Virus record (IMG/VR): IMGVR_UViG_3300015608_002806
DNA from: an uncultured virus (IMG/VR IMGVR_UViG_3300015608_002806)
Taxonomy: Duplodnaviria; Heunggongvirae; Uroviricota; Caudoviricetes
DNA length: 57,815 nucleotides
Reading direction: 5' to 3' (one strand)
Shown here: one piece after another, positions 1-57,815 of the stretch
Position numbering within the stretch: position 1 is the first letter of the stretch
Layout of the letters: the number at the start of each line of letters is the position of its first letter
The notes under the pieces: model-generated
Databases searched by the model: none
The model's input: only the letters and a program-made list of their open reading frames with translations
What the model was told of the DNA's origin: nothing
Program-made: the position numbers and the translations under genes

Positions 1-1385
1 TTTTTGTCAATATTTGAATTTTCACACAAAATATTATATGGTTGTCTAAGACAATCTTGCCAAATTTGTGAAAATTTATTTATATATTGTGTTTGTTCCA
101 AAAGATCAGCAACATATTTTAAAGCACAACCTCCACCGGGCAATATTCCTGATTTAACAGCAGAGGCACAGGCTGAAATTGCGTCTTCTGTTCTATGTTT
201 TCTTTCAATTCTATCCAATTCTGAGTTTCCACCAACATAAAAATAACAAGCCAGTGATGACAAATTTGTAATTCTTGAATTTAATTTTAACAATTCAGTT
301 TCATCTTCATTATTTTGCAGTTCTGATTTTAATTGTGAAATTCTTAAGTCTATAGAGCCTTCTTTTGATGCTCCATTAACCAATAAAGATTTTGTTCTTG
401 AACATTCAATTTTTTCACAAAATCCCAAATCATCAAAACTAAATGATGAAATCGGTAATGAATTTTCTTTTCCAAAAACAGTACCACCAACAAAAACACC
501 AAGATCATCAATTAGATTAATTCTATCTTTGCCAAAAATTGGAATTTGAATTGGAATAAATTTATTTATTGATTCTTTATCTGTTGATAATTTTATTATT
601 GTTGAAAGGATCTGATCATTAAAATCGTGACCAATTATAATAATCTTTTTAGGAATAGACATACATTGTTTTAATACATTTAACAAATCATTGGAATATT
701 TAATAGATTCATTTATTATTAAAATTGCACAATCTTCAATTTTTAAAATTGCTTCATTGATTGGAAGCAGTTTACTCGTTGCCAGCCCACCAGAAACCCT
801 AAATCCATCCGTTATTTCAATGTAGGATTTGTCATTGGTCGTCTCGCGTATCTGTACCATGCCATCGGCACCAATTGCCTCAATTGATTTGGAGACCAGA
901 TCTGCCAATTCTGAATCACCATTTGTAGAAATCATTGCAACATTTTTAAGATCATTAATTGTTTCAATTTCTTTTGAAGAATTAATTAAAAGATTTTTGA
1001 TAATTGGCAATGTTTCATCAAAGTTTTTTGCTATTTCAACAGGATGAATTCCTTGTTTTTTCAATTCAAATGCTGCTTTTAGTAGAAAATAAGACAAAAT
1101 TGATGTGCTGCTTGTACCATCGCCCGCAACCTTTGCGGTTTTTTCAGCAGCTTTTCTGATAAAATCAGCACCAATTGATTCAATTGGATCTTCCAGGTCA
1201 AAAAATTTAGCAACAGTGTATCCATCTTTTGTTACAATTGGTAATTTGTCTTTTTGTTTTAAAACAATTGTTCGACCATTTGGCCCAAATGTTTTAGATA
1301 CAACTTGAAATAATTTTTCAACACCTGAAATTATTTTTTTGTCAAAATCTTCATCTAAATTAATTTGCTTGATTGTATTTTGCAT
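1..1385 (-). CDS. groEL: Chaperonin GroEL (3' end runs off the window; missing from the ORF track)
   Basis: Hand translation from ATG at 1385: MQNTIKQINL...GVEKLFQVVSKTFGPNGRTIV...IVTKDGYTVAK...AEKTAKVAGDGTSS, carrying the GP.G, TKDG and AGDGT chaperonin motifs; AGGA RBS upstream. Confidence 0.93.
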   Translation of the reverse strand, partial: MQNTIKQINLDEDFDKKIISGVEKLFQVVSKTFGPNGRTIVLKQKDKLPIVTKDGYTVAKFFDLEDPIESIGADFIRKAAEKTAKVAGDGTSSTSILSYFLLKAAFELKKQGIHPVEIAKNFDETLPIIKNLLINSSKEIETINDLKNVAMISTNGDSELADLVSKSIEAIGADGMVQIRETTNDKSYIEITDGFRVSGGLATSKLLPINEAILKIEDCAILIINESIKYSNDLLNVLKQCMSIPKKIIIIGHDFNDQILSTIIKLSTDKESINKFIPIQIPIFGKDRINLIDDLGVFVGGTVFGKENSLPISSFSFDDLGFCEKIECSRTKSLLVNGASKEGSIDLRISQLKSELQNNEDETELLKLNSRITNLSSLACYFYVGGNSELDRIERKHRTEDAISACASAVKSGILPGGGCALKYVADLLEQTQYINKFSQIWQDCLRQPYNILCENSNIDK

Positions 1386-1407
1386 TATTTCCTTTTTTTT
1401 AAATGTT

Positions 1408-2176
1408 TTATTTATATGTTTTTATAATACATCTATAACTTGATTTATTGGTTAAAAACATATTTTTGATTTCAAAATCTTTTTCAATTTCTATATTTTC
1501 TTTATGGTCTCCAGTTTTGAATGAATTTAAATTATAAATATTGTTTATTTTATAAGATAAATCACAATAATTTTTTTCTAGAAAAATTTTAATCATTTAT
1601 ATTGCCTTACAAAACTACAGAAAAAATAATTTCTTTTTAAAATTTTTAATTCAAATTGTTGCCCGTTTGTTGTTTGATAAACATATAAACCTTTATAATA
1701 TAAAAATCCAATAAAATTCTTTTCTGCTCTAATAAGAATATTAGGTTGATTATTATTAATACTAATAAACATTAAAAATCCTTGTATATTTTTATTACAG
1801 TATTATATGAATTAATATCACGTAAATAACATCCAAAACTTGGCATTACAATAATTTCAAAACCTTGAGTAAAATAATGTATACAATATAATTTGTCGCA
1901 AAAAAATATTTCACAGAAATCTTTTGTTATTCGTATGTCTGTTCTGTTGATTTCTATAATTTTCATATTTTATACTTATTGTTCAGAATAATTTAAATTG
2001 ATATTATTTTTTGTATCATTATAAATACTTGGAAACCATTGGCGCACTGTTTCATCATAATATAGTATTGTTGAATGTAAATAGCTATGTTTTGATATAA
2101 TATAAATTTTATTTGCAATTGTCATTTCAACAAATTTTTTTGTTAAATTAATTCTAAAATAATTTGATTTATTCAT
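1408..2176 (-). CDS. Cluster of 4 mini-ORFs (1408-1596, 1593-1772, 1772-1966, 1976-2176)
   Basis: 59-66 aa, I/F/Y/K/N-rich with overlapping stop/start junctions. 1593-1772 (MFISINNNQPN...VRQYK) was hand-translated. Confidence 0.6.
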
Positions 2177-2190
2177 AATAATTTTATTAT

Positions 2191-2850
2191 TTAATCTTCA
2201 TTTGATAAATTAATATCAGGTTCAGGTGTATTGTTTTCTTTGGATTGATTTTTGTGTAGAATTTTTTTAACAGCCTTTTTAGCTGCTGTTTTTTGAAATT
2301 TATCTATTTCTCTTTTGACCAAAGAAAAATTAAACTTTAGAGCAGATTTATTAAATAATGCATCAAGATGTTTACATCCAATACCTTTAAGTTGTGGGTT
2401 TGTTATTGGTGATGGAATTTTTTGAAGGCTTACATCTGCTTGTTTTTGTGAGGCAGTATATGAATAATGATAATGAAATGATTTGCAGCTACAATAAACA
2501 CCCAAATCCCCAGAATACAATAAATCAGTTATTTCTTTTGAGTTTTTGCCTGAATTTACAAGATTTGGAACATTTTTCCATTCATAAAATTTTATGAATT
2601 GATCATATGTTTCATCTTGAGTTTCTTTCCACTCTTCTGAAGATTCATGCTGAAAATGCATTATTCCATTTTTAAATTCAATAAATGAAGGAAATTTATT
2701 TTTTTCCTTTTGCATGAAATCTAAATGATCTTGATGATGGTAAAAATTTGAGGATCTTTGATCTTTAAATTGTTTTGCAATATCATCAAACTTTAATTCA
2801 TTTAATGTATTTTTAATTTCTTTTCTTATTAATTTTTTTATTATGCTCAT
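2191..2850 (-). CDS. SWIM-like zinc-finger phage protein
   Basis: YCSCKSF...GCKHL (CxC...CxH) motif; N-terminal leader IKKLIRKEIKNTLNE. Confidence 0.6.
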   Translation of the reverse strand: MSIIKKLIRKEIKNTLNELKFDDIAKQFKDQRSSNFYHHQDHLDFMQKEKNKFPSFIEFKNGIMHFQHESSEEWKETQDETYDQFIKFYEWKNVPNLVNSGKNSKEITDLLYSGDLGVYCSCKSFHYHYSYTASQKQADVSLQKIPSPITNPQLKGIGCKHLDALFNKSALKFNFSLVKREIDKFQKTAAKKAVKKILHKNQSKENNTPEPDINLSNED

Positions 2851-3018
2851 ATTTTAATTATAAACCATATGTAAAATTTATATCATTTTTAGATATTAAT
2901 TTTACATATTTAAAATTTAATTCAAGACTAAAAATATTTGCACTTACACAAATACATTTATTAATTTTAGGCACAATATAACAAAACATTAAATCTTTTT
3001 GACGATGATAAATATTTG

Positions 3019-3675
3019 TCATAAATAAACCTTGATAATCTTGTTATTATGCCATATATGTTTTGAATATTTTATCCATTCATTTTTGGTTTCATTATTA
3101 TAATTTTTAATTTGGCACAAAAATTTATTATTTCCAAAAAAATTATAAACAATAAATGAATTAAGTTTTTTTGAAAAATATACAAATTGGATTGAGAATA
3201 ATTTACTTACTTGAATTGCAATCATTGTAATTTATATGTTTTTATATGGTGTAATTTGTTTAAAGAAAAAATTATATTATAATTTTTGTATAAAGAAATA
3301 TATCCAGCAGATTTATTTGTAATTGCTGTAATTCCAGGAAATTTTATTGTAATTTGTATATTTTTTATTTTAAATAAAAACAAAATATGTGAGTATTTAT
3401 AAATACTTATAGTCAAAGTATTTGTATACATTAATTACCTTATTTTTTGTATTTTCATTTTCTGAATGATTCGTCCAATCTAATATAGTACCATCATCTT
3501 GTTTTCTATAAGAAAGTATAGAAAACATTTTTTTTGGAAAAACAGATATAGTAATTTTATTTTTTACAAATATAACAAATTGAACAAAATTATAATTTTG
3601 GTGTTTGCCAATTTGAATAGCTAAAATATTATTTGTTGAAATTCCACTCACAAAACAATCCTTTTTGTTTGTCAA
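3019..3675 (-). CDS. Cluster of mini-ORFs (3019-3225, 3222-3431, 3397-3675)
   Basis: Overlapping junctions; 3019 and 3397 share AIQ...QFV.F.K. Confidence 0.55.
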
Positions 3676-5056
3676 TACAGTAAAAAGCTAATGCTTTATT
3701 GGAGGTTGTGTATCCATTTGTTTCATGCCATGAATCCGCTCCTGCTATTGATGGAACTTGAATTTGCATAACCCCTTGATTGTCTTTTATGTGTTTGTGA
3801 TGAAAATGACCTTGGAAGAAATAAACATATTTTGTTTGCGACCACAATTCTCTTGCCTCTTGTGCAATTATTAATGGCATATCATTTTTTCTTGCTCCGT
3901 GACCATGTGTAAAGCAAAGAAGCGTGTTTCCATATTTTTCATATGATCTTGTTGCAATTTTGATTGGTAGTTTTTCAAATTCTGAAATATTCTTTAAATC
4001 TCCAAAATATGTTTCAACGTTTGGATGATCTTTGTACCAAAAAGAAATCATTGTATATAGCGATATTGTTGAGTCACTATCGTGATTTCCTTTTGTTGGA
4101 ATTAGTTTAATCTTTTTTGACAAAAGGATTAATTTATCAATATAATTAACCATTTCAAATACACCAGAGACCAACATAAATGAAAACGTTGATTCTGAAT
4201 CTTGCTTTGTTCCTTTTGTTGTTTCATTTTTGGAAGAATCAACATGAAGGAAATCTCCACCAATTGTAAGATATGTTATTTCTGGTTTTCCGTTTTTTTC
4301 AATCTTGTCTTGTAAAAATATAATTGAATCACTTAATGATTTTTTAAGTATTGAAAAATTATGTTCATGTTCTGGTCCAACGTCAATTTTTTTTGAAAGT
4401 TTGCCCCAATGAAAATCTTGTAATGGAATTACCAATGCATATTCATCATTTTGAGAACTTTTTGGTGATTCTTCATTTTTTTCTTCATGTTGCTTATTAT
4501 AATTTTGTACTTTTTTTTCAAAAATTGGCAAAATTGAATTTAATATGGAGTTTTTAAATTTTCTCCATTTTTGAGCATCCTCTTTTAAAGATGCTTTTTC
4601 TTTATATTCTAAATTGTTAGATAAATTAAGATCTCTTAGTTCATCAACAATAGAAAATAGTTTTTCTGGTGTTAAATTCTGTTTTTGTTTAATGGTTACA
4701 GGTAAACCATCATGAGTTAAGTCATTTTCTTTAATAAAATTTCTAATTATTTCTTTTGGAAGATTTAGTTTTTTAGAAATATCAGAAATTGGTTTTGGCT
4801 TGCCTGCATAATCACTATACAGTGCAATAATTAATTTTTTCTGTTCATCAGTAAGAGATTCTTCAAGAAGTTTTGTATTTAAATAATGAGCTGGCGATTG
4901 TAGTGATGCTTTCTTAAATGTTCTTCTTAATGATCTTTCTGATATTGCCAATTTAGAACAAGCTTCTTTGACTGTTGCTGAATCTTTAAGTGTTAAAAGT
5001 GATTTTTCAATAAGATTATTAAATTTCTTTTTAATTGGTTGTTGTTTGCTATTCAT
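3629..5056 (-). CDS. HTH-containing calcineurin-like metallophosphoesterase (putative nuclease)
   Basis: DFHWG, GGDFLH, GNHD, HGH and GHFHH metal motifs; N-terminal HTH-like VKEACSKLAISERSLRR. Confidence 0.8.
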   Translation of the reverse strand: MNSKQQPIKKKFNNLIEKSLLTLKDSATVKEACSKLAISERSLRRTFKKASLQSPAHYLNTKLLEESLTDEQKKLIIALYSDYAGKPKPISDISKKLNLPKEIIRNFIKENDLTHDGLPVTIKQKQNLTPEKLFSIVDELRDLNLSNNLEYKEKASLKEDAQKWRKFKNSILNSILPIFEKKVQNYNKQHEEKNEESPKSSQNDEYALVIPLQDFHWGKLSKKIDVGPEHEHNFSILKKSLSDSIIFLQDKIEKNGKPEITYLTIGGDFLHVDSSKNETTKGTKQDSESTFSFMLVSGVFEMVNYIDKLILLSKKIKLIPTKGNHDSDSTISLYTMISFWYKDHPNVETYFGDLKNISEFEKLPIKIATRSYEKYGNTLLCFTHGHGARKNDMPLIIAQEARELWSQTKYVYFFQGHFHHKHIKDNQGVMQIQVPSIAGADSWHETNGYTTSNKALAFYCIDKQKGLFCEWNFNK

Positions 5057-5831
5057 TAGTCTCCTTTGCTGTTTTGATTAGATTAACCAAATCCAATCCA
5101 GCACAATCTATTCTATTTGGCATTAGATGATAATGACACATGATGCCTCTAAAAGAGCCATTGGCGCATTCTTTAATAAATTTTGTTTTATTTGGATGCT
5201 CTAAAGGAATGTCAAAAACATCAGTTAAAATTTTAATCAAAAAAGCCAAGGAATTTATTTGTTGTTCAAAAAATCCTAAATGATGCAAATTTATATTTTG
5301 ACATTTAGAATTCACTATTGGTCTGTTTTGTATTTTTTTGTATGCAATACTAAATGGATTTACAATATTTATTCCTATTGTTCCAACATCCCATGAAAAA
5401 CTTTTTGGAATATTAATTTGATTTTTAGTTAAAATTTTTCTATCTTCTTTTGAAGGACCAGAATGGAAAGCGATATATTGACAATCAACAAATTGATATA
5501 TTGTTCCATCTGAATCAATAGAAAAGTGCGTTGATGTTCTTTCCTCTGAAAGAATATTGTATGACGATATTGAGGATAAACAATTATCAGAATGAATTAT
5601 TATTGATGTTGGATGTCTTAAATATTTAGTTTTTAATTTTTGGAAACAATTATCAGGAAGAGGTGACCATATAATTTTTCTATTGATATAAATTTTTTCT
5701 TTGTTTGCTAATATAAAATACTCATTTTGATTTTTTTGTGTTCGTTTATTCGTTTCAGATGATGCAAAATTATGATTTTGAGATTTGTTAATTGGTTTAT
5801 TTAAAAATTTTTTTAACAAATTTACAATCAT
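5049..5831 (-). CDS. N-acetylmuramoyl-L-alanine amidase (Amidase_2-like)
   Basis: IIIH, STHFSIDSDGTIYQFVD, AFH, CHYH, DC. The usual SIGIE Glu reads TIGIN. Confidence 0.8.
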   Translation of the reverse strand: MIVNLLKKFLNKPINKSQNHNFASSETNKRTQKNQNEYFILANKEKIYINRKIIWSPLPDNCFQKLKTKYLRHPTSIIIHSDNCLSSISSYNILSEERTSTHFSIDSDGTIYQFVDCQYIAFHSGPSKEDRKILTKNQINIPKSFSWDVGTIGINIVNPFSIAYKKIQNRPIVNSKCQNINLHHLGFFEQQINSLAFLIKILTDVFDIPLEHPNKTKFIKECANGSFRGIMCHYHLMPNRIDCAGLDLVNLIKTAKETNE

Positions 5832-5848
5832 AAAATGATCCTTGTATT

Positions 5849-6272
5849 TTAATATTTTTTCACAAAACGATTATATTTTTTTGATGATTTTGTTTTTTGA
5901 ATAATTTGCATATCTTCTTGACAACACGGCCTATAAAAAGCATAAAGATTCTTGTTTAGAGTGACCACTGAAAAAATTGATAAATTTTGAAAATACACAA
6001 ATTGAAAATATTTTTTTTGAATCATTACAAAAATTTCTAATTTATTCTTCATATCCTTTTATTAATTGAGTATTTTTTGAGGCAATGTATCTTGTGCAAC
6101 AATCTTTTTCGTTAAAATATTTTGATTCATTAAAAAAATAATAAAAACCCCAACTACTTGGCCTTAACGAAATTAATCCATTGAAAGTAATGATAGTTTT
6201 ATTTTTAAAATAATAATAAAATGAAATTTCATTATATGAAATTTGAATAAATTTATTGTATGATTTCATCAA
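5849..6272 (-). CDS. Two mini-ORFs (5849-6052, 6042-6272)
   Basis: Family pattern IxIx...FYYYFKNK; overlapping junctions. Confidence 0.55.
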
Positions 6273-6873
6273 TTATTCCATGTTTTTTTGCTTGTTCTGC
6301 ATCAAAATAATAATGATGACCACCTTTTATTAATTTTTGAATCTTTGATTTTGTTAATTTTGTCAACGAGCAAATTGAATTTATATATTTTTCTTGTAAA
6401 AATAAATTTTCTGTATATTCAATTGAATTATGTGTTGCTGAACCACCTAAATCAAAAATTATTTCATGTATCATAAATCTTGTATTTGGCATTGAATATC
6501 TTTTGCCATTTGTCGCTGTTGACGCAATCAAAACGCCAGCACTCATAACTTTACCAAGACAAAAAACAGAAACATCCCGTGTTTTTTTTACAAAATTTAT
6601 TGCATCAACAATTGAAAACATTTCATGTACATCGCCGCCAACAGTTGACAGATAAATTTCTATGTCTTCCCCTGGTTCCAATTCTGAATTTGTAAGAATT
6701 AAACTTGATACAATGGACATTGATAATTTTTCATCAATTGCCCCAAAAATACCAATTTTATTGGAAATTTTTTCTTTATCAATTTTTAAAAAAACATTTC
6801 CTGTTAAATTTGAATTTTCTTCATCATTTTCTGATTCAAGTTCTTTTTTTTGTTTTTCGAGATTATGCACCAT
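6253..6873 (-). CDS. clpP: ClpP-family protease subunit
   Basis: YLSTVGGDV, VMSAG (Ser), RFMIHE (His), AEQAKKHGIIDEI; the triad Asp position reads His. Confidence 0.85.
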   Translation of the reverse strand: MVHNLEKQKKELESENDEENSNLTGNVFLKIDKEKISNKIGIFGAIDEKLSMSIVSSLILTNSELEPGEDIEIYLSTVGGDVHEMFSIVDAINFVKKTRDVSVFCLGKVMSAGVLIASTATNGKRYSMPNTRFMIHEIIFDLGGSATHNSIEYTENLFLQEKYINSICSLTKLTKSKIQKLIKGGHHYYFDAEQAKKHGIIDEIIQ

Positions 6874-6925
6874 GCCACCCCCAACCGTAATTACAGCATA
6901 TTTGCAAACAAGGCTGCTAATTCAT

Positions 6926-7219
6926 TCAAATTCCAACCTTTGAAGCTAGAGCAATCAATTTTGATTTACATTTGTTTAATTCACCTAATGATTTACAATC
7001 CATTATATCTTTTCTTAACATTGCTGTATCGAGCGATAAATCAATCTTTTTTTCATTTGCTTTTGTTTCAACAGCTTGAACAGCATCAAGAAAGCCTAAT
7101 TTTGTAGCTTCATCAGCTCTTTTCCCTATTTTAATAAAATTATTTGTGGAATCTTTGATTATTTTATCAATTATTGATTCATTTAAAAAAAATGGGGTGG
7201 AAACATGATTTGCAACCAC
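6926..7219 (-). CDS. Hypothetical protein (start uncertain)
   Basis: 97-aa helical ORF whose 5' end lies inside a hairpin and T8 run. Confidence 0.5.
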   Translation of the reverse strand: MVANHVSTPFFLNESIIDKIIKDSTNNFIKIGKRADEATKLGFLDAVQAVETKANEKKIDLSLDTAMLRKDIMDCKSLGELNKCKSKLIALASKVGI

Positions 7220-7227
7220 CCCATTTT
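7185..7227 (-). terminator. 12-bp hairpin followed by T8 (terminator or translational operator)
   Basis: AAAATGGGGTGG (7189-7200) / CCACCCCATTTT (7216-7227) perfect inverted repeat. Confidence 0.6.
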
Positions 7228-7248
7228 CATCTATATTATAATTTTTTG

Positions 7249-7731
7249 TTATTGTTTTTTTTTAGAGTTTACTTTTGAAATAAAGCCCTTGTTCTTAAGG
7301 GATTCAAATACAGATTCGACAATTTTTTGCGAGACTTCTTTTGACTCCATCATTGGAGGCTCATCGTTATCTAAACCGCCATCATCAAAATCATTTGGCT
7401 CATCCATTGAAGAATCAACTGTATGAACAGCATCTTGTCCAAATACTTGTGCAAAAGCAGCAGAAACAGCAGCTTGTATTTCTGATTCTAGCTGATCAAC
7501 ATCTACATCCATTGAATCTTCATTGGTTTCTTCTTCTGTGTCAAGAAGAGTAGAATCATCAACCAATAAATCACTTGATTCTGGTGGTGTATTTGCACTT
7601 GGCGCATCCAAATCGTCAAATGATTCTTTGAGAGGTTTTTTATTTTTTGACATAAAATGATCTTTATAAGAATCATTTCCTGCTAATTCCATGAATCTTT
7701 CAATTAAACTGTTTTGATTTTTATTTTTCAT
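7249..7731 (-). CDS. Acidic putative prohead core/internal virion protein
   Basis: ERFMELAG motif, LKES/MMES/IVES sites, very acidic; paralog of the next ORF. Confidence 0.55.
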   Translation of the reverse strand: MKNKNQNSLIERFMELAGNDSYKDHFMSKNKKPLKESFDDLDAPSANTPPESSDLLVDDSTLLDTEEETNEDSMDVDVDQLESEIQAAVSAAFAQVFGQDAVHTVDSSMDEPNDFDDGGLDNDEPPMMESKEVSQKIVESVFESLKNKGFISKVNSKKKQ

Positions 7732-8161
7732 TTCTTTTTCCTGATTTTGAAAGCGAAAGTTTGTTTCTTTTCATTTGCTCGACAATTTTTTTAGTAAATT
7801 TTTTGGCAAGCTTTGATTCAAGTGTTGGTTCGGTATTACTGTCTTCAACATCTGCATCAACAGTACCAGAACCAAATTTATTGTTAAAAACATTGGCAAC
7901 TTCATCAGTAATTGCTTTAATTAAAGCACCAACGTCAACTTCTGATTTTGGAAGAACTTTTGATTCGTGTTCAAGCTCTTCTTGTTCTGGAGTTTCTTCC
8001 ATTTCGTGAGAAACAGGTTCATCTAATTCACTTTCTGAATCGTGTAGAACTTCACGGTCTTCTTGTTCAAAATTTTCTTTTAAAACTTTCTTTTTAAATT
8101 TATCAAGACCAGCAAGTTCCATTAGTCTTGAAATATGATTTGTTTTATTAGGTTTTGCCAT
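7721..8161 (-). CDS. Acidic putative prohead core/internal virion protein
   Basis: SRLMELAGL motif, LKEN/LES/IVE sites. Confidence 0.55.
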   Translation of the reverse strand: MAKPNKTNHISRLMELAGLDKFKKKVLKENFEQEDREVLHDSESELDEPVSHEMEETPEQEELEHESKVLPKSEVDVGALIKAITDEVANVFNNKFGSGTVDADVEDSNTEPTLESKLAKKFTKKIVEQMKRNKLSLSKSGKRNEK

Positions 8162-8225
8162 TATTTAAGATTTCCCCTTGGAATCAATATAATTATCAAA
8201 AAGAAATAAAAATTAAATTTTTTTA

Positions 8226-8537
8226 TTAATTATTTGAATTTTCTTTTATAGATTCATCTGATAAATCAGCAGAATTTTCAATAATATCATTGTTTAATAT
8301 AGTTTTTGTTTCTCTTATTTGATTAAATCTCATTTGCATTTTTTCTGTGTATTTCCTATTTTGTAATGAATTTATGTATATTTTAACAAATTCTTCAGAA
8401 ATTTCTGAATTTTCAATAAATTGTTTCATAAAATATTCCAAAAATGAAGTTGGTGTAATTCTATATGAATTACATTCTAGCCAAAATTCTCTAAAAAGAT
8501 TTTTATCTACAACAAGATTTGTTTTATTGTTTTTCAT
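8226..8537 (-). CDS. Hypothetical protein (possible ribbon-helix-helix)
   Basis: Strand-helix-helix pattern TNLVVDKNLFREF...TPTSFLEYFM. Confidence 0.5.
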   Translation of the reverse strand: MKNNKTNLVVDKNLFREFWLECNSYRITPTSFLEYFMKQFIENSEISEEFVKIYINSLQNRKYTEKMQMRFNQIRETKTILNNDIIENSADLSDESIKENSNN

Positions 8538-8543
8538 AATATT

Positions 8544-9620
8544 TTACTTTCTTAAGTAAATATGAGGAGTTCCTTCAATGTGTCCACTGTTGGAAACAAT
8601 ACAAAATTCACAATTTTCTTGAAAATCTAATAAATTCAAGCATCCTGAGTATGAAAAGCCTGATTGTATGCCTTTATGAAGTGAACTTAACACTTTTTCA
8701 AGTTTTCCAGTGTATTTTACTTGTGCAGAAACACCCTCTGCTCGAATTTCTTTTTTACCTGCTGCAATTTGAGCAGCTTCGGATGCTGCTCCTCTATATG
8801 CCTTAAACCATCGTCCTGAGTCATCTTGAATGATGCTGCCTGGAGAGGCTTTTGTTCCTGCCAATAGCGAACCCAACATGACAAAATTGGCACCAAAACC
8901 TAAAGATTTGCAAATATCCCCCGAGTTTTTAATACCACCGTCAGCAATTATTGATTTTTGTGGATTTTTATCAATCCAATTTTCAGATATTTCAATCAAA
9001 GATGACGCTAATGGCATACCATGACCTGTTTGTATCTGTGTTGAACAACTTGCTCCAGAACCAATTCCAACTCTAATTGAATCTGCTCCATTATCAATTA
9101 AAAATCTAAATCCGTCATATGTAGCAACATTTCCGGCCATTATATGATGGTGTGGTTTTAGTATTTTTTTTAATTCAAGAATTGCATTTTTTGCATTTGA
9201 ATGATGGCCGTGCGCAATATCAACACAAATAATTTTAACATTTTTGTTTTTAATTGCTTCTTGTGTTCTTTCTAGAAAATCACCAGATACACCAACCGCA
9301 ACTCCAAAAATTGATTCATTTGTTGATTCTTTTTCTACTATTTCTTGAGCTAATTTTAATTCACTACACATCCAATCAATAGATTTAAATCTATGAAGAA
9401 TACCAAGCCCCCCATTTATACACATCCTGCCAAGCATTTGGTGCTCTGTAACTGTATCCATACAAGAACTAATAATTGGTATTTTAAATTTATATTGTGT
9501 ACCGTTTTCTGAATAAAGACAGGATGATGTATCAACTTGTGATCTTGAAGGGATTTCAGAATATTTTGGAATGATTCTAAAATCATCAAATGATTTAAAT
9601 TCATGTTTATTGATTTTCAT
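8544..9620 (-). CDS. IMP dehydrogenase/GMP reductase family enzyme, no CBS domain
   Basis: SFDD, MDTVTE, VDIAHGH, AGNVAT, RVGIGSGASCST (catalytic Cys), IIADGGI, VMLGSLLAG, EGV; no Arg-Tyr flap dyad. Confidence 0.92.
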   Translation of the reverse strand: MKINKHEFKSFDDFRIIPKYSEIPSRSQVDTSSCLYSENGTQYKFKIPIISSCMDTVTEHQMLGRMCINGGLGILHRFKSIDWMCSELKLAQEIVEKESTNESIFGVAVGVSGDFLERTQEAIKNKNVKIICVDIAHGHHSNAKNAILELKKILKPHHHIMAGNVATYDGFRFLIDNGADSIRVGIGSGASCSTQIQTGHGMPLASSLIEISENWIDKNPQKSIIADGGIKNSGDICKSLGFGANFVMLGSLLAGTKASPGSIIQDDSGRWFKAYRGAASEAAQIAAGKKEIRAEGVSAQVKYTGKLEKVLSSLHKGIQSGFSYSGCLNLLDFQENCEFCIVSNSGHIEGTPHIYLRK

Positions 9621-9637
9621 TTATTCTCCATGTTTAT

Positions 9638-10384
9638 TTATTTAATCTTTTTTCCATTTTTCCAATATTCTTGTTTTATTATATTTCCATTTTGATCATA
9701 TTCAATATAAGCAGGACCATTATCGTTATGACGGTCCCCATTTATAAACCATAATTTATATGAAACATTTCCATTTTCATAATATCGAATATAAGCAGGA
9801 CCATTATCGTTATGACGTTCACCATTTATCCACCATGCTTTATATAAAACATTTCCATTTTGATCATATTTAATATAAGCAGGACCGTTTTCATTATGAT
9901 ATTTGTCGTCTATATACCATTCTTGGTATTTAATATTTCTATTTTCATAATATTCAATATAAGCAGGACCATTTTCATTATGACGTTTACCATTTATCCA
10001 CCATGATTTATATGCAACATTTCCATTTTGATCATATTTAATATAAGCAGGACCGTTTTCATTATGATATTTGTCATCTATATACCATTCTTGGTATTTA
10101 ATATTTCTATTTTCATAATATTGAATATAAGCAGGACCATTCTCGTTATGGAATTTACCATTTATACACCATTCTTTATATTCAACATTTCCATTTGGAT
10201 GATATCCAATTTGTGTTGGCTTATTTTCTTCTTCATCCTTCAATGAATCAATTAATTCATTTTCTGGTTTGTTTTCACTCAAAAGATTTAATGTTGTTTT
10301 AATAATTGAAATTTGTTTATCTGATGATAAATTGTTTTCTGTTTCGTTTAAAAAATATTGAATCCATTTATTTAAATTGTTCAT
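9638..10384 (-). CDS. MORN-variant-like repeat protein, six 28-aa HN(E/D)NGPA units
   Basis: Start placed at 10384 (MNNLNKWIQYFLNE; RBS AAGGAAACAAAATG) by homology with its two paralogs. Confidence 0.85.
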   Translation of the reverse strand: MNNLNKWIQYFLNETENNLSSDKQISIIKTTLNLLSENKPENELIDSLKDEEENKPTQIGYHPNGNVEYKEWCINGKFHNENGPAYIQYYENRNIKYQEWYIDDKYHNENGPAYIKYDQNGNVAYKSWWINGKRHNENGPAYIEYYENRNIKYQEWYIDDKYHNENGPAYIKYDQNGNVLYKAWWINGERHNDNGPAYIRYYENGNVSYKLWFINGDRHNDNGPAYIEYDQNGNIIKQEYWKNGKKIK

Positions 10385-10394
10385 TTTGTTTCCT

Positions 10395-10616
10395 TTATTT
10401 AATCCTATATGTTTTTTTAAATTCTTTTTTAGTTGAATAATCATTTATAACATTTAAATAATCAAAAATATGATCTCTATCATATGTAATACAATCTCTT
10501 AAATTAGAATCACTCCATGTTCTAAATAAAATATTAAATTTCGTGTTTGTAAAAATAATTGCAGCAAAAATATATTCTTTACTTCTTATATCAATTATCA
10601 TTTTTATTTGATTCAT
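10395..10616 (-). CDS. Mini-ORF family member
   Basis: 73 aa with alternating hydrophobic strands; overlaps the upstream gene. Confidence 0.5.
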   Translation of the reverse strand: MNQIKMIIDIRSKEYIFAAIIFTNTKFNILFRTWSDSNLRDCITYDRDHIFDYLNVINDYSTKKEFKKTYRIK

Positions 10617-11109
10617 ATTTTTTCTTTAATTTTTCATATATTTCAAATTCATTTTCATTTTCAATATTTGAAATTTCTTCAATATATTTTTGTCTATTTT
10701 TCTCATATTCAATTTTCTTAAGTTTATAATTTTCTAAGTTTTTTAAATAAATTTTTTCTAATTCAATTGATTCTTTTGTTTTTTTGTTGGAGTAAATTCT
10801 AAACATCATTGATCCATTATCAAAATCATGATATTCATCCTTTGAAAAACAAATATACAATTTATTGTTTTGATCTTTAAGATATTCATTGATTGTGCGA
10901 ATGTCTTGAGTTGCTATTTCTGTTTGTTGATAATATAAATTTAAAATATCAATTTTCATTGAGAATAATTCTTCACATTCAATCAATGGAGCAATTGGTG
11001 GATGTAAATCCATATAATTTGGATTAAAATACAATGGTAAATCCAATTTTTTTATAATTTTTTGATGAATTTCATTAGAAACATTTATTGAAATTTTTTT
11101 ATTTTTCAT
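10591..11109 (-). CDS. Hypothetical protein
   Basis: 172-aa ORF with a charged C-terminal helix. Confidence 0.65.
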   Translation of the reverse strand: MKNKKISINVSNEIHQKIIKKLDLPLYFNPNYMDLHPPIAPLIECEELFSMKIDILNLYYQQTEIATQDIRTINEYLKDQNNKLYICFSKDEYHDFDNGSMMFRIYSNKKTKESIELEKIYLKNLENYKLKKIEYEKNRQKYIEEISNIENENEFEIYEKLKKKYESNKNDN

Positions 11110-11370
11110 AATAAAACCTTTATAGTTGTATTTATTTCACAAATTTTGAAAAAATTAATCCATGCTGGAAGATGTTTTTTTAGAAATTGTGTTATTTCTG
11201 TAACTGAATTTGTTTTAAATGCTGTTTCAATATTTGAAGTTTTTCCTGGTAAAAAAATAAGGAAATCCATCACCATAATATATGTCATAAAATGCAACAT
11301 AATCTCCAACTACATAATCCAAACAATTCTCAGCACACATCAAACAATACTTTGTTATATTATTGTTCAT
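11106..11370 (-). pseudogene. Small gene apparently frameshifted at a T7 run (11251-11257)
   Basis: The frame from ATG 11370 (MNNNITKYCLMC...GFPYF) stops early; removing one T joins it to LPGKTSNIETAFK... Confidence 0.4.
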
Positions 11371-11887
11371 CTTGAATTTCCTTTTCGATTTGGTTTATTT
11401 TTTTAATATCACATTCAATTTCAAATTGAATTCTCAAAAGTTCAAGTTGATTTGTATTTAGATTTTCTTTTAAAATATTTTTTTCATGAATGAGTTTTGC
11501 AATTTTATATTTTTTTAACAAAATTGGATATTTTTCTTTTTTTTGATTATATTCAATTTGTTCTTTTTCAAATTTAGATTGTCGTCTGTCAAATTCTTTT
11601 ACTTTTTTATTATATTCTTTCTCAGACATTTCATATTCATTAAATGATATTTTGTATATAGATATTCTGTCATATCCATTTTGTTCTATTTTAAAGTTTG
11701 GATTTGATTTAAATTTTGATAATTTATCAATTAAATCATCAGCAGATAAACCATCAATATAGATGTCCTCTATAAGACTTTCTGTTTTTGTTAAAATAAT
11801 TTTTTTTGGAATTTCTGGTTTTATAGGTTCAGATGGAGGATGAGACGGACTAAACCATTGAGGGAATGTTTCCCCAAACAAATTCAT
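11360..11887 (-). CDS. Hypothetical coiled-coil protein
   Basis: 175-aa ORF with AAGGA RBS. Confidence 0.65.
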   Translation of the reverse strand: MNLFGETFPQWFSPSHPPSEPIKPEIPKKIILTKTESLIEDIYIDGLSADDLIDKLSKFKSNPNFKIEQNGYDRISIYKISFNEYEMSEKEYNKKVKEFDRRQSKFEKEQIEYNQKKEKYPILLKKYKIAKLIHEKNILKENLNTNQLELLRIQFEIECDIKKINQIEKEIQDEQ

Positions 11888-11913
11888 TTATTGTTATGTT
11901 TCCTTATTAATGA

Positions 11914-12411
11914 TTATTTAATTCTTGTTCCATTTTCCCAATATTCTTGTCTTATTATGTTTCCATCTTCATCATATCCAATAATAGCAGGACCATTTTC
12001 GTTATGTTCTTTACCATTTATATACCATGATTTATATTCAACATTTCCATTTGGATAATATCTAATAACAGCAGGACCATTCTCGTTATGACATTTATCA
12101 TTTATCCACCATGCTTTATATTTAACATTTCCATTTTTGTCATATTTAATATAAGCAGGACCATTCTCGTTATGATGTTTATTGTTTATAAACCATGATT
12201 TATATGAAATATTCCCATTTGGATAATATACAATTTGTGTTGGTTTATTTTCTTCTTCATTCTTCACCAAATCAATTGATGGCTTGTCTTCTGTCTTATT
12301 TGCATTAAAAAGATTTAATGTTGTTTTAATAATTGAAATTTGTTTATCTGATGATAAATTGTTTTCTGTTTCGTTTAAAAAATATTGAATCCATTCAGTA
12401 AAATTGTTCAT
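11914..12411 (-). CDS. MORN-variant-like repeat protein, three HNENGPA units
   Basis: Leader near-identical in DNA to that of 9638-10384. Confidence 0.85.
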   Translation of the reverse strand: MNNFTEWIQYFLNETENNLSSDKQISIIKTTLNLFNANKTEDKPSIDLVKNEEENKPTQIVYYPNGNISYKSWFINNKHHNENGPAYIKYDKNGNVKYKAWWINDKCHNENGPAVIRYYPNGNVEYKSWYINGKEHNENGPAIIGYDEDGNIIRQEYWENGTRIK

Positions 12412-12600
12412 TTTGTATCCTCTTTTGATATTATCATTATTTTAGATGATTCAGGTTGCCAATGTTGTTGTGATATACAAATATGTGAAAGATTATTTTT
12501 TTTAGAAAACATAAAAAATATCATAATCCAAAATTGATTTATATCAATAATTGCTGTACAATCAGTTCCATATTTTTGATTAACAAACTCGTTTGTCGAA

Positions 12601-13092
12601 TTATTTTGCATTGTTTGTGCTACCAAATCCACCCATTCCTCTGTCTGTATTAGATAAAAGTTCTTCTTTTACTTCGTTAAAAACTGGACTTTCAATTTTG
12701 TAAATAACAAATTGTGCAATTCTATCACCATTGCAAATAGTTTCATCTTGTTGACCTACATTAATTAGATTAACAAATACTTCATTTCTATAACCACAAT
12801 CAACAACACAAGCGCCAACAATTAATTGTTTTTTAGAAGCAATTGAAGATCTGTTTTTTATTTCCATTACATAACCAGGAGGAAATTCAAATTTTAAACC
12901 TGTTTCTAATAAAACAGATGAACCAGATTTAATAACAAAATAATCTTGATTTAAGTCTGATGGACACCAACTTAAATCATATCCTGCATCTGAGGAATGT
13001 TTTTTGTATGGTGCTTTTGAATTTTCTCTTATTTTTACAAATTTAATTAAATCTAATTTATTTTCAAAATTTTCAATGTCATTATTATCCAT
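12601..13092 (-). CDS. dut: Trimeric dUTPase
   Basis: DAGYDL, NRSS, VVDCGYRNE, GDRIAQ, RGMGGFGST. Confidence 0.95.
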   Translation of the reverse strand: MDNNDIENFENKLDLIKFVKIRENSKAPYKKHSSDAGYDLSWCPSDLNQDYFVIKSGSSVLLETGLKFEFPPGYVMEIKNRSSIASKKQLIVGACVVDCGYRNEVFVNLINVGQQDETICNGDRIAQFVIYKIESPVFNEVKEELLSNTDRGMGGFGSTNNAK

Positions 13093-14033
13093 TCATTTTT
13101 CTCCATAGTTTATATTAAAACAATAATTTTCAAAATTTATTTTTGGTGCATTCCAATTTTTTAAATATTGATTATAATCAAGTTTTAAAAAATTATCTTC
13201 GATAATATCGAAGCAAATAAAACAATTTTTTGATATGTAACAAAAATCAAAATAACCATCGTGTATATTACGTACTATGTAAATCATTTTTGATTTATTT
13301 TTTTGAGTTGCAGTAAATTATTTCTATATATGATTTTGAAATTATATAATGTGTTTTAGGATAAATTTGATAAGGTTTTTTATCTATAAATAATTTATTC
13401 TTATATATAACAATTTGTTTATTTTTAAAATAATAAACATTTTGAAATTCCGATCCTATACAATTATTCATTATAATGCTGGTAATTTTAATCATAGTTT
13501 TTTATAATAATATTTTTTAAATATTGATCTGGATTTGCTTTCCACCATTTTACATCTTGTATACTTGTAACTTTATAAAAAGATAAAGATTGTGATTTAT
13601 CTTTTTTAAGATAAAACATTAAATATGGAGGATTTTCTTTTCTAAGAAAAATATATGTCATTTTTTTAATTTTCCATAGTTTCTAACAAAATAATATATT
13701 GTTGTTTTCTGGTTTGAAAATTGTGAGTTTATCATATGATTTTCTACATATTTCAAATCTCCAAAAATAGAAATATAAATCATTTTTTTACCAAACAAAT
13801 ATCTAAAAACGGTATCTTTAGATTTGGTATTTATTAAAGTTTTAATCATATTTTGTTATAAAATAGTTATTGCTTGAAGTTTGAAATAAAAATTCATAAA
13901 AATTATCATCAGCAATTATCATATTTTTACATCCATTTATATACAATATTTTATTGTTTTTGTGAATAAAATATCTTATAATTGGTTGTAATTTTTTATT
14001 TAAAGCATTTTTAAACATTAAAGTTTGTATCAA
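13093..14033 (-). CDS. Cluster of about 5 mini-ORFs between dnaE and dut
   Basis: MIKTL/MIQTL/MIKIT starts, (R/Y)Y(F/L)...K motif, abutting junctions. Confidence 0.55.
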
Positions 14034-17023
14034 AAAATTTTCTCCATATTTTTATATGCATTAAAAATCATAATTCCTGAATCTGTATATTTTGATGCTG
14101 TTGCAATGTATCCTGCATTTTTTTGTAAATTAATATTTGTGTATCCAAACAATTTTATTGTATTATTTTTAAACGATGAATCTATCGTTTGAATTTCCAT
14201 ATATTTATTATTATTTGATTTTGATATTTTTTCTTCCATAGAAAGAATTATAAACCAAAAATGAGAATCAAGTTCATACTCAATTGCATCTGATATGGTT
14301 GGAATATTTTCTTCTTTTATTACTTTCAAAGCAGAAGCTGGAATTACCTCTGAAAGGTCGTAATATCCCATTAGGGATGATTTTTCTGCTAGTTTTTCTT
14401 CTTTTGTAAATGGTAAATGTTTGCCTTTTTCGTTTTCGATGTGTTTATCAAAATTATATTTTTTTCTCTTAGAGAGGTCTCTGACATCTGAAAGAACCAT
14501 AAACATATGTCTGTCGTTGTCAAATCTTTCATCTTGTAATGACGATAAAGCTCCACACATTGATAAAACTTTTAATTTTGTTTTATTAAGCATTCCTGGT
14601 GGTATTTTTTCATTAAAAATCAAATCTTCCAATTTAGAATAAGGTTGATTTTCAATAACCAATGGTTCCACCTTTTCTCCCAATGATTTAATCAGATTGA
14701 GAGGTGCAAAAAATTTACCATTTTTGTATTCCCATTGATTGGTAGATAAATTAATGTCTGGCAAGGAGATTTTATAACCCATCGACATTAAATTCGATAA
14801 AATTTCAGATTTTTCTTCTGCTTTGCCTTTCATTTCAAAATCAAGTGAAGCACAAATCCATTCATTTGGAAAATAATGCAACAACCATGCGCAAGCATAG
14901 CTATTGTAGCTATAAGAAATTGCGTGTGAAAAATTAAATGAATATGAAATATGGCCAAGAATTTCTTCGTGCCATAATTTTTTAGCTCTTTTTTCTGGAA
15001 TTCCTTTTTCAATGCATCTATTGATGAATTTTTCACCAACCTCAATTCGTTTCCTCTTTAATTCATCACCTAAAGAGGTTGCTGGTTTTGATAATAATTT
15101 TCTTAAATCATCAGCCTCAGAAAGAGAAAATCCAGCCAATTCATGAGCTAATTGCATAAAATTTTCTTGATAAATAATCAATCCATTGGTTGCTTTTAAT
15201 ATTTGTTCGATTAAAGGATGATCCTTTTGTTTTTCTCCATTCACAACTTCAATCCACATTTTGTCCATTCCACCATGAAGTGGTCCTGGACGATAAATAC
15301 TTGTAATTGCAGAAATATCAGTTATGCATTTGGGCTTTGATTGAGTGCAAAATTGTTGAACTCCTGATTCTGTAAATTGAAACACGTTGAAAAATTTTCC
15401 TGACCAATAAATTGATTTAAATACATTTATATCCCCCTGTCCAACAATATCTGGATGAAGATTTTCATTATAAAATTTTCTTATATTTTCAAAAGAAAAA
15501 TCTTTATTTTGATTTTTTAAAATTCTTTCAATGCATAGTTCAATAATTTTTAATGTTTTAATTGCAAGAAAATCAAATTTAATAATACCAAAATCCTCTA
15601 ATGTTCTAATTGTCAATCCTTCTGGAAATGGTGTTTGTGTTTCTCCTCCAACTCTAATCAATGGAAGATCAGCCAATTCATTGGATAACACAGCAATTCC
15701 AGAAGCATGTCTTCCCATGCTGCTGTATTGTTTAAATAATACTTTTATGCTCTCAGCAATTTCAGGGTACTTTTCAATAAATCCACTAAAAGTGGGAGAG
15801 TGCTTCATAGCATTTTCAAAATTTAATTCATATAATTTTTGATCGTTTCCAATATCTGCTAAGATTTTCCATTTTGCTTCATTTTCAATGTTTCTTGTAA
15901 CAGTATTTACTTCATCAAATGGTAAATTGTGTAATTTTGCAATTGCTTTTACTAACGATTTTAATTGATGGGTATTAAAATTGGTAATTGGTACTATTTT
16001 TTCTTCACCAAATTTTTTCCTTAAAATGTCTACAGTTTTATTCTTGTCAGAGGAATCTGAATCAATATCAACGAAGTCATTTCTGTTTTCAGAAAGAAAT
16101 CTTTCAAAGATGCAATTGTGTTTAATTGGATCAATTTGTGTTATTTCTGTAACATATGCCAATAAAGACCCACCAGAACTACCTCTTCCACAACCCAATA
16201 ATTGTTCTTTTCTAATAGCATCCATTGCATCTTTATAAATTAGAAAATATGATGAATATCCTTTTTTAGATACAACATCCAATTCTTTTTTAAGACGTTC
16301 TTTGTAAACTGTATTATTGTGCAGATTTTTTTGTTTTAATCCTTCCCACGCAAGTTCTTCTAGTTTTTGATCTGGATTTTTTACAAGGACTGGTAATTTT
16401 ACAGTTTTGTCAGATTTAATTGATTCAATTTGGTGATGAGCGATTTCATAACTTCTTTGAATTGCTTCTTTTACTAAATTTTCATCGAGTTCTGGATTGT
16501 ATTTTTTATATGTTTCATAAACTTGAGTTCCATTTTTTGGATAAAGTTCGCATTTAAGTTCATCAATGCTCTTTGGGATATCGTCCTTGGATACTTTGTA
16601 TCCTTTTGTTTGACGTGATAATAACCGATAAATTTCACGGTCCTTCCACCATTCTGGTCTGGCATAATGGGAATCTGCTGTTGCAACAACTTTAAATCCA
16701 AATTTTTTTGCAAATTTCACTAAATATTCATTTACAATTTTCTGTTGTGGCAATGCATTGAATTGAATTTCAACATATGCTCTTTCTGGTCCAAAAATAT
16801 CCAATAATGGTTTAAATTCTCTTTCAAGAGATTGAAGAATTTCAAATTCAGATTTTTCTTGATCTCTTAGGATTAAGAAGGATCCAAGTCCGGCTAGGCA
16901 ATTATGCACAAGTATACCGTTTGCAAAAAAACAATTAGTTTTATTGACTTCAATATCATACACATCGGAAATTTCTTCTATATCTTCAATAGATTCAATC
17001 TCTATTTCTTGCCAAGAATTCAT
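14030..17023 (-). CDS. dnaE: DNA polymerase III alpha, C-terminal part (IntC + C-extein)
   Basis: IntC ending FFANGILVHN, then CLAG; ATADSHY, GRGSSGGSLLAY, FERFL, DIDSD, KFDFL, FQF, RPGP, YQE, YSFNFSHA. Confidence 0.95.
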   Translation of the reverse strand: MNSWQEIEIESIEDIEEISDVYDIEVNKTNCFFANGILVHNCLAGLGSFLILRDQEKSEFEILQSLEREFKPLLDIFGPERAYVEIQFNALPQQKIVNEYLVKFAKKFGFKVVATADSHYARPEWWKDREIYRLLSRQTKGYKVSKDDIPKSIDELKCELYPKNGTQVYETYKKYNPELDENLVKEAIQRSYEIAHHQIESIKSDKTVKLPVLVKNPDQKLEELAWEGLKQKNLHNNTVYKERLKKELDVVSKKGYSSYFLIYKDAMDAIRKEQLLGCGRGSSGGSLLAYVTEITQIDPIKHNCIFERFLSENRNDFVDIDSDSSDKNKTVDILRKKFGEEKIVPITNFNTHQLKSLVKAIAKLHNLPFDEVNTVTRNIENEAKWKILADIGNDQKLYELNFENAMKHSPTFSGFIEKYPEIAESIKVLFKQYSSMGRHASGIAVLSNELADLPLIRVGGETQTPFPEGLTIRTLEDFGIIKFDFLAIKTLKIIELCIERILKNQNKDFSFENIRKFYNENLHPDIVGQGDINVFKSIYWSGKFFNVFQFTESGVQQFCTQSKPKCITDISAITSIYRPGPLHGGMDKMWIEVVNGEKQKDHPLIEQILKATNGLIIYQENFMQLAHELAGFSLSEADDLRKLLSKPATSLGDELKRKRIEVGEKFINRCIEKGIPEKRAKKLWHEEILGHISYSFNFSHAISYSYNSYACAWLLHYFPNEWICASLDFEMKGKAEEKSEILSNLMSMGYKISLPDINLSTNQWEYKNGKFFAPLNLIKSLGEKVEPLVIENQPYSKLEDLIFNEKIPPGMLNKTKLKVLSMCGALSSLQDERFDNDRHMFMVLSDVRDLSKRKKYNFDKHIENEKGKHLPFTKEEKLAEKSSLMGYYDLSEVIPASALKVIKEENIPTISDAIEYELDSHFWFIILSMEEKISKSNNNKYMEIQTIDSSFKNNTIKLFGYTNINLQKNAGYIATASKYTDSGIMIFNAYKNMEKIF
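16901..17023 (-). other. Split intein C-fragment (41 aa)
   Basis: VYDIEV (block F) and FFANGILVHN|C (block G with +1 Cys). Confidence 0.93.
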
Positions 17024-17948
17024 TTATGATCTCCATTGTTTTTCTATATTCATCTTCCCAAATTGTTATTAAATTAAATTTTCTTTTTTTTGCAATTTCT
17101 TCTTTGTGATCGTCAATTTTCCATATATAATCAACAGGTATTTCTCCCATTCTTGGTAATTTAATTAAATCACCAGTTTTATATATTTTTTTAGATGCGT
17201 GCCAATACATTCCATTGCATTCTATTAAAAGATTGTATTTAGGTATAAATAAATCATATATGTATTGATTTTTATTAAAAATTTTTTCTTCTGGAAGAAG
17301 TTTTATAGAATATTGTGTTTCAAAAATTATTGAATTTTCATTTAGAATATTTTGTATTTTTTTTTCTAATCCTGAATATTGTATTTTTTGGCTAAAAGAA
17401 CATCCAATTATGGCAATCTGTAAAATTTTTTCTTTGGCTTGTACTTCTGTCAATCCTCTTTTTGTATAAAATTCAATACAAAGAGGACTATTTTCTCTTT
17501 TGAAGTTAGAATTTTTTTGGCCAACTTTTAATGCAGCAGTGAGTTTTTGCCCCTTTTGACAGTTTTTGATTATAAAATTATTAATTTCTTCTTTTGGTGT
17601 ATTTTTTTTAAATTTAAATTGAAATCTAAAAAATAGAGGTGTTTTACTATATTTTTCAAATGAAAAATTTGTTAATTTTTTAAAATAATCGCGAATAATA
17701 TCAATATTATACAGTGGATTTAATCCATAATCTCTTACAAGCATGTCTTTTATCATTGAAAATGAATAATGTTCATTTTCAATTAAATTTTTAATTTCTA
17801 AAAAAGAAATTTTTTTATATATTTCTTCAATTTCTAATTCAAAAAGAGCTTTTCCGTGTCTTGTTAAAGAATTTTGTTTTGCGCATTTGCTTGAACATGT
17901 TTTATTTTTATCGCTTCTAGTTTGTTTTTTACATATTAGACATTCCAT
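16995..17948 (-). mobile_element. Free-standing Vsr-like homing endonuclease between the intein halves
   Basis: N-terminal CxxC...CSxxC; C-terminal YDLFIP..LLIECNGMYWH...D..K..IA....NLITIWE. Confidence 0.85.
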
Positions 17949-17955
17949 TTGTCCA

Positions 17956-17978
17956 CCCCCCTAAAATAAATAGGGGGG
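17956..17978 (-). promoter_or_regulatory. RBS-sequestering hairpin upstream of the endonuclease
   Basis: CCCCCCTA-TTTATTT-TAGGGGGG, with the G-run 8-13 nt before ATG 17948. Confidence 0.7.
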
Positions 17979-17997
17979 ATTTTAAAATAGAAAAAAA

Positions 17998-18300
17998 TTA
18001 AAGCGAAATTATTTTATCATTTTTTTGTAAAAATTGAGCTTCTATCCAGCCTCTATTTGAGGTATAAACTTTGTGGTCTGGAGTTAGCTTTAGCTCTTTG
18101 CCGCATTTTGTTTTTAGTTTTAATAAACTAGCTTTTTTTCTCGTCATTCCAGCCCAATTTATTTTTTCAAAAACTAAAGATTTTGTATCAAAATTAAAAC
18201 TTAATACAAAGATTTCTTCATTGCTTTTCCATAAATCAAAAACTTCTTTGATTGTTTTTATTCCAAAATTTGTTATTAATTCAGATTTTGGGTGCAAACA
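17998..18300 (-). other. Split intein N-fragment (100 aa)
   Basis: C1-LHPKSELIT (block A), LKLTPDHKVYT (block B TxxH), GWIEAQFL, then stop. Confidence 0.93.
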
Positions 18301-18834
18301 AGCCGAACTTATAATTAAGCCATCATTATATTTTTCCAATAAATTAAAATCTATTCTTGGATAATAATAATAATTTTGCCCAGAATGAGAAAGGGATGTT
18401 AAACTAAATAAATTTTTTAATCCAATTTGGTTTTGAGCCAGAACAACAAGATGATGTCTTCTTTTTAATGGATTAAAGTATTTTTTTTCTTTTGATTCTT
18501 CTTCAACTTCAATTGAAGATTCTGATGAATCCTCTTCTTTTTTTAATTTTTCATTTTGATCATGTTCTAATTTATCTTTTTTCCATTGTTCAATGGATGG
18601 TATTAAATAAAATTCATTTCCAAAAATTGGTTTAAAATTTATTCCTTTTTTCTTTAAATTTGATTGAGCCTGTAGCATATAAGACATAGCATTCATGTTG
18701 CCATGATCAGTAATTGCCAATGCCATAGATTCAGATTCTGCATTTTCGATAACAAATTTAAAATGATCTTCTGGATAGTTTAATCCGTCACCAATTGATG
18801 CACATGTGTGCGCATGTAGTCCAACAAATTTCAT
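17998..18834 (-). CDS. dnaE: DNA polymerase III alpha, N-terminal part (PHP N-extein + IntN)
   Basis: LHAHT.ASIGDG, AITDHG, KPIFGNE, HLVVLAQN, PRID, then SSA|CLHP. Confidence 0.95.
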   Translation of the reverse strand: MKFVGLHAHTCASIGDGLNYPEDHFKFVIENAESESMALAITDHGNMNAMSYMLQAQSNLKKKGINFKPIFGNEFYLIPSIEQWKKDKLEHDQNEKLKKEEDSSESSIEVEEESKEKKYFNPLKRRHHLVVLAQNQIGLKNLFSLTSLSHSGQNYYYYPRIDFNLLEKYNDGLIISSACLHPKSELITNFGIKTIKEVFDLWKSNEEIFVLSFNFDTKSLVFEKINWAGMTRKKASLLKLKTKCGKELKLTPDHKVYTSNRGWIEAQFLQKNDKIISL

Positions 18835-19003
18835 TTATTTTCCTTGTATATTTTGTGTATATGCGTGGGGCCACCATGATTTTTAAAAATAATATCAGGA
18901 TGCTCTGTTTTAATAAAATCCAAATGATGTTCATCTGCTCTAATATTAAAAAATAAAAAATAATATTTAATATAAAAATAACTTTTAGATAAATAAATTT
19001 GAA

Positions 19004-19201
19004 TCATTTTTTATACTCTGTGAATATTAAATTATATTTTTTTTCAAGGTCAATAAGGTTATCAAATTTGTGATGTCTTATATTAAAAACAGAATGTAAA
19101 TCTTTGTTTACAAAATAATAAAAAGAAAAAATACATATATCATATTTATAAAAATATCTTATACAAGAAGATTTTTCATGTATATAAACATAAATTTTCA
19201 T
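19004..19201 (-). CDS. Mini-ORF family member
   Basis: MKIYVYI...IRYFYK...EYKK; ATGA overlap. Confidence 0.5.
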   Translation of the reverse strand: MKIYVYIHEKSSCIRYFYKYDICIFSFYYFVNKDLHSVFNIRHHKFDNLIDLEKKYNLIFTEYKK

Positions 19202-20118
19202 TTATTTTTCCACCATTTTGGTTTTAAAACTTTTTTAATGCCTATTTTATTTTTTGAAAAAAGTTTTTTAACTGTTTGATTTTTTTGTCGCCAAAACACT
19301 TTGTTGTCTTTGCTTAAAAGTGCAGAGTATTTGTTATTTTTACTATAAAGTTCAATAAAATTTAAATAAGTTTTATGATTATCTATGGTATAAATTTTAT
19401 CCATTTGAATGGATATTTTATCAGTAAAAGACTTTTTATCAATAGCCATTTTTAATTCATAATCTTTTATTTTTTTATTTAATTTTTTTATAGACAAATA
19501 TGTTTGTTTTAATTTTATAATTTGATTATAATCTAGCATGAAAAATATGCTTTTCTTACTGAAAAAATCATATTTTTTATTTGTTGATATATTGCAAAAT
19601 TCAATATTGATATTTCTCTTTCTTTTTAGATCATTAAAAGCATTCCAGCAATCGTCGAGTGAAAAAAAATATCTTATATTAAAATATATATATTTATTTC
19701 CTGCTTGTCTAAATGAGAATTTTTTATTAAAATTTCTTATTGTTATAGCAGTTCTGATGAATTGCCATAATGGTTCTCGTCTGCTTAAGGCAACATCATC
19801 TCTAAGAGGGGCAATGTAATATATTGGAATATGTCTGATTCTAAATTTATGATCTGATCTTTGTCCTGGTCTGTAATTAATATGCAAATATTTACATTGT
19901 TCACCAATTGATTCTTTCAAAAATGGAATTATTGACTTATTTGCAATTATCCATATTTCACGACATTGAATTTGTGACATTAGCGCTACAGAATATTGTA
20001 GCAGATTTAAATATTTATTTATCGGATAAAGATAAAATGGAAACTGATCTGCAAAAGTAAAAATTGATTCACAGTCAGGTAATGGAATAATGCAAATTGG
20101 TCTTTCTATTTTTTTCAT
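19198..20118 (-). CDS. Degenerate nucleotidyltransferase-like protein
   Basis: CIIPL...YLYPI....LLQYSV.....CREIWII resembles an NTP-transferase N-terminus, but the GxGxR loop is absent. Confidence 0.45.
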   Translation of the reverse strand: MKKIERPICIIPLPDCESIFTFADQFPFYLYPINKYLNLLQYSVALMSQIQCREIWIIANKSIIPFLKESIGEQCKYLHINYRPGQRSDHKFRIRHIPIYYIAPLRDDVALSRREPLWQFIRTAITIRNFNKKFSFRQAGNKYIYFNIRYFFSLDDCWNAFNDLKRKRNINIEFCNISTNKKYDFFSKKSIFFMLDYNQIIKLKQTYLSIKKLNKKIKDYELKMAIDKKSFTDKISIQMDKIYTIDNHKTYLNFIELYSKNNKYSALLSKDNKVFWRQKNQTVKKLFSKNKIGIKKVLKPKWWKNK

Positions 20119-20485
20119 TTTAAATAAATAACAATTTGTTCGTTTGATTTTTCTTCTTTTGCATCATCGCAAAATTTTTGATCATTTTCATCTATTTGAA
20201 ATAAACTTATTTTAAAATTACTATAAATACGATCAGCAGATACAGTAATTCTAAGTTTTTTTGAAAAAATCCAAAAATCAATAAAGTTATAATGTGTAAA
20301 ACAAAAAATAGAAGTTGTGTTATTCATATATTTTTTGATAATTGTTATGAAAGTTTTTAAACTGAAAATCATCAAACTTATATTTGAAAAATTCAATTAC
20401 TGATAGTTTATCAAAAACTCCATGATATGAAAGTAAATATGAATTTTTTAATTCATAATAAAAATAAATTGTATATTTTGTTAAA

Positions 20486-21196
20486 TTAAATCTTATCATT
20501 TTTTATCAAATTTTCCATTTGAGTATAGATAAAATAACAATTATCTTGATTTTTATAAATATATTTGGAATATTTTTCAATTATTCTTTCATGATTGGTA
20601 AATTTTGAAAATAGAATTTTATGAATTTTTTTATTTTTAAGCAATGAAAAAGATAAATTTAAATATGAATATTCATCAATTTCTGAATCTTTTAGTTGTT
20701 TTGATATTGTGTACATACCGTACATTGAATTCATTTTTTTGAATAAAATATTCAACCCACATGTTTTTATTGATGGGATTTTCATTTTTTGCCTGGATAT
20801 AAAAATATCTGTTATTGTTGTGTTTGTTTCATTTATTGATTTATAATCAAAAAATGGTAAATCAAATGCATGATTTACAATAATGCATTTATCAAAATTT
20901 AAAATTTCATTTACTTCACCAAATAAAAATATTTTATTTTCTGTTATTTTAATTGAATTAAATCTTGAATTTAACAAACCACAAAAAGATAAGTGATGTA
21001 ATAATTGAGTTTCTACATCTTGTTTCAAGATAGATTTATTTTTTTTATGAAATTTAAATTCAAGATCAGATATTTTAAATTCAAAATTTAAATATTCATT
21101 TGGTTTACATTGAATATAATTCACCAAATAAACTGGCTTACACAATAAATAACCAATTATCAAAGCACAAATGTCTGATCCAACTACTATCATCAT
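20486..21196 (-). CDS. Hypothetical protein with a Rossmann-like start
   Basis: MIVVGSDICALIIGY beta-alpha start. Confidence 0.55.
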   Translation of the reverse strand: MMIVVGSDICALIIGYLLCKPVYLVNYIQCKPNEYLNFEFKISDLEFKFHKKNKSILKQDVETQLLHHLSFCGLLNSRFNSIKITENKIFLFGEVNEILNFDKCIIVNHAFDLPFFDYKSINETNTTITDIFISRQKMKIPSIKTCGLNILFKKMNSMYGMYTISKQLKDSEIDEYSYLNLSFSLLKNKKIHKILFSKFTNHERIIEKYSKYIYKNQDNCYFIYTQMENLIKNDKI

Positions 21197-21863
21197 TTAT
21201 AGTAATGATTGTAAAAAATATTATTACTCATTTCATATAAATTAAAATCCTTTAAATTTTTTATAAGAAGAATATTTCCACCAAAATCAATTCCTTCAAA
21301 TTTTGAATTTTTTGATATTGAACACATTAAATATGCTGTACTGTCAACAGGATCTTTGGAAATTGAAACACAAAATATTGTTTTTTTATTAGTATTTAAC
21401 ATGATACCATTTTTCATTATTTAGTTCTGTTTTAATAAACAAATCAACATTTCTAATTATTATATTATTTGTGCCAAAATCAATTCCCTTATATTTGGAA
21501 AATTGTAAAAATAAAAATACATTGCTTGTTACACCAATTTGTATTCTTGCTAAAGGATTAATAATAGAAATACAAAATAATTTATTATGCAAATTTTTTC
21601 TCCAATTTTGATTTCATTGATTTTGAGTTTTTTGTGTACTTAATATGAACGTGTTGTTCAGGTAAATTAAATTCTTCTTCATATTCTTTTGTTTTTCTAA
21701 TACAAAGAAAAACAGGATTTATTGAGTCATTGTAGTATTGAATATCAATCGCAAAATGTGGAAGATAATAAAAAAACGCTATACATTCTCGTAATTCACT
21801 TGAATCAAATGTTATAATGATATTATTATCTTTTTTTGAAAATTTCATATTTTTCTCTATCAT
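21193..21863 (-). CDS. Three mini-ORFs, two of them paralogous
   Basis: SKFEGIDFGGN versus SKYKGIDFGTN. Confidence 0.6.
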
Positions 21864-22092
21864 TTGGGTATTTATCTAAATATTTCAAATATAAATCATT
21901 AAGTCTATCTTCAATTCTATTGAGAATAATTTTCATATCATCATCTGATATTCCTTGTTTTTTGGTTAAAATAATTCTAGGAACAAGAGAATCATTCTCC
22001 CATATCAGTTTTGATATTTTAATATAGCCCTGAAATTTATATTCAATTGATTTGATGTCTTGTTTTACTTCGTCCAAAGTTAATTCTGTCAT
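21826..22092 (-). CDS. Hypothetical protein
   Basis: 88-aa ORF directly downstream of thyX. Confidence 0.55.
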   Translation of the reverse strand: MTELTLDEVKQDIKSIEYKFQGYIKISKLIWENDSLVPRIILTKKQGISDDDMKIILNRIEDRLNDLYLKYLDKYPNDREKYEIFKKR

Positions 22093-22093
22093 A

Positions 22094-22729
22094 TTATGAC
22101 CAATTTAATGCTTTTGCAATTATTGGAAGATTTTCAATAAATATTTTTTTTGCTGGTTGAGCAAGCTGTCTAATCTCTTTTTGAGCATGTGAGGAATCTC
22201 TTGCTTCAATAAGATGAATCCATGTACGAATGGTTCCATTAATGTATAAATTTGTTTTTGTGGCCATTGGTAAAACAAATCTTGCTGACTCCCTTGCTAC
22301 ACCTAAATCAAGTAATGCGTTATATATATCAAGTGATTCTTTTAAGTTTTTATCAATTCTGTCATAAATTGGATTATCAAGATTTAAAATCTTATCTTCT
22401 GATACTTGTCTATTTGTTTTGCCTTGCATTCTTAATTCAAATTTTTCAAAAATATCATCAAACATTAATGTAACATCTTGATATCTTTGTGACAGCATTT
22501 GAAAATCTGCACTTTTGTGCCTCAATAATTGCATTGCAATTGGAATACTTGTCTCAATATCGAGGCACATGTTTGCCATTGTAAAAGGGCTCCAATGTTT
22601 ATTTTTAATGAGAAATTGAATTAATTTATGAGGTTCGGCTTGTTTGTCCTCTCTTTCAGATGAAACTCTGGCAATTTCTACTATTTCAAGCTCTGCATTT
22701 GGAGTAATCCATTTTAATTTAATATCCAT
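22094..22729 (-). CDS. thyX: Flavin-dependent thymidylate synthase
   Basis: HWSPF, QLLRHKS.DFQMLSQRY (RHxS...S.RY), ARESARFVLP, HAQKEIR. Confidence 0.95.
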   Translation of the reverse strand: MDIKLKWITPNAELEIVEIARVSSEREDKQAEPHKLIQFLIKNKHWSPFTMANMCLDIETSIPIAMQLLRHKSADFQMLSQRYQDVTLMFDDIFEKFELRMQGKTNRQVSEDKILNLDNPIYDRIDKNLKESLDIYNALLDLGVARESARFVLPMATKTNLYINGTIRTWIHLIEARDSSHAQKEIRQLAQPAKKIFIENLPIIAKALNWS

Positions 22730-22755
22730 TTTGTTCCTTGTAAGTTTTGTTTATT

Positions 22756-23326
22756 TTAATTTAAATATTGTTTTGTTGTAGGGCAATGTTTTGAAAGATA
22801 TTTTGAATCTTTTTCGTAAGAAAAACTGTATATTCTACATACACATAAAAATTTATTCCTTTGAATGGTTGCTGTTAAAAATAAATTTTTATTTATTTTA
22901 AACATAACATGAGTGCTTATTCTGTCAACAACTGTTGTAATCATGTATTCAATCCGAATATTGTTTTGTTGTAGGGTAATATTGCAAAAGATGTTTTAAA
23001 TGTTCTTTATAAGAAAAATTGATAATTTTACAATCATCAAAAAAATTATTCTTTGAAATGGTTATTGTTAAAATCAAATTTTTTTTTATTTTAACAACAA
23101 CATAAATACTTTCATTATCAACACATGTTGTAATCATGATTTAGTCCAAATATTGTTGAGTATGAGGATAATGTTTTTTAAACATTTTTAATTCAGAATT
23201 GTAATTAATTGTAAGAATTTCAAATTCTTTCATAAAACACGATGCTTCAATTGATAATAAAATTAAATTTTTATTTATTTTATAAACAATATAAACACCA
23301 ATATTATCAACACATGTAAAAAGCAT
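22756..23326 (-). repeat. Tandem triplication of a ~190-bp mini-gene
   Basis: MITTVVD/MITTCVD/MLFTCVD...KI.KNL...P.T.QY, alignable at DNA level. Confidence 0.85.
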
Positions 23327-23328
23327 AT

Positions 23329-23805
23329 TTAGAAGGTAAAAATAATGGAAATATTTTTTGCTTCTTCTTGTTGTTTCTCTATTGTTCCTTTTACTTGTGC
23401 TTGGACTTTTTTCATAATTGATATACCAACATCTTTGTGTGTACTCATGCGTCCTTTAAAGAACATAATAACTTTTACTTTATTTTTCTTTTCCAAAAAA
23501 GAATTAATTGATTTAATTTTATGAATTAAATCATGATCTGATATTCTTGGACTTAATTGAACTTCTTTCAAAAGAACTTCTTGAGATTTATTTTGTTTAT
23601 CTTTTTTAGATAAATCATACATCATTTTACCATAATTCATGAATTTACAAACAGCAGGATTGTTTGTTGTGTTCATTTGAACCAAATCAAGACCTTTTGA
23701 CTCTGCTTCTTGTAAAGCATCATAAAATTTCATTTTGGTTTGCGATTTGTCATCATTGATAATAACAATATCATACAGTTTATTAGATTTATTTAGTTTC
23801 TTCAT
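23329..23805 (-). CDS. infC: Translation initiation factor IF-3
   Basis: ALQEAESKGLDLVQ, PAVCKFMNYGK, KEVQLSPRISDHDL..K, KVKVIMFFKGR. Confidence 0.92.
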   Translation of the reverse strand: MKKLNKSNKLYDIVIINDDKSQTKMKFYDALQEAESKGLDLVQMNTTNNPAVCKFMNYGKMMYDLSKKDKQNKSQEVLLKEVQLSPRISDHDLIHKIKSINSFLEKKNKVKVIMFFKGRMSTHKDVGISIMKKVQAQVKGTIEKQQEEAKNISIIFTF

Positions 23806-24007
23806 TTTATTCGTAAATCTCGAAAATTTTAAATTGTTTTTGTGTTTTAAGTAAAGTATTTGTATAGTCTGTTAAATTAACATTTGTTGGGTAACATTTT
23901 AAATCAAAAAATACATTGTTTCCTCTAAACATAATAAAATGATTTGAAAAACAATATTTTACAATTATTTTAATTAATGCTCTTTGATAAATATCACAGT
24001 AAATCAT

Positions 24008-24316
24008 TTATTCACTTCTTGGTGGTTTTGTTTTTGAACAAAAAGAAACAATTGCTGCAATTGGAACAAAATAATGTTTAGTTCCTTCAAATTCAATTTC
24101 TTCAATCATATGATTTTCCACTACAACAAAAATATCTTCTTTTTTTGGTAAAGTCGAAATGATTGCATAGATTTCTTGATCTTGAATTTGATTATTGCAG
24201 GAATGACATAAATATTTTGCAATCGCATATCTATCCTTTGTATCAAGTTCAGAAAAAATTGAATTTTGTTTAGCTCTATGTATTTCTATTTTGCACCTAT
24301 TATTAAATGGTTTCAT
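24008..24316 (-). CDS. Divergent GroES-like co-chaperonin
   Basis: MKPFNNR start and EIEFEGTKHYFVPIAAIV end match the Cpn10 termini. Confidence 0.55.
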   Translation of the reverse strand: MKPFNNRCKIEIHRAKQNSIFSELDTKDRYAIAKYLCHSCNNQIQDQEIYAIISTLPKKEDIFVVVENHMIEEIEFEGTKHYFVPIAAIVSFCSKTKPPRSE

Positions 24317-24518
24317 TTATACTCCTTTAAAAAAATTCCTTCTTCCCAAATATGTAAACAATCCTTTCATGATTTAATTATATTATAATCTATTTTTTCA
24401 ATAAAGTTAAAATTATCATATAGAGAACAAAAAACATAAATATAATAATTTTTATATTTATATCCAAAGGCTATTACGTGTTCAACTTTTTTATCAATTC
24501 CAATAAAAGTTATTTTTT

Positions 24519-25453
24519 TCATTTATATTGCTTTAAAAAAAATTGTAAATGCTTTTTTGCTAATTTAGATTTAAATAAATCATCTTTCCATAATTCAATT
24601 ATATGATTATCTCTTTTTTCAAAAAAGTTATAATTATAATTTGTTACATCAAAAATAGTATAAATATAAAAATTATTACATTTATATCCAAATGCTATTA
24701 TTCCCTCATCTACTTGATCAATCCCAAAAAAAGTTAATATTTCTTTCATTTGTATTTCTTTAACATATGTTTTTTGTTAGAGTATCCAATTTTTCCCTTA
24801 TCACATTCCCAAGAATAAAGTTCTGCTTTTTTATCTTTACGAAAAATAATATTGGGTTTATGCCGATAATCATAAGATATCCATATTTTTAAATATGGAG
24901 TGTAAAAATGTATTGTATAATCCAAGCAAAAATCAATACCAATCACAAAATCTTCTTTCATTTGTCACCAAATTCATCTATCCATGAAGATAGAATATTT
25001 TCATCTATATCATAAATTTTTATATATGTTTTTTTATTGTTTCTAATAAAATCTTGAATCCAATATTCATGCCAATTTTTTAAATTAAAATTTGATTTTA
25101 TAGAATAAGTATTTTCATAACTATTTTTTTTATTAGGTTTTTGCACAAAATAAAGTATTTTATCATTTAAAAAATGATAATGAACAATAACGCAATCATC
25201 TTTTGAGCAAAGATTTATATCAATCATTATTATTTAATAGCTTTTTAATTGAATAATTTTTTCGATTATATTTTACGCAATAATTCCAAAATGTTTTTTC
25301 GCTAATATATAATTCATTATTCGAAATTTGTAATTGATATATTATTTTTTCAGTAAAATTACATGATGTACTACATTCAAGAAATTTGTTATTATTTATT
25401 TTAAAAACAAAATTAATAATTTTATATTTTTTATCTAATCCTAATTCTATCAT
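24519..25453 (-). CDS. Cluster of mini-ORFs (24519, 24746, 24958, 25220)
   Basis: GID/GLD motif near the start, W plus K-rich end; ATGA couplings. Confidence 0.6.
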
Positions 25454-26508
25454 GAATTAATGCCTGTCATTACATGGTTTCTAAATTCTGAAACTGGTGT
25501 TAATAAACTAATTTCAGATTTAAATTTAGTTTCTGTTTTCATTGAAAATACTTTATTTTGTTTTTCTGATAAAATATTCCAATATTCATTATTATGATTT
25601 TTGTTTAATTCTTGAAATACATCAAGTTTTGAAACAACAAGATTTGTAACACAATTAATATCAACAGCTTTTTTAAGTGCATCAATATTTAACCAATTGC
25701 ATTGTCTTCTTCTTCCTGTTACTGAACCATATTCTTTTCCTAAATCACCAATTTCATTAAAAATTGGATCATCTGGTTGAAACTTATTTGATCCAACATA
25801 TGTGTCATATACTTTGCAACAACCATAAATTTTTTCAATTTTGTCATGTGGCAGGTAATTTAATAAAGCTCCTGCTGTTGTTGTGTGTGATGATGTCACA
25901 TATGGATAATTGTTTGAATCAATATCAAGATGAAATCCTTGTGCCATTTCAACAAGAATATTCATTTTTTCTTTTGATTCATATAGATATTCATATGGAT
26001 CAATTAATGAAATGCCATATGTATCAAAATATGCTTTATATTCATCATATACGTCAATTACTCTCAATCCTGTTCTGGCATATTTGTCTCTATAGGCTGG
26101 TCCAACACCTTGTTTGGTTGTTCCAATTTTTGATTCTTTTTCTTCTTCTTCAATGTGCGATTGTGTTACACAATGTGCATTTTTATAAATAAAAATATTG
26201 TTATCAACATTGAATCCTAAAGACTTAATTTTTTCAATTTCATTGAATAATTTATGGATATTTACAACACATCCATGTCCAATAATTGATTTTTTATTTG
26301 TCAAGACACCAGATGGCAACATTTGTAAAATAATTTTACAAATATTTCCAGCTTTATCTTTATACACAACAGTTCCGCCACTATTCTGAGAACCATTTGC
26401 TCTCATTGTGTGAGTGTATTTATTTCTTTGAGACAAGGAGTATGAAACTTGCTTTTTGCAACAATCACCGTACACCAAGTCTGTTACTAAATCAATAGAA
26501 TTAATCAT
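25450..26508 (-). CDS. purA: Adenylosuccinate synthetase-like protein (short form, altered active site)
   Basis: LPSG, IGTTKQGVGPAY.DK..R, AQGF.LDID...YPYVTSS, EYGSVTGRRR, KLDV; the N-terminal motifs read GDCCKK and NSGGT. Confidence 0.85.
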   Translation of the reverse strand: MINSIDLVTDLVYGDCCKKQVSYSLSQRNKYTHTMRANGSQNSGGTVVYKDKAGNICKIILQMLPSGVLTNKKSIIGHGCVVNIHKLFNEIEKIKSLGFNVDNNIFIYKNAHCVTQSHIEEEEKESKIGTTKQGVGPAYRDKYARTGLRVIDVYDEYKAYFDTYGISLIDPYEYLYESKEKMNILVEMAQGFHLDIDSNNYPYVTSSHTTTAGALLNYLPHDKIEKIYGCCKVYDTYVGSNKFQPDDPIFNEIGDLGKEYGSVTGRRRQCNWLNIDALKKAVDINCVTNLVVSKLDVFQELNKNHNNEYWNILSEKQNKVFSMKTETKFKSEISLLTPVSEFRNHVMTGINS

Positions 26509-27399
26509 TTAAATTATCTCCGTAAATTTTTTTAAATTCATGTGTTGGTAGCTGTTTAATGTTTCCAAACGAAAAATAGTTCATATCGTAATCTACAACT
26601 GCTCTTAAATAAGAGTAATTTAATTTATAAAAAACATCTATATAAAATCTATTTTTTAGATTATTTGTAACAATACAAGAGTCAGGAAGCTTTGAAATGC
26701 CAAATATAATTTTATTATTCATATTTATTTTTTGAAATAATTTTGTACAATTGTTTTTTTATGCTTTCTTGAAGGTAATTTATTTACATAAAATAATTTT
26801 ATCTCAAATACACTATTTGGTTCGACCAAAACAGTTTTAATTTCAGTTTTTTCTCCAAAACAATCACTTTCTTGCTCCAAGAAACAATAAAGAACTGAAA
26901 TATCAAGTTTTTTATTTGGTTTAGATGTATTGTAAATTTCAACACTAACATGGTTTCTTGATTTTTTATTCATATTCCTTGAATCCAAAACAACTAGAAT
27001 TATCATCAATTTCTTTTTGAAAAGAAATATATTGTATATTTATTATAGAAAACTCATTTTTATTTAAATCTGATGCAGTTTCCACAGTTAAACATTTTTT
27101 ATTAAAATTGGAAATACTGTTAATAACATAACAAATAAAAATAAAATCATAATTTTTATTAAATGCTATTGTTGTCATTTTTTTAAATTGTGATTATATA
27201 TGTAAAATATTTCACGGTTTGAATATCTATTTTTATAGACACCTAAACTTAAAAATAATTTTATTTCATCTATTGTTATAGACAAACTTGAATTTATATG
27301 ATTTTCTTGCTTATATTCAAAACAAATTTTAAATTCAAAATTATTATTTGAATATTTTTGAATAGAAACTGTTGTTAATCTTTTATTTTTTTTAATCAT
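26501..27399 (-). CDS. Cluster of mini-ORFs (26501, 26725, 26966, 27175)
   Basis: 70-94 aa, overlapping junctions, family composition. Confidence 0.55.
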
Positions 27400-27810
27400 T
27401 TATAAAAATTACTTATTAGATTTTTTGATTTTTGTAATCTAAAATTTTGTGAAAATTTTTCATAAAAATCAAAAATCATAACAAAATGATGGTTTTTTAT
27501 TACAACATATTTTTCATTATGGATTAAATATCCAATTTCAAAAGAATTATTTTTACTTAAAAAAGTGTAAATCATAATAATTACTCATGGCGTGTATTAA
27601 AATAATATGGTGTATTAGAAATTTCAGTAATTTTGTTTAAATATTCTACATTAAGCTTCCGCAATAAATGCGAATTTTTTTTCTATTTAATGAATAGTCA
27701 AAAATTACATTTAATGAAAATTTGCAATTTGAAAATATTAAATTTGAACAAAAATTATGTTTTAAATTAGAAATCTCAAATGTAATCATTTTTATTGCTC
27801 ATATTTTTAT

Positions 27811-28350
27811 TTAAAAAGAATAATTAACTGCTTGTGTTTTGTTGGATTTTTGTTTATAAATTGAACACCATATAGCAGCTTGAACCTGACATGGTTTCCA
27901 ATTTAAATGTTTTGATATTTTCTGAATATCTTTTTTTGCAAGATTCATTTTTGTTTTTGACCATTTGTTTTTTACATTGAATGCTGATGCCATGTGTGTA
28001 TCCAATACAATGGCATCATTGTTTCCAATTAAGGCTTCATAAAATTGTGAAATTTTTGGACCATTTATTTGGCCTGTTTGTAAAAACATTTTTGCATTAT
28101 TTTTAACAATTGAACAATGTTTTATTTTTTCACAAGCTTCAATGTTTGCGCCATTTTTGATCCAATCCAATACAATTTTCATATTGTGCTCAAGTCTTAT
28201 GTTTTGACTTGTTATTGCAGTTATTCCTGCAATTGTTTTGTATGGTATGTTGTATTGTTTTGCAAGAAATTTTAAATTTTTTCTAGCTTTTGTATACCAA
28301 AATCTATCCTTTTTTGATTGAATTGCCAATTCTAAAATCTTTTTTTTCAA
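27811..28350 (-). CDS. Phage protein with HhH-GPD/DNA-glycosylase-like motifs
   Basis: WY..A, IAGITAITS, GPKISQFY, VLDTHM, QAAIW. Confidence 0.55.
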   Translation of the reverse strand: MKKKILELAIQSKKDRFWYTKARKNLKFLAKQYNIPYKTIAGITAITSQNIRLEHNMKIVLDWIKNGANIEACEKIKHCSIVKNNAKMFLQTGQINGPKISQFYEALIGNNDAIVLDTHMASAFNVKNKWSKTKMNLAKKDIQKISKHLNWKPCQVQAAIWCSIYKQKSNKTQAVNYSF

Positions 28351-28596
28351 TTATACCTCCGATATTTCTACTCCATATATTGTGTTGTATGTATAGTACA
28401 TGTTTGATTCTTTGTTGCCAAGATAGACTCTATTTTTTTTAACAGACACACACATTACATTATGTATATAAAAACTTGATTTAAATGTTTTGTTTTTCAT
28501 ATCAAACATATTTACCTCAATCATTTTATCATTCAATAAATATGCTAAGTAAATAGCTCTATTTGGTTCTTTAATGTATTGAATTCCAATCATCAA
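28351..28596 (-). CDS. Mini-ORF family member
   Basis: MMIGIQY...IYLAYLLNDK. Confidence 0.5.
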   Translation of the reverse strand: MMIGIQYIKEPNRAIYLAYLLNDKMIEVNMFDMKNKTFKSSFYIHNVMCVSVKKNRVYLGNKESNMYYTYNTIYGVEISEV

Positions 28597-28613
28597 TTAT
28601 TATCCTTCGTAGA

Positions 28614-29036
28614 TTATCGTAGAATTTGTGATAATCTATCAAATACATTTGGATGATTGTTTTTCAAAAAATTTAAAAGTTCATCCGTACATGATTCACT
28701 ATCTGGTTGTTCAATCCAAGAATAAACAGCATCAAATTCTTTTAAATTATTTTGCTTTTTATCAATTGTTGACCAATTAAACCGATTGGGTGGTTTGTGA
28801 TTTGTTTCAGATTCATTTACAGACCACGCATATTTATCTGCGCTTGCATAAAGTGTTTTGGCTGCAAGCATTTTGGATAAAACAATTTTCAAACCTCTTT
28901 CGGTTACTTTTTCGCCAGCATTCCAATTATTTTCATTTGCTGTTTTTAATACATTTGGATAGCTGTCCCATGCAATTGTTTGAAAATATTTTTGAAGATT
29001 TTCTTTGAGTGAAAGATTGTTATTATTGTTTGACAT
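28614..29036 (-). CDS. Hypothetical protein
   Basis: 140-aa ORF with AGGAG RBS. Confidence 0.7.
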   Translation of the reverse strand: MSNNNNNLSLKENLQKYFQTIAWDSYPNVLKTANENNWNAGEKVTERGLKIVLSKMLAAKTLYASADKYAWSVNESETNHKPPNRFNWSTIDKKQNNLKEFDAVYSWIEQPDSESCTDELLNFLKNNHPNVFDRLSQILR

Positions 29037-29045
29037 TTTATCTCC

Positions 29046-29222
29046 TTAGTGATTTAAAGTCTTTGCGTAGCATTTTTTTTCACAATCTGAACAGCATGTG
29101 CAATTAAAAATACTGTCATGAATTTCAATATGAAAGGGACACCATTTGTTTTTTGATTCCTTTCCACATTTTTCACATTTTATTGATGGTTTTGTTGTTT
29201 TTGAGCTATTGTTGTCTGTCAT
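29046..29222 (-). CDS. Small Cys-rich zinc-binding protein (58 aa, below the ORF-track cutoff)
   Basis: MTDNNSS...CEKCG...WCPFH.EIH...CTCCSDCEKKC. Confidence 0.65.
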   Translation of the reverse strand: MTDNNSSKTTKPSIKCEKCGKESKNKWCPFHIEIHDSIFNCTCCSDCEKKCYAKTLNH

Positions 29223-29255
29223 ATTTTTATTTTTTGAACATTATTTATTTTCAAA

Positions 29256-29393
29256 TAGGGCCGTTGATTAGGGGAGCGATGGGGGAAAGCGCGAAGGGCA
29301 GGGAAGTCCCGTTTTTGCCACCGTAGACCGCCCGATTGGACCTTTAGCGGGTTCCCCTACGCTCCGCGCTTCCAACACTTCTAAACCGCCCTA
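29256..29393 (-). ncRNA. Unassigned structured RNA (long P1, three-way junction, possible pseudoknot)
   Basis: GC-rich intergenic island; the helices close with G-U pairs only on the - strand. Confidence 0.65.
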
Positions 29394-29409
29394 GAAGACA
29401 CGTCTCGAA

Positions 29410-30390
29410 TTATTTGCAAAAACGACCAGAAGCATCGCGTTTTTGCCAATTGGACACACTCTTCTCGTGCTCAGTTGGATTTGGAACATTTGGGTGCTTA
29501 CAAGATTGTTCTTTCCACAGTTTTCCATTTTTACAAATAAAATCTGAACATTCTTCTAATTCATCGTATGAATTATTGTATGAATTTTCATTATTGTCAT
29601 CATATGAAAATTCATCATCTTTTTCATATCTGAAATTTTCAACCTCAGAAGGTGAATAAAGAGAAGAAAGAGGTTTGTCATAATATGACAAAACTGTATA
29701 TTCACATGTTCTTAATTTTGTACAAGAATGATCTGATGGAATTGATACAACATTTTTTGGATTTACCTTGACTACAAGAATTTTGTCACCGTCTCTTGCA
29801 AACCATTTAATGTACTCCAGAGAGCCACAATGCAAACCATGAGAGCAATGATTTTGTGGGTTGTCATCAACTTTATTTCTAGGAACAGAAATAACAGAAC
29901 CAATCTCGTTCAAGATTGTATTGCTGTGTTTGTCATAAAGTGTTGATCTAACAGCTTTGTATGCAAGAAAACAACCATCATCAGTAATTGGTAAATTTTT
30001 GTGCTCTAAAAATGAATATAGTTGATCTACAGATCTTTTTGATGGATTGTCCATGAGGTTTTCCATGAATCTCATTAGAGGCTCATGTGGAAGATCTAAA
30101 TCAATGTAATCTCTGATTTTATTAGCAATTACATTGTCTACTTCTTCTCCGTTGTACAATAGAGTACCATCATCTGATAGATGACAGCCAAATTTTGGAA
30201 GCAATTGTTTTTTGGAACTTTGAGAAGATTGAGTTTTCATTAAAGAATCAATTAAAGCTTCATCTTGATTTACAATTGCTTCTTTTAGTTTTCCAAATCG
30301 CTTATCAGAGATTAAACATTGATAAACTCCTTTTTGAGTAGAAACAATTAAAACATCATTTTGAAGAATGAAAGAAATTTGAGTATTCAT
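29410..30390 (-). CDS. rIIB: RIIB-like protein
   Basis: LPITDDGCFLAYKAV, VDDNP...CSHGLHCGS, VKVNPKNVVSIP.D, KLRTCEY. Confidence 0.88.
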   Translation of the reverse strand: MNTQISFILQNDVLIVSTQKGVYQCLISDKRFGKLKEAIVNQDEALIDSLMKTQSSQSSKKQLLPKFGCHLSDDGTLLYNGEEVDNVIANKIRDYIDLDLPHEPLMRFMENLMDNPSKRSVDQLYSFLEHKNLPITDDGCFLAYKAVRSTLYDKHSNTILNEIGSVISVPRNKVDDNPQNHCSHGLHCGSLEYIKWFARDGDKILVVKVNPKNVVSIPSDHSCTKLRTCEYTVLSYYDKPLSSLYSPSEVENFRYEKDDEFSYDDNNENSYNNSYDELEECSDFICKNGKLWKEQSCKHPNVPNPTEHEKSVSNWQKRDASGRFCK

Positions 30391-30429
30391 GTTTGTCCTT
30401 TGTTGTTGATTTATTGAATTAAAAATTAT

Positions 30430-31421
30430 TTATAAATAAATTTTATTTTTTTCATTTTTATGAAACTTGGTATTAAATCGAAAATTAACATTTGGTATAA
30501 TATTAATTTGTTCTTTAAATATGTTTTTATTTATTGTTACAAATAAACATTTATATTTTTCATCATCAAGATTACATGCGTGTAATGTATAGTAAACCAT
30601 GAAATCAATAATATTATTTTTAGATAAAGATTTTATTGGATAAATTACAATCATTTGTAATATCTATATTTTGATGTTTGTATTTGTTTATAAAACGTTA
30701 CATTTGTTATAATGTATAGTTTAAATAAAGAATTAAGACCAACATAAAAACAATCCCATTGATTATTAAATTTTTGTCTAAATGCATAATAAAATCTAAT
30801 GGTATTATTTGAATTATAATTGTTGCCAATGTTCATTATTGAAATCATTATTTGTAAAATTTTAATTTTTTTGTGGATAAACAATTACCCATATTGGTAT
30901 ATTTAAGAATTTGCATATTATTATTGTATTTATCCACAAATATACAATGATATTGATTATGTGTGATCATTTTAAACGAATAATAAAACCATATATCATT
31001 ATATTTGTCTTGTCTATTATAAACTAGAATCATTTGCACCAAACTATTTGATTAGGATTATCGAAATAATGTTTAAATGGTTTTCTTAGTGAAAAATTTA
31101 AGTAATAATTTGTGCTAATACTTAAATAAGGATCATTTCTGACAAAAAGAGATGAAAAATCATATCGTGATTTTTTTTGATTTAAACATGTAATAAAAAT
31201 AATAGTGTTTTGTATTGTTCGCGCTTAAATTATAAATTGTAATCATATGTCTTTATTGTTCTGTAATCATTGTAAAAATTTATATTAACATCATTTAAGA
31301 CCTTAAAAGTATATGGATTGTATTTTGGGCAAAATGATGAAGAAAATACAAATGTCCTATTTCTAACGTGATAATAAAACCAAATCATTTTCATATGTTG
31401 TGGATTGAAAACAAAAATCAT
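30430..31421 (-). CDS. Cluster of about 5 paralogous mini-ORFs between rIIA and rIIB
   Basis: Shared I.FYY.F / VYY and C.FV motifs. Confidence 0.6.
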
Positions 31422-31424
31422 TTT

Positions 31425-33824
31425 TTATGCCAATATTGATGAAATGTTTTCAATAAAAAATTCATCAAAATTTGATTGTTTGATTTTAAATCTTGATATA
31501 TTATTTTTCATTTGTTCATATGAAGAGCACAATGATGAAAAATCTTGAATAATTTTTGCATTTACATGGTTCAATGTAGAACCATAATCTTTTAATATTT
31601 TTGCTAATTTTACAGGGTCTTTTAATCGCCAAAAACCACAACCAAAAAGAAAATTCATAAAATTATAGTTGAAATTTTTGTAAAAATCATTTATATAATT
31701 TTCAATTAAATTGATTGAAACAATGTCTGATTGATTATTGTGTTTTAATTTAATAGTTTCAAATATTTTTTGAGAAATTTTTGGATTATTTTTATTTATT
31801 AATAAAATCTCATGACCAATAGTTGCTGATATATTATTGTATATTGTTGTATATTGCTGTCTTAATTCTGAAAATTTTTCCATTTCCTCAGAAAGATTTA
31901 CAAAATTAATTGTTGGATATTTATCAATAAATGATTTACCCAAAACAGGGGTTAGCAATAAAATTTCTTTGTGAACTGATTTTGGATCGGTTTTATTTTC
32001 TGCACATAGAAACTTTATTAATTCTGTAAATGAATTTTTTAAATACCAATTTATGTCATTACAAGTTCCAATTTTTTTACAATCAACAAAATTGTCATAA
32101 TAATCATTTATTGATTTGACTAAATAATAAACTTTCTTTTTTGAGAAGAAAATATTAGGATCATCTTTTTTCTCAACAGCAACACCAACAGTAGGATCCA
32201 AAACAACAAAACCACGTTTTTCTGGTTCTTTTTTTGTTTTTTGTTCCTTTGGTTTTGGCGTTACTTTGATTTTACTAGCATATTTAATTTCCAAAAATGA
32301 AAAATTAATATTTTCAATTTTGGATTTAATATTTTCTGCATCCTCTTTTGTGTTTACAACAACAACACAAGGATACACCAAAAGAAGTTCATTTACTTGA
32401 TTTGTATACAAAGACTGATCTTTGATTAAAATACAAATTGTTCTTCTTTCTTGAGTGATATTTTCTTTTAACCAATTTCCATATTGTGTGTATGTGAATC
32501 TTAAATCAAAATAATTTTTTGAAAAATATCTAATAAATTTATGACAACCAAATAATTTATTTGGGAAAAATTTTAAATCTTTTATGTCGTTATCTGATGG
32601 TGTAATAGTTTTTAAATTGGATTTTGATTCAAATTTAATTTGAGATTGCTGATCAACAAAATCAGAAGACAATAATGATTTATTGAATAAAATACAATTA
32701 CTTTGATAACGTGAACATATTTCTCTTTCTGGAAAGTCTAATAATTTAATTTTTTTATCAAAAATTGATAAATTTTTATCTTCTTTTACTGAAATTATAT
32801 CACTACCACGAATAGAAAAAAATTCTTCCATCCATAAAGTAATTGCTTTAGCGGTTCTTGGAGTTAATTGAACGGCCTCTCTAGATGTTGCAATATCAAT
32901 TGCTCCAATTGGGAAATTTATTACCAATTGAATTTTTTCAGTAGATAGGTACTGATTGTATGGTAAATTTTTTAGAAAATAATATAATTTTGATATATAA
33001 TTTGAATCTGATTTTATTACATTGAAAAATGTATGGTCTGTTATTTCATATAAAACATTTCCCATTTTAGCCAAAATATTATTATTTGCATTGTAATAAT
33101 GATCTTTTTTTTCTGTATTATAGAAATAAAATTTATAATTATTTTTTTCAATAACTTCAATTGAAGATTGAAGTTTTACTTTTTTTGAATCTGTTAACCA
33201 ATTTGATTGATCAACAATATAGATATTTGGTTTTATGTCAAATGGAGCATATACAAAATTTATTTCTTCTTTGAAGAAATTTATATCTGTAGTGTTATTT
33301 ACAATAAAAGAAATTTCTAATCCATTTGGTTCATTTGTGTCTTGTTCTGAAACCATTGATAATGTTGGGATATCTTCTTCATTTTTGAAATTAAAAAATG
33401 TATATTTTTTCCCATTAAAATATGAAATTGTGGTAAATTGTGAAACAAGAGCAAATGGAGATTTTGAGCCCAATCCCATGAATCCAACAAATTCATTTGA
33501 TGAAGTTTTGTCAGATGATCCATATGTTGAATACAATCTTTCAACATCTTCTTTAGACAAACCCGTTCCATAATCTCTTATTTTAAAAATATTGTCTTTT
33601 AAAGATGATGGCAAATAAACATCAAAAGGTTTATCTGCACATTTTGCAGTAATGTGTGCATCGTATGCATTTGTTGACAACTCTCGTAAAACAGCTCGAA
33701 CTTTATTCGAATAAATATTATTCGAAAGAATGTTCATCATTTTAGAGTTTGCAAGAATCTTATATGTAGTTTTATTTCCTACATTTGAAGAAATTAATGT
33801 TTTTTCAACTTCTGATTGAATCAT
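31425..33824 (-). CDS. rIIA: RIIA-like protein (GHKL ATPase)
   Basis: YSNKVRAVLRELSTNAYDAH, IRDYGTGL, GFMGLGSKSPFA, SRE. Confidence 0.9.
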   Translation of the reverse strand: MIQSEVEKTLISSNVGNKTTYKILANSKMMNILSNNIYSNKVRAVLRELSTNAYDAHITAKCADKPFDVYLPSSLKDNIFKIRDYGTGLSKEDVERLYSTYGSSDKTSSNEFVGFMGLGSKSPFALVSQFTTISYFNGKKYTFFNFKNEEDIPTLSMVSEQDTNEPNGLEISFIVNNTTDINFFKEEINFVYAPFDIKPNIYIVDQSNWLTDSKKVKLQSSIEVIEKNNYKFYFYNTEKKDHYYNANNNILAKMGNVLYEITDHTFFNVIKSDSNYISKLYYFLKNLPYNQYLSTEKIQLVINFPIGAIDIATSREAVQLTPRTAKAITLWMEEFFSIRGSDIISVKEDKNLSIFDKKIKLLDFPEREICSRYQSNCILFNKSLLSSDFVDQQSQIKFESKSNLKTITPSDNDIKDLKFFPNKLFGCHKFIRYFSKNYFDLRFTYTQYGNWLKENITQERRTICILIKDQSLYTNQVNELLLVYPCVVVVNTKEDAENIKSKIENINFSFLEIKYASKIKVTPKPKEQKTKKEPEKRGFVVLDPTVGVAVEKKDDPNIFFSKKKVYYLVKSINDYYDNFVDCKKIGTCNDINWYLKNSFTELIKFLCAENKTDPKSVHKEILLLTPVLGKSFIDKYPTINFVNLSEEMEKFSELRQQYTTIYNNISATIGHEILLINKNNPKISQKIFETIKLKHNNQSDIVSINLIENYINDFYKNFNYNFMNFLFGCGFWRLKDPVKLAKILKDYGSTLNHVNAKIIQDFSSLCSSYEQMKNNISRFKIKQSNFDEFFIENISSILA

Positions 33825-33833
33825 TTTTGTCCT

Positions 33834-34115
33834 TTAATTTAAATCTTTTGGTTTTGGTGATTCAAAATCTGCATTTTTTAAATCAGATGATTTTTCAATT
33901 TCTGAAAGAAAAATTTTGAAATCTTCTTTGAGAGTTTTTTGCGTTTCTTCATCAACGGCTGAATATACCGTATAAAGAATTTCAAGCAATCCTTTTACAA
34001 GGAAAGATGTTCTTTTTCCAGAATTAATTGTGGAAAAATATTTCTCAGAAGATTTAAATAAATTTTCAGTTAAATCTTGAACAAATTTTTCGTAAATATG
34101 TTTAAAAAATGACAT
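33834..34115 (-). CDS. Hypothetical protein
   Basis: 93-aa helical ORF. Confidence 0.6.
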   Translation of the reverse strand: MSFFKHIYEKFVQDLTENLFKSSEKYFSTINSGKRTSFLVKGLLEILYTVYSAVDEETQKTLKEDFKIFLSEIEKSSDLKNADFESPKPKDLN

Positions 34116-34126
34116 TTTAAAATCCT

Positions 34127-34168
34127 AAAAAAAAAGGGGATTGGCTGACAAAAAATCAACCAATCCCC
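34127..34168 (-). terminator. Rho-independent terminator
   Basis: GGGGATTGG/CCAATCCCC stem followed by a T-run on the - strand. Confidence 0.8.
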
Positions 34169-34181
34169 CGATATTCATTGG

Positions 34182-34739
34182 TTACTGTGGTAAAAATACA
34201 ACAACAATTTCATTGTCATCAAAGTAGTCAGAATTAAGTGGCTTTCTCACTCTGGCTCTTTTTTGTTTTGAAGTTGCATTTAGATCAACCTCATAAATTG
34301 TGTCGCCATGCTTTCGATAAACTGAATTATCAGCCATGAAACAACACACATCAGGAAGATCTGAAAACGCAATCTCGAAAACAGTTGAGAGGATTTCTTC
34401 CTGCTGTTTTAGAGCAAGAAACGAAGGCGAATCTCTAAGAGCTGCCTTTCTCAGCTCATTGTTGACGTAAGTGAAAAACCCTTTTGATTGCGTGTATTTT
34501 ACTGTAAGTTTTTTGAATCTCTTAACGAGTTTTCCACTAGACTTTGTTCGACCATCTTTCTTTACGAATTGGTCACGAGGATCGCAAAATGCTACAGCGT
34601 ATGTGATTTCTCGTTCTGGTGAATTTTTGTTGTTGTCTAGTTTGTAAGCAATTGTTCCTCTTGCTTTGTTTACACCTTCAATGTAAAAATGATGAAACCG
34701 AATACGATCTTCACGAAGTTCTGGTTTGATTTCTGTCAT
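34182..34739 (-). CDS. Hypothetical phage protein
   Basis: GTIAY...YAVAFCDPRDQFVKKDGR motif; GGAG RBS. Confidence 0.75.
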   Translation of the reverse strand: MTEIKPELREDRIRFHHFYIEGVNKARGTIAYKLDNNKNSPEREITYAVAFCDPRDQFVKKDGRTKSSGKLVKRFKKLTVKYTQSKGFFTYVNNELRKAALRDSPSFLALKQQEEILSTVFEIAFSDLPDVCCFMADNSVYRKHGDTIYEVDLNATSKQKRARVRKPLNSDYFDDNEIVVVFLPQ

Positions 34740-34835
34740 ATTAAAGTCTCCACACGGTATTTTGTTTTAATAACAATTAAAAGAAAAGAATCTCATGGTT
34801 CATATTTTGCAATACAAACCATGAGATTCAACAAT

Positions 34836-36275
34836 TTATGTTTTATTCCCAGAATCTGGAAATTTAAGAACAAGCTCTCCAGATCCTTCAATTGCATCAG
34901 AACTACATCTTTCAGATGTTAACCACACTCTATCAATAGAACATGGTCCCGGCATTGGTGCCTCTAAATCAGTACAAATGATCATTCCATCATATGATCC
35001 ATTTGTGTTGACGAAATCAGTTGGCATCTGAAAATTTGTGCCACCAGTTAAAACTCTTTCGTATTGAAACTTCATCCCTGGAGTGTATCGCCTGATCTTT
35101 TCCTCAACAATGTTGCCACAATCAAATGGAATAAGATCAATGTGAGTCTCATCAGCAAACAAAGCACAAATTTTCAAGAGCTTAACAAGAAGATCATCAT
35201 CAACCGAACCAGACTGATCAACACAAATTGCCAATTTGGCAGATTTGGTTTTGTTCTTGCCAGGATAAATGTATGGAACCTTCTTGTTGATTTTGCGAAT
35301 TGAGGGTCGTTTATTAATCGAAATTGATTTTTCGATAAAAAACTTTAAAACCTCTTCTGCGTTGATTTTTGGCGGACCAATTAGTTGCTCAAGTTTCTTG
35401 AGATAAAGATGGGATTCGTTTCCATAATTCTTTGAGGCATTGATTGCCTTTTGAGAAATTTTACGGATTTCATTTCGCAAAATTGTTCTTTCTTCATCGG
35501 AAAGACCATCCAACGAATCCAAAAAAGAATGCTCATCAATTATCCAATACTCTCCACCCATTCCCTGTTGAATTTCTTTGTCTTTTGCAAGACGAATGAA
35601 ATATTCTTCCATTGGCAGAAAAGATGGATAATCTTTGAAAAACCCTTTTCCTGGAAAACACCCAATCAATTCGTCATCTTTGATATTTGATAGAATGTCC
35701 TGTTGAATTGTGCAGTTGATTGACAAATCGTGAGCAAGGTTCTTTAAATTATGAATTTGCTCCTCTGTTGGAAACATTTTCTTTAAGTCACCAAGTAAAT
35801 CTTCTACATTTTCACATCTTGAAAAGAAGGAAAATGAAACGTGCATGATTTCATGCAACATGAAGAAATTTAAATAATCCTTTGATTTTGTTGCAAAGAA
35901 TGCAATGAAAATTGGATTATAGTACAGAGTGACGTAATGATATTTCTTATCGAGACTAATTCCAAGAGTGGGAATTTCTGTTGTTGGAACAATCTTCATT
36001 GACGAAATAAATGTATAAACAAATTGATCATTGTTCATACATTCAATGTTGTAATGAAGAAATTTTTGCATTCCAAATGCAAAAAGATCAGCCTCTCTCT
36101 TTGAACCTTTCTCAATTGATTTAATGAATTCGCTGTATTCTTTTTCAATCTTTGTCAGAGGATATTCTTTTGGTTTTTCCTCCGAAATTGAAATAGAATT
36201 TTGATTATTCTGACTTGCTTTCGTCATTCTGCATTCCTTTGATGAATTCTTCCATATTCTTGGTTGATTCATCAT
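34836..36275 (-). CDS. Metallopeptidase-VWA fusion (DUF2201-like)
   Basis: HEIMH zincin motif, NLAHDLSIN, VDQSGSV MIDAS, GGT, TD. Confidence 0.85.
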   Translation of the reverse strand: MMNQPRIWKNSSKECRMTKASQNNQNSISISEEKPKEYPLTKIEKEYSEFIKSIEKGSKREADLFAFGMQKFLHYNIECMNNDQFVYTFISSMKIVPTTEIPTLGISLDKKYHYVTLYYNPIFIAFFATKSKDYLNFFMLHEIMHVSFSFFSRCENVEDLLGDLKKMFPTEEQIHNLKNLAHDLSINCTIQQDILSNIKDDELIGCFPGKGFFKDYPSFLPMEEYFIRLAKDKEIQQGMGGEYWIIDEHSFLDSLDGLSDEERTILRNEIRKISQKAINASKNYGNESHLYLKKLEQLIGPPKINAEEVLKFFIEKSISINKRPSIRKINKKVPYIYPGKNKTKSAKLAICVDQSGSVDDDLLVKLLKICALFADETHIDLIPFDCGNIVEEKIRRYTPGMKFQYERVLTGGTNFQMPTDFVNTNGSYDGMIICTDLEAPMPGPCSIDRVWLTSERCSSDAIEGSGELVLKFPDSGNKT

Positions 36276-37431
36276 CCGAGAAAATCTTTTCTAGACGATT
36301 TGTGATGTAAGCGTGGAATTGCATTTTGGTTCCGCTTTCATCAGTTGTTTCGTGTGTGAAAAGATTGTGAGCAAAAGTATTGTCATAATACTTTGCAAAA
36401 TCTTCACATTCCTGTCCAAACTTAATGAAAGTGGTTGGAATCTGCTTCAGAAGAACAAGGAACTGTTCATTTGAAACGATTGCTTTTGCGAAATTGATGA
36501 AATTATCAAGCTCTTTCTTGCTAAAAGCCTTTGGGGTCTTGTAGTCTGACAATTTGTCACTGTGAGGAATCTTCTCCAGTAGAGCAGAAATTCCTCGAAC
36601 CTGGAATTTAGGTTCAGTGAGTTGCTTATTGTACTTTCCTGCCAACAGGTCGTCAATGTCGTACTTAACGAATGTATTGGTCAAGTGAGAGTAAAACGCA
36701 GGAGCAATGTCACCAATGAAAGTGTATCCAATGAGAACAACTGATTCTGGAATTGAATCACCTTCAAGCATCTTGTTCTCTGAGAGAACCTTGTTGAATC
36801 TTGTCCACGACCGCGAACAAGGATAAACCTTGTTTGGTTCGTAAACACCACGATGATTTAACATTGAAGGATTCTGTGAAATGAAATCGCAGATTGGATC
36901 CAGAATTTTCTTTGATGACCTTGCCCAATTTAGCCAAACCTGTGGATCTGGTTCAATATCAATGACAGCGTATCGTGAAAGTTCCGCTGGATCCATGGTT
37001 CGCACACGATAATTGCTACCATGTGAGCCACCATTGATTGCAGCAACAACTACAGTATCAGGATGGAGTTTCCAACCATTAAAGGTCCGAGAATCCATAA
37101 TCTGGAAAACTGCCTGACGATTATCATCGGACGCACGATCAATTTCATCAAAGAAAAGAAAGCACTTCTCAGTGCAGCACTTTTTGTACCAATCCATTGG
37201 ATTGTACTTGGTAACATCACCATTTACTACTGGAAGGCCAATCATTTCTCCCTCACTCATTTGAGAGAGTCGGCGCTCCACGATTTGACTTTCATCGAAA
37301 CCCATTTCGCGGGCCATCTGATAGAACACTTCGCTCTTTCCGATACCGTGTTTTGAACGGAACAGAACAGGGAACTTGCTCTTGAGAATTGGCATTGCGA
37401 TTTCTTTGGCGCGATCTAATGTAACTTCCAT
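36205..37431 (-). CDS. MoxR-like AAA+ ATPase
   Basis: HGIGKS Walker A, LFFDEIDRA Walker B, MDPA..SR, RSW. Confidence 0.88.
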   Translation of the reverse strand: MEVTLDRAKEIAMPILKSKFPVLFRSKHGIGKSEVFYQMAREMGFDESQIVERRLSQMSEGEMIGLPVVNGDVTKYNPMDWYKKCCTEKCFLFFDEIDRASDDNRQAVFQIMDSRTFNGWKLHPDTVVVAAINGGSHGSNYRVRTMDPAELSRYAVIDIEPDPQVWLNWARSSKKILDPICDFISQNPSMLNHRGVYEPNKVYPCSRSWTRFNKVLSENKMLEGDSIPESVVLIGYTFIGDIAPAFYSHLTNTFVKYDIDDLLAGKYNKQLTEPKFQVRGISALLEKIPHSDKLSDYKTPKAFSKKELDNFINFAKAIVSNEQFLVLLKQIPTTFIKFGQECEDFAKYYDNTFAHNLFTHETTDESGTKMQFHAYITNRLEKIFSDDESTKNMEEFIKGMQNDESKSE

Positions 37432-37871
37432 TATTTGATCCTGTTAGAAAAATTGTTGTAGAAACGAAAAATCAGCCACTCGGCTGAATTTGAGAGAGAA
37501 AAATTCTTTTTAAGGTTAAGATTCAACAATTCATGGACTGATGATTCTGGTAAATCAATCAGTTTTAACAAATAAATTGGTGGATAATATAAATTCCATT
37601 CATAAGAAAATTCAGAGACTAAATTGCAAGTTCGTGATTTTACATATTCATGATTCCATTTTGTGTTGTCATAAACATCACACAATACACCAAAGGGACT
37701 ATATTCTGTACCATTTCTTGATCTAAGAAATGATTTGCTTTGTTTATATTTATTGTTGGAAAGAGATTCAAGCCAACAACAAACCAATGTTTCTTTTGTC
37801 CGTTCTGGCATAAGGGACCACCTGTTCAGGGAAGCGCCCATGGAAAATAATTCCAGCGTCTTTGTGGACAA
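37431..37871 (-). CDS. Hypothetical phage protein
   Basis: YKQ...L...GVLCDVY motif; overlaps the AAA gene start. Confidence 0.65.
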   Translation of the reverse strand: MSTKTLELFSMGASLNRWSLMPERTKETLVCCWLESLSNNKYKQSKSFLRSRNGTEYSPFGVLCDVYDNTKWNHEYVKSRTCNLVSEFSYEWNLYYPPIYLLKLIDLPESSVHELLNLNLKKNFSLSNSAEWLIFRFYNNFSNRIK

Positions 37872-38292
37872 CCGTATCGTTTGTGCGAATTATTTTTCGC
37901 ATATGTTTGCATTATTCGCAGTTATTGTATATTGTTATAAAATGGTCTTTTTTTTGTGTGTCAATAATGTATGTTAGATCAGAATTATCTATTTCAAGAC
38001 ATAATTTAAATATGTTATGTGTGTTGTACATGTTATATACAACTTCAATTCTTTTGTTGCTCCCAAAAGCAATCAATAAATATGTATTAAAATTTTTTTT
38101 CGTAATTGTTGTGTAAAACATATTTATTTGTATTTTCTAGAAAAATTTGAGCACAATTTATCAAAATATCCACCATTAAATAACATTTCAAAAGAATTAT
38201 TATAAATTGAAAAAGATTTGTTTGCATTAAAATACATTAGATTTAATTGTTCTAATTGCACTAGCTATTGTATTCATTTTTTCTCCAAATTA

Positions 38293-39447
38293 TTATTTAA
38301 TATAAACAAGTTTTGTACCTCTAACCAATTTTCTATTGGTTGATGTGCTTTGAACGAAAATATCCCAATTGGAATGATTACCAGGAATAACTTTTGTTGT
38401 TGAATTGGGGAGTTTTAGTAACTCTCTTGCATCCTCGCCAGCATAAACAGAGAGTTTGTTCTTTTCTACAAGAATAATTTTCTTATTTGATTGAATTGTT
38501 TCTGGTTTTGTTAGCTGATAGAATGCATTGCCTTTTACATATTTAAATTTATGATTTTCAACAAAATCACGAATTTCTTCTTCTTTGTTTACTGTCCAAA
38601 CCATGACATCATTTTTAATGTCATCAAGTTTTTTCTTTACTTCTTTTGCTGATACTTTGCTCATATCAGTGAAGAAACTTCTTACAGCTGTTTGTCCACT
38701 TGCTCTTGAGGCATAATAATTGTTAATTCCACTGTTTACTTGCGAAGTAAATTTTTCGATACCCAAAGATGTTGTTTCCCACTCCATGATGTTTCCACGA
38801 GGAATATCAAGATTTTGAGAAATTGAATCAGCTTCTCCAGGTGGAACCAAGAATACAAATGTCCATCTATCTGTTTTTGATACTTCTTTAATGAGTTTAG
38901 CTAATGATGTTCTTGTGTAATTTTCAGAACAATTTTCTTGTCCATCTGTTACAACAAACATAACAAATGACGTATTTGGATCTTTGTCATTTTTAAACAA
39001 ATTAATTGTTTGTCCAACTGCATCTAAAAGAGGTGTGTTTCCATATGGAGCATAATTTGCTGCATTTAATTCAGTAACTAAATTTACATCAATGTCTTTG
39101 AGTTTTACAATTGGATGAGAAAATGGCGCCTCTCCAAAAGTAGTAAGAGTTGCACTTGTTTGCTGGTTTGACTCTTTGCTTTTTGTTTTTGCTGTTTGTA
39201 AATTTGAATTAAATGCACGCATTACATCATATCTCAAACCATTCATTGAACCGCTTGCATCAAGAACATACAGAATTTTGTTCTTTAATTTATTCTTAAG
39301 TGATGGTTTGATTGATGTCTTTTTTGCAGCTTTGCTTTTTGCTTTTGCTTTGGTTTTTGACTTTGTTCGTGATTTAGCTTTTGACTTAACCTTAGATGTT
39401 GTAATTTTAACTTTTGTAACTTTATTATTCTTTGAAGAGGATGACAT
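38293..39447 (-). CDS. VWA-domain protein with a Lys-rich histone-H1-like N-terminal tail
   Basis: VLDASGSM, TPLLDAVG, VTDGQEN; KSKAKSRTKSKTKAKAKSKAAKK. Confidence 0.85.
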   Translation of the reverse strand: MSSSSKNNKVTKVKITTSKVKSKAKSRTKSKTKAKAKSKAAKKTSIKPSLKNKLKNKILYVLDASGSMNGLRYDVMRAFNSNLQTAKTKSKESNQQTSATLTTFGEAPFSHPIVKLKDIDVNLVTELNAANYAPYGNTPLLDAVGQTINLFKNDKDPNTSFVMFVVTDGQENCSENYTRTSLAKLIKEVSKTDRWTFVFLVPPGEADSISQNLDIPRGNIMEWETTSLGIEKFTSQVNSGINNYYASRASGQTAVRSFFTDMSKVSAKEVKKKLDDIKNDVMVWTVNKEEEIRDFVENHKFKYVKGNAFYQLTKPETIQSNKKIILVEKNKLSVYAGEDARELLKLPNSTTKVIPGNHSNWDIFVQSTSTNRKLVRGTKLVYIK

Positions 39448-39653
39448 TTGTATTTCCTTTATTTAGAGTTTGTGGTTATTAATAAGAAATTATTTGTATA
39501 ATTTTAATGTATTTCCCATTTCTATGGAAAAATGTTTATCAAATTCACATAATTTCATTTTTAGTGGATGTTTGGTATCAATCCATAAAGATTTATCATA
39601 AATATAATATTTTACTCTTATTGGCAAATGACCAAAATTATAAACTAATAACA

Positions 39654-39881
39654 TTATTGTGTCTTTGGTTCAAATTTTGTTAAATTTTTTCTACACCAAT
39701 GTAATGTTTTTGTTCTAATGTTTGAACTTTTAATACATTTCATTGTAACAATATTTTTTTCTTCATTAACTTCTGTTACTTCATATTTAATTAAAGTGTT
39801 TTTAATTTCATAAATTCCTGGTTCAATAATAATATGTTTATATTTATTGTATTCTTCTAAAAATTTATCTTTTTGTGACAT
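39654..39881 (-). CDS. Hypothetical protein
   Basis: 75-aa ORF downstream of the tRNA-like gene. Confidence 0.55.
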   Translation of the reverse strand: MSQKDKFLEEYNKYKHIIIEPGIYEIKNTLIKYEVTEVNEEKNIVTMKCIKSSNIRTKTLHWCRKNLTKFEPKTQ

Positions 39882-39895
39882 ATTTTTTTAATGTT

Positions 39896-39975
39896 TGGTG
39901 GGGTTGGTCGGGATCGAACCGACGTGTAACCAGTTACGCTTTCAAGCGCTTATAAGGCGCAGGCGATACAACCCC
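39896..39975 (-). tRNA. Atypical tRNA-like RNA, anticodon UAU (Ile), encoded CCA
   Basis: GGGGTTG/CAACCCC acceptor + A + CCA; T arm GTCGG-TTCGATC-CCGAC; GCGC-CTTATAA-GCGC arm; no D arm in the normal position. Confidence 0.8.
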
Positions 39976-40010
39976 AAACTTAATTTAAGGTAATAACATA
40001 AAAAAAACGG

Positions 40011-40888
40011 TCAAGGATACGTTTTTGCAAATTCTTTTTTGGTAATAACTGTTGATTGAATTTGTTTTTTTGATAATAAATGGTTACGACTTAATAAATT
40101 TAATCTGCTTTTTGTTGTTTTTGATTTTGTGTTAATAGTAATTGCTTTATCTTTTAAATAAATTCTTAAATAAGATACATTTCTGTATACCACACATGCA
40201 ACAAAATTGTTTTCATTTTTATTATTCATAAATTTTCAAACATGTAAATTTGTATCTTCCTTTATAGTCGTGCAATTTAATTAAATTTTCATCTGAATTA
40301 AAAAAAAACATTGTTCCCACTTTTATATTATAAAATAATGCTTTTTTATTAAAAAAATATCTAATTGCATCTGGCTCATTTGACCATACATTTGTAACAA
40401 CAACAACAAAATTATTTTTCATATAATTTAACGCAATCTGGTGAATTTTTTAAAAATCTATATGGTGTAAGTTGATTTGTTTTCCAAACAAATAATACAC
40501 ATGTAGTTTTACTATTAAAATAAATTTCAATAAGAATTGTTTTATTTTTTAGCACAAATCTCAATGTATCAAGTTCAGAACCTGCTCTAGTTAAAGCAAT
40601 ATAATTGTTTTTATAGTGCATAAATTTTCATGGTTTTCATGTTATATTATTTGTATTGATAACAAAAATACTTGATTTTATAGATCACTCATAAACAAAA
40701 ACAATTCTTGTATTTAAATCTTTAAGTTCTTCCAAAGAAAGCCAATTTAAATAATCAAAATCAATTATAATTTTAGAATATGGAGGAGCCCAGCAGATAA
40801 AAATAAAATTGTTTAAATAAATTCTTATTGATTCAATTTTTTCTTTTTTGCAATGAAGTCTTTTTGTAATTACAATGCTTCGATTCAT
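40011..40888 (-). CDS. Cluster of 4 mini-ORFs
   Basis: Three share NNFV/NNYI starts; all have (L/I)R(I/Y/F)..(K/N) motifs. Confidence 0.6.
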
Positions 40889-41253
40889 TTTTTATTTACC
40901 GCCAATGCCATTGTTTATCACAAAAACACGTTCAGGTAATTCGTCAATATAAATAATTTTTTTTCTTTTTAAAGAATTAGACCAATTATATTCTTCAACT
41001 TCAATTACATGTTTTAACGAAAAAGATGCTTGATATTTTTTTAAAACTCTTAATTCACATGAATTATATTCAAAAATATCATTTTTTGATAATTGTTTTT
41101 TGTTTTTTAGCATTTTTTTTTAATTCTAAAGCTTTTTTAAAGAAAGTATGAATCAATGCAAAAATTATTAGACAAAACCCGTAAAAAACACCAAAGCTAA
41201 TTGATATTGGAAACAATATAATTATCAATATTCTTAAGTGTTTACACTTCATT

Positions 41254-41448
41254 TTATTTTTGTACTTTATCTAAAACAGTTTGGCTTCCTGTTCCGTTGC
41301 AACCCAAACAAATACCTTGCATCATTTTCAAAATATTTAAATTTGAATAATCCAACCCCCAGCCAGTCAAAGGAATGCTTTTACCAGTTCCATCACATGC
41401 AATGCACTTAACTTGCATGTAAATATATTTTTTTTGTTTCCAAAACAT
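41254..41448 (-). CDS. Small DnaJ-type zinc-finger protein
   Basis: CIACDGTG and CLGCNGTG (CxxCxGxG twice). Confidence 0.65.
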   Translation of the reverse strand: MFWKQKKYIYMQVKCIACDGTGKSIPLTGWGLDYSNLNILKMMQGICLGCNGTGSQTVLDKVQK

Positions 41449-41452
41449 TGCA

Positions 41453-41791
41453 TTAATCCTTCTTGCAATTGTCTAAAATGTGTCTAAATACAAAATTAAA
41501 ATATTGTGAAAACATTTCACATTGTTTTTTTGAAACTGGTTTACATTCGTGTATAAACCCCCAACAATCAATATATGCTTTTTCAAGAATTCTTTTTGCA
41601 ATTACATTATTAATATATTGTTGTTCAATATGAAATGAAAATCTTTCTTTGGAAAGACCAAAAAGAGATTTGTATATAGATTTACACAATTTGGCACTTT
41701 CAAAACAATCCAAATCCCATCTAAGCTCTCTTTCGCAGAGTGAGAGAAATGAAAATATTTCAGAGACAACAATCCAATTGTGTGTTTTCAT
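41453..41791 (-). CDS. Hypothetical protein
   Basis: 112-aa ORF. Confidence 0.55.
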   Translation of the reverse strand: MKTHNWIVVSEIFSFLSLCERELRWDLDCFESAKLCKSIYKSLFGLSKERFSFHIEQQYINNVIAKRILEKAYIDCWGFIHECKPVSKKQCEMFSQYFNFVFRHILDNCKKD

Positions 41792-42250
41792 ATTTTTTTA
41801 TTTTTGTTCATCAATAAGGATGAAAAATATTTTTTTTGGGGCAAATATCAGTATTAAAAGTTTTAGAAAATTTTACAATATCGAAACAAACACCATGATA
41901 TATTGCTTTATTTGCAAAATAAATACATTTTGTTTCTTTTATATAAAATCTAATTTCAAAATGTTCTTGAAATAATCTTACAAATATTTTATTGTTTTTA
42001 TTTGGTTTTTTTGTCATTTTAAAAAGAAACAAATATGGATTTTTTATTGATTTCAACAAGTGTATCAAAATATTGCTGAATATAAAAACATTTTTCATAA
42101 CTTGTGCGACTTTCTCTTCTGTATAGAAGACTTTCATAACTTTTATATAAATCCAAACTTGTAATTGGATTTATATAAATCCTTATACAAATTGCATGGT
42201 CGCTAATATAAAAAAATATTTTACTATTTTCATCTGGTCGTTTGTTTGTT

Positions 42251-42679
42251 TTATGAAATTTTTTCATGACACAACTGTGAATCATTGGTGGTATAAAAAA
42301 TGTTTGAAATATTGTAATGCTTGATTGCTGCCATGCAAGACAAACAAGGTCTACACATAGCATGATTACCATTCAAGTCAACTCTATAAACATAAACAGA
42401 TGCATTTTCAATTTCATCCAAAGAGTGATATCGCAAAGCGATAGTAATTGCGTGCATTTCTGCATGAAGATAGCTATTGATTGCCTTCGCGACACCCTTT
42501 CTTGTCTTTACAATTGAAAACTTGTTTTGAAGCGGATGGCTCTTTTGCTGATTGAATCCAAAGTATCTCTTCCCACACTTCAAAACAATGACGCAGCCAA
42601 TCTTGTACTTCGCATAATTAGAAGAAAAAGAACAAATCTTAGCTTGTTCCATGAACTTCTGGTGCTTCGTCAAAAACAT
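42251..42679 (-). CDS. Zn-dependent cytidine/dCMP deaminase family protein
   Basis: LHAE...CRPCLSC; IGCVIV; NIFYT. Confidence 0.85.
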   Translation of the reverse strand: MFLTKHQKFMEQAKICSFSSNYAKYKIGCVIVLKCGKRYFGFNQQKSHPLQNKFSIVKTRKGVAKAINSYLHAEMHAITIALRYHSLDEIENASVYVYRVDLNGNHAMCRPCLSCMAAIKHYNISNIFYTTNDSQLCHEKIS

Positions 42680-43004
42680 TTATTTCCTCCCTGTATTGCA
42701 ATGCGTTTATAATTGATGCCTCAAGTGTTTCTAAATTTTCTTCACAAACAATAATAACTGGAGCATCTAAACTTGATTGATATAAATTCCAATGAGAGAA
42801 AACAAATCTATTTGGTACATCAAGTAACATTCTTTCTTTGTTTGAAAGTTTTTCATAAACCTTCATTGACTCTATCCATTTTTGATTTAATCTAAAACAT
42901 TTTTGAATTTTTCCAATATTAATACCATCAATTACAACAATAAATTTGTTTTCATTGTTTAAGCCAAGAACAAAATTACTTTTAATTGGAAAAAGTTTAA
43001 TCAT
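42639..43004 (-). CDS. Hypothetical protein
   Basis: 121-aa ORF. Confidence 0.55.
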   Translation of the reverse strand: MIKLFPIKSNFVLGLNNENKFIVVIDGINIGKIQKCFRLNQKWIESMKVYEKLSNKERMLLDVPNRFVFSHWNLYQSSLDAPVIIVCEENLETLEASIINALQYREEINVFDEAPEVHGTS

Positions 43005-43169
43005 ATGTTTTTGATATACTGTGGTTCGTTACAAAATCATTTTTGATAATTGTTAAATTATGTCTATAGAAAAAATCTATATGTCCTTGATAAAAATCAA
43101 AAATAATTCGTTTATTTGAACAATAAAAATGAAAAACAAAATCATTGAGTTTTGGTGTATATATTTTAA

Positions 43170-43694
43170 TCATTTTACAATGAAATTTTTCCCACCAAAA
43201 ATAGCTGATTTGATTGTTCTCAGGTCAACCAATCTGATTTCATTATTGTTTTCCATATCAAAGAAGATTAGTCTTCCATTTGAATTGGTTGAACCTTTGT
43301 GATATCCAACAATCAATCTCTCTTTGTCTTCTTTTGCTTCCTTAAGAGCTTGTTTTAACACACTTGTGGTTTTCTGTTTTGAATTTAAATCACTCGATTT
43401 AATTAATGAATTGAAGCTTTCAATGATGTCTTTGTCTTCAATTTGCTTGGTAAAAACAATTGTCATTGCTGTGTTTTTTGCTGAGAGAATTTCTTTTACA
43501 AGTTCCTCTCTTGACATGTGTTCATTTCCAAGTGAATCATCGTGTGCGAAATTAAATTCAGCTTCAATGATATTTTTATCAACTTGCCAAGTTTGGCCGT
43601 CTTGATTCTTTACCGTAACAAATGTTGTTCCAACATCTACGACTTGACCAAAAGAGATTCGTGAAAAACAATCATTTTTTTGAAGTTTAATCAT
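43170..43694 (-). CDS. Hypothetical phage protein
   Basis: 174 aa; MTIVFTKQ...ERLIVG...GR...RLVDLRTI. Confidence 0.75.
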   Translation of the reverse strand: MIKLQKNDCFSRISFGQVVDVGTTFVTVKNQDGQTWQVDKNIIEAEFNFAHDDSLGNEHMSREELVKEILSAKNTAMTIVFTKQIEDKDIIESFNSLIKSSDLNSKQKTTSVLKQALKEAKEDKERLIVGYHKGSTNSNGRLIFFDMENNNEIRLVDLRTIKSAIFGGKNFIVK

Positions 43695-43697
43695 TTT

Positions 43698-43985
43698 TTA
43701 ATTCCTTTTATTAAGTTTTTTAATTTCTTGTTTGATTTTGCGGTATTTAAAATATTGTCTAATATGACCAAATAAAACAAATGGCCAAAGAAATGATACA
43801 ATTAATAAATTTTGTTTTCTCTTTTTTTTATCTTGCAAAATTTCAATTAAAAGTTTTTCATCTTCGGTTTTGAATGGTTTTTCATTTATTGCTTCAATTG
43901 TTTCGTTATACAAATCATTTGCATAAGACCAACAATAAATGTATCCAAAAACATAACAAACAAAAATAATTAATTCTAATGTCAT
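43698..43985 (-). CDS. Small membrane protein
   Basis: Two hydrophobic segments, including FLWPFVLF. Confidence 0.65.
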   Translation of the reverse strand: MTLELIIFVCYVFGYIYCWSYANDLYNETIEAINEKPFKTEDEKLLIEILQDKKKRKQNLLIVSFLWPFVLFGHIRQYFKYRKIKQEIKKLNKRN

Positions 43986-43996
43986 TTATTAACCAA

Positions 43997-44373
43997 TCAT
44001 TTTGGATATTGTTTATTGGAATTTTTAAAATTTGCGTTTACTATTCTGCAAATTCTTTGATAAGAATTTTTGTATAAAATAAATTCATTATGTAAATAAA
44101 CATTCATGCTATGAACACAAGATGCTTCAATGTTTTTGTTGTAAAAACAATAAGCAATAAAGAATTTAAAATCACTCTTGTATACAATTAACATTCTGGA
44201 TACTCTTTGCAAAGATCATAATGTTCTGTTTTTTTTATAGAATTGGATAATTTTGTATAAGAATTTTTATATATTTTAATATAATTGTTAGTGGAATAAT
44301 TTATTTCTATATTTTTATTTTTAAAACAGAAACAAAAGCAAAATGTTTTTGAATTTTTGTATGTTATTAACAT
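43997..44373 (-). CDS. Tandem paralogous mini-ORF pair
   Basis: MLI.YK...F...CF.NKNIE...YKNSY in both. Confidence 0.7.
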
Positions 44374-44384
44374 TTTTTACACCA

Positions 44385-44441
44385 TGCAAACATGCGGGAA
44401 TTGTGGTCGTAGGGATAAACCGTAATTCCCGCATGTTTGCA
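44385..44441. repeat. Perfect 18-bp inverted repeat with 21-nt spacer
   Basis: TGCAAACATGCGGGAATT / AATTCCCGCATGTTTGCA. Confidence 0.9.
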
Positions 44442-44659
44442 GACAAGAGCGACAAAAGTGCCAATAAAATGACGACTATGACGTTGTTGTATCTTTAAAT
44501 TCTAATCTTTCAAAAATTGGCTCAACATCAACAATAACAGGCATTGAAACAATAAAATTGTCATTATATCTTTCATATTTCATAACAATTTCTGGTATTT
44601 CATATGCTGCCATATATTTGTGAGCCAATTCTTGTGGAATTAGAATTTGGAACTCAGAC

Positions 44660-45013
44660 TCAATCATTTTTTAATGAATTATTAATAGCAAATCTTGCCC
44701 AATCAATAAATTTGATGACCCTATTAGGGAAAAAATGAATTTCTTTGTCAAAATCAACAGCGTGTTTCATCTGTTTTGACCAAAAATCAAAGAAGGACCA
44801 ATTTGTGTTTTCTTTAATATGGCTTGATAAAATTTTAACTTTTGTCTCAATTTGAGACAATTTTTCGTCCCAATATTGAGGATCTTCAGCAATTACATCT
44901 TCATCCGTCTCACAATGTTCTAGCTCCTTTTTGTGAGAGGCAATGTTTTTACGCAGAGTACAAGCAAGCTCACAAATTGAAAGACCTTCACTAAGAATTT
45001 CTGATTTACGCAT
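44660..45013 (-). CDS. Hypothetical protein
   Basis: 117 aa with AGGAG RBS. Confidence 0.65.
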   Translation of the reverse strand: MRKSEILSEGLSICELACTLRKNIASHKKELEHCETDEDVIAEDPQYWDEKLSQIETKVKILSSHIKENTNWSFFDFWSKQMKHAVDFDKEIHFFPNRVIKFIDWARFAINNSLKND

Positions 45014-45078
45014 AATATTATAATCTCCTGTTGTTTATTGTTATATTGATATTAAGACAAGTTAGACACAAATTAAAT

Positions 45079-45196
45079 GATCAAAAATCACAATGCTTCA
45101 ATTAACATTGAATTCAACTCCACAATTGATGTTTTAATTGATGACCACATTGTGATTATGATCTCATCCAAAAATTAAAAGTTAAAATTTGGATGA
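45079..45196. other. Two adjacent imperfect hairpins in an intergenic region
   Basis: AATCACAATG/CATTGTGATT, TCAATTAA/TTAATTGA, TCATCCAAA/TTTGGATGA. Confidence 0.55.
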
Positions 45197-46003
45197 TCAG
45201 GTGTACGTTTTACTTATGAAGTAGTAATTTGAAATATTGGTTTGGTTTATTAAATAATTTGACAAAACCCCCAAATAACCATTTGAACGACAATAAATTG
45301 TGAAATTTATTGCTGGTATGCAAAAATATAACCTTGATGTTTTATTAATAATTATTTTTGTCATTTTGATATGTTTTGACTGAGTGATCTTTGGTTGTAT
45401 AATTAATAATTTGAATATTAAAATCTGCTGCTATATACAGATAGAAATTAGAATAGAATTCACGATAAATTACGAGTATTCTATCTTCTGTGGCAAAATA
45501 AAGATAAATTGTGTTTTTGGAGATTATTGTTTTGTCATTTTTTTAGTATTTTTTTGTAAAAAAAGCAACATTCCAATAAAAATCATAACATGATATATTA
45601 AACTCTTTGTTTTTTGATATATTTACACAAAAAAATCCATTATTGTATTTTTGCGTAATGTTTTTTGCATGAGAATATTGAATTCTTATTTTAGATGATT
45701 GAAATATTTCAATTGTTATCATTTGTTTTTATATGTTTTATTAAATTCTGCAAGAAAATCATAATCATCTCTGATTAGAATTGTGCATTGTAAAACACGT
45801 TCAACACAAACACAAATTGTTTTTTCTATTTTTTTAATGCAATATTGTATGTGAACTTCATTTGCATAACCTATATAGCTTGGATTATTAAAAATTTCTA
45901 CAATAATCATATAATTATATTGTTTTTGTAAATTTTAACTAATTAAATTGTTTGTTACAACAATTTTGGTTACCCAGCTTAGACCTTAATTGAAAATAAT
46001 TCA

Positions 46004-46486
46004 ATGAGCTGGAAAGGAAAAATAAAAATGGGATGGAAGCGTAGATTTGGTGAATTAGAATCGGCAACAAAAGTAGTTTCAACAGCTACTGGAACAACTG
46101 GTTTACAAACTTCATATTTTAAAAATGCTCAAATGACCAGAATTCATTTTACTGGTTCATCTGTGCCATTTGTTCTTAATCATGATTCAAGTGAAAAAAC
46201 AGAGTTTGTAAAAGTGTATTATGGATGTAGCTCAGCTTGTTCGGCAACATTTCAAATTGTCAATGCATCAAATGGACGAACTATTTTGGGTGCATCTGCA
46301 CCTCTTTCAGAATCAAATGGTTCAATGATAACAACCCAACTTTATACAGCTACATTATCAAATGATAAGGGTCTATTAACTGGCTCAGGTGCAACAATTT
46401 GGATGCTTTCAGGCACAGTTTCTGGCGCAAGCCCAACATTTAATCCATTATTTGTTCATGTATTTTGGAGAAATTCAACAACTTAA
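46004..46486 (+). CDS. Ser/Thr/Gly-rich beta protein, probable virion component (only credible + strand gene)
   Basis: No competing - strand gene; GGAAAGGA RBS before ATG 46028; followed by its own terminator. Confidence 0.75.
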   Translation: MSWKGKIKMGWKRRFGELESATKVVSTATGTTGLQTSYFKNAQMTRIHFTGSSVPFVLNHDSSEKTEFVKVYYGCSSACSATFQIVNASNGRTILGASAPLSESNGSMITTQLYTATLSNDKGLLTGSGATIWMLSGTVSGASPTFNPLFVHVFWRNSTT

Positions 46487-46514
46487 TTTATTTAAGTTAT
46501 TGTCTTGTTTTAAT

Positions 46515-46544
46515 AAGGCCAGATTAATTTCTGGCCTTTTTTAT
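46515..46544 (+). terminator. Rho-independent terminator at a convergent junction
   Basis: AAGGCCAGA/TCTGGCCTT stem with a T-run. Confidence 0.8.
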
Positions 46545-46623
46545 TAAAAAATATACAAATGTTCTTCATTGATTAGATGTCTTACACCAAGAAAATCTTT
46601 TTCATGTTTGAACAAGATTTGTT

Positions 46624-47250
46624 TTAACACATTGGGCGATGCTTTCGTGTTTCCATTGCAATATTATAAATTTCTTGATAAGTTTCTTTTGCAAGAAGAA
46701 TTTTTAATTCTTCATCCCTATAGATATTTTGTTTGTTTACAATCATTTCTTCATTGCCAGAAGTGTTGTTGTAATACGGCACAAGACTTAATCCAATTTT
46801 ATCTTTATTTAGAATAAATTCATTTTTTGATAAAATTTTCAACATTTGATTAATGTTTTTAGATTTACATGTTGTAATTGGACAAGAAATATAATCAAGT
46901 GTTAATACTTGAGGAATAACATTCATGTCCAAATCAAACAAACAATGATCATTAAGCCTTACATATAAGACATTTTTTGATGTTAATGATTTGGCTTCCT
47001 CTAGTGAACTAACAGAATTCTTATACCAATTGTCTGAATTATGAAATGGATTTTGTGTTTTTAAAAAATTTTGAAAATTATCATCAACAATAACAGGATA
47101 AACTTTGCTTGATTTTGATTGCAACAAAAATGTTTCTTTATTTTCTGTCACTTTGTGTTCTAAATAAATATCTTCATTTTCTGGAAAAAGTTGATAATAA
47201 TCAATTGATGTAATAATTTTACAGGAATTAAGTAATTTCATTTTGTTCAA
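46624..47250 (-). CDS. Hypothetical protein
   Basis: 208-aa ORF. Confidence 0.65.
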   Translation of the reverse strand: MNKMKLLNSCKIITSIDYYQLFPENEDIYLEHKVTENKETFLLQSKSSKVYPVIVDDNFQNFLKTQNPFHNSDNWYKNSVSSLEEAKSLTSKNVLYVRLNDHCLFDLDMNVIPQVLTLDYISCPITTCKSKNINQMLKILSKNEFILNKDKIGLSLVPYYNNTSGNEEMIVNKQNIYRDEELKILLAKETYQEIYNIAMETRKHRPMC

Positions 47251-48569
47251 TCCTTCTTATAGAAGCATTTGATATAATCCTTTAAACAAAAATTAGAATC
47301 ATTAATAAAACTTTTCATTTGATCTAATGAGTATGTTTGTATCATCACCTCGTTTACATATTTTACATGTAACACAATAAAACTTCTAGGTAGAAAATCA
47401 TAATATACTCTGTAATTATTTCGAGTTAAAACTATTTGTATCATCATCATATGTTTGTATAATTAAAATTGTGTTATGCAATGATTTATTAAGTGGTTTT
47501 GTATATCTTTCTAATTTTGTCAAATTATCTTTCGTGATTAAGCTTTTATTTAAATGAAGTAATTCATAAAAAATTATATAATAATTTTTTCTTAAACTAA
47601 GGAAGATCATTGCATACCAATTTTAATTGTGCAGATTATATGATAATTAATATTTGTTATAAATATATCTTATATGATATTTTGATTTGATATTTTTGTT
47701 TGTTGTTGTATAAAACACTTCAGAAAGATTATAAATTTCGATATTTGTTTTTTTGTTTTTAGAGTTTAATTTATCAATTAAAATATCTAATGATTTGTTT
47801 GAGAAAATAAATACTATTATAGTATATAAATTTTTATCTATTGAAATTTTTAACATTTTATTGATAATTTTTTATCATTATAAATTTATTATTTTTCTCA
47901 CAAGCCATTTGTATATAATTAATTAATGTCTGATATGTTCTAGTTTTATTAGAATTAATTATTATAATTGAATGAAATATTTTTCCAATGTTTAAAATGT
48001 CATAATAAAGAAAAATTTCAGTATTGTTTTTTATTTCCAAACTAAGCATATTAGTTAATATCTTTTTTGAATGGAGCAATGAACCAATTAGTTTTAATTG
48101 GGAGTTCATTTTCTTTAACTTCAATTGAAAACAAATCAATTCCATTTGATGGAACATTTGACATTGCTGGGAATAATTTGTTAATAATTGAAGTTAAATC
48201 TTTATATTCTAAAGATGATGTATCGCCATATTGTTTGATTTGAGCAATTACGTCTGAAATAAGAGAGAAGAGAGTTTGGATTTCGTAATCAGAAAATTTA
48301 ATTGATGTATTTGACATATTAACTTAACTCCAATATGGAAATTTTATTGCTTGATTTGATAAATAAAAATATTTATTTATATCTATATTATTTATTCTTA
48401 CACAAGAATATCCAGATTCAAAAATAAAAAATCCAATAACTTTATTATTTATTTTAAATACAGAACAAATAGAAAGTGGAACATAAGAAATATTTTTATG
48501 TCTTATATAAATAAATTTGTTTATCTTTTTTTTATTTTTCCAAAATAAGAATTTTTTATATATTTTCAT
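47247..48569 (-). CDS. Mini-ORF cluster plus one 88-aa hypothetical (48051-48317)
   Basis: MIFLSL/MLKISI/MLSLEI starts, YY(D/E)(F/I/L)L motif. Confidence 0.55.
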
Positions 48570-49733
48570 TTAAAAAGCTGATCTTAAAATTGATTTAAAA
48601 TCAAAATTCTTTTTTGGTTTTTCTTCAATTGTTAAAGTAAAACCTTCATCATTTTTAAAGATTAAAACCTTACCATTATTTGAAATATGATCTAAATCTT
48701 CACTTGAAAATTCTGCATATCCATTGTTAATTGGTGAATCGCTTGCCGTTTTTTGTTCTTTTTCCCATTTTTCATATTTTTCAATAAAATTATCATCAAT
48801 ATCTAATTTTTCATCAATTTCATCCTGAGAAAATGGAGTTTCTCTTTTAAAATAAACAGAAAAATTATATGATGAATCAGATAAATCAAAATTCACTAAT
48901 GGTGACGAAATATTAATTTTGCCATCTTTGTGTTCAAGCATGACTACATTGTATTGCTTTAATTCCCTTTCTAAATTAATATTTAAATATTTCAATGAAT
49001 CACTAACAGATTCATTATATCTATTCATTTCTTCCACAATTGCTTTCATCATATCAAAATTAATATTACGACACAATTCAGCAAAATTAACTAATTGTGA
49101 AATTTTTGATTTGTCATTTAAATTATCTTGAGCATATTCTTCAACAAATTGAGACGGCAAACAACGATATTCAATATGATACCAAATTCTTCCTGGTCTG
49201 TTAAAGAAATAATCAGGAAGATTATATGGTTCATTGCATGTTAATAAAAATAATTTTTTGCTGGGGAAAACACCATCAAGTAATGTAAGTAAATTATCTT
49301 GAGTTTCTTTTTCTGAGTAAATTTTTTCCACTTCATCAATTAAGATGATAGCTGGCTCCATTTGTTGGAGCATTAAATTAAATTCAGTACCAGAAAAAGG
49401 TTCAGCAATAACAATTGTTGGTAAATTGTTATTAAGACCATATTCTGAAATTGTTTTTGATTGAAGTGTTTTACCACTTCCTTTTTGTCCAGACAATAAA
49501 ACAGCTGTGCTATTTGGTCTATCCCAAAAAGTTGAAACGATTTTATCAGTTAATTTTGCATTGTCGCCATAGCGTTTTTTTGGTAAATTAAAATTATTGA
49601 TTTTTTCAAAGAAAAAACCAAACACGTCTTGTCTAAGTGAATAAGTTCCAATTGGTAACTTGTCACAAAGTTTATAGTGCTCAGCTTGAGCCATTCTAAA
49701 TTTATTATCAGTTTGTTTATAAGAAGTTGACAT
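48570..49733 (-). CDS. AAA+ ATPase
   Basis: GQKGSGKT, LIDEVEK, LLTLLDG, NRPGR. Confidence 0.9.
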   Translation of the reverse strand: MSTSYKQTDNKFRMAQAEHYKLCDKLPIGTYSLRQDVFGFFFEKINNFNLPKKRYGDNAKLTDKIVSTFWDRPNSTAVLLSGQKGSGKTLQSKTISEYGLNNNLPTIVIAEPFSGTEFNLMLQQMEPAIILIDEVEKIYSEKETQDNLLTLLDGVFPSKKLFLLTCNEPYNLPDYFFNRPGRIWYHIEYRCLPSQFVEEYAQDNLNDKSKISQLVNFAELCRNINFDMMKAIVEEMNRYNESVSDSLKYLNINLERELKQYNVVMLEHKDGKINISSPLVNFDLSDSSYNFSVYFKRETPFSQDEIDEKLDIDDNFIEKYEKWEKEQKTASDSPINNGYAEFSSEDLDHISNNGKVLIFKNDEGFTLTIEEKPKKNFDFKSILRSAF

Positions 49734-49793
49734 AATGTTTTAAGTCTTAAATGTTAGTTTTGTGTTACAATTATGTGTTTTTAAAAAAAATAT

Positions 49794-50201
49794 TTATTTA
49801 ATTTTTTTTCCATTTTTCCAATATTCTTGTGTTATTATATTTCCATTTTGATCATATTTAATATAAGCAGGACCATTATCGTTATGACGTTTATTGTTTG
49901 TCCACCATTCTTTATATGAAACATTTTCATTTGGATAATATCCAATACCAGCAGGACCATTCTCATTATGTAATTTATTATTTATCAACCATGCTTTATA
50001 TTTAATATTTCCATTTGGATAATATTCAATTTTTGTTGGCTTATTTTCTTCGTCCTTCAATGAATCAATTGATTTATTTTCTGGTTTGCTTTCATTTAAA
50101 AGATTTAAAACACCTTCAATTATCAAAATTTGTTTATCTGATGATAATATGTTGTTTGTTTCATTTAAAAAATATTGAATCCATTCATTAAAATTATTCA
50201 T
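49794..50201 (-). CDS. MORN-variant-like repeat protein, two units
   Basis: Third paralog, with a closely similar leader, the same RBS as the 10384 copy and a QEYWKNGKKIK end. Confidence 0.85.
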   Translation of the reverse strand: MNNFNEWIQYFLNETNNILSSDKQILIIEGVLNLLNESKPENKSIDSLKDEENKPTKIEYYPNGNIKYKAWLINNKLHNENGPAGIGYYPNENVSYKEWWTNNKRHNDNGPAYIKYDQNGNIITQEYWKNGKKIK

Positions 50202-50212
50202 TTTGTTTCCTT

Positions 50213-50701
50213 TTAAATTTTATTATTAAATCTTTTTACAAAACGATCATGCAAAACAATGCTGCCAGCAACACCGACATTTAGACTAATTTCACCAGCA
50301 ATTTTAACAACATGATTGCATTGCTTTAAAATTGATTCTGGAATTCCTGAATCTTCTGCTCCAAGCAAATAAACAGCTCTTTCTGGATGATTGAAATCAT
50401 GAATCCACTTTGCTTTTTCTCCCATTTCAATGGCAACAATTGAAACATTTGGATGAATTACACTTTTAAATTGTTCAAATGTTTCAAATGAAAAAGTTGG
50501 TACATGAAGATGAGATTTTGTTGTGTCACTTTTTTGGGCTTTGTATCTTTTTCCAATTGTAAAAATAAAATCATTTCCCCAAATAGCAGCAGATCTTAAC
50601 AATAAACCCATGTTAATTTCTGTTTTTCCATTGAAAATTCCAATACCAGAATATCCTTTTCCTTTAAAAATAGATTCATTAATTTCTTTAAACTGGAACA
50701 T
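50213..50701 (-). CDS. SpoU/TrmH-family RNA 2'-O-methyltransferase
   Basis: NMGLLLRSA..G, YLLGAEDSGIP, SLNVGVAGSIVL. Confidence 0.9.
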   Translation of the reverse strand: MFQFKEINESIFKGKGYSGIGIFNGKTEINMGLLLRSAAIWGNDFIFTIGKRYKAQKSDTTKSHLHVPTFSFETFEQFKSVIHPNVSIVAIEMGEKAKWIHDFNHPERAVYLLGAEDSGIPESILKQCNHVVKIAGEISLNVGVAGSIVLHDRFVKRFNNKI

Positions 50702-50710
50702 ATTATATCC

Positions 50711-51283
50711 TTAAAATTTTTGTTTAACAATATCCCAAATAAATTCTGCAATTTGCTCTATTGATTGATTGGCATTTATTTCAATCCAATTATTTTGTTT
50801 TCCATATTCTTGATGTGTTTTTTGTACAAAATCAATTAATTCATTGTTTTGTTCGTGTTTGTGATTTGATTCTCTTGAATCAAGAAATCTGTTTCCAACA
50901 AGCAAAAATGCAATGTCTTCTTTTAGAAGATTGGAATTGATTTGTTTAAGAAAATTTTCATCAACACCTGTTGAGATTCCCCAACAAATGCCTGTCCCAG
51001 TATAATCTTCAGCTACAATGTGTGTAGTTTTTAATTTATTAATTAATGTTTCTTGATACTGAACTCTATCAAGAACATACAGCAATTGAGCTTCTCTTGT
51101 TGAGAGATTAAATGGATTGTTGTGTCTTAGATAATCATTAATTAATTTGCCAAATGGTTTTTCCTCATAATGAGGATATTTAATGTATTCAGCTTTTAAG
51201 CCTTCATTTTTTATTTTTTCAACAAGTAATTTAGCTTGAGTGCTTTTGCCTAAATTATTTATTCCATATATAGTTATGAACAT
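50711..51283 (-). CDS. tmk: Thymidylate kinase
   Basis: GINNLGKSTQ P-loop, KYP, LYVLDR, AEDY at the DRY position, HE in the lid. Confidence 0.8.
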   Translation of the reverse strand: MFITIYGINNLGKSTQAKLLVEKIKNEGLKAEYIKYPHYEEKPFGKLINDYLRHNNPFNLSTREAQLLYVLDRVQYQETLINKLKTTHIVAEDYTGTGICWGISTGVDENFLKQINSNLLKEDIAFLLVGNRFLDSRESNHKHEQNNELIDFVQKTHQEYGKQNNWIEINANQSIEQIAEFIWDIVKQKF

Positions 51284-52822
51284 ATTTTCTTTCTTTCTTC
51301 TTGAGTTAAATATTTTTTTAAAATTTCTTTTTCTAAGAAATATTCCTTTAATGAAGGATATGTTGAAGAATAAAATTTCATATAAGAATTATTCATGTAT
51401 AAATAATGAAATTTATTTGATAATAAAAAACTAATTTCAAATTCAAAATAATCATTTTCAATATACACTTCAATCATGATAATTTTTCCTGATAGAATCA
51501 ATCTCATTTGCAATGTATGAAATTGGTAAATTGCCTATATAATTCATGATATTGAAATTAAATTTAAAAGTAACAAAACTAAAATAAAATTGAACCTCTT
51601 TTTGTTTTTTTGGAGTCATAAAATAACAAAAAATATATTTTTTTCTTTTTAAAATTAATTTAATCATCTTAATTTATTTCTTTTATTTCAATTGTGTGAC
51701 CAAAACCAGAATAATCAACTGGATTATTCAATAAATTCTTGTTCTTAATTGCCAAAGAAGCAGAACCAAGCCATTTTTCCGCACATTTGTGTGCTTCTTC
51801 ATAAGAATCAAATTGATCTACATTGGTCAGATTCCACTTTTTTAGAATTTCAAAATCAACAATCCCGCCATTATCGAAAATTAAGTACATGGTAGTATCC
51901 GTATGATTTAACAAGTGATTGTTGCTGACTGTAATGTGTTGGTCGGCTATTTATCCAGCCACCATCTTTAAGAAAACTGTATACGTTTGTATCACGAGAT
52001 CTTAGTTTTATAGAGGATGTTTTGGTATTAATATGAAATAATGAATCTAATTCTATCTCTGCTAAGATTATTTTGAATTTCTTTCCATTTTTAAAATGGA
52101 ATAAAAATAAAATAGTTACACAACTATCATCAGAATCTGAAAAATTTTCAATAAAAATCATTATTGTTCTCGTATTTTGTAAAATGTAATTTGTCTTTTG
52201 TGAATCGACATTGATTGTGAATTTTTTGATTTTTCCATGCAAACTTCCATCTTTCAAACATATCTATCGCAAATGGATAAATTGTAATTTTATTATTAAT
52301 TGCAATAAACTTCTTATCCTTAAGAACGAACAATATTGTTGGCAAATATTGTGTTAAAGTTTCAAATCTTAAAAAAATCATATTAAATTATATTATTGTG
52401 TTAATATTTGAATAATAGTGTTTCATTATTTGAAATGAAATCATTCCAACTTCTTTGCGAAGAGTGATTAGGAATTAAAATTGATAGGTGTTGCAAATTA
52501 ACGTGAAGTTCTTTTTTGTTAAAAAAATATACAATTGTAATAGTGTCATGAAAATAAAACCGTGAATTAAAGATTCTAATGAATGTGTTATGCATATATT
52601 TTAATATTTTTTGATTAAGTAAATTTTTTGTTCTTTAAAAGAATCATTTGCAAAATGATAATTATATTTTGTTATTATTTCATTAAAATCAATTTTTTTG
52701 TTTGAAAAATTGATTTTTGATTGTTTTCTATTATTATAATAAATTATTGACATCAATTTTTTTGATTTTTCAATTGCAAATATAATTTTTTTTTCTGTCA
52801 GTGAAACTGATACAAATATCAT
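51274..52822 (-). CDS. Mini-ORF cluster plus an 81-aa hypothetical (51669-51914)
   Basis: MIFLRF/MIFVSV/MIFIEN starts, TI(L/V)(F/Y).. and K.KK turn motifs. Confidence 0.55.
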
Positions 52823-53364
52823 TTTTTCTCCTCAAAATTTTCTCTCAAAAGATCTTCAAATAGTTTACATAAAAAAATCCAATCTCTAACAAGATTGTTG
52901 TCTTCTGGTTCAGAACAATCGTCAAACATATATTCAAATTTACCATTATTTAAATTTCTAATCATGTGATATGAATCATCATTGTCTGAAATGTAAATTT
53001 TTTGATTATTGACAAATAAATCATTATCATTTAAAAACTTTACACCATCTCGTTCTGTAACAAAAAATAATGGCAAATTATGAATATTTTTTTGAAGAGT
53101 TTGATCATAACCCATAAAACCATATTTTTTTTGATCTTCAAGTAAAGACATGTTTCTTTTCCTTAATATAAAGATTTGCTTTAATTTTCCATTCTTTTTT
53201 AGAGAATGGCCGAATTTTCTTTCCAAATGGCCATTTAATTTCTGCTCTTAATTCTGGAGAAAGCAATTGCCAATGATAAGAACATCCGACTAAATAATTT
53301 GGAATAATACATGCGCACTTATCATAAAAACAAGTGCGCATATTTTTTGGCATTGTTGCTTTTT

Positions 53365-53544
53365 TTACTTGATTGTTCCGCAAACGGTGCATCGTGCGCC
53401 CTTTTCACAAAAGTTAAAAACCCTCATTCCATTTCCATGTTTTTCATCTTGATATTTATTTTCACATTTGCAAGATGAAATTTTGCTACCACTATTTGAT
53501 TTCTTTGATTTGTCTGATGTTGTTGTTTGAGTCTTGTCTGACAT
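53365..53544 (-). CDS. Small zinc-ribbon protein (59 aa, not in the ORF track)
   Basis: CKCENKYQDEKHGNGMRVFN...RCTVCG; AGGAG RBS. Confidence 0.7.
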   Translation of the reverse strand: MSDKTQTTTSDKSKKSNSGSKISSCKCENKYQDEKHGNGMRVFNFCEKGARCTVCGTIK

Positions 53545-54276
53545 TTCTGTTTCTCCTATTGATTATTTTGTTATTGATTTAATCAAGAAATTTAAATTTA
53601 TTTTTTAATTAGTCACTTAAATTGATTTTTACAGTATCTATATCTTTTGAAACATTTTGTAATTTAGAATACAATTCTATAGAAAGCAGACAATAATTTT
53701 TACAATCAAAAATAATTCTTAAATCTTTAAGATTTTTAGAAGTTTTTGATTTAAATGTGTAATAAATATAATTTTTAGATGAAAATTTATGAAGAATAAT
53801 ATCAATCATAATAAATTTTCCTAATTTCATCAAAATTTATTCTTAAATCTTCTAAAACATACTTTCTAGATGAAAGAATAAATGAATAATATAATTTAGA
53901 AAAAGATTGAGAAGAAGTTATTTTTGATAAAATTTCTTTTTTGTCTGAAACTTTAAAAAATAAAAGAATTCTATTTTGTTTTTCTAAAATAATTTCAATC
54001 ATTTTATTAATTCAAATCCGGTTGTGAAACAGGAATGATATAATTTGCATTGTATCCAGCTTTAATAAACTTTTTTGCTGTTAAATACAAATCACTCTCT
54101 GTATTAAACAATTCAAAAAAATTCATTGTTGTTGAAATGGCATCATTGAGATAATTATTAGGAATGCCAAGCAAACGCATTTGCATTCCAATCAACATAA
54201 AAATCCTTTCAGTCAATTCATCAGGAAGGGTTGTCATATATATTTGTTCCTTTAATTTTGAATTATTCGCAGTTTA

Positions 54277-54348
54277 TCGCGCAACAGGTTCCCCACTAGG
54301 GGACCTTAATTACGCAGATTGTTCGGTCAAGTTCTGCACATAGCGCGA
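54277..54348 (-). ncRNA. Small three-way-junction structured RNA/cis element
   Basis: TCGCGC/GCGCGA closing stem, TGTGCAGA/TCTGCGTA, AGGTCCCC-TAGT-GGGG(A)ACCT. Confidence 0.55.
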
Positions 54349-54351
54349 AAA

Positions 54352-54849
54352 TCAATCGTTACAATTGTTTTCCCTATCGTCAATACCCTTTATGCTTAAA
54401 TCAAAATATGCTCTATTATTGTCGAAATAGTGCATGTTTTTGATATTTTGTGGTTTGCCTAAAAAATATGGCGTTCTATATCTGTCATAATTGTTATGAA
54501 TTTTCTTAAAAAGATATTTGTATATATTTTTATATTGCATTTGTGCCGAATATTCTATTTTATTTCTTAAGCTATATTCTACATCATATTCAGAATTAAA
54601 CATTACCCGATTGATTAAATCACTTGACGGACACAATATATTTAATTCGCCTTCGTGCCAACAGTCCCCACCAGAACAAGAATAAGGAGATTGGTACCAA
54701 TGTTCTTGTATTGCTTCACAGTCTTTTATTTTATGTACATTTCCACAAACGCACTTAAATTCTTTTTCAGATCTTTCTTGTTTAAGAATTTCATTTAAGT
54801 GTTTTAATTGTTTTTCTAATTTAATTATTTTTTGTTTTGTTGTGATCAT
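54352..54849 (-). CDS. Hypothetical Cys-containing protein
   Basis: CVCG...HWYQSPYSCSGGD...CP. Confidence 0.7.
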   Translation of the reverse strand: MITTKQKIIKLEKQLKHLNEILKQERSEKEFKCVCGNVHKIKDCEAIQEHWYQSPYSCSGGDCWHEGELNILCPSSDLINRVMFNSEYDVEYSLRNKIEYSAQMQYKNIYKYLFKKIHNNYDRYRTPYFLGKPQNIKNMHYFDNNRAYFDLSIKGIDDRENNCND

Positions 54850-54856
54850 TTAAGGT

Positions 54857-55210
54857 TTATTCCTTTCTAATTAAAACCCAATCAAGCTCCTCAATGTCTT
54901 TTACAATTTCTTCATCAAGTTCTGTATAGTTTCCAACTAGATAAAAATCTAAATAATCTTCACCTACATTTCTTATATTTGCTACGATCTCTCCAGCATA
55001 TCTAAATGTACAACTCCAACAATTATTCCAATCAGTTAATGGATTTGGATCGGTTCTCTTTTTCCAATCACTGTTGCACAATGCTCCATATAATTTTTCT
55101 GCGTACTCTATATTTTCACATTTTTGTTTTATTTTAGAGGATTTGTATAGATCTTTTTCGAGGTCTGGCTCTGTTTCAATTTCATCAATATTATTGTTAA
55201 ATTGGTTCAT
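54857..55210 (-). CDS. Hypothetical phage protein
   Basis: LYGALCN.DW...WSCTFRYAG.IVA.IR...DYLDFY. Confidence 0.7.
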   Translation of the reverse strand: MNQFNNNIDEIETEPDLEKDLYKSSKIKQKCENIEYAEKLYGALCNSDWKKRTDPNPLTDWNNCWSCTFRYAGEIVANIRNVGEDYLDFYLVGNYTELDEEIVKDIEELDWVLIRKE

Positions 55211-55667
55211 AGACTTTTATTTCCACCTTTTCAAATTCAGATCTTGAAAAATGTTTCACAAATAAATTTTTAACATCTTGCCAATTCAATCCACCAAGAC
55301 CACAACCCAATGCAGGAAATGCATAGGATAGATCTTTTAATCCAGGAATTGCTAAAATATCATTGGACAATTTCTCCAAACCACAATCAATATCGTTTAA
55401 ATTTGAATCATTTGATGGATGGTATTTTGTATGAAAACAAATAATTATATGTTGTTCATTGTTGTCAATTCTTTTATCACAAAAAATATTATAATATTTG
55501 TTTGTTGCATTATTATCACAAATATTTTTATATTCTTTGTACATTTTTGGAAACATTTTTTTAAATGTTAAAGCAATTCCTCCACCCATAATACCAACCT
55601 TATTTGTTGCGTTTACTAAAACATTGCAATTTGAATTAAAAAGATTGCCATTAACAAAAGTTAACAT
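55197..55667 (-). CDS. Macrodomain (ADP-ribose processing; DarG/Poa1-like)
   Basis: GNLF...LVNATNKVGIMGGGIA..FK..FP, TK.H, FPALGCGLGGL.W; start placed at MLTFVNGN. Confidence 0.88.
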   Translation of the reverse strand: MLTFVNGNLFNSNCNVLVNATNKVGIMGGGIALTFKKMFPKMYKEYKNICDNNATNKYYNIFCDKRIDNNEQHIIICFHTKYHPSNDSNLNDIDCGLEKLSNDILAIPGLKDLSYAFPALGCGLGGLNWQDVKNLFVKHFSRSEFEKVEIKVYEPI

Positions 55668-55686
55668 GATATTTCCTTTATGTGTT

Positions 55687-56725
55687 TCAATACACAATTT
55701 GAGCTACATTGTTATATACATAATATGCTGGAGTATAACAATTGATACGATCTGAATATGAGAATTTATTGTAGTAAGTATTAACAAATATTTGTTTGTT
55801 TTTAAAGTAATACCAAAACATAATATCATTTATTTTAGAAGTAAAAATAATTATATTATTCATTATTTTCCTTAGAATACATAATTTCAATTTTGTATTT
55901 ATAATATGTTGGAGTATAATAATCGATATAATTTGAATCTGAATATAATAATTTATTGCTGTAAGCATTAACAAAGATTTCCTTGTTTTTAAAGTAATAC
56001 TAACAACAAATGTATTTTATTTGTTTAATTTTATAAATTGCTACATTGGTCATATTTTTTTTATTCATAAATTATTCTTATTTTATCAAAATATTTTTTC
56101 TGATTATTTTTTTCAATATTGCCAACGTATTTTTTGTACTCGAATGTTTCATTTACAATGTCGTTAATAATATTATTTTTTGGAAAAACATAATAAACTG
56201 CAACTTTAGTGTCTTGTTTATTTATGATGTTATAATAATTTTCAATTATGATTAAAATTAATTTATCCATATTTAATACATCCATTTACCAATACAACTG
56301 GTTGGTTTTGATCTGATTCTGTTGCATATTCAATATTCCATGATTCAACATTAATATAATAAGATATCTCTAATCCATTTTTAATTTTTGGTTTTTTAGA
56401 AATTTTTAAATAAATTTTATCTTTTAATGAACTGTCTTTGCTTACAATCCATTTAAAGAATTGCCCTGATTCTAGATCGCAAAAATAAATTTGATTACTC
56501 ATAAAGTTTCCAAAAAATATTGGTGTTTTTGAATGATGGTTTTTTGTAATAATAAAAATCAAGTATATTATATTTGTATTCTAATTTGTCTAAAATAACA
56601 GAAACCATATTATTTGTTTTAATTTTATAAAAAACTTGAGGTCTAAAATTTTTATTTACGTAAATTAAAATCATAGTATTAACAAATAATTCCGATTGAA
56701 ATAATTTCACATGGCTTATTTTCAA
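55687..56725 (-). CDS. Mini-ORF cluster plus a 99-aa hypothetical (56263-56562)
   Basis: YYFKNKQ units; TTGTTTTTAAAGTAATAC occurs twice (near 55796 and 55983). Confidence 0.55.
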
Positions 56726-57113
56726 TAAGCTCTAATGAGTGATATGTTAAATCTGTTCTAAACAGAATAGCATCTCCTTCGTTCAAAAGACATACTTGCT
56801 TACCTGGGCACATAATACATGAATTATGTGTAACAATATTTAATCTAAAATGCTTTGTTTCATTGTTAATTGGATCTATATGGTTTGGAATGTCGGATTG
56901 AATTTTTAAATGCCAGCAATCAAGAAAATTATAATGATAAAAAAATCTTTGAATTTCTTTTATATAAGAATTACCTATAGTACATTTCTTCTTTAAATAA
57001 AGACCGTTTTGTCTTCCCAATTCATATTGTGAATTAATATTCAACTCATAATCTTCTAATTGTTTTTTGCTTAAAAGATTTTCTAAAAATAAAAATTCAT
57101 TTTCTTTTAACAT
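56679..57113 (-). CDS. 2OG-Fe(II) oxygenase-like protein
   Basis: IPNHID (HxD), RLNIV, FRTD..YHS. Confidence 0.65.
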   Translation of the reverse strand: MLKENEFLFLENLLSKKQLEDYELNINSQYELGRQNGLYLKKKCTIGNSYIKEIQRFFYHYNFLDCWHLKIQSDIPNHIDPINNETKHFRLNIVTHNSCIMCPGKQVCLLNEGDAILFRTDLTYHSLELIENKPCEIISIGIIC

Positions 57114-57707
57114 TTGTTAATCCTTTTTATATGTATAAAGTTGTTTTTTAGAAATATGAGAGTTAATATTTAGCCAAGATGTGTCATTCATTATGTCATT
57201 TTTCAAAAATTTAAATTCATTATTTTATAAATAATTATTTATAAAATAAATAGAGAAATATAATTTTATTAATTTTTTAGGATCGTCAATAGAATATATA
57301 CACTGATAAGAAAAACCATGTTTTGATTTAGCAAAATAAGTTTTAATCATTGTTAATATTTTCTTTTTAAATAAGGAAAAGACATTTTATAAAAATCAAA
57401 TTTGTAATCATCTATTATTAAAAATTTATTATTTTTTATTTCAATATTGTTATTATTATCTAAAGTTGTTTTTATTTTTAATTGTTTGTTTTTAAAATTT
57501 AAATATACAAAAATTCCTAAGCCAAAATTTCCAGGATTTCCAATAAAAAAATAAATCATTTTCTAAATCCAGGATTTGATTTTTTAAAATTTTCAATTTT
57601 TGTTTTTTTTATTTTTTCTTGTTTTTGTTTATTTGTTTGCACTTTAGTCTCTTTTTCTTTTGCAATTTAAACATTTAAATGACAATTTGTTAAAATTGTA
57701 ACAATAT

Positions 57708-57815
57708 CTACAAATCCAATTCTTTTGAAGGCCACCAATATGGAAATTCATCTGGTAATTCTTTCCAATTAAATTGTGAATAAAAATTTTGGTCTTTTCT
57801 TAACAATTGAGATCT
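57708..57815 (-). CDS. C-terminal fragment of a pyrimidine-dimer-glycosylase-like (MSMEG_6728-type) protein; start lies beyond the window
   Basis: RSQLLRKDQNFYSQFNWKELPDEFPYWWP resembles the S.LLRKD..Y...PY.WP family end. Confidence 0.55.
   Translation of the reverse strand, partial: RSQLLRKDQNFYSQFNWKELPDEFPYWWPSKELDL

Follow-up and report, generated by a model that had tools for sequence, protein, structure and literature searches.

Expansion of small genes is an already known habit of big phages. The window studied here, the whole 57,815-nucleotide stretch of an uncultured Caudoviricetes virus (IMG/VR IMGVR_UViG_3300015608_002806), is the replication and nucleotide-metabolism portion of the genome of a large phage, in which G+C is 25% (0.21–0.37 per 2 kb) and every gene lies on one strand. 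Its gene chain (1408-57559) comprises 135 ORFs, all on the minus strand, with Pfam or PHROG matches that include rIIA, rIIB, a gp47-like exonuclease, PolIII alpha, ThyX, dUTPase, Tmk, dCMP deaminase, IF3, ClpP, GroEL and amidase. Eighty-nine ORFs measure 45–110 aa (77 of them 55–95 aa) and occupy 19,056 of 56,152 nt; 45 are longer. The relative L046, whose ThyX is 70% and whose PurA/PurZ-like protein is 49% identical, retains only one of these small ORFs (24008-24316) and lacks the protein family described below.

A previous sequence-only reading of this DNA had proposed that more than 60 small ORFs were interleaved with the core genes, which our count confirmed. Their location on the coding strand and their presence at most gene boundaries also held (of the 34 segments that separate larger genes, 24 contain at least one), but the suggested 1–5 ORFs per boundary did not, the actual range being 1–9. 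The coupling by overlaps was real as well: the 134 junctions include 23 ATGA (-4) overlaps, together with 4 of -1, 13 of -8 and 6 of -11. Chance frames do not account for the ORF numbers: the 34 segments contain 73 sense ORFs of at least 50 aa, versus 16 on the antisense strand and 7.0±2.6 (maximum 13) in 200 dinucleotide shuffles. A model of the large genes' codon usage, disregarding stops, ranked the annotated frame first for 77 of 90 small ORFs, versus 2 of 81 plus-strand ORFs. Simulated neutral mutation at the observed divergence left merely 0.8–8.7% of copies stop-free, and in all nine paralog pairs compared the frames are open. By these measures the small ORFs are genuine, translated-looking genes.

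Among the encoded proteins, Chou-Fasman beta propensity exceeds alpha propensity in 76/89, versus 19/45 large proteins, in line with the beta-rich character noted earlier, although this look is partly compositional because residues with A+T-rich codons (I, K, N, F, Y) are each more frequent than in large proteins. Net charge is positive in 74/89 (median +4; large proteins, 0 per 65 residues), which stems from fewer D and E, without a recognisable binding motif. We compared motif counts in all 89 small ORFs with 1000 composition-preserving shuffles. Three of the four elements of the pattern proposed from the sequence exceeded every shuffle: the N-terminal strand (49/89 vs 31.0±4.3), a hairpin with an N/K turn (29/89 vs 13.0±3.2; the commonest start, in 13 of the 29 matches, is at residues 13–22) and a Tyr within the last three residues (46/89 vs 19.3±3.8, and only 2 of 44–45 large proteins). 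The aromatic-strand expression was not enriched (19/89 vs 22.6±4.0), and 17/89 small ORFs carry none of the three motifs, so the shared pattern stands only in part and for a subset. The C-terminal Tyr could have been an artefact of overlapping starts; we rejected this explanation, as the residue is present in 14/23 ORFs whose downstream gap exceeds 15 nt and its codons include TAC besides TAT. Ile at residue 2 (32/89 small vs 7/45 large) is an excess due in part to ATGA overlaps, which force this residue (10/19 with the overlap vs 5/24 after long gaps).

The extent of the family was more difficult to establish. Using three classes (fits the family profile, aligned without significant fit, other; Table 1), leave-one-out profiles were fitted by 37/45 aligned ORFs and 10/44 others (~2 expected), versus 2/100 fragments of large proteins. 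This gives 47/89 members, with a defensible range of ~30 to 58, a count that leans toward the result because the alignment members were picked by the same three motifs and is partly circular. The same applies to the comparison of disjoint profiles from the left (33 ORFs) and right (19 ORFs) halves, which aligned in register over their first 26 columns with an hhalign score of 18.0 (P 0.0018), versus 7.3 for reversed and 5.0±1.0 for shuffled columns. Unselected half-versus-half profiles gave AUC values of 0.65–0.71 against shuffles and 0.62–0.69 against reversed sequences, with 8/42 and 10/41 held-out ORFs exceeding the shuffle 95th percentile, and phmmer at E<0.01 returned 61 real versus 16 decoy matches. 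At E<1e-3, BLASTP and phmmer found just seven clusters (six pairs and one triple) and no large family. Unsupervised iterative HMMs joined at most four real ORFs, as in the case seeded by two ORFs of the rIIB-rIIA interval, and sometimes drew in decoys; a Gibbs motif search likewise recovered no large family. No fewer than eight small ORFs belong to different types, encoding Cys-rich, membrane-like or acidic proteins (Table 1). About half of the small ORFs appear to be rapidly diverging versions of a single new protein of ~60 residues.

Table 1 Small ORFs of the window and their profile-fit class (fit, fits the family profile; aligned, aligned without significant fit; other); all lie on the minus strand
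Coordinates	Feature	Members and remarks
1408..2176	4 small ORFs	1408-1596 fit; 1593-1772, 1772-1966 aligned; 1976-2176 other
2858..3675	4 small ORFs	2858-3022, 3019-3225 fit; 3222-3431, 3397-3675 other
5849..6272	2 small ORFs between amidase and ClpP	5849-6052, 6042-6272 fit
6926..8537	2 small ORFs flanking two larger ORFs	6926-7219, 8226-8537 non-fitting
10395..12611	Isolated small ORFs amid MORN-like paralogs	10395-10601 aligned; 11106-11309 other; 12408-12611 fit
13093..14033	5 coupled small ORFs, dUTPase to PolIII alpha	13093-13287 aligned; 13295-13495, 13488-13661, 13658-13849, 13842-14033 fit
18831..19201	2 ATGA-coupled small ORFs	18831-19007, 19004-19201 fit
20115..22092	Small ORFs and larger ORF 20486-21196	20115-20396, 21585-21863, 21826-22092 other
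21193-21417 / 21389-21592	Tandem pair	phmmer E 2.6e-7
22756..23326	Three tandem paralogs, 61-62 aa	22756-22944, 22949-23137, 23141-23326; 38-51% aa identity
23807..25453	7 small ORFs, IF3 to PurA/PurZ-like gene	23807-24007, 24958-25227, 25220-25453 fit; 24746-24961 aligned
24008-24316	Small ORF, the only one with an L046 homologue	other
24367-24522 / 24519-24749	Tandem pair	E 4.7e-12
26501..27789	6 small ORFs	26966-27178, 27396-27575 fit; 26501-26722, 26725-26973, 27175-27399, 27646-27789 other
28351..29222	2 small ORFs flanking 140-aa ORF	28351-28596 fit; 29046-29222 Cys-rich, two CxxC, other
30430..31421	4 small ORFs, rIIB to rIIA	30430-30654, 30651-30848, 30848-31042, 31230-31421 all fit
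33834..34115	93-aa ORF	non-fitting
37912..38227	2 small ORFs	37912-38121 fit; 38087-38227 46 aa, membrane-like, other
39490..41448	9 small ORFs	39490-39654, 40011-40229 fit; 40222-40422, 40412-40621 aligned; 39654-39881, 40685-40888, 40892-41113 other; 41079-41252 membrane-like
41254-41448	Cys-rich small ORF	two CxxC; weak DnaJ CXXCXGXG match
41811..42137	108-aa ORF	non-fitting
42997..43173	58-aa member, AlphaFold2 target 1	pLDDT 71.5; predicted strands 2-6, 12-19, 22-29, 36-41
43698..44667	4 small ORFs	43698-43985 other; 44476-44667 acidic, other
43997-44194 / 44188-44373	Tandem pair	E 4.2e-7; both fit
45197..46082	4 small ORFs	45197-45364, 45543-45722, 45719-45910 fit; 45939-46082 other
47247..48569	5 small ORFs	47247-47450, 47416-47610, 47647-47856, 47858-48157 fit; 48324-48569 other
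51274..51914	3 small ORFs	51274-51477, 51470-51667 fit; 51669-51914 acidic, other
52401..52822	2 small ORFs	52401-52595 fit, distant paralog of 40222-40422; 52601-52822 aligned
53365..54237	4 small ORFs	53365-53544 Cys-rich, other; 53609-53809, 53802-54002 fit; 54007-54237 acidic, other
55687..56562	Small ORFs	55687-55974 fit; 56061-56270 aligned; 56263-56562 other
57353..57559	68-aa member	fit

Structure prediction agreed with the earlier idea of a beta-rich mini-scaffold in the two members modelled with AlphaFold2 from our own paralog alignments. For 22949-23137 (33 paralogs; pLDDT 93.6, pTM 0.75) the predicted order is β1-β2-β3-β4-helix-β5 (E2-6, E10-18, E21-28, E35-40, H43-53, E58-60). The distant member 42997-43173 (45 paralogs) yielded the same four strands in a model of moderate confidence, without the helix and last strand. 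The ESM Atlas single-sequence model of 22949-23137 reached a pLDDT of merely 0.53, indicating that the paralog alignment carries fold signal. No convincing fold match was found among the solved structures compared with the models.

Neighbouring small ORFs are more alike than distant ones, as had been noticed: 7/175 pairs at an index distance of at most 2 match by phmmer at E<1e-3, versus 2/3741 far pairs (Fisher p=1e-8). Local duplication is visible in the triple and the tandem pairs listed in Table 1, to which the pair 30651/30848 (30651-31042; E 2.6e-5) is added, and tandem DNA repeats are 75–81% identical (75% between 22756-22944 and 22949-23137; 81% over 86 nt for a partial copy at 55937-56022). 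Some dispersal is borne out by two distant pairs with significant similarity, 42997/55687 and 52401/40222; the true start of 55687-55974 is probably a later ATG. These data support a mini-scaffold family that would have grown by local duplication with some dispersal. The alternative proposal of a selfish mini-gene found no backing, as neither a conserved cassette in the flanking DNA nor a motif at the junctions was detected. NG86 estimates of dN/dS were 0.88–1.52 in five pairs (dS 0.19–0.68), and 0.92–1.52 in the four least-diverged tandem pairs; absolute values are unreliable because the method ignores the extreme third-position A+T bias, and they carry weight solely in comparison with the MORN-like paralogs of the same window (0.52–0.67 at dS 0.28–0.36). 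Two of the older small-ORF pairs had lower ratios, 0.24 and 0.58. This comparison supports the fast divergence suggested for the family, as does the lack of homologues elsewhere. The small ORFs scanned had no match in Pfam, PHROGs or NCBIfam (0/87 in the latter); the family profile, searched against 1.84 billion representatives at E<=1e-3, recovered solely its own member 52401-52595, and when 5.8 billion proteins were searched through a word index, two strain variants were the only hits besides ORFs of the window itself. Profile fits were rare in Campylobacter phage CP220 (27.6% G+C; 2/12 small ORFs, and an MI start in 0/12, a small sample) and in relatives (1/9, 1/25, 2/24 and 1/17), none reaching 8 bits, a comparison that gives 49/89 in the window. 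Judged against these phages, the pattern is no general property of small ORFs in phages, and the family appears as lineage-specific, with turnover.

How far do these observations extend to a single origin? The broadest proposal, that the small ORFs, more than 60 in number, nearly all form one superfamily, a diversified binder library on one scaffold, accords with the enrichment of the three motifs across the whole unselected set, the common beta propensity and basic charge, and the unaligned ORFs that fit the profile; we nevertheless regard it as improbable, with 42/89 ORFs outside the profile, at least eight of other kinds, 17 devoid of any motif and so few held-out ORFs surpassing the shuffles. 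Iterative HMMs that never joined more than four ORFs tell against it too. The opposite possibility, convergence, would restrict true paralogy to small tandem clusters and attribute the wider likeness to drift at 25% G+C, by which weakly constrained mini-proteins become rich in I, F, Y, K and N and naturally give N/K-turn beta hairpins. Significant pairwise similarity confined to seven clusters, the excess of A+T-rich-codon residues, the hairpins arising in shuffles too (13.0/89) and the weakness of a profile that, in a large database, misses most of its own members are all compatible with it. We consider it unlikely, though less so than the single superfamily, since shuffled and reversed sequences of equal composition score lower, hairpin starts cluster, the C-terminal Tyr contrasts with large proteins of the same genome and uses both codons, the small CP220 sample misfits, and the paralog alignment raises AlphaFold2 confidence.

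A different question is what such proteins would bind or whether they function at all. PC4, Whirly and PUR units have a four-stranded sheet plus a helix and pair to bind single-stranded DNA or RNA, and the predicted beta-beta-beta-beta-alpha order, positive charge, aromatic-rich strands and location among replication genes might suggest nucleic-acid binding rather than protein binding. Weak structural matches to Pur-alpha (3k44, Z 4.4, 38 aligned residues, rmsd 2.0; 3nm7, Z 3.9, 41 aligned) point the same way, but span the sheet only and fall within background, the best unrelated structures scoring Z 5.1–5.9. Sequence profiles gave no match to PC4/Whirly/PUR-like families, the charge originates in the D and E scarcity mentioned above, and tens of diversifying copies would be unexpected for a DNA-binding housekeeping function; we give this option little credence. 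That many small ORFs are non-functional, as decaying remnants or chance frames carried in operons, could be argued from dN/dS near 1 in young pairs, the lack of homologues in the databases searched, the decayed duplicate at 55937-56022 and the scarcity of SD-like upstream sites (15/89 vs 27/44 for large ORFs). This seems hardly tenable given about ten times as many open frames as in shuffles, frame-specific codon usage, a divergence that would neutrally have closed most copies, the tight tiling (91% coding density) and a strain variant of 19004-19201 (P0006) that is full length despite 5 changes in 65 residues.

The account that we favour, and hold to be somewhat probable, is one of 89 genuine small genes, approximately half of them forming a single lineage-specific family of basic, ~60-residue proteins. 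These would fold as a four-stranded antiparallel beta meander followed by a short helix and a short last strand, with the M-I-x-I-x-[ILV] start explained by a first strand beginning at residue 2 and the conserved Phi-x-K-x-Y-x end borne by the last strand. The family would have expanded chiefly via tandem duplication, with occasional relocation. In its copies amino-acid changes appear to accumulate at roughly the rate of silent ones while the frames stay open, a combination suggesting that production of the protein is selected for and that its surface is under relaxed or diversifying selection. The remaining ~40 small genes would be a mix of Cys-rich, membrane-like, acidic or unclassified types. 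Since they are coupled to early/middle-type genes, the small proteins are presumably made with them, and from this context a role as accessory early proteins binding host targets seems most likely. They probably bind host, or possibly phage, macromolecules stoichiometrically as host-takeover or counter-defence accessories, and any duplicate would then be able to acquire a different target by drift, the window being a large example of the small-gene expansion known in big phages.

The window has a G+C content of ~25% (0.21-0.37 per 2 kb), and the genes of its annotated chain lie on the minus strand throughout. The larger genes were named by scanning 136 translated ORFs against Pfam and PHROGs (see table). 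The window corresponds to the region of a large phage genome devoted to replication and nucleotide metabolism, and a recorded contig of 181,815 bp carries one of its proteins. We found no close relative in the annotated phage collection, where the best PolIII alpha match had 31% identity. An alternative genetic code fragmenting the genes (code 4, with TGA read as Trp, or a recoded TAG) was rejected: long conserved genes (GroEL, PolIII alpha with 997 aa, rIIA with 799 aa, and the IMPDH/GMP reductase) are intact and full length under table 11 and, therefore, the standard code holds. TGA accounts for 43 of 140 stops, a surplus that largely corresponds to 23 ATGA overlaps between consecutive ORFs.

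Positions of the named genes and other features in the window
Feature	Position	Strand	Basis or detail
GroEL	3-1385	-	Pfam/PHROG
gp47-like exonuclease	3629-5056	-	Pfam/PHROG
Amidase	5049-5831	-	Pfam/PHROG
ClpP	6253-6873	-	Pfam/PHROG
IMPDH/GMP-reductase-like enzyme	8544-9620	-	Pfam/PHROG; 345/345 profile positions matched
MORN-like paralogs	9638-10444, 11914-12411, 49794-50201	-	
dUTPase	12601-13092	-	Pfam/PHROG
PolIII alpha, split by intein halves and endonuclease ORF	14030-18834	-	Pfam/PHROG
PolIII alpha, C-terminal intein region and remaining polymerase	14030-17023	-	
Homing-endonuclease-like ORF	16995-17948	-	
PolIII alpha, PHP domain and N-terminal intein splicing region	17998-18834	-	
ThyX	22094-22729	-	Pfam/PHROG
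Tandem DNA repeat	22755-23138		75-81% identity
IF3	23329-23805	-	Pfam/PHROG
Tandem DNA repeat	24429-24742		75-81% identity
PurA/PurZ-like synthetase	25450-26508	-	Pfam/PHROG
rIIB and rIIA	29410-33824	-	Pfam/PHROG
AAA and VWA proteins	34836-39447	-	Pfam/PHROG
dCMP deaminase, AAA ATPase, SpoU methylase, Tmk, Macro domain	within window	-	Pfam/PHROG
Cys-rich small ORFs	29046-29222, 41254-41448, 53365-53544	-	
Opposite-strand island	45376-46547	+	
Promoter-like site of the island	45376-45403	+	11/12
ORF of the island	45384-45593	+	
ORF of the island	46004-46486	+	160 aa; no Pfam family
Terminator-like hairpin of the island	46515-46538	+	strong
Tandem DNA repeat	55750-56022		75-81% identity

PolIII alpha is spread over three ORFs, with the homing-endonuclease-like ORF located 49 nt from the one carrying the PHP domain and overlapping by 29 nt the one carrying the remaining polymerase; this layout is reminiscent of a split (fractured) intein accompanied by a free-standing endonuclease gene. 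The 352-aa adenylosuccinate-synthetase homologue scored 225 bits against a NCBIfam cut-off of 402 bits for PurA, and 119 against 300 bits for PurZ, and its best PHROG was the PurZ-type family. A modified-purine (2-aminoadenine) pathway is a candidate here, given the nearby genes for the IMPDH/GMP-reductase-like enzyme, dUTPase, dCMP deaminase, ThyX, and Tmk. The phage also encodes its own IF3, a ClpP-type protease, and a GroEL-type chaperonin. The three MORN-like paralogs are 68-72% identical in amino acids, have a common N-terminal region, and contain 84-nt tandem repeats encoding MORN-like β-hairpin units. The only convincing opposite-strand island in the window carries two ORFs, a promoter-like site, and a terminator-like hairpin.

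The minus-strand chain at 1408-57559 comprises 135 ORFs, namely 89 of 45-110 aa (hereafter small ORFs, 77 of them of 55-95 aa), 45 longer, and 1 shorter, and small ORFs are present in 24 of the 34 segments between larger genes. These small ORFs are real. Inspection of the sequence alone had led to the claim that they are stop-free, coupled coding ORFs, and three lines of evidence bore it out. ORFs of at least 50 aa in the 34 inter-gene segments numbered 73 in sense and 16 in antisense orientation, compared with 7.0±2.6 (maximum 13) in 200 dinucleotide shuffles. A codon-usage model trained on the large genes, with stops ignored, ranked the annotated frame first for 77 of 90 small ORFs but for only 2 of 81 plus-strand ORFs. 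Finally, 62 of the 134 junctions of the chain overlap (including 23 ATGA overlaps, as well as 4 of one base, 13 of eight bases, and 6 of eleven bases), and its coding density reaches 91%.

The scans of the small ORFs yielded no Pfam, PHROG, or NCBIfam family. The sequence-only reading had attributed to them a loose common pattern, part of which we recovered in the unselected set of 89 when compared with 1000 composition-preserving shuffles: an N-terminal alternating hydrophobic strand was found in 49 (31.0±4.3 in shuffles), a hairpin with an N/K turn in 29 (13.0±3.2), starting most often at residues 13-22 (13 of the 29 matches), and a Tyr within the last three residues in 46 (19.3±3.8). The proposed aromatic strand, in contrast, was not enriched (19 of 89, against 22.6±4.0), and 17 small ORFs had none of the three motifs. 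A beta-prone composition characterized 76 of the 89 small ORFs, compared with 19 of 45 large proteins, and 74 were net positive, with a median charge of +4. Ile occupied residue 2 in 32 of the 89, which is partly a by-product of the ATGA overlaps. The C-terminal Tyr, found at the end of only 2 of 45 large proteins, is a protein-level feature. A signal in the DNA, be it an overlapping ATG or a TATAA-like box, was rejected as its main cause since the residue is equally common before overlaps and before long gaps (14 of 23) and is encoded by TAC as well as TAT, even if the overlaps of eight and eleven bases (13 and 6 junctions) sometimes impose a Tyr or Asn codon.

At 25% G+C, small proteins resemble one another through composition alone and, therefore, any superfamily claim needs shuffled, reversed, and other-phage controls. 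With these controls, the evidence for a single family is mixed, supporting a weak but broad family and opposing a large one. BLASTP and phmmer (E<1e-3) recovered only seven clusters (six pairs and one triple), iterative HMMs seeded with each ORF joined at most 4 real ORFs, and a Gibbs motif sampler was discarded, as it did not converge (held-out AUC 0.50-0.56). The profile of a 45-ORF alignment retrieved one of its own members and nothing else from 1.84 billion representatives at E<=1e-3. On the other side, phmmer matches between real ORFs outnumbered those between real and shuffled ones (61 versus 16 at E<0.01; 276 versus 139 at E<0.1), and profiles built with all the small ORFs of one half of the window scored those of the other half with AUC of 0.65 and 0.71 against shuffles and of 0.62 and 0.69 against reversed sequences, with 8 of 42 and 10 of 41 held-out ORFs above the shuffle 95th percentile. 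In leave-one-out tests on the 45-ORF alignment, 37 of 45 members, 10 of 44 unaligned small ORFs, and 2 of 100 large-protein fragments beat 95% of their own shuffles; likewise, disjoint left-half and right-half profiles aligned in register across the first 26 columns, with a hhalign score of 18.0 (7.3 when reversed, 5.0±1.0 with shuffled columns), although both tests are partly circular because the members had been chosen by motifs.

Comparison with other phages speaks against a purely compositional origin. The family profile was fitted by only 2 of the 12 small ORFs present in a 50-kb stretch of Campylobacter phage CP220 (27.6% G+C; a small AT-rich sample) and, in four relatives, by 1 of 9, 1 of 25, 2 of 24, and 1 of 17; none of them reached 8 bits, versus 49 of the 89 in the window. 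Overall, 47 of the 89 small ORFs fit the profile (p<0.05, with a partly circular selection), 11 are aligned without significant fit, and 31 are others, including Cys-rich, membrane-like, and acidic ORFs. Among the large proteins of the window, the profile had only a marginal match, to the N-terminus of 42639-43004 (E 0.045). No relation with the MORN-like paralogs was apparent: Pfam MORN_2 matched only these three proteins, all below threshold, and the small-ORF profile listed one of them (11914-12411, at E 3) but not the other two. Three Cys-rich small ORFs are unrelated to the main family, and one of them weakly matches the DnaJ CXXCXGXG type (E 0.0013, below threshold).

AlphaFold2 predicted the same four strands in two members. 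The model of 42997-43173, based on the 45-row alignment (pLDDT 71.5), has strands at residues 2-6, 12-19, 22-29, and 36-41 and no helix. The model of 22949-23137 (hereafter model 2), based on 33 rows from left-half ORFs of the window only, reached a pLDDT of 93.6 and a pTM of 0.75, with strands at 2-6, 10-18, 21-28, and 35-40, followed by a helix (43-53) and a final strand (58-60) that contains the conserved Tyr; the helix and the last strand are exclusive to this model. When the alignment is projected on model 2, every strand has hydrophobic columns, the first turn has an Asn, and the sequence ends with Phi-x-K-x-Y. A lone sheet whose two faces both carry hydrophobic residues would be expected to self-associate. 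The ESM Atlas single-sequence model of the same ORF had a pLDDT of only 0.53 and, therefore, it is the paralog alignment that supplies the fold signal. The location of the first strand, starting at residue 2, and of the last one, at the very end of the protein, would explain the conservation of both termini, and these two strands may pair with each other. No match to a known fold was obtained with Foldseek (best E 0.56 in PDB and 0.34 in BFVD for the first model, 0.47 in PDB for model 2) or with VIA-align of model 2 in both modes (best Z 5.9, inside the stated background). Likewise, the A2 family profile had no match at E<=1 among all PDB sequences, and ESM Atlas returned only unnamed clusters at chance-compatible scores, with no usable feature match.

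Neighbouring ORFs were said to resemble each other more than distant ones, and this was indeed the case: 7 of 175 pairs at index distance <=2 were similar (E<1e-3), versus 2 of 3741 distant pairs. Local duplication is also visible in the three tandem DNA repeats listed in the table. The last one includes an 86-nt direct repeat (81% identical, spacing 187) that overlaps the N-terminal extension of ORF 55687-55974 and resembles a tandem duplicate of a family member that is either incomplete or decayed. Some relocation is evident from the two distant pairs with significant similarity (42997/55687 and 52401/40222). NG86 dN/dS values were 1.14, 0.95, 0.88, 1.52, and 0.92 for five tandem pairs at dS 0.19-0.68, and 0.58, 0.61, 0.24, and 0.77 for older pairs, compared with 0.52-0.67 for the MORN-like paralogs at dS 0.28-0.36; absolute values are unreliable at the base composition of the window, but the contrast with these paralogs stands. 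Neutral mutation to the observed divergence would leave only 4.7%, 8.7%, 0.8%, and 1.1% of copies stop-free and, since all the observed copies are open, the frames are under selection while their residues change quickly. Identity of members to the first sequence of each alignment is ~15-25%.

A word-indexed search of 5.8 billion proteins found only the ORFs of the window itself and two strain variants. One of them (P0006) is full length and differs from 19004-19201 at 5 of 65 residues; the other (P0004) comes from a separate assembly, shares 82% identity with 22949-23137, and extends 9 residues further at its C-terminus, which points to an indel or to recombination within the tandem triplet adjacent to ThyX. 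A tblastn search with 22949-23137 against 50,697 phage records gave no match at E<=1. Scans of viral contigs with rIIA and with the AAA ATPase detected no close relatives, those with the PurA/PurZ-like protein only relatives 40-51% identical. ThyX had relatives with 68-75% identity (three of them, P0010, P0011, and P0018, at 71-75% on long contigs of 59-140 kb). The single relative whose junctions we compared, L046 (13 kb, 32% G+C; ThyX 70% and PurA/PurZ-like protein 49% identical), has different small ORFs, with a homologue of 24008-24316 only. More distant relatives with ~40% G+C and PurA/PurZ-like proteins 45-50% identical carry arrays of a different family (profile hits: L001, 16; L017, 14; L024, 7; L010, 5; L006, 3; L012, 3); its hits total 49 over 7 loci, and no Pfam family passed the threshold. 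As in the window, these are head-to-tail ORFs (62-93 aa) near the same nucleotide-metabolism genes, but they have an M-K-P-G-D-L-V-like N-terminal motif and form compact arrays (e.g., 16429-19727 on the plus strand of L001), whereas the window's family is dispersed; hhalign between both families gave a probability of 0.0, and the best window small ORF matched the array profile with E = 1.7. Since both L046 and the ~40% G+C relatives carry other small ORFs or arrays, this phage group seems to carry small diversifying genes in arrays habitually, the family of the window seeming specific to its AT-rich lineage.

The closest described phenomenon is that of the hyperplastic regions (HPRs) of T4-type phages, described by Arbiol et al. 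2010 (PMC2839356) as groups of orphan genes that lie between conserved modules and are reshuffled when PeSL (promoter plus stem-loop) cassettes recombine. As in HPRs, the window has many small non-conserved orphan genes between conserved gene blocks of a large lytic phage, with a content that differs between relatives (L046, with its 13 kb, being the only one compared), and it possesses T4-type rIIA, rIIB, and gp47-like genes. Work by Comeau and colleagues in 2014 reportedly also dealt with T4-type HPR ORFans and PeSL cassettes. However, HPR ORFans are unrelated, whereas about half of the small genes of the window look like one family; these also follow one another head to tail, in most cases coupled through stops that overlap the next start, and occupy 24 of 34 junctions, whereas HPR genes are found in few regions. 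No PeSL-type cassettes were detected in the window, where we found no repeated intergenic DNA family of at least 24 nt outside coding paralogs, no excess of promoter-like sites (155, versus 149.2±14.2 in shuffles), and, at the junctions, no consensus apart from ATGA and a weak SD; terminator-like sites were 9, with 2 on the coding strand. A literature search on small paralog families of jumbo phages returned nothing relevant.

Since the small ORFs are coupled to early/middle-type genes, encode short proteins in which no catalytic motif is present, and change fast on an apparently stable scaffold, a putative stoichiometric binding of host or phage macromolecules is their most likely mode of action, which would mean host takeover or counter-defence. 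Binding of nucleic acids instead of proteins is a lesser alternative, favoured by the basic and aromatic-rich nature of these proteins, which they share with the β4-α units of PUR, PC4, and Whirly proteins. Their small size and, in model 2, the order of elements (a four-stranded antiparallel sheet followed by a helix) are also similar, but the window family has an extra C-terminal strand and no sequence relation with these units, and no scanned small ORF had a Pfam match at E<=0.01, PUR/PC4/Whirly included. Structural similarity with Pur-alpha was limited to the sheet (3k44: Z 4.4, 38 aligned residues, rmsd 2.0; 3nm7: Z 3.9, 41 aligned), at scores below those of unrelated structures (Z 5.1-5.9). 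Going beyond the binding of macromolecules in general, one lineage might have invented a ~60-residue β4-α-β scaffold whose termini close the sheet and multiplied it into ~50 copies (roughly a fifth of the 58-kb region), all open and with surfaces changing at about the silent rate, that is, a renewed binder library against host proteins or defence. We consider this scenario rather unlikely, but, if true, it would follow a logic like that of immune-receptor or effector arsenals, not described for phages at such a scale.

Large phages carry many small orphan genes, most of them unexplained. If, as it appears, a large share of those in the window derives from one foldable mini-scaffold that is duplicated locally and diverges fast with its frames kept open, this would provide a concrete route to new phage accessory proteins, in which a permissive scaffold is copied and drifts, as opposed to capture or de novo birth. 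It would also provide a compact collection of ~50 naturally occurring versions of a single tiny fold, in which host targets or anti-defence activity could be sought.

Follow-up and report, generated by a model that had tools for sequence, protein, structure and literature searches.

A candidate undescribed GC-rich RNA element downstream of rIIB in a deeply divergent, AT-rich phage

The window analysed here, a single stretch of 57,815 nucleotides (57.8 kb), has a GC content of 26.0% and reads like a section of a huge phage that is deeply divergent. Almost all of its genes lie on the minus strand. They encode, among others, GroEL, ClpP, an IMPDH/GMP-reductase-like protein, ThyX, a PurA-like protein, an intein-interrupted DnaE and a MoxR/VWA pair. 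The standard genetic code suits the window, and the alternative codes that were tried did not improve the open reading frames. Analysis of k-mer enrichment upstream of 127 ORFs yielded no clear phage promoter motif. The features of the rII and DnaE loci are the following.

31425-33824: rIIA
29410..30390, minus strand: rIIB, 326 aa (tblastn to annotated rIIB genes and PHROG 609)
29416..29448, minus strand: small hairpin where the rIIB ORF ends, GGCAAAAACG / CGUUUUUGC (folding)
29412-29410, minus strand: rIIB stop codon TAA, 17 nt upstream of the GC-rich hairpin
29256..29393, minus strand: GC-rich (60%) 138-nt RNA domain, a predicted single long irregular hairpin (sequence, folding)
29223..29255, minus strand: AT-rich spacer of 33 nt, from the hairpin to the start of the following ORF
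29046..29222, minus strand: Cys-rich ORF downstream of the hairpin, 58 aa
17998-18834, minus strand: PHP domain of DnaE and the N-terminal part of the intein
16995-17948, minus strand: 317-aa ORF between the DnaE halves, no Pfam match
14030-17023, minus strand: C-terminal part of the intein and the polymerase of DnaE

The DnaE-type polymerase is thus divided over two ORFs within 14030-18834 (minus strand), which, to judge from the sequence, is a split or ORF-interrupted intein arrangement. Three paralogous genes (9583-10302, 11859-12326 and 49739-50213) consist of 84-nt (28-aa) tandem repeats, with a weak match to MORN_2 in one of the three. Three tandem units of about 190 nt at 22755-23326 form a series of small paralogous ORFs.

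The gene upstream of the hairpin is indeed rIIB, as the first-pass annotation had named it. The best tblastn matches are annotated rIIB genes with 40-48% identity over the conserved domain, and the product matches PHROG 609, "RIIB lysis inhibitor", with E 9e-59. Relatives of this rIIB were found in 13 loci of the viral_contigs collection (at most 45% identity) and in 34 loci of metagenome_contigs (at most 48%). DnaE is at most 31% identical to proteins of GenBank phages, and a downstream gene of 140 aa has no match in GenBank phages or viral_contigs. By these three genes, no close relative of the phage exists in the collections searched. A search with the IMPDH-like gene of the phage for the host lineage gave no relative in genome_contigs. 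DNA nearly identical to positions 27500-31500 is present in 20 listed runs from 14 studies (2017-2025), four of which may be the source itself; the habitats are wastewater, river, estuary, activated sludge and aquaculture. Thus this divergent AT-rich phage is widespread. No RNA run carrying the sequence is among 22 runs listed.

The GC-rich element occupies most of the 187 nt that separate the rIIB stop codon from the start of the 58-aa ORF (29222), its first base lying 17 nt past the former and its last base 33 nt before the latter. All neighbouring genes share its strand. The position, strand and letters of 29256..29393 agree with those initially reported, and so does the sharp rise in composition: in 100-nt windows the GC content is 58%, compared to 14-35% in the flanks. 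In 80-nt windows it reaches 65%, the highest value in the window, and the whole intergenic region has 50% GC. The element is non-coding. All three minus-strand frames are closed inside it, and on this strand it contains no ORF of at least 40 aa; a 45-aa frame within rIIB (29391..29528) only touches its first three bases. Its termini are inverted repeats, TAGGGC...GCCCTA. Read-through of the rIIB stop codon stimulated by the hairpin was considered and found no support; the frame would add only 21 codons. Downstream, the 33-nt spacer contains neither a U-tract terminator (terminator scan) nor a Shine-Dalgarno-like motif, and the Cys-rich 58-aa ORF has no match in Pfam or PHROG.

Both the minimum free energy structure and the ensemble (ViennaRNA) predict one long irregular hairpin, hereafter the rod, with 48 pairs (29 GC, 13 AU and 6 GU) and an energy of -61.5 kcal/mol. 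In RNA positions, it consists of the following parts.

1-6/133-138, 8-13/123-131, 15-18/116-119, 20-22/112-114: helices of the lower part
23-32/98-107, 34-41/89-96, 43-46/83-86: helices of the upper part
47-82: loosely structured apex

The pair probabilities of the rod are mostly at least 0.95, and the uncertainty is confined to the 36-nt apex. The three upper helices are interrupted by single mismatches only and form a quasi-continuous segment of about 22 bp. Among all 140-nt windows of the 57.8 kb, the one at the element is the most stable (-61.6 kcal/mol, with a mean of -19.8 and a standard deviation of 6.9), largely because of its GC content. Comparison with dinucleotide shuffles gives a z-score of -2.83 for the minus strand, with one shuffle in 200 equally stable. 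A 306-nt context folds with z -3.12, a level reached by none of 100 shuffles, and the upstream 127 nt alone are unremarkable (z -0.59). By these folding calculations, the predicted structure of the element goes moderately beyond chance.

The plus strand can fold as well. However, its energy is -53.8 kcal/mol (z -1.17, with 24 of 200 dinucleotide shuffles equally stable), so that the minus strand is ahead by 7.7 kcal/mol, owing to the six G.U pairs. The G.U pairs and the difference in z-scores fit selection for the RNA read from the gene strand. These data bear on the possibility that the element acts as DNA, or is selfish or foreign: an imperfect GC-rich palindrome (MITE-like, or a site of recombination or protein binding), or a remnant from a GC-richer genome. 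We consider this explanation unlikely. The imperfect inverted repeat, its matching termini, the fold of the plus strand and a base composition foreign to the genome all speak for it. On the other hand, six G.U pairs compared to at most two possible A.C pairs favour the minus-strand RNA, although this bias is not significant (binomial probability about 0.15), and no other copy was found in any of the places searched. Within the window, repeat analysis revealed no further copy. Three exact or gapped patterns of the element had no match in viral_contigs, and its terminal-inverted-repeat pattern had none in genome_contigs. A covariance model built from the single sequence of the element with its minimum free energy structure, when run over the window and 61 loci (318 kb), recovered only the element itself with 170 bits and its own antisense with 21 bits; it had no match in ten whole records of related phages. 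A MITE-like or otherwise palindromic repeat would have several dispersed copies with conserved terminal inverted repeats, and none was seen in these sequences. The blastn search in "distant" mode against 50,697 GenBank phage records gave only chance matches of 19-30 nt.

Variation between strains is consistent with the rod, albeit weakly. A contig of run X16, of depth 2.6, has two differences inside the element, C118U and C120A. The former changes the G16-C118 pair to G.U, so that the rod is kept, and the latter falls within a bulge of the rod. At the strain level the element is not conserved above its flanks, as there are two differences in 57 nt covered, compared to 1.4-6.9% in the neighbouring coding pieces. 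In the contigs of four DNA runs the element is nearly uncovered (bins 29271-29392). The contigs of run X7 stop at 29263 and restart at 29385 with primer-like loose ends, and the hole was taken as technical.

A different anatomy had been proposed for the same region by the first-pass annotation: an interrupted stem closing two hairpins, that is, a three-way junction, in which pairing between loops makes a pseudoknot and a further helix excludes the main fold. Read as a switch, such an RNA would control the downstream gene in the manner of a riboswitch. All the helices of this scheme can indeed be written: UAGGGC/GCCCUA, GGAAGCGCGGA/UUCGCGCUUUC (11 bp, two of them G.U), CGUAGG/UCUACG with CCCG/CGGG, and GGCA/UGCC. 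However, this set of helices alone has an energy of -22.9 kcal/mol; when the rest of the sequence may fold around it, the optimum is -36.9, about 25 kcal/mol above the rod. The proposed pseudoknot between AGGUCC (29338-29343) and GGACUU (29304-29309) is one of 34 complementarities of 6 nt in the element, compared to 21 +/- 7 in shuffled sequences, and thus does not go beyond chance; moreover, GGACUU is already paired within the favoured rod. The exclusive helix fared better, as GGAGCG..GGGGAA/UUCCCC..CGCUCC with its 6+6 bp does exist, but the best fold that includes it reaches only -53.4 kcal/mol.

One more alternative pairing may be added to this scheme. The 11-nt word TGGCAAAAACG, which forms the 5' arm of the small hairpin at the end of rIIB (29448-29438), has an exact second copy in the apex of the rod (29320-29310), so that two partners would be available to CGUUUUUGC next to the stop codon. 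This is a weak indication, since such isolated repeats turn up a few times per window. The junction with its pseudoknot and the switch lose to the rod by 8-25 kcal/mol. Besides, there is no expression platform, since there is no terminator-like site or ribosome-binding site embedded in the fold, the hairpin has only three U behind it, and its distance to the start codon is 33 nt. In the strain variant, C120A would disrupt the alternative helix, a weak argument at depth 2.6. A riboswitch, with a conserved aptamer and an expression platform overlapping the alternative helices, is not supported as a class either, no aptamer family of Rfam giving a match to support it even at E up to 10. Taken together, the junction-and-switch reading is very unlikely.

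The absence of a known family, on the other hand, was borne out. Rfam 15 has no match above the gathering score anywhere in the window. A search of the region alone gave only mir-207, mir-H1, mir-3072, a Pseudomonas sRNA and the Na+ riboswitch aptamer, with 11-20 bits (E 0.1-9), compared to gathering scores of 40-97 bits for these families; the miRNA-hairpin matches (E at least 0.1) are at chance level. ARAGORN with default settings found no tRNA or tmRNA genes. At 80% thresholds, it made no call on 29256-29393 among the matches listed and produced many false positives elsewhere.

Several particular classes were considered and rejected. An intrinsic (Rho-independent) terminator is a GC-rich stem directly followed by a U-tract (at least five U in eight positions). 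Here the stem is followed by UUUGAAAA with only three U, and the terminator scan was negative at the element; a site of the classic terminator form, a hairpin with an AU-rich stem and a U-tract, is found elsewhere in this phage, at about 34780-34830. The ykkC/guanidine-I family was suggested by the words CUAGGG, GGUCC and ACGG..AAAAA..CGGGA, but no Rfam match to it was seen even at E up to 10. A CRISPR-repeat-like sequence or an RNA anti-CRISPR was dismissed, since no CRISPR-DR family matches the element.

In sum, the GC-rich element is real and discrete, codes for no protein, folds strongly by prediction and is an orphan outside the described families. Of the initial suggestion of a novel non-coding RNA downstream of rIIB, the non-coding status, the gene strand, the high GC content and a fold better than that of shuffled sequences hold, but the junction, pseudoknot and switch are not supported. 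On these grounds and in the absence of a known family, we regard it as a candidate undescribed RNA element.

Outside miscalled ORFs, the window has only four intergenic regions with at least 40% GC, including the element, and there is no sequence relation among the four. The other three are listed here.

39896-39975, minus strand: 80 nt, tmRNA/tRNA-like acceptor stem, T-arm (GUCGG UUCGAUC CCGAC) and encoded ACCA, with about 38 nt in between
54275-54350, minus strand: 40% GC, directly after a stop codon, stem UCGCGC/GCGCGA and two hairpins
44396-44462: in an intergenic region of 43% GC, inverted repeat whose arms GCAAACATGCGGGAATT ... AATTCCCGCATGTTTGC match perfectly over 17 bp around a loop of 24 nt, no U-tract

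The first of these matches the tmRNA family of Rfam with 22.1 bits (E 1.4e-7 in a search of 151 nt), the gathering score being 47. ARAGORN calls it at 80% thresholds only, and the third pair of its acceptor stem is G-C rather than G.U. A mini-tmRNA reduced to the tRNA-like domain is one possibility, an aberrant tRNA another. By eye, the region 54275-54350 can be arranged into a small three-way junction, and its only Rfam match is a chance-level CRISPR-DR (E 2.8). The inverted repeat at 44396-44462 folds equally well on both strands, which is compatible with a site of DNA binding or with a hairpin for processing. Since at least one other GC-rich gap of this genome, that at 39896-39975, is RNA-gene-like, such gaps tend to mark structured RNAs. 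The longest complementarity of the element RNA to other transcripts of the window is 11 nt, which is uninformative.

The DNA downstream of rIIB was also read in 47 distant rIIB loci. Some have a plain terminator hairpin there, and others a conserved block of higher GC content right after the stop codon. The latter is a multi-branched RNA of about 195 nt, encoded on the rIIB strand in metagenomic large phages of 37-47% GC, and is called family X below. A 19-nt invariant block of this family led to 13 more viral loci.

Family X loci: L004:3260-3454, L006:4030-4224, L015:3846-4040, L005:2832-3026, L009:4431-4647, L012:4405-4619; 22 further rIIB loci; L048-L060

RNAalifold of 11 sequences gave 59 pairs, 28 of them with compensatory changes. 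In 22 distinct sequences, 98.5% of the cells pair, compared to 31-44% in slid controls; 36 of the 59 pairs have double (compensatory) changes, and none of 500 shuffles reaches any of these measures. A covariance model of the family (195 positions, 59 pairs) detects it in 28 of 48 rIIB loci, from the phages with the most similar rIIB and always on the rIIB strand, with scores of 131-219 bits; the loci include near-duplicates and records filed in two collections. Family X comprises ten helices, has single-stranded blocks that are invariant, and precedes a classic terminator. It starts directly after the stop codon of rIIB (0-12 nt past it, in seven loci) or of one small ORF behind rIIB (about 364-431 nt, in 21 loci), and its GC content is above that of the surroundings. 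It has no Rfam match at E up to 0.1 and no blastn match in GenBank phages, and no description of it, or of any structured RNA linked to rIIB, was found in the literature. Thus it looks like an undescribed RNA family. Since a terminator hairpin or a structured RNA lies downstream of rIIB in distantly related phages, RNA elements just after a stop codon recur at this site.

Whether the element of this window might belong to family X in a highly diverged or reduced form was assessed with the same model. The position relative to rIIB is the same, and MAFFT aligns the shared words UAGGGC-GGUU.AG, GUCUAC and CGG.ACUU. However, these words are reordered, the invariant blocks ACCU, AAUGUAAC and GCACUU are absent or altered, and the model forced onto the region (251 nt, filters off) scores -0.7 bits with E 0.88. 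With filters off over the whole window, it gives 37 weak matches, none of them on the element. Hence common descent is largely refuted and can be given hardly any weight; as far as the sequences tell, the relation between the element and family X is positional, not homologous.

A bolder explanation of the shared position is a conserved "RNA slot" behind rIIB in this broad group of phages, filled by family X in most relatives and by an unrelated GC-rich rod in this AT-rich lineage. A structured RNA would then be a partner of the rII system, and the element a second, independent solution. We regard this as quite improbable. If true, the RNA partner could be, for example, sensed, sequestered or protected during the rII-mediated escape from host exclusion.

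The reading that we prefer, with a probability of about 0.35, is that the element is a co-transcribed hairpin in the 3' UTR of rIIB and acts in cis in RNA processing or stability. It would be transcribed as the tail of the rIIB message, since there is no room for a promoter of its own between the stop codon and the fold, and would fold into a very stable rod of about 48 bp. This rod may be a site of cleavage by an RNase III-type double-stranded RNA nuclease, a barrier to 3'-exonucleases, or both. An RNase III site needs about two turns (at least 20 bp) of nearly continuous double-stranded RNA in an mRNA, and the predicted helix of the element would offer such a stretch. In this way the rod would separate the rIIA-rIIB message from the downstream cluster of small genes and protect it. 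Processing could also release a stable RNA of about 140 nt. We infer the transcription, the cleavage and the stabilising role. Against this reading, 138 nt with 60% GC in a genome of 26% GC are an investment that would be more typical of stable functional RNAs, for example tRNAs.

The latter argument leads to an RNA acting in trans, which is nearly as likely as the hairpin acting in cis. The RNA would be a stable structured non-coding RNA of a new family, for example a decoy or sponge binding a protein, cut from the 3' UTR of rIIB and with a role analogous to that of family X; the weakly paired 36-nt apex could be its functional head. The element is by far the strongest GC island in the window and belongs to no Rfam family, the gap at 39896-39975 resembles an RNA gene with its mimic of the tmRNA acceptor and T-arm, and family X sets a precedent (28/48 rIIB loci, 36/59 compensatory pairs). 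Against this, no homologue, promoter or terminator of the element was found, the rod is simple rather than an ornate multi-junction RNA, and it is unrelated in sequence to family X and to the other GC-rich elements of the window. The weight remaining beside the listed explanations goes to chance.

Taken alone, a single hairpin with no homologues is of limited value. If it is a functional RNA, it is an orphan structured RNA in a deeply divergent, very AT-rich huge phage. The more solid by-product of the analysis is family X and the recurrence of structured RNAs downstream of rIIB. Together, family X and the element, if functional, suggest that structured RNAs immediately behind stop codons are recurrently associated with rII, a locus that has long been enigmatic.

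The preferred reading, a cis-acting processing hairpin, has a counterpart in phage T7. The intergenic RNase III sites of T7 are irregular hairpins with no U-tract, located between co-directional genes, and cleavage leaves a protective 3' hairpin on the upstream message. These sites are about 60 nt long and are not enriched in GC. Similarly to the T7 sites (such as R1.1), the element is an irregular hairpin with no U-tract on the mRNA strand between co-directional genes, its predicted continuous double-stranded RNA (about 22 bp and more) would be enough for RNase III, and cleavage would provide the upstream message with a hairpin that protects its 3' end. Unlike them, it is 138 nt long, is extremely enriched in GC relative to its genome, and has no sequence similarity to them.

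With family X the element shares the rIIB strand, the position just behind a stop codon and a GC content above that of the surroundings. However, family X is multi-branched, with ten helices and a terminator, whereas the element is a rod with no terminator. Bacterial 6S RNA and adenovirus VA RNA resemble it in being GC-rich, about 140-180 nt long and largely double-stranded, with paired 5' and 3' ends. Families of the 6S and VA type have no Rfam match to the element even at E up to 10; it lacks the large central bubble of 6S RNA and the central-domain pseudoknot of VA RNA.

Finally, the element resembles the candidates of the GC-IGR screens of the Breaker laboratory. In two reports on these (PMC6429828, PMC11109978), GC-rich intergenic regions serve to predict non-coding RNAs in AT-rich genomes, and the candidates are confirmed through covariation among homologues. 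The region of the element, with 50% GC over 187 nt in a genome of 26% GC, stands out by the same criterion.
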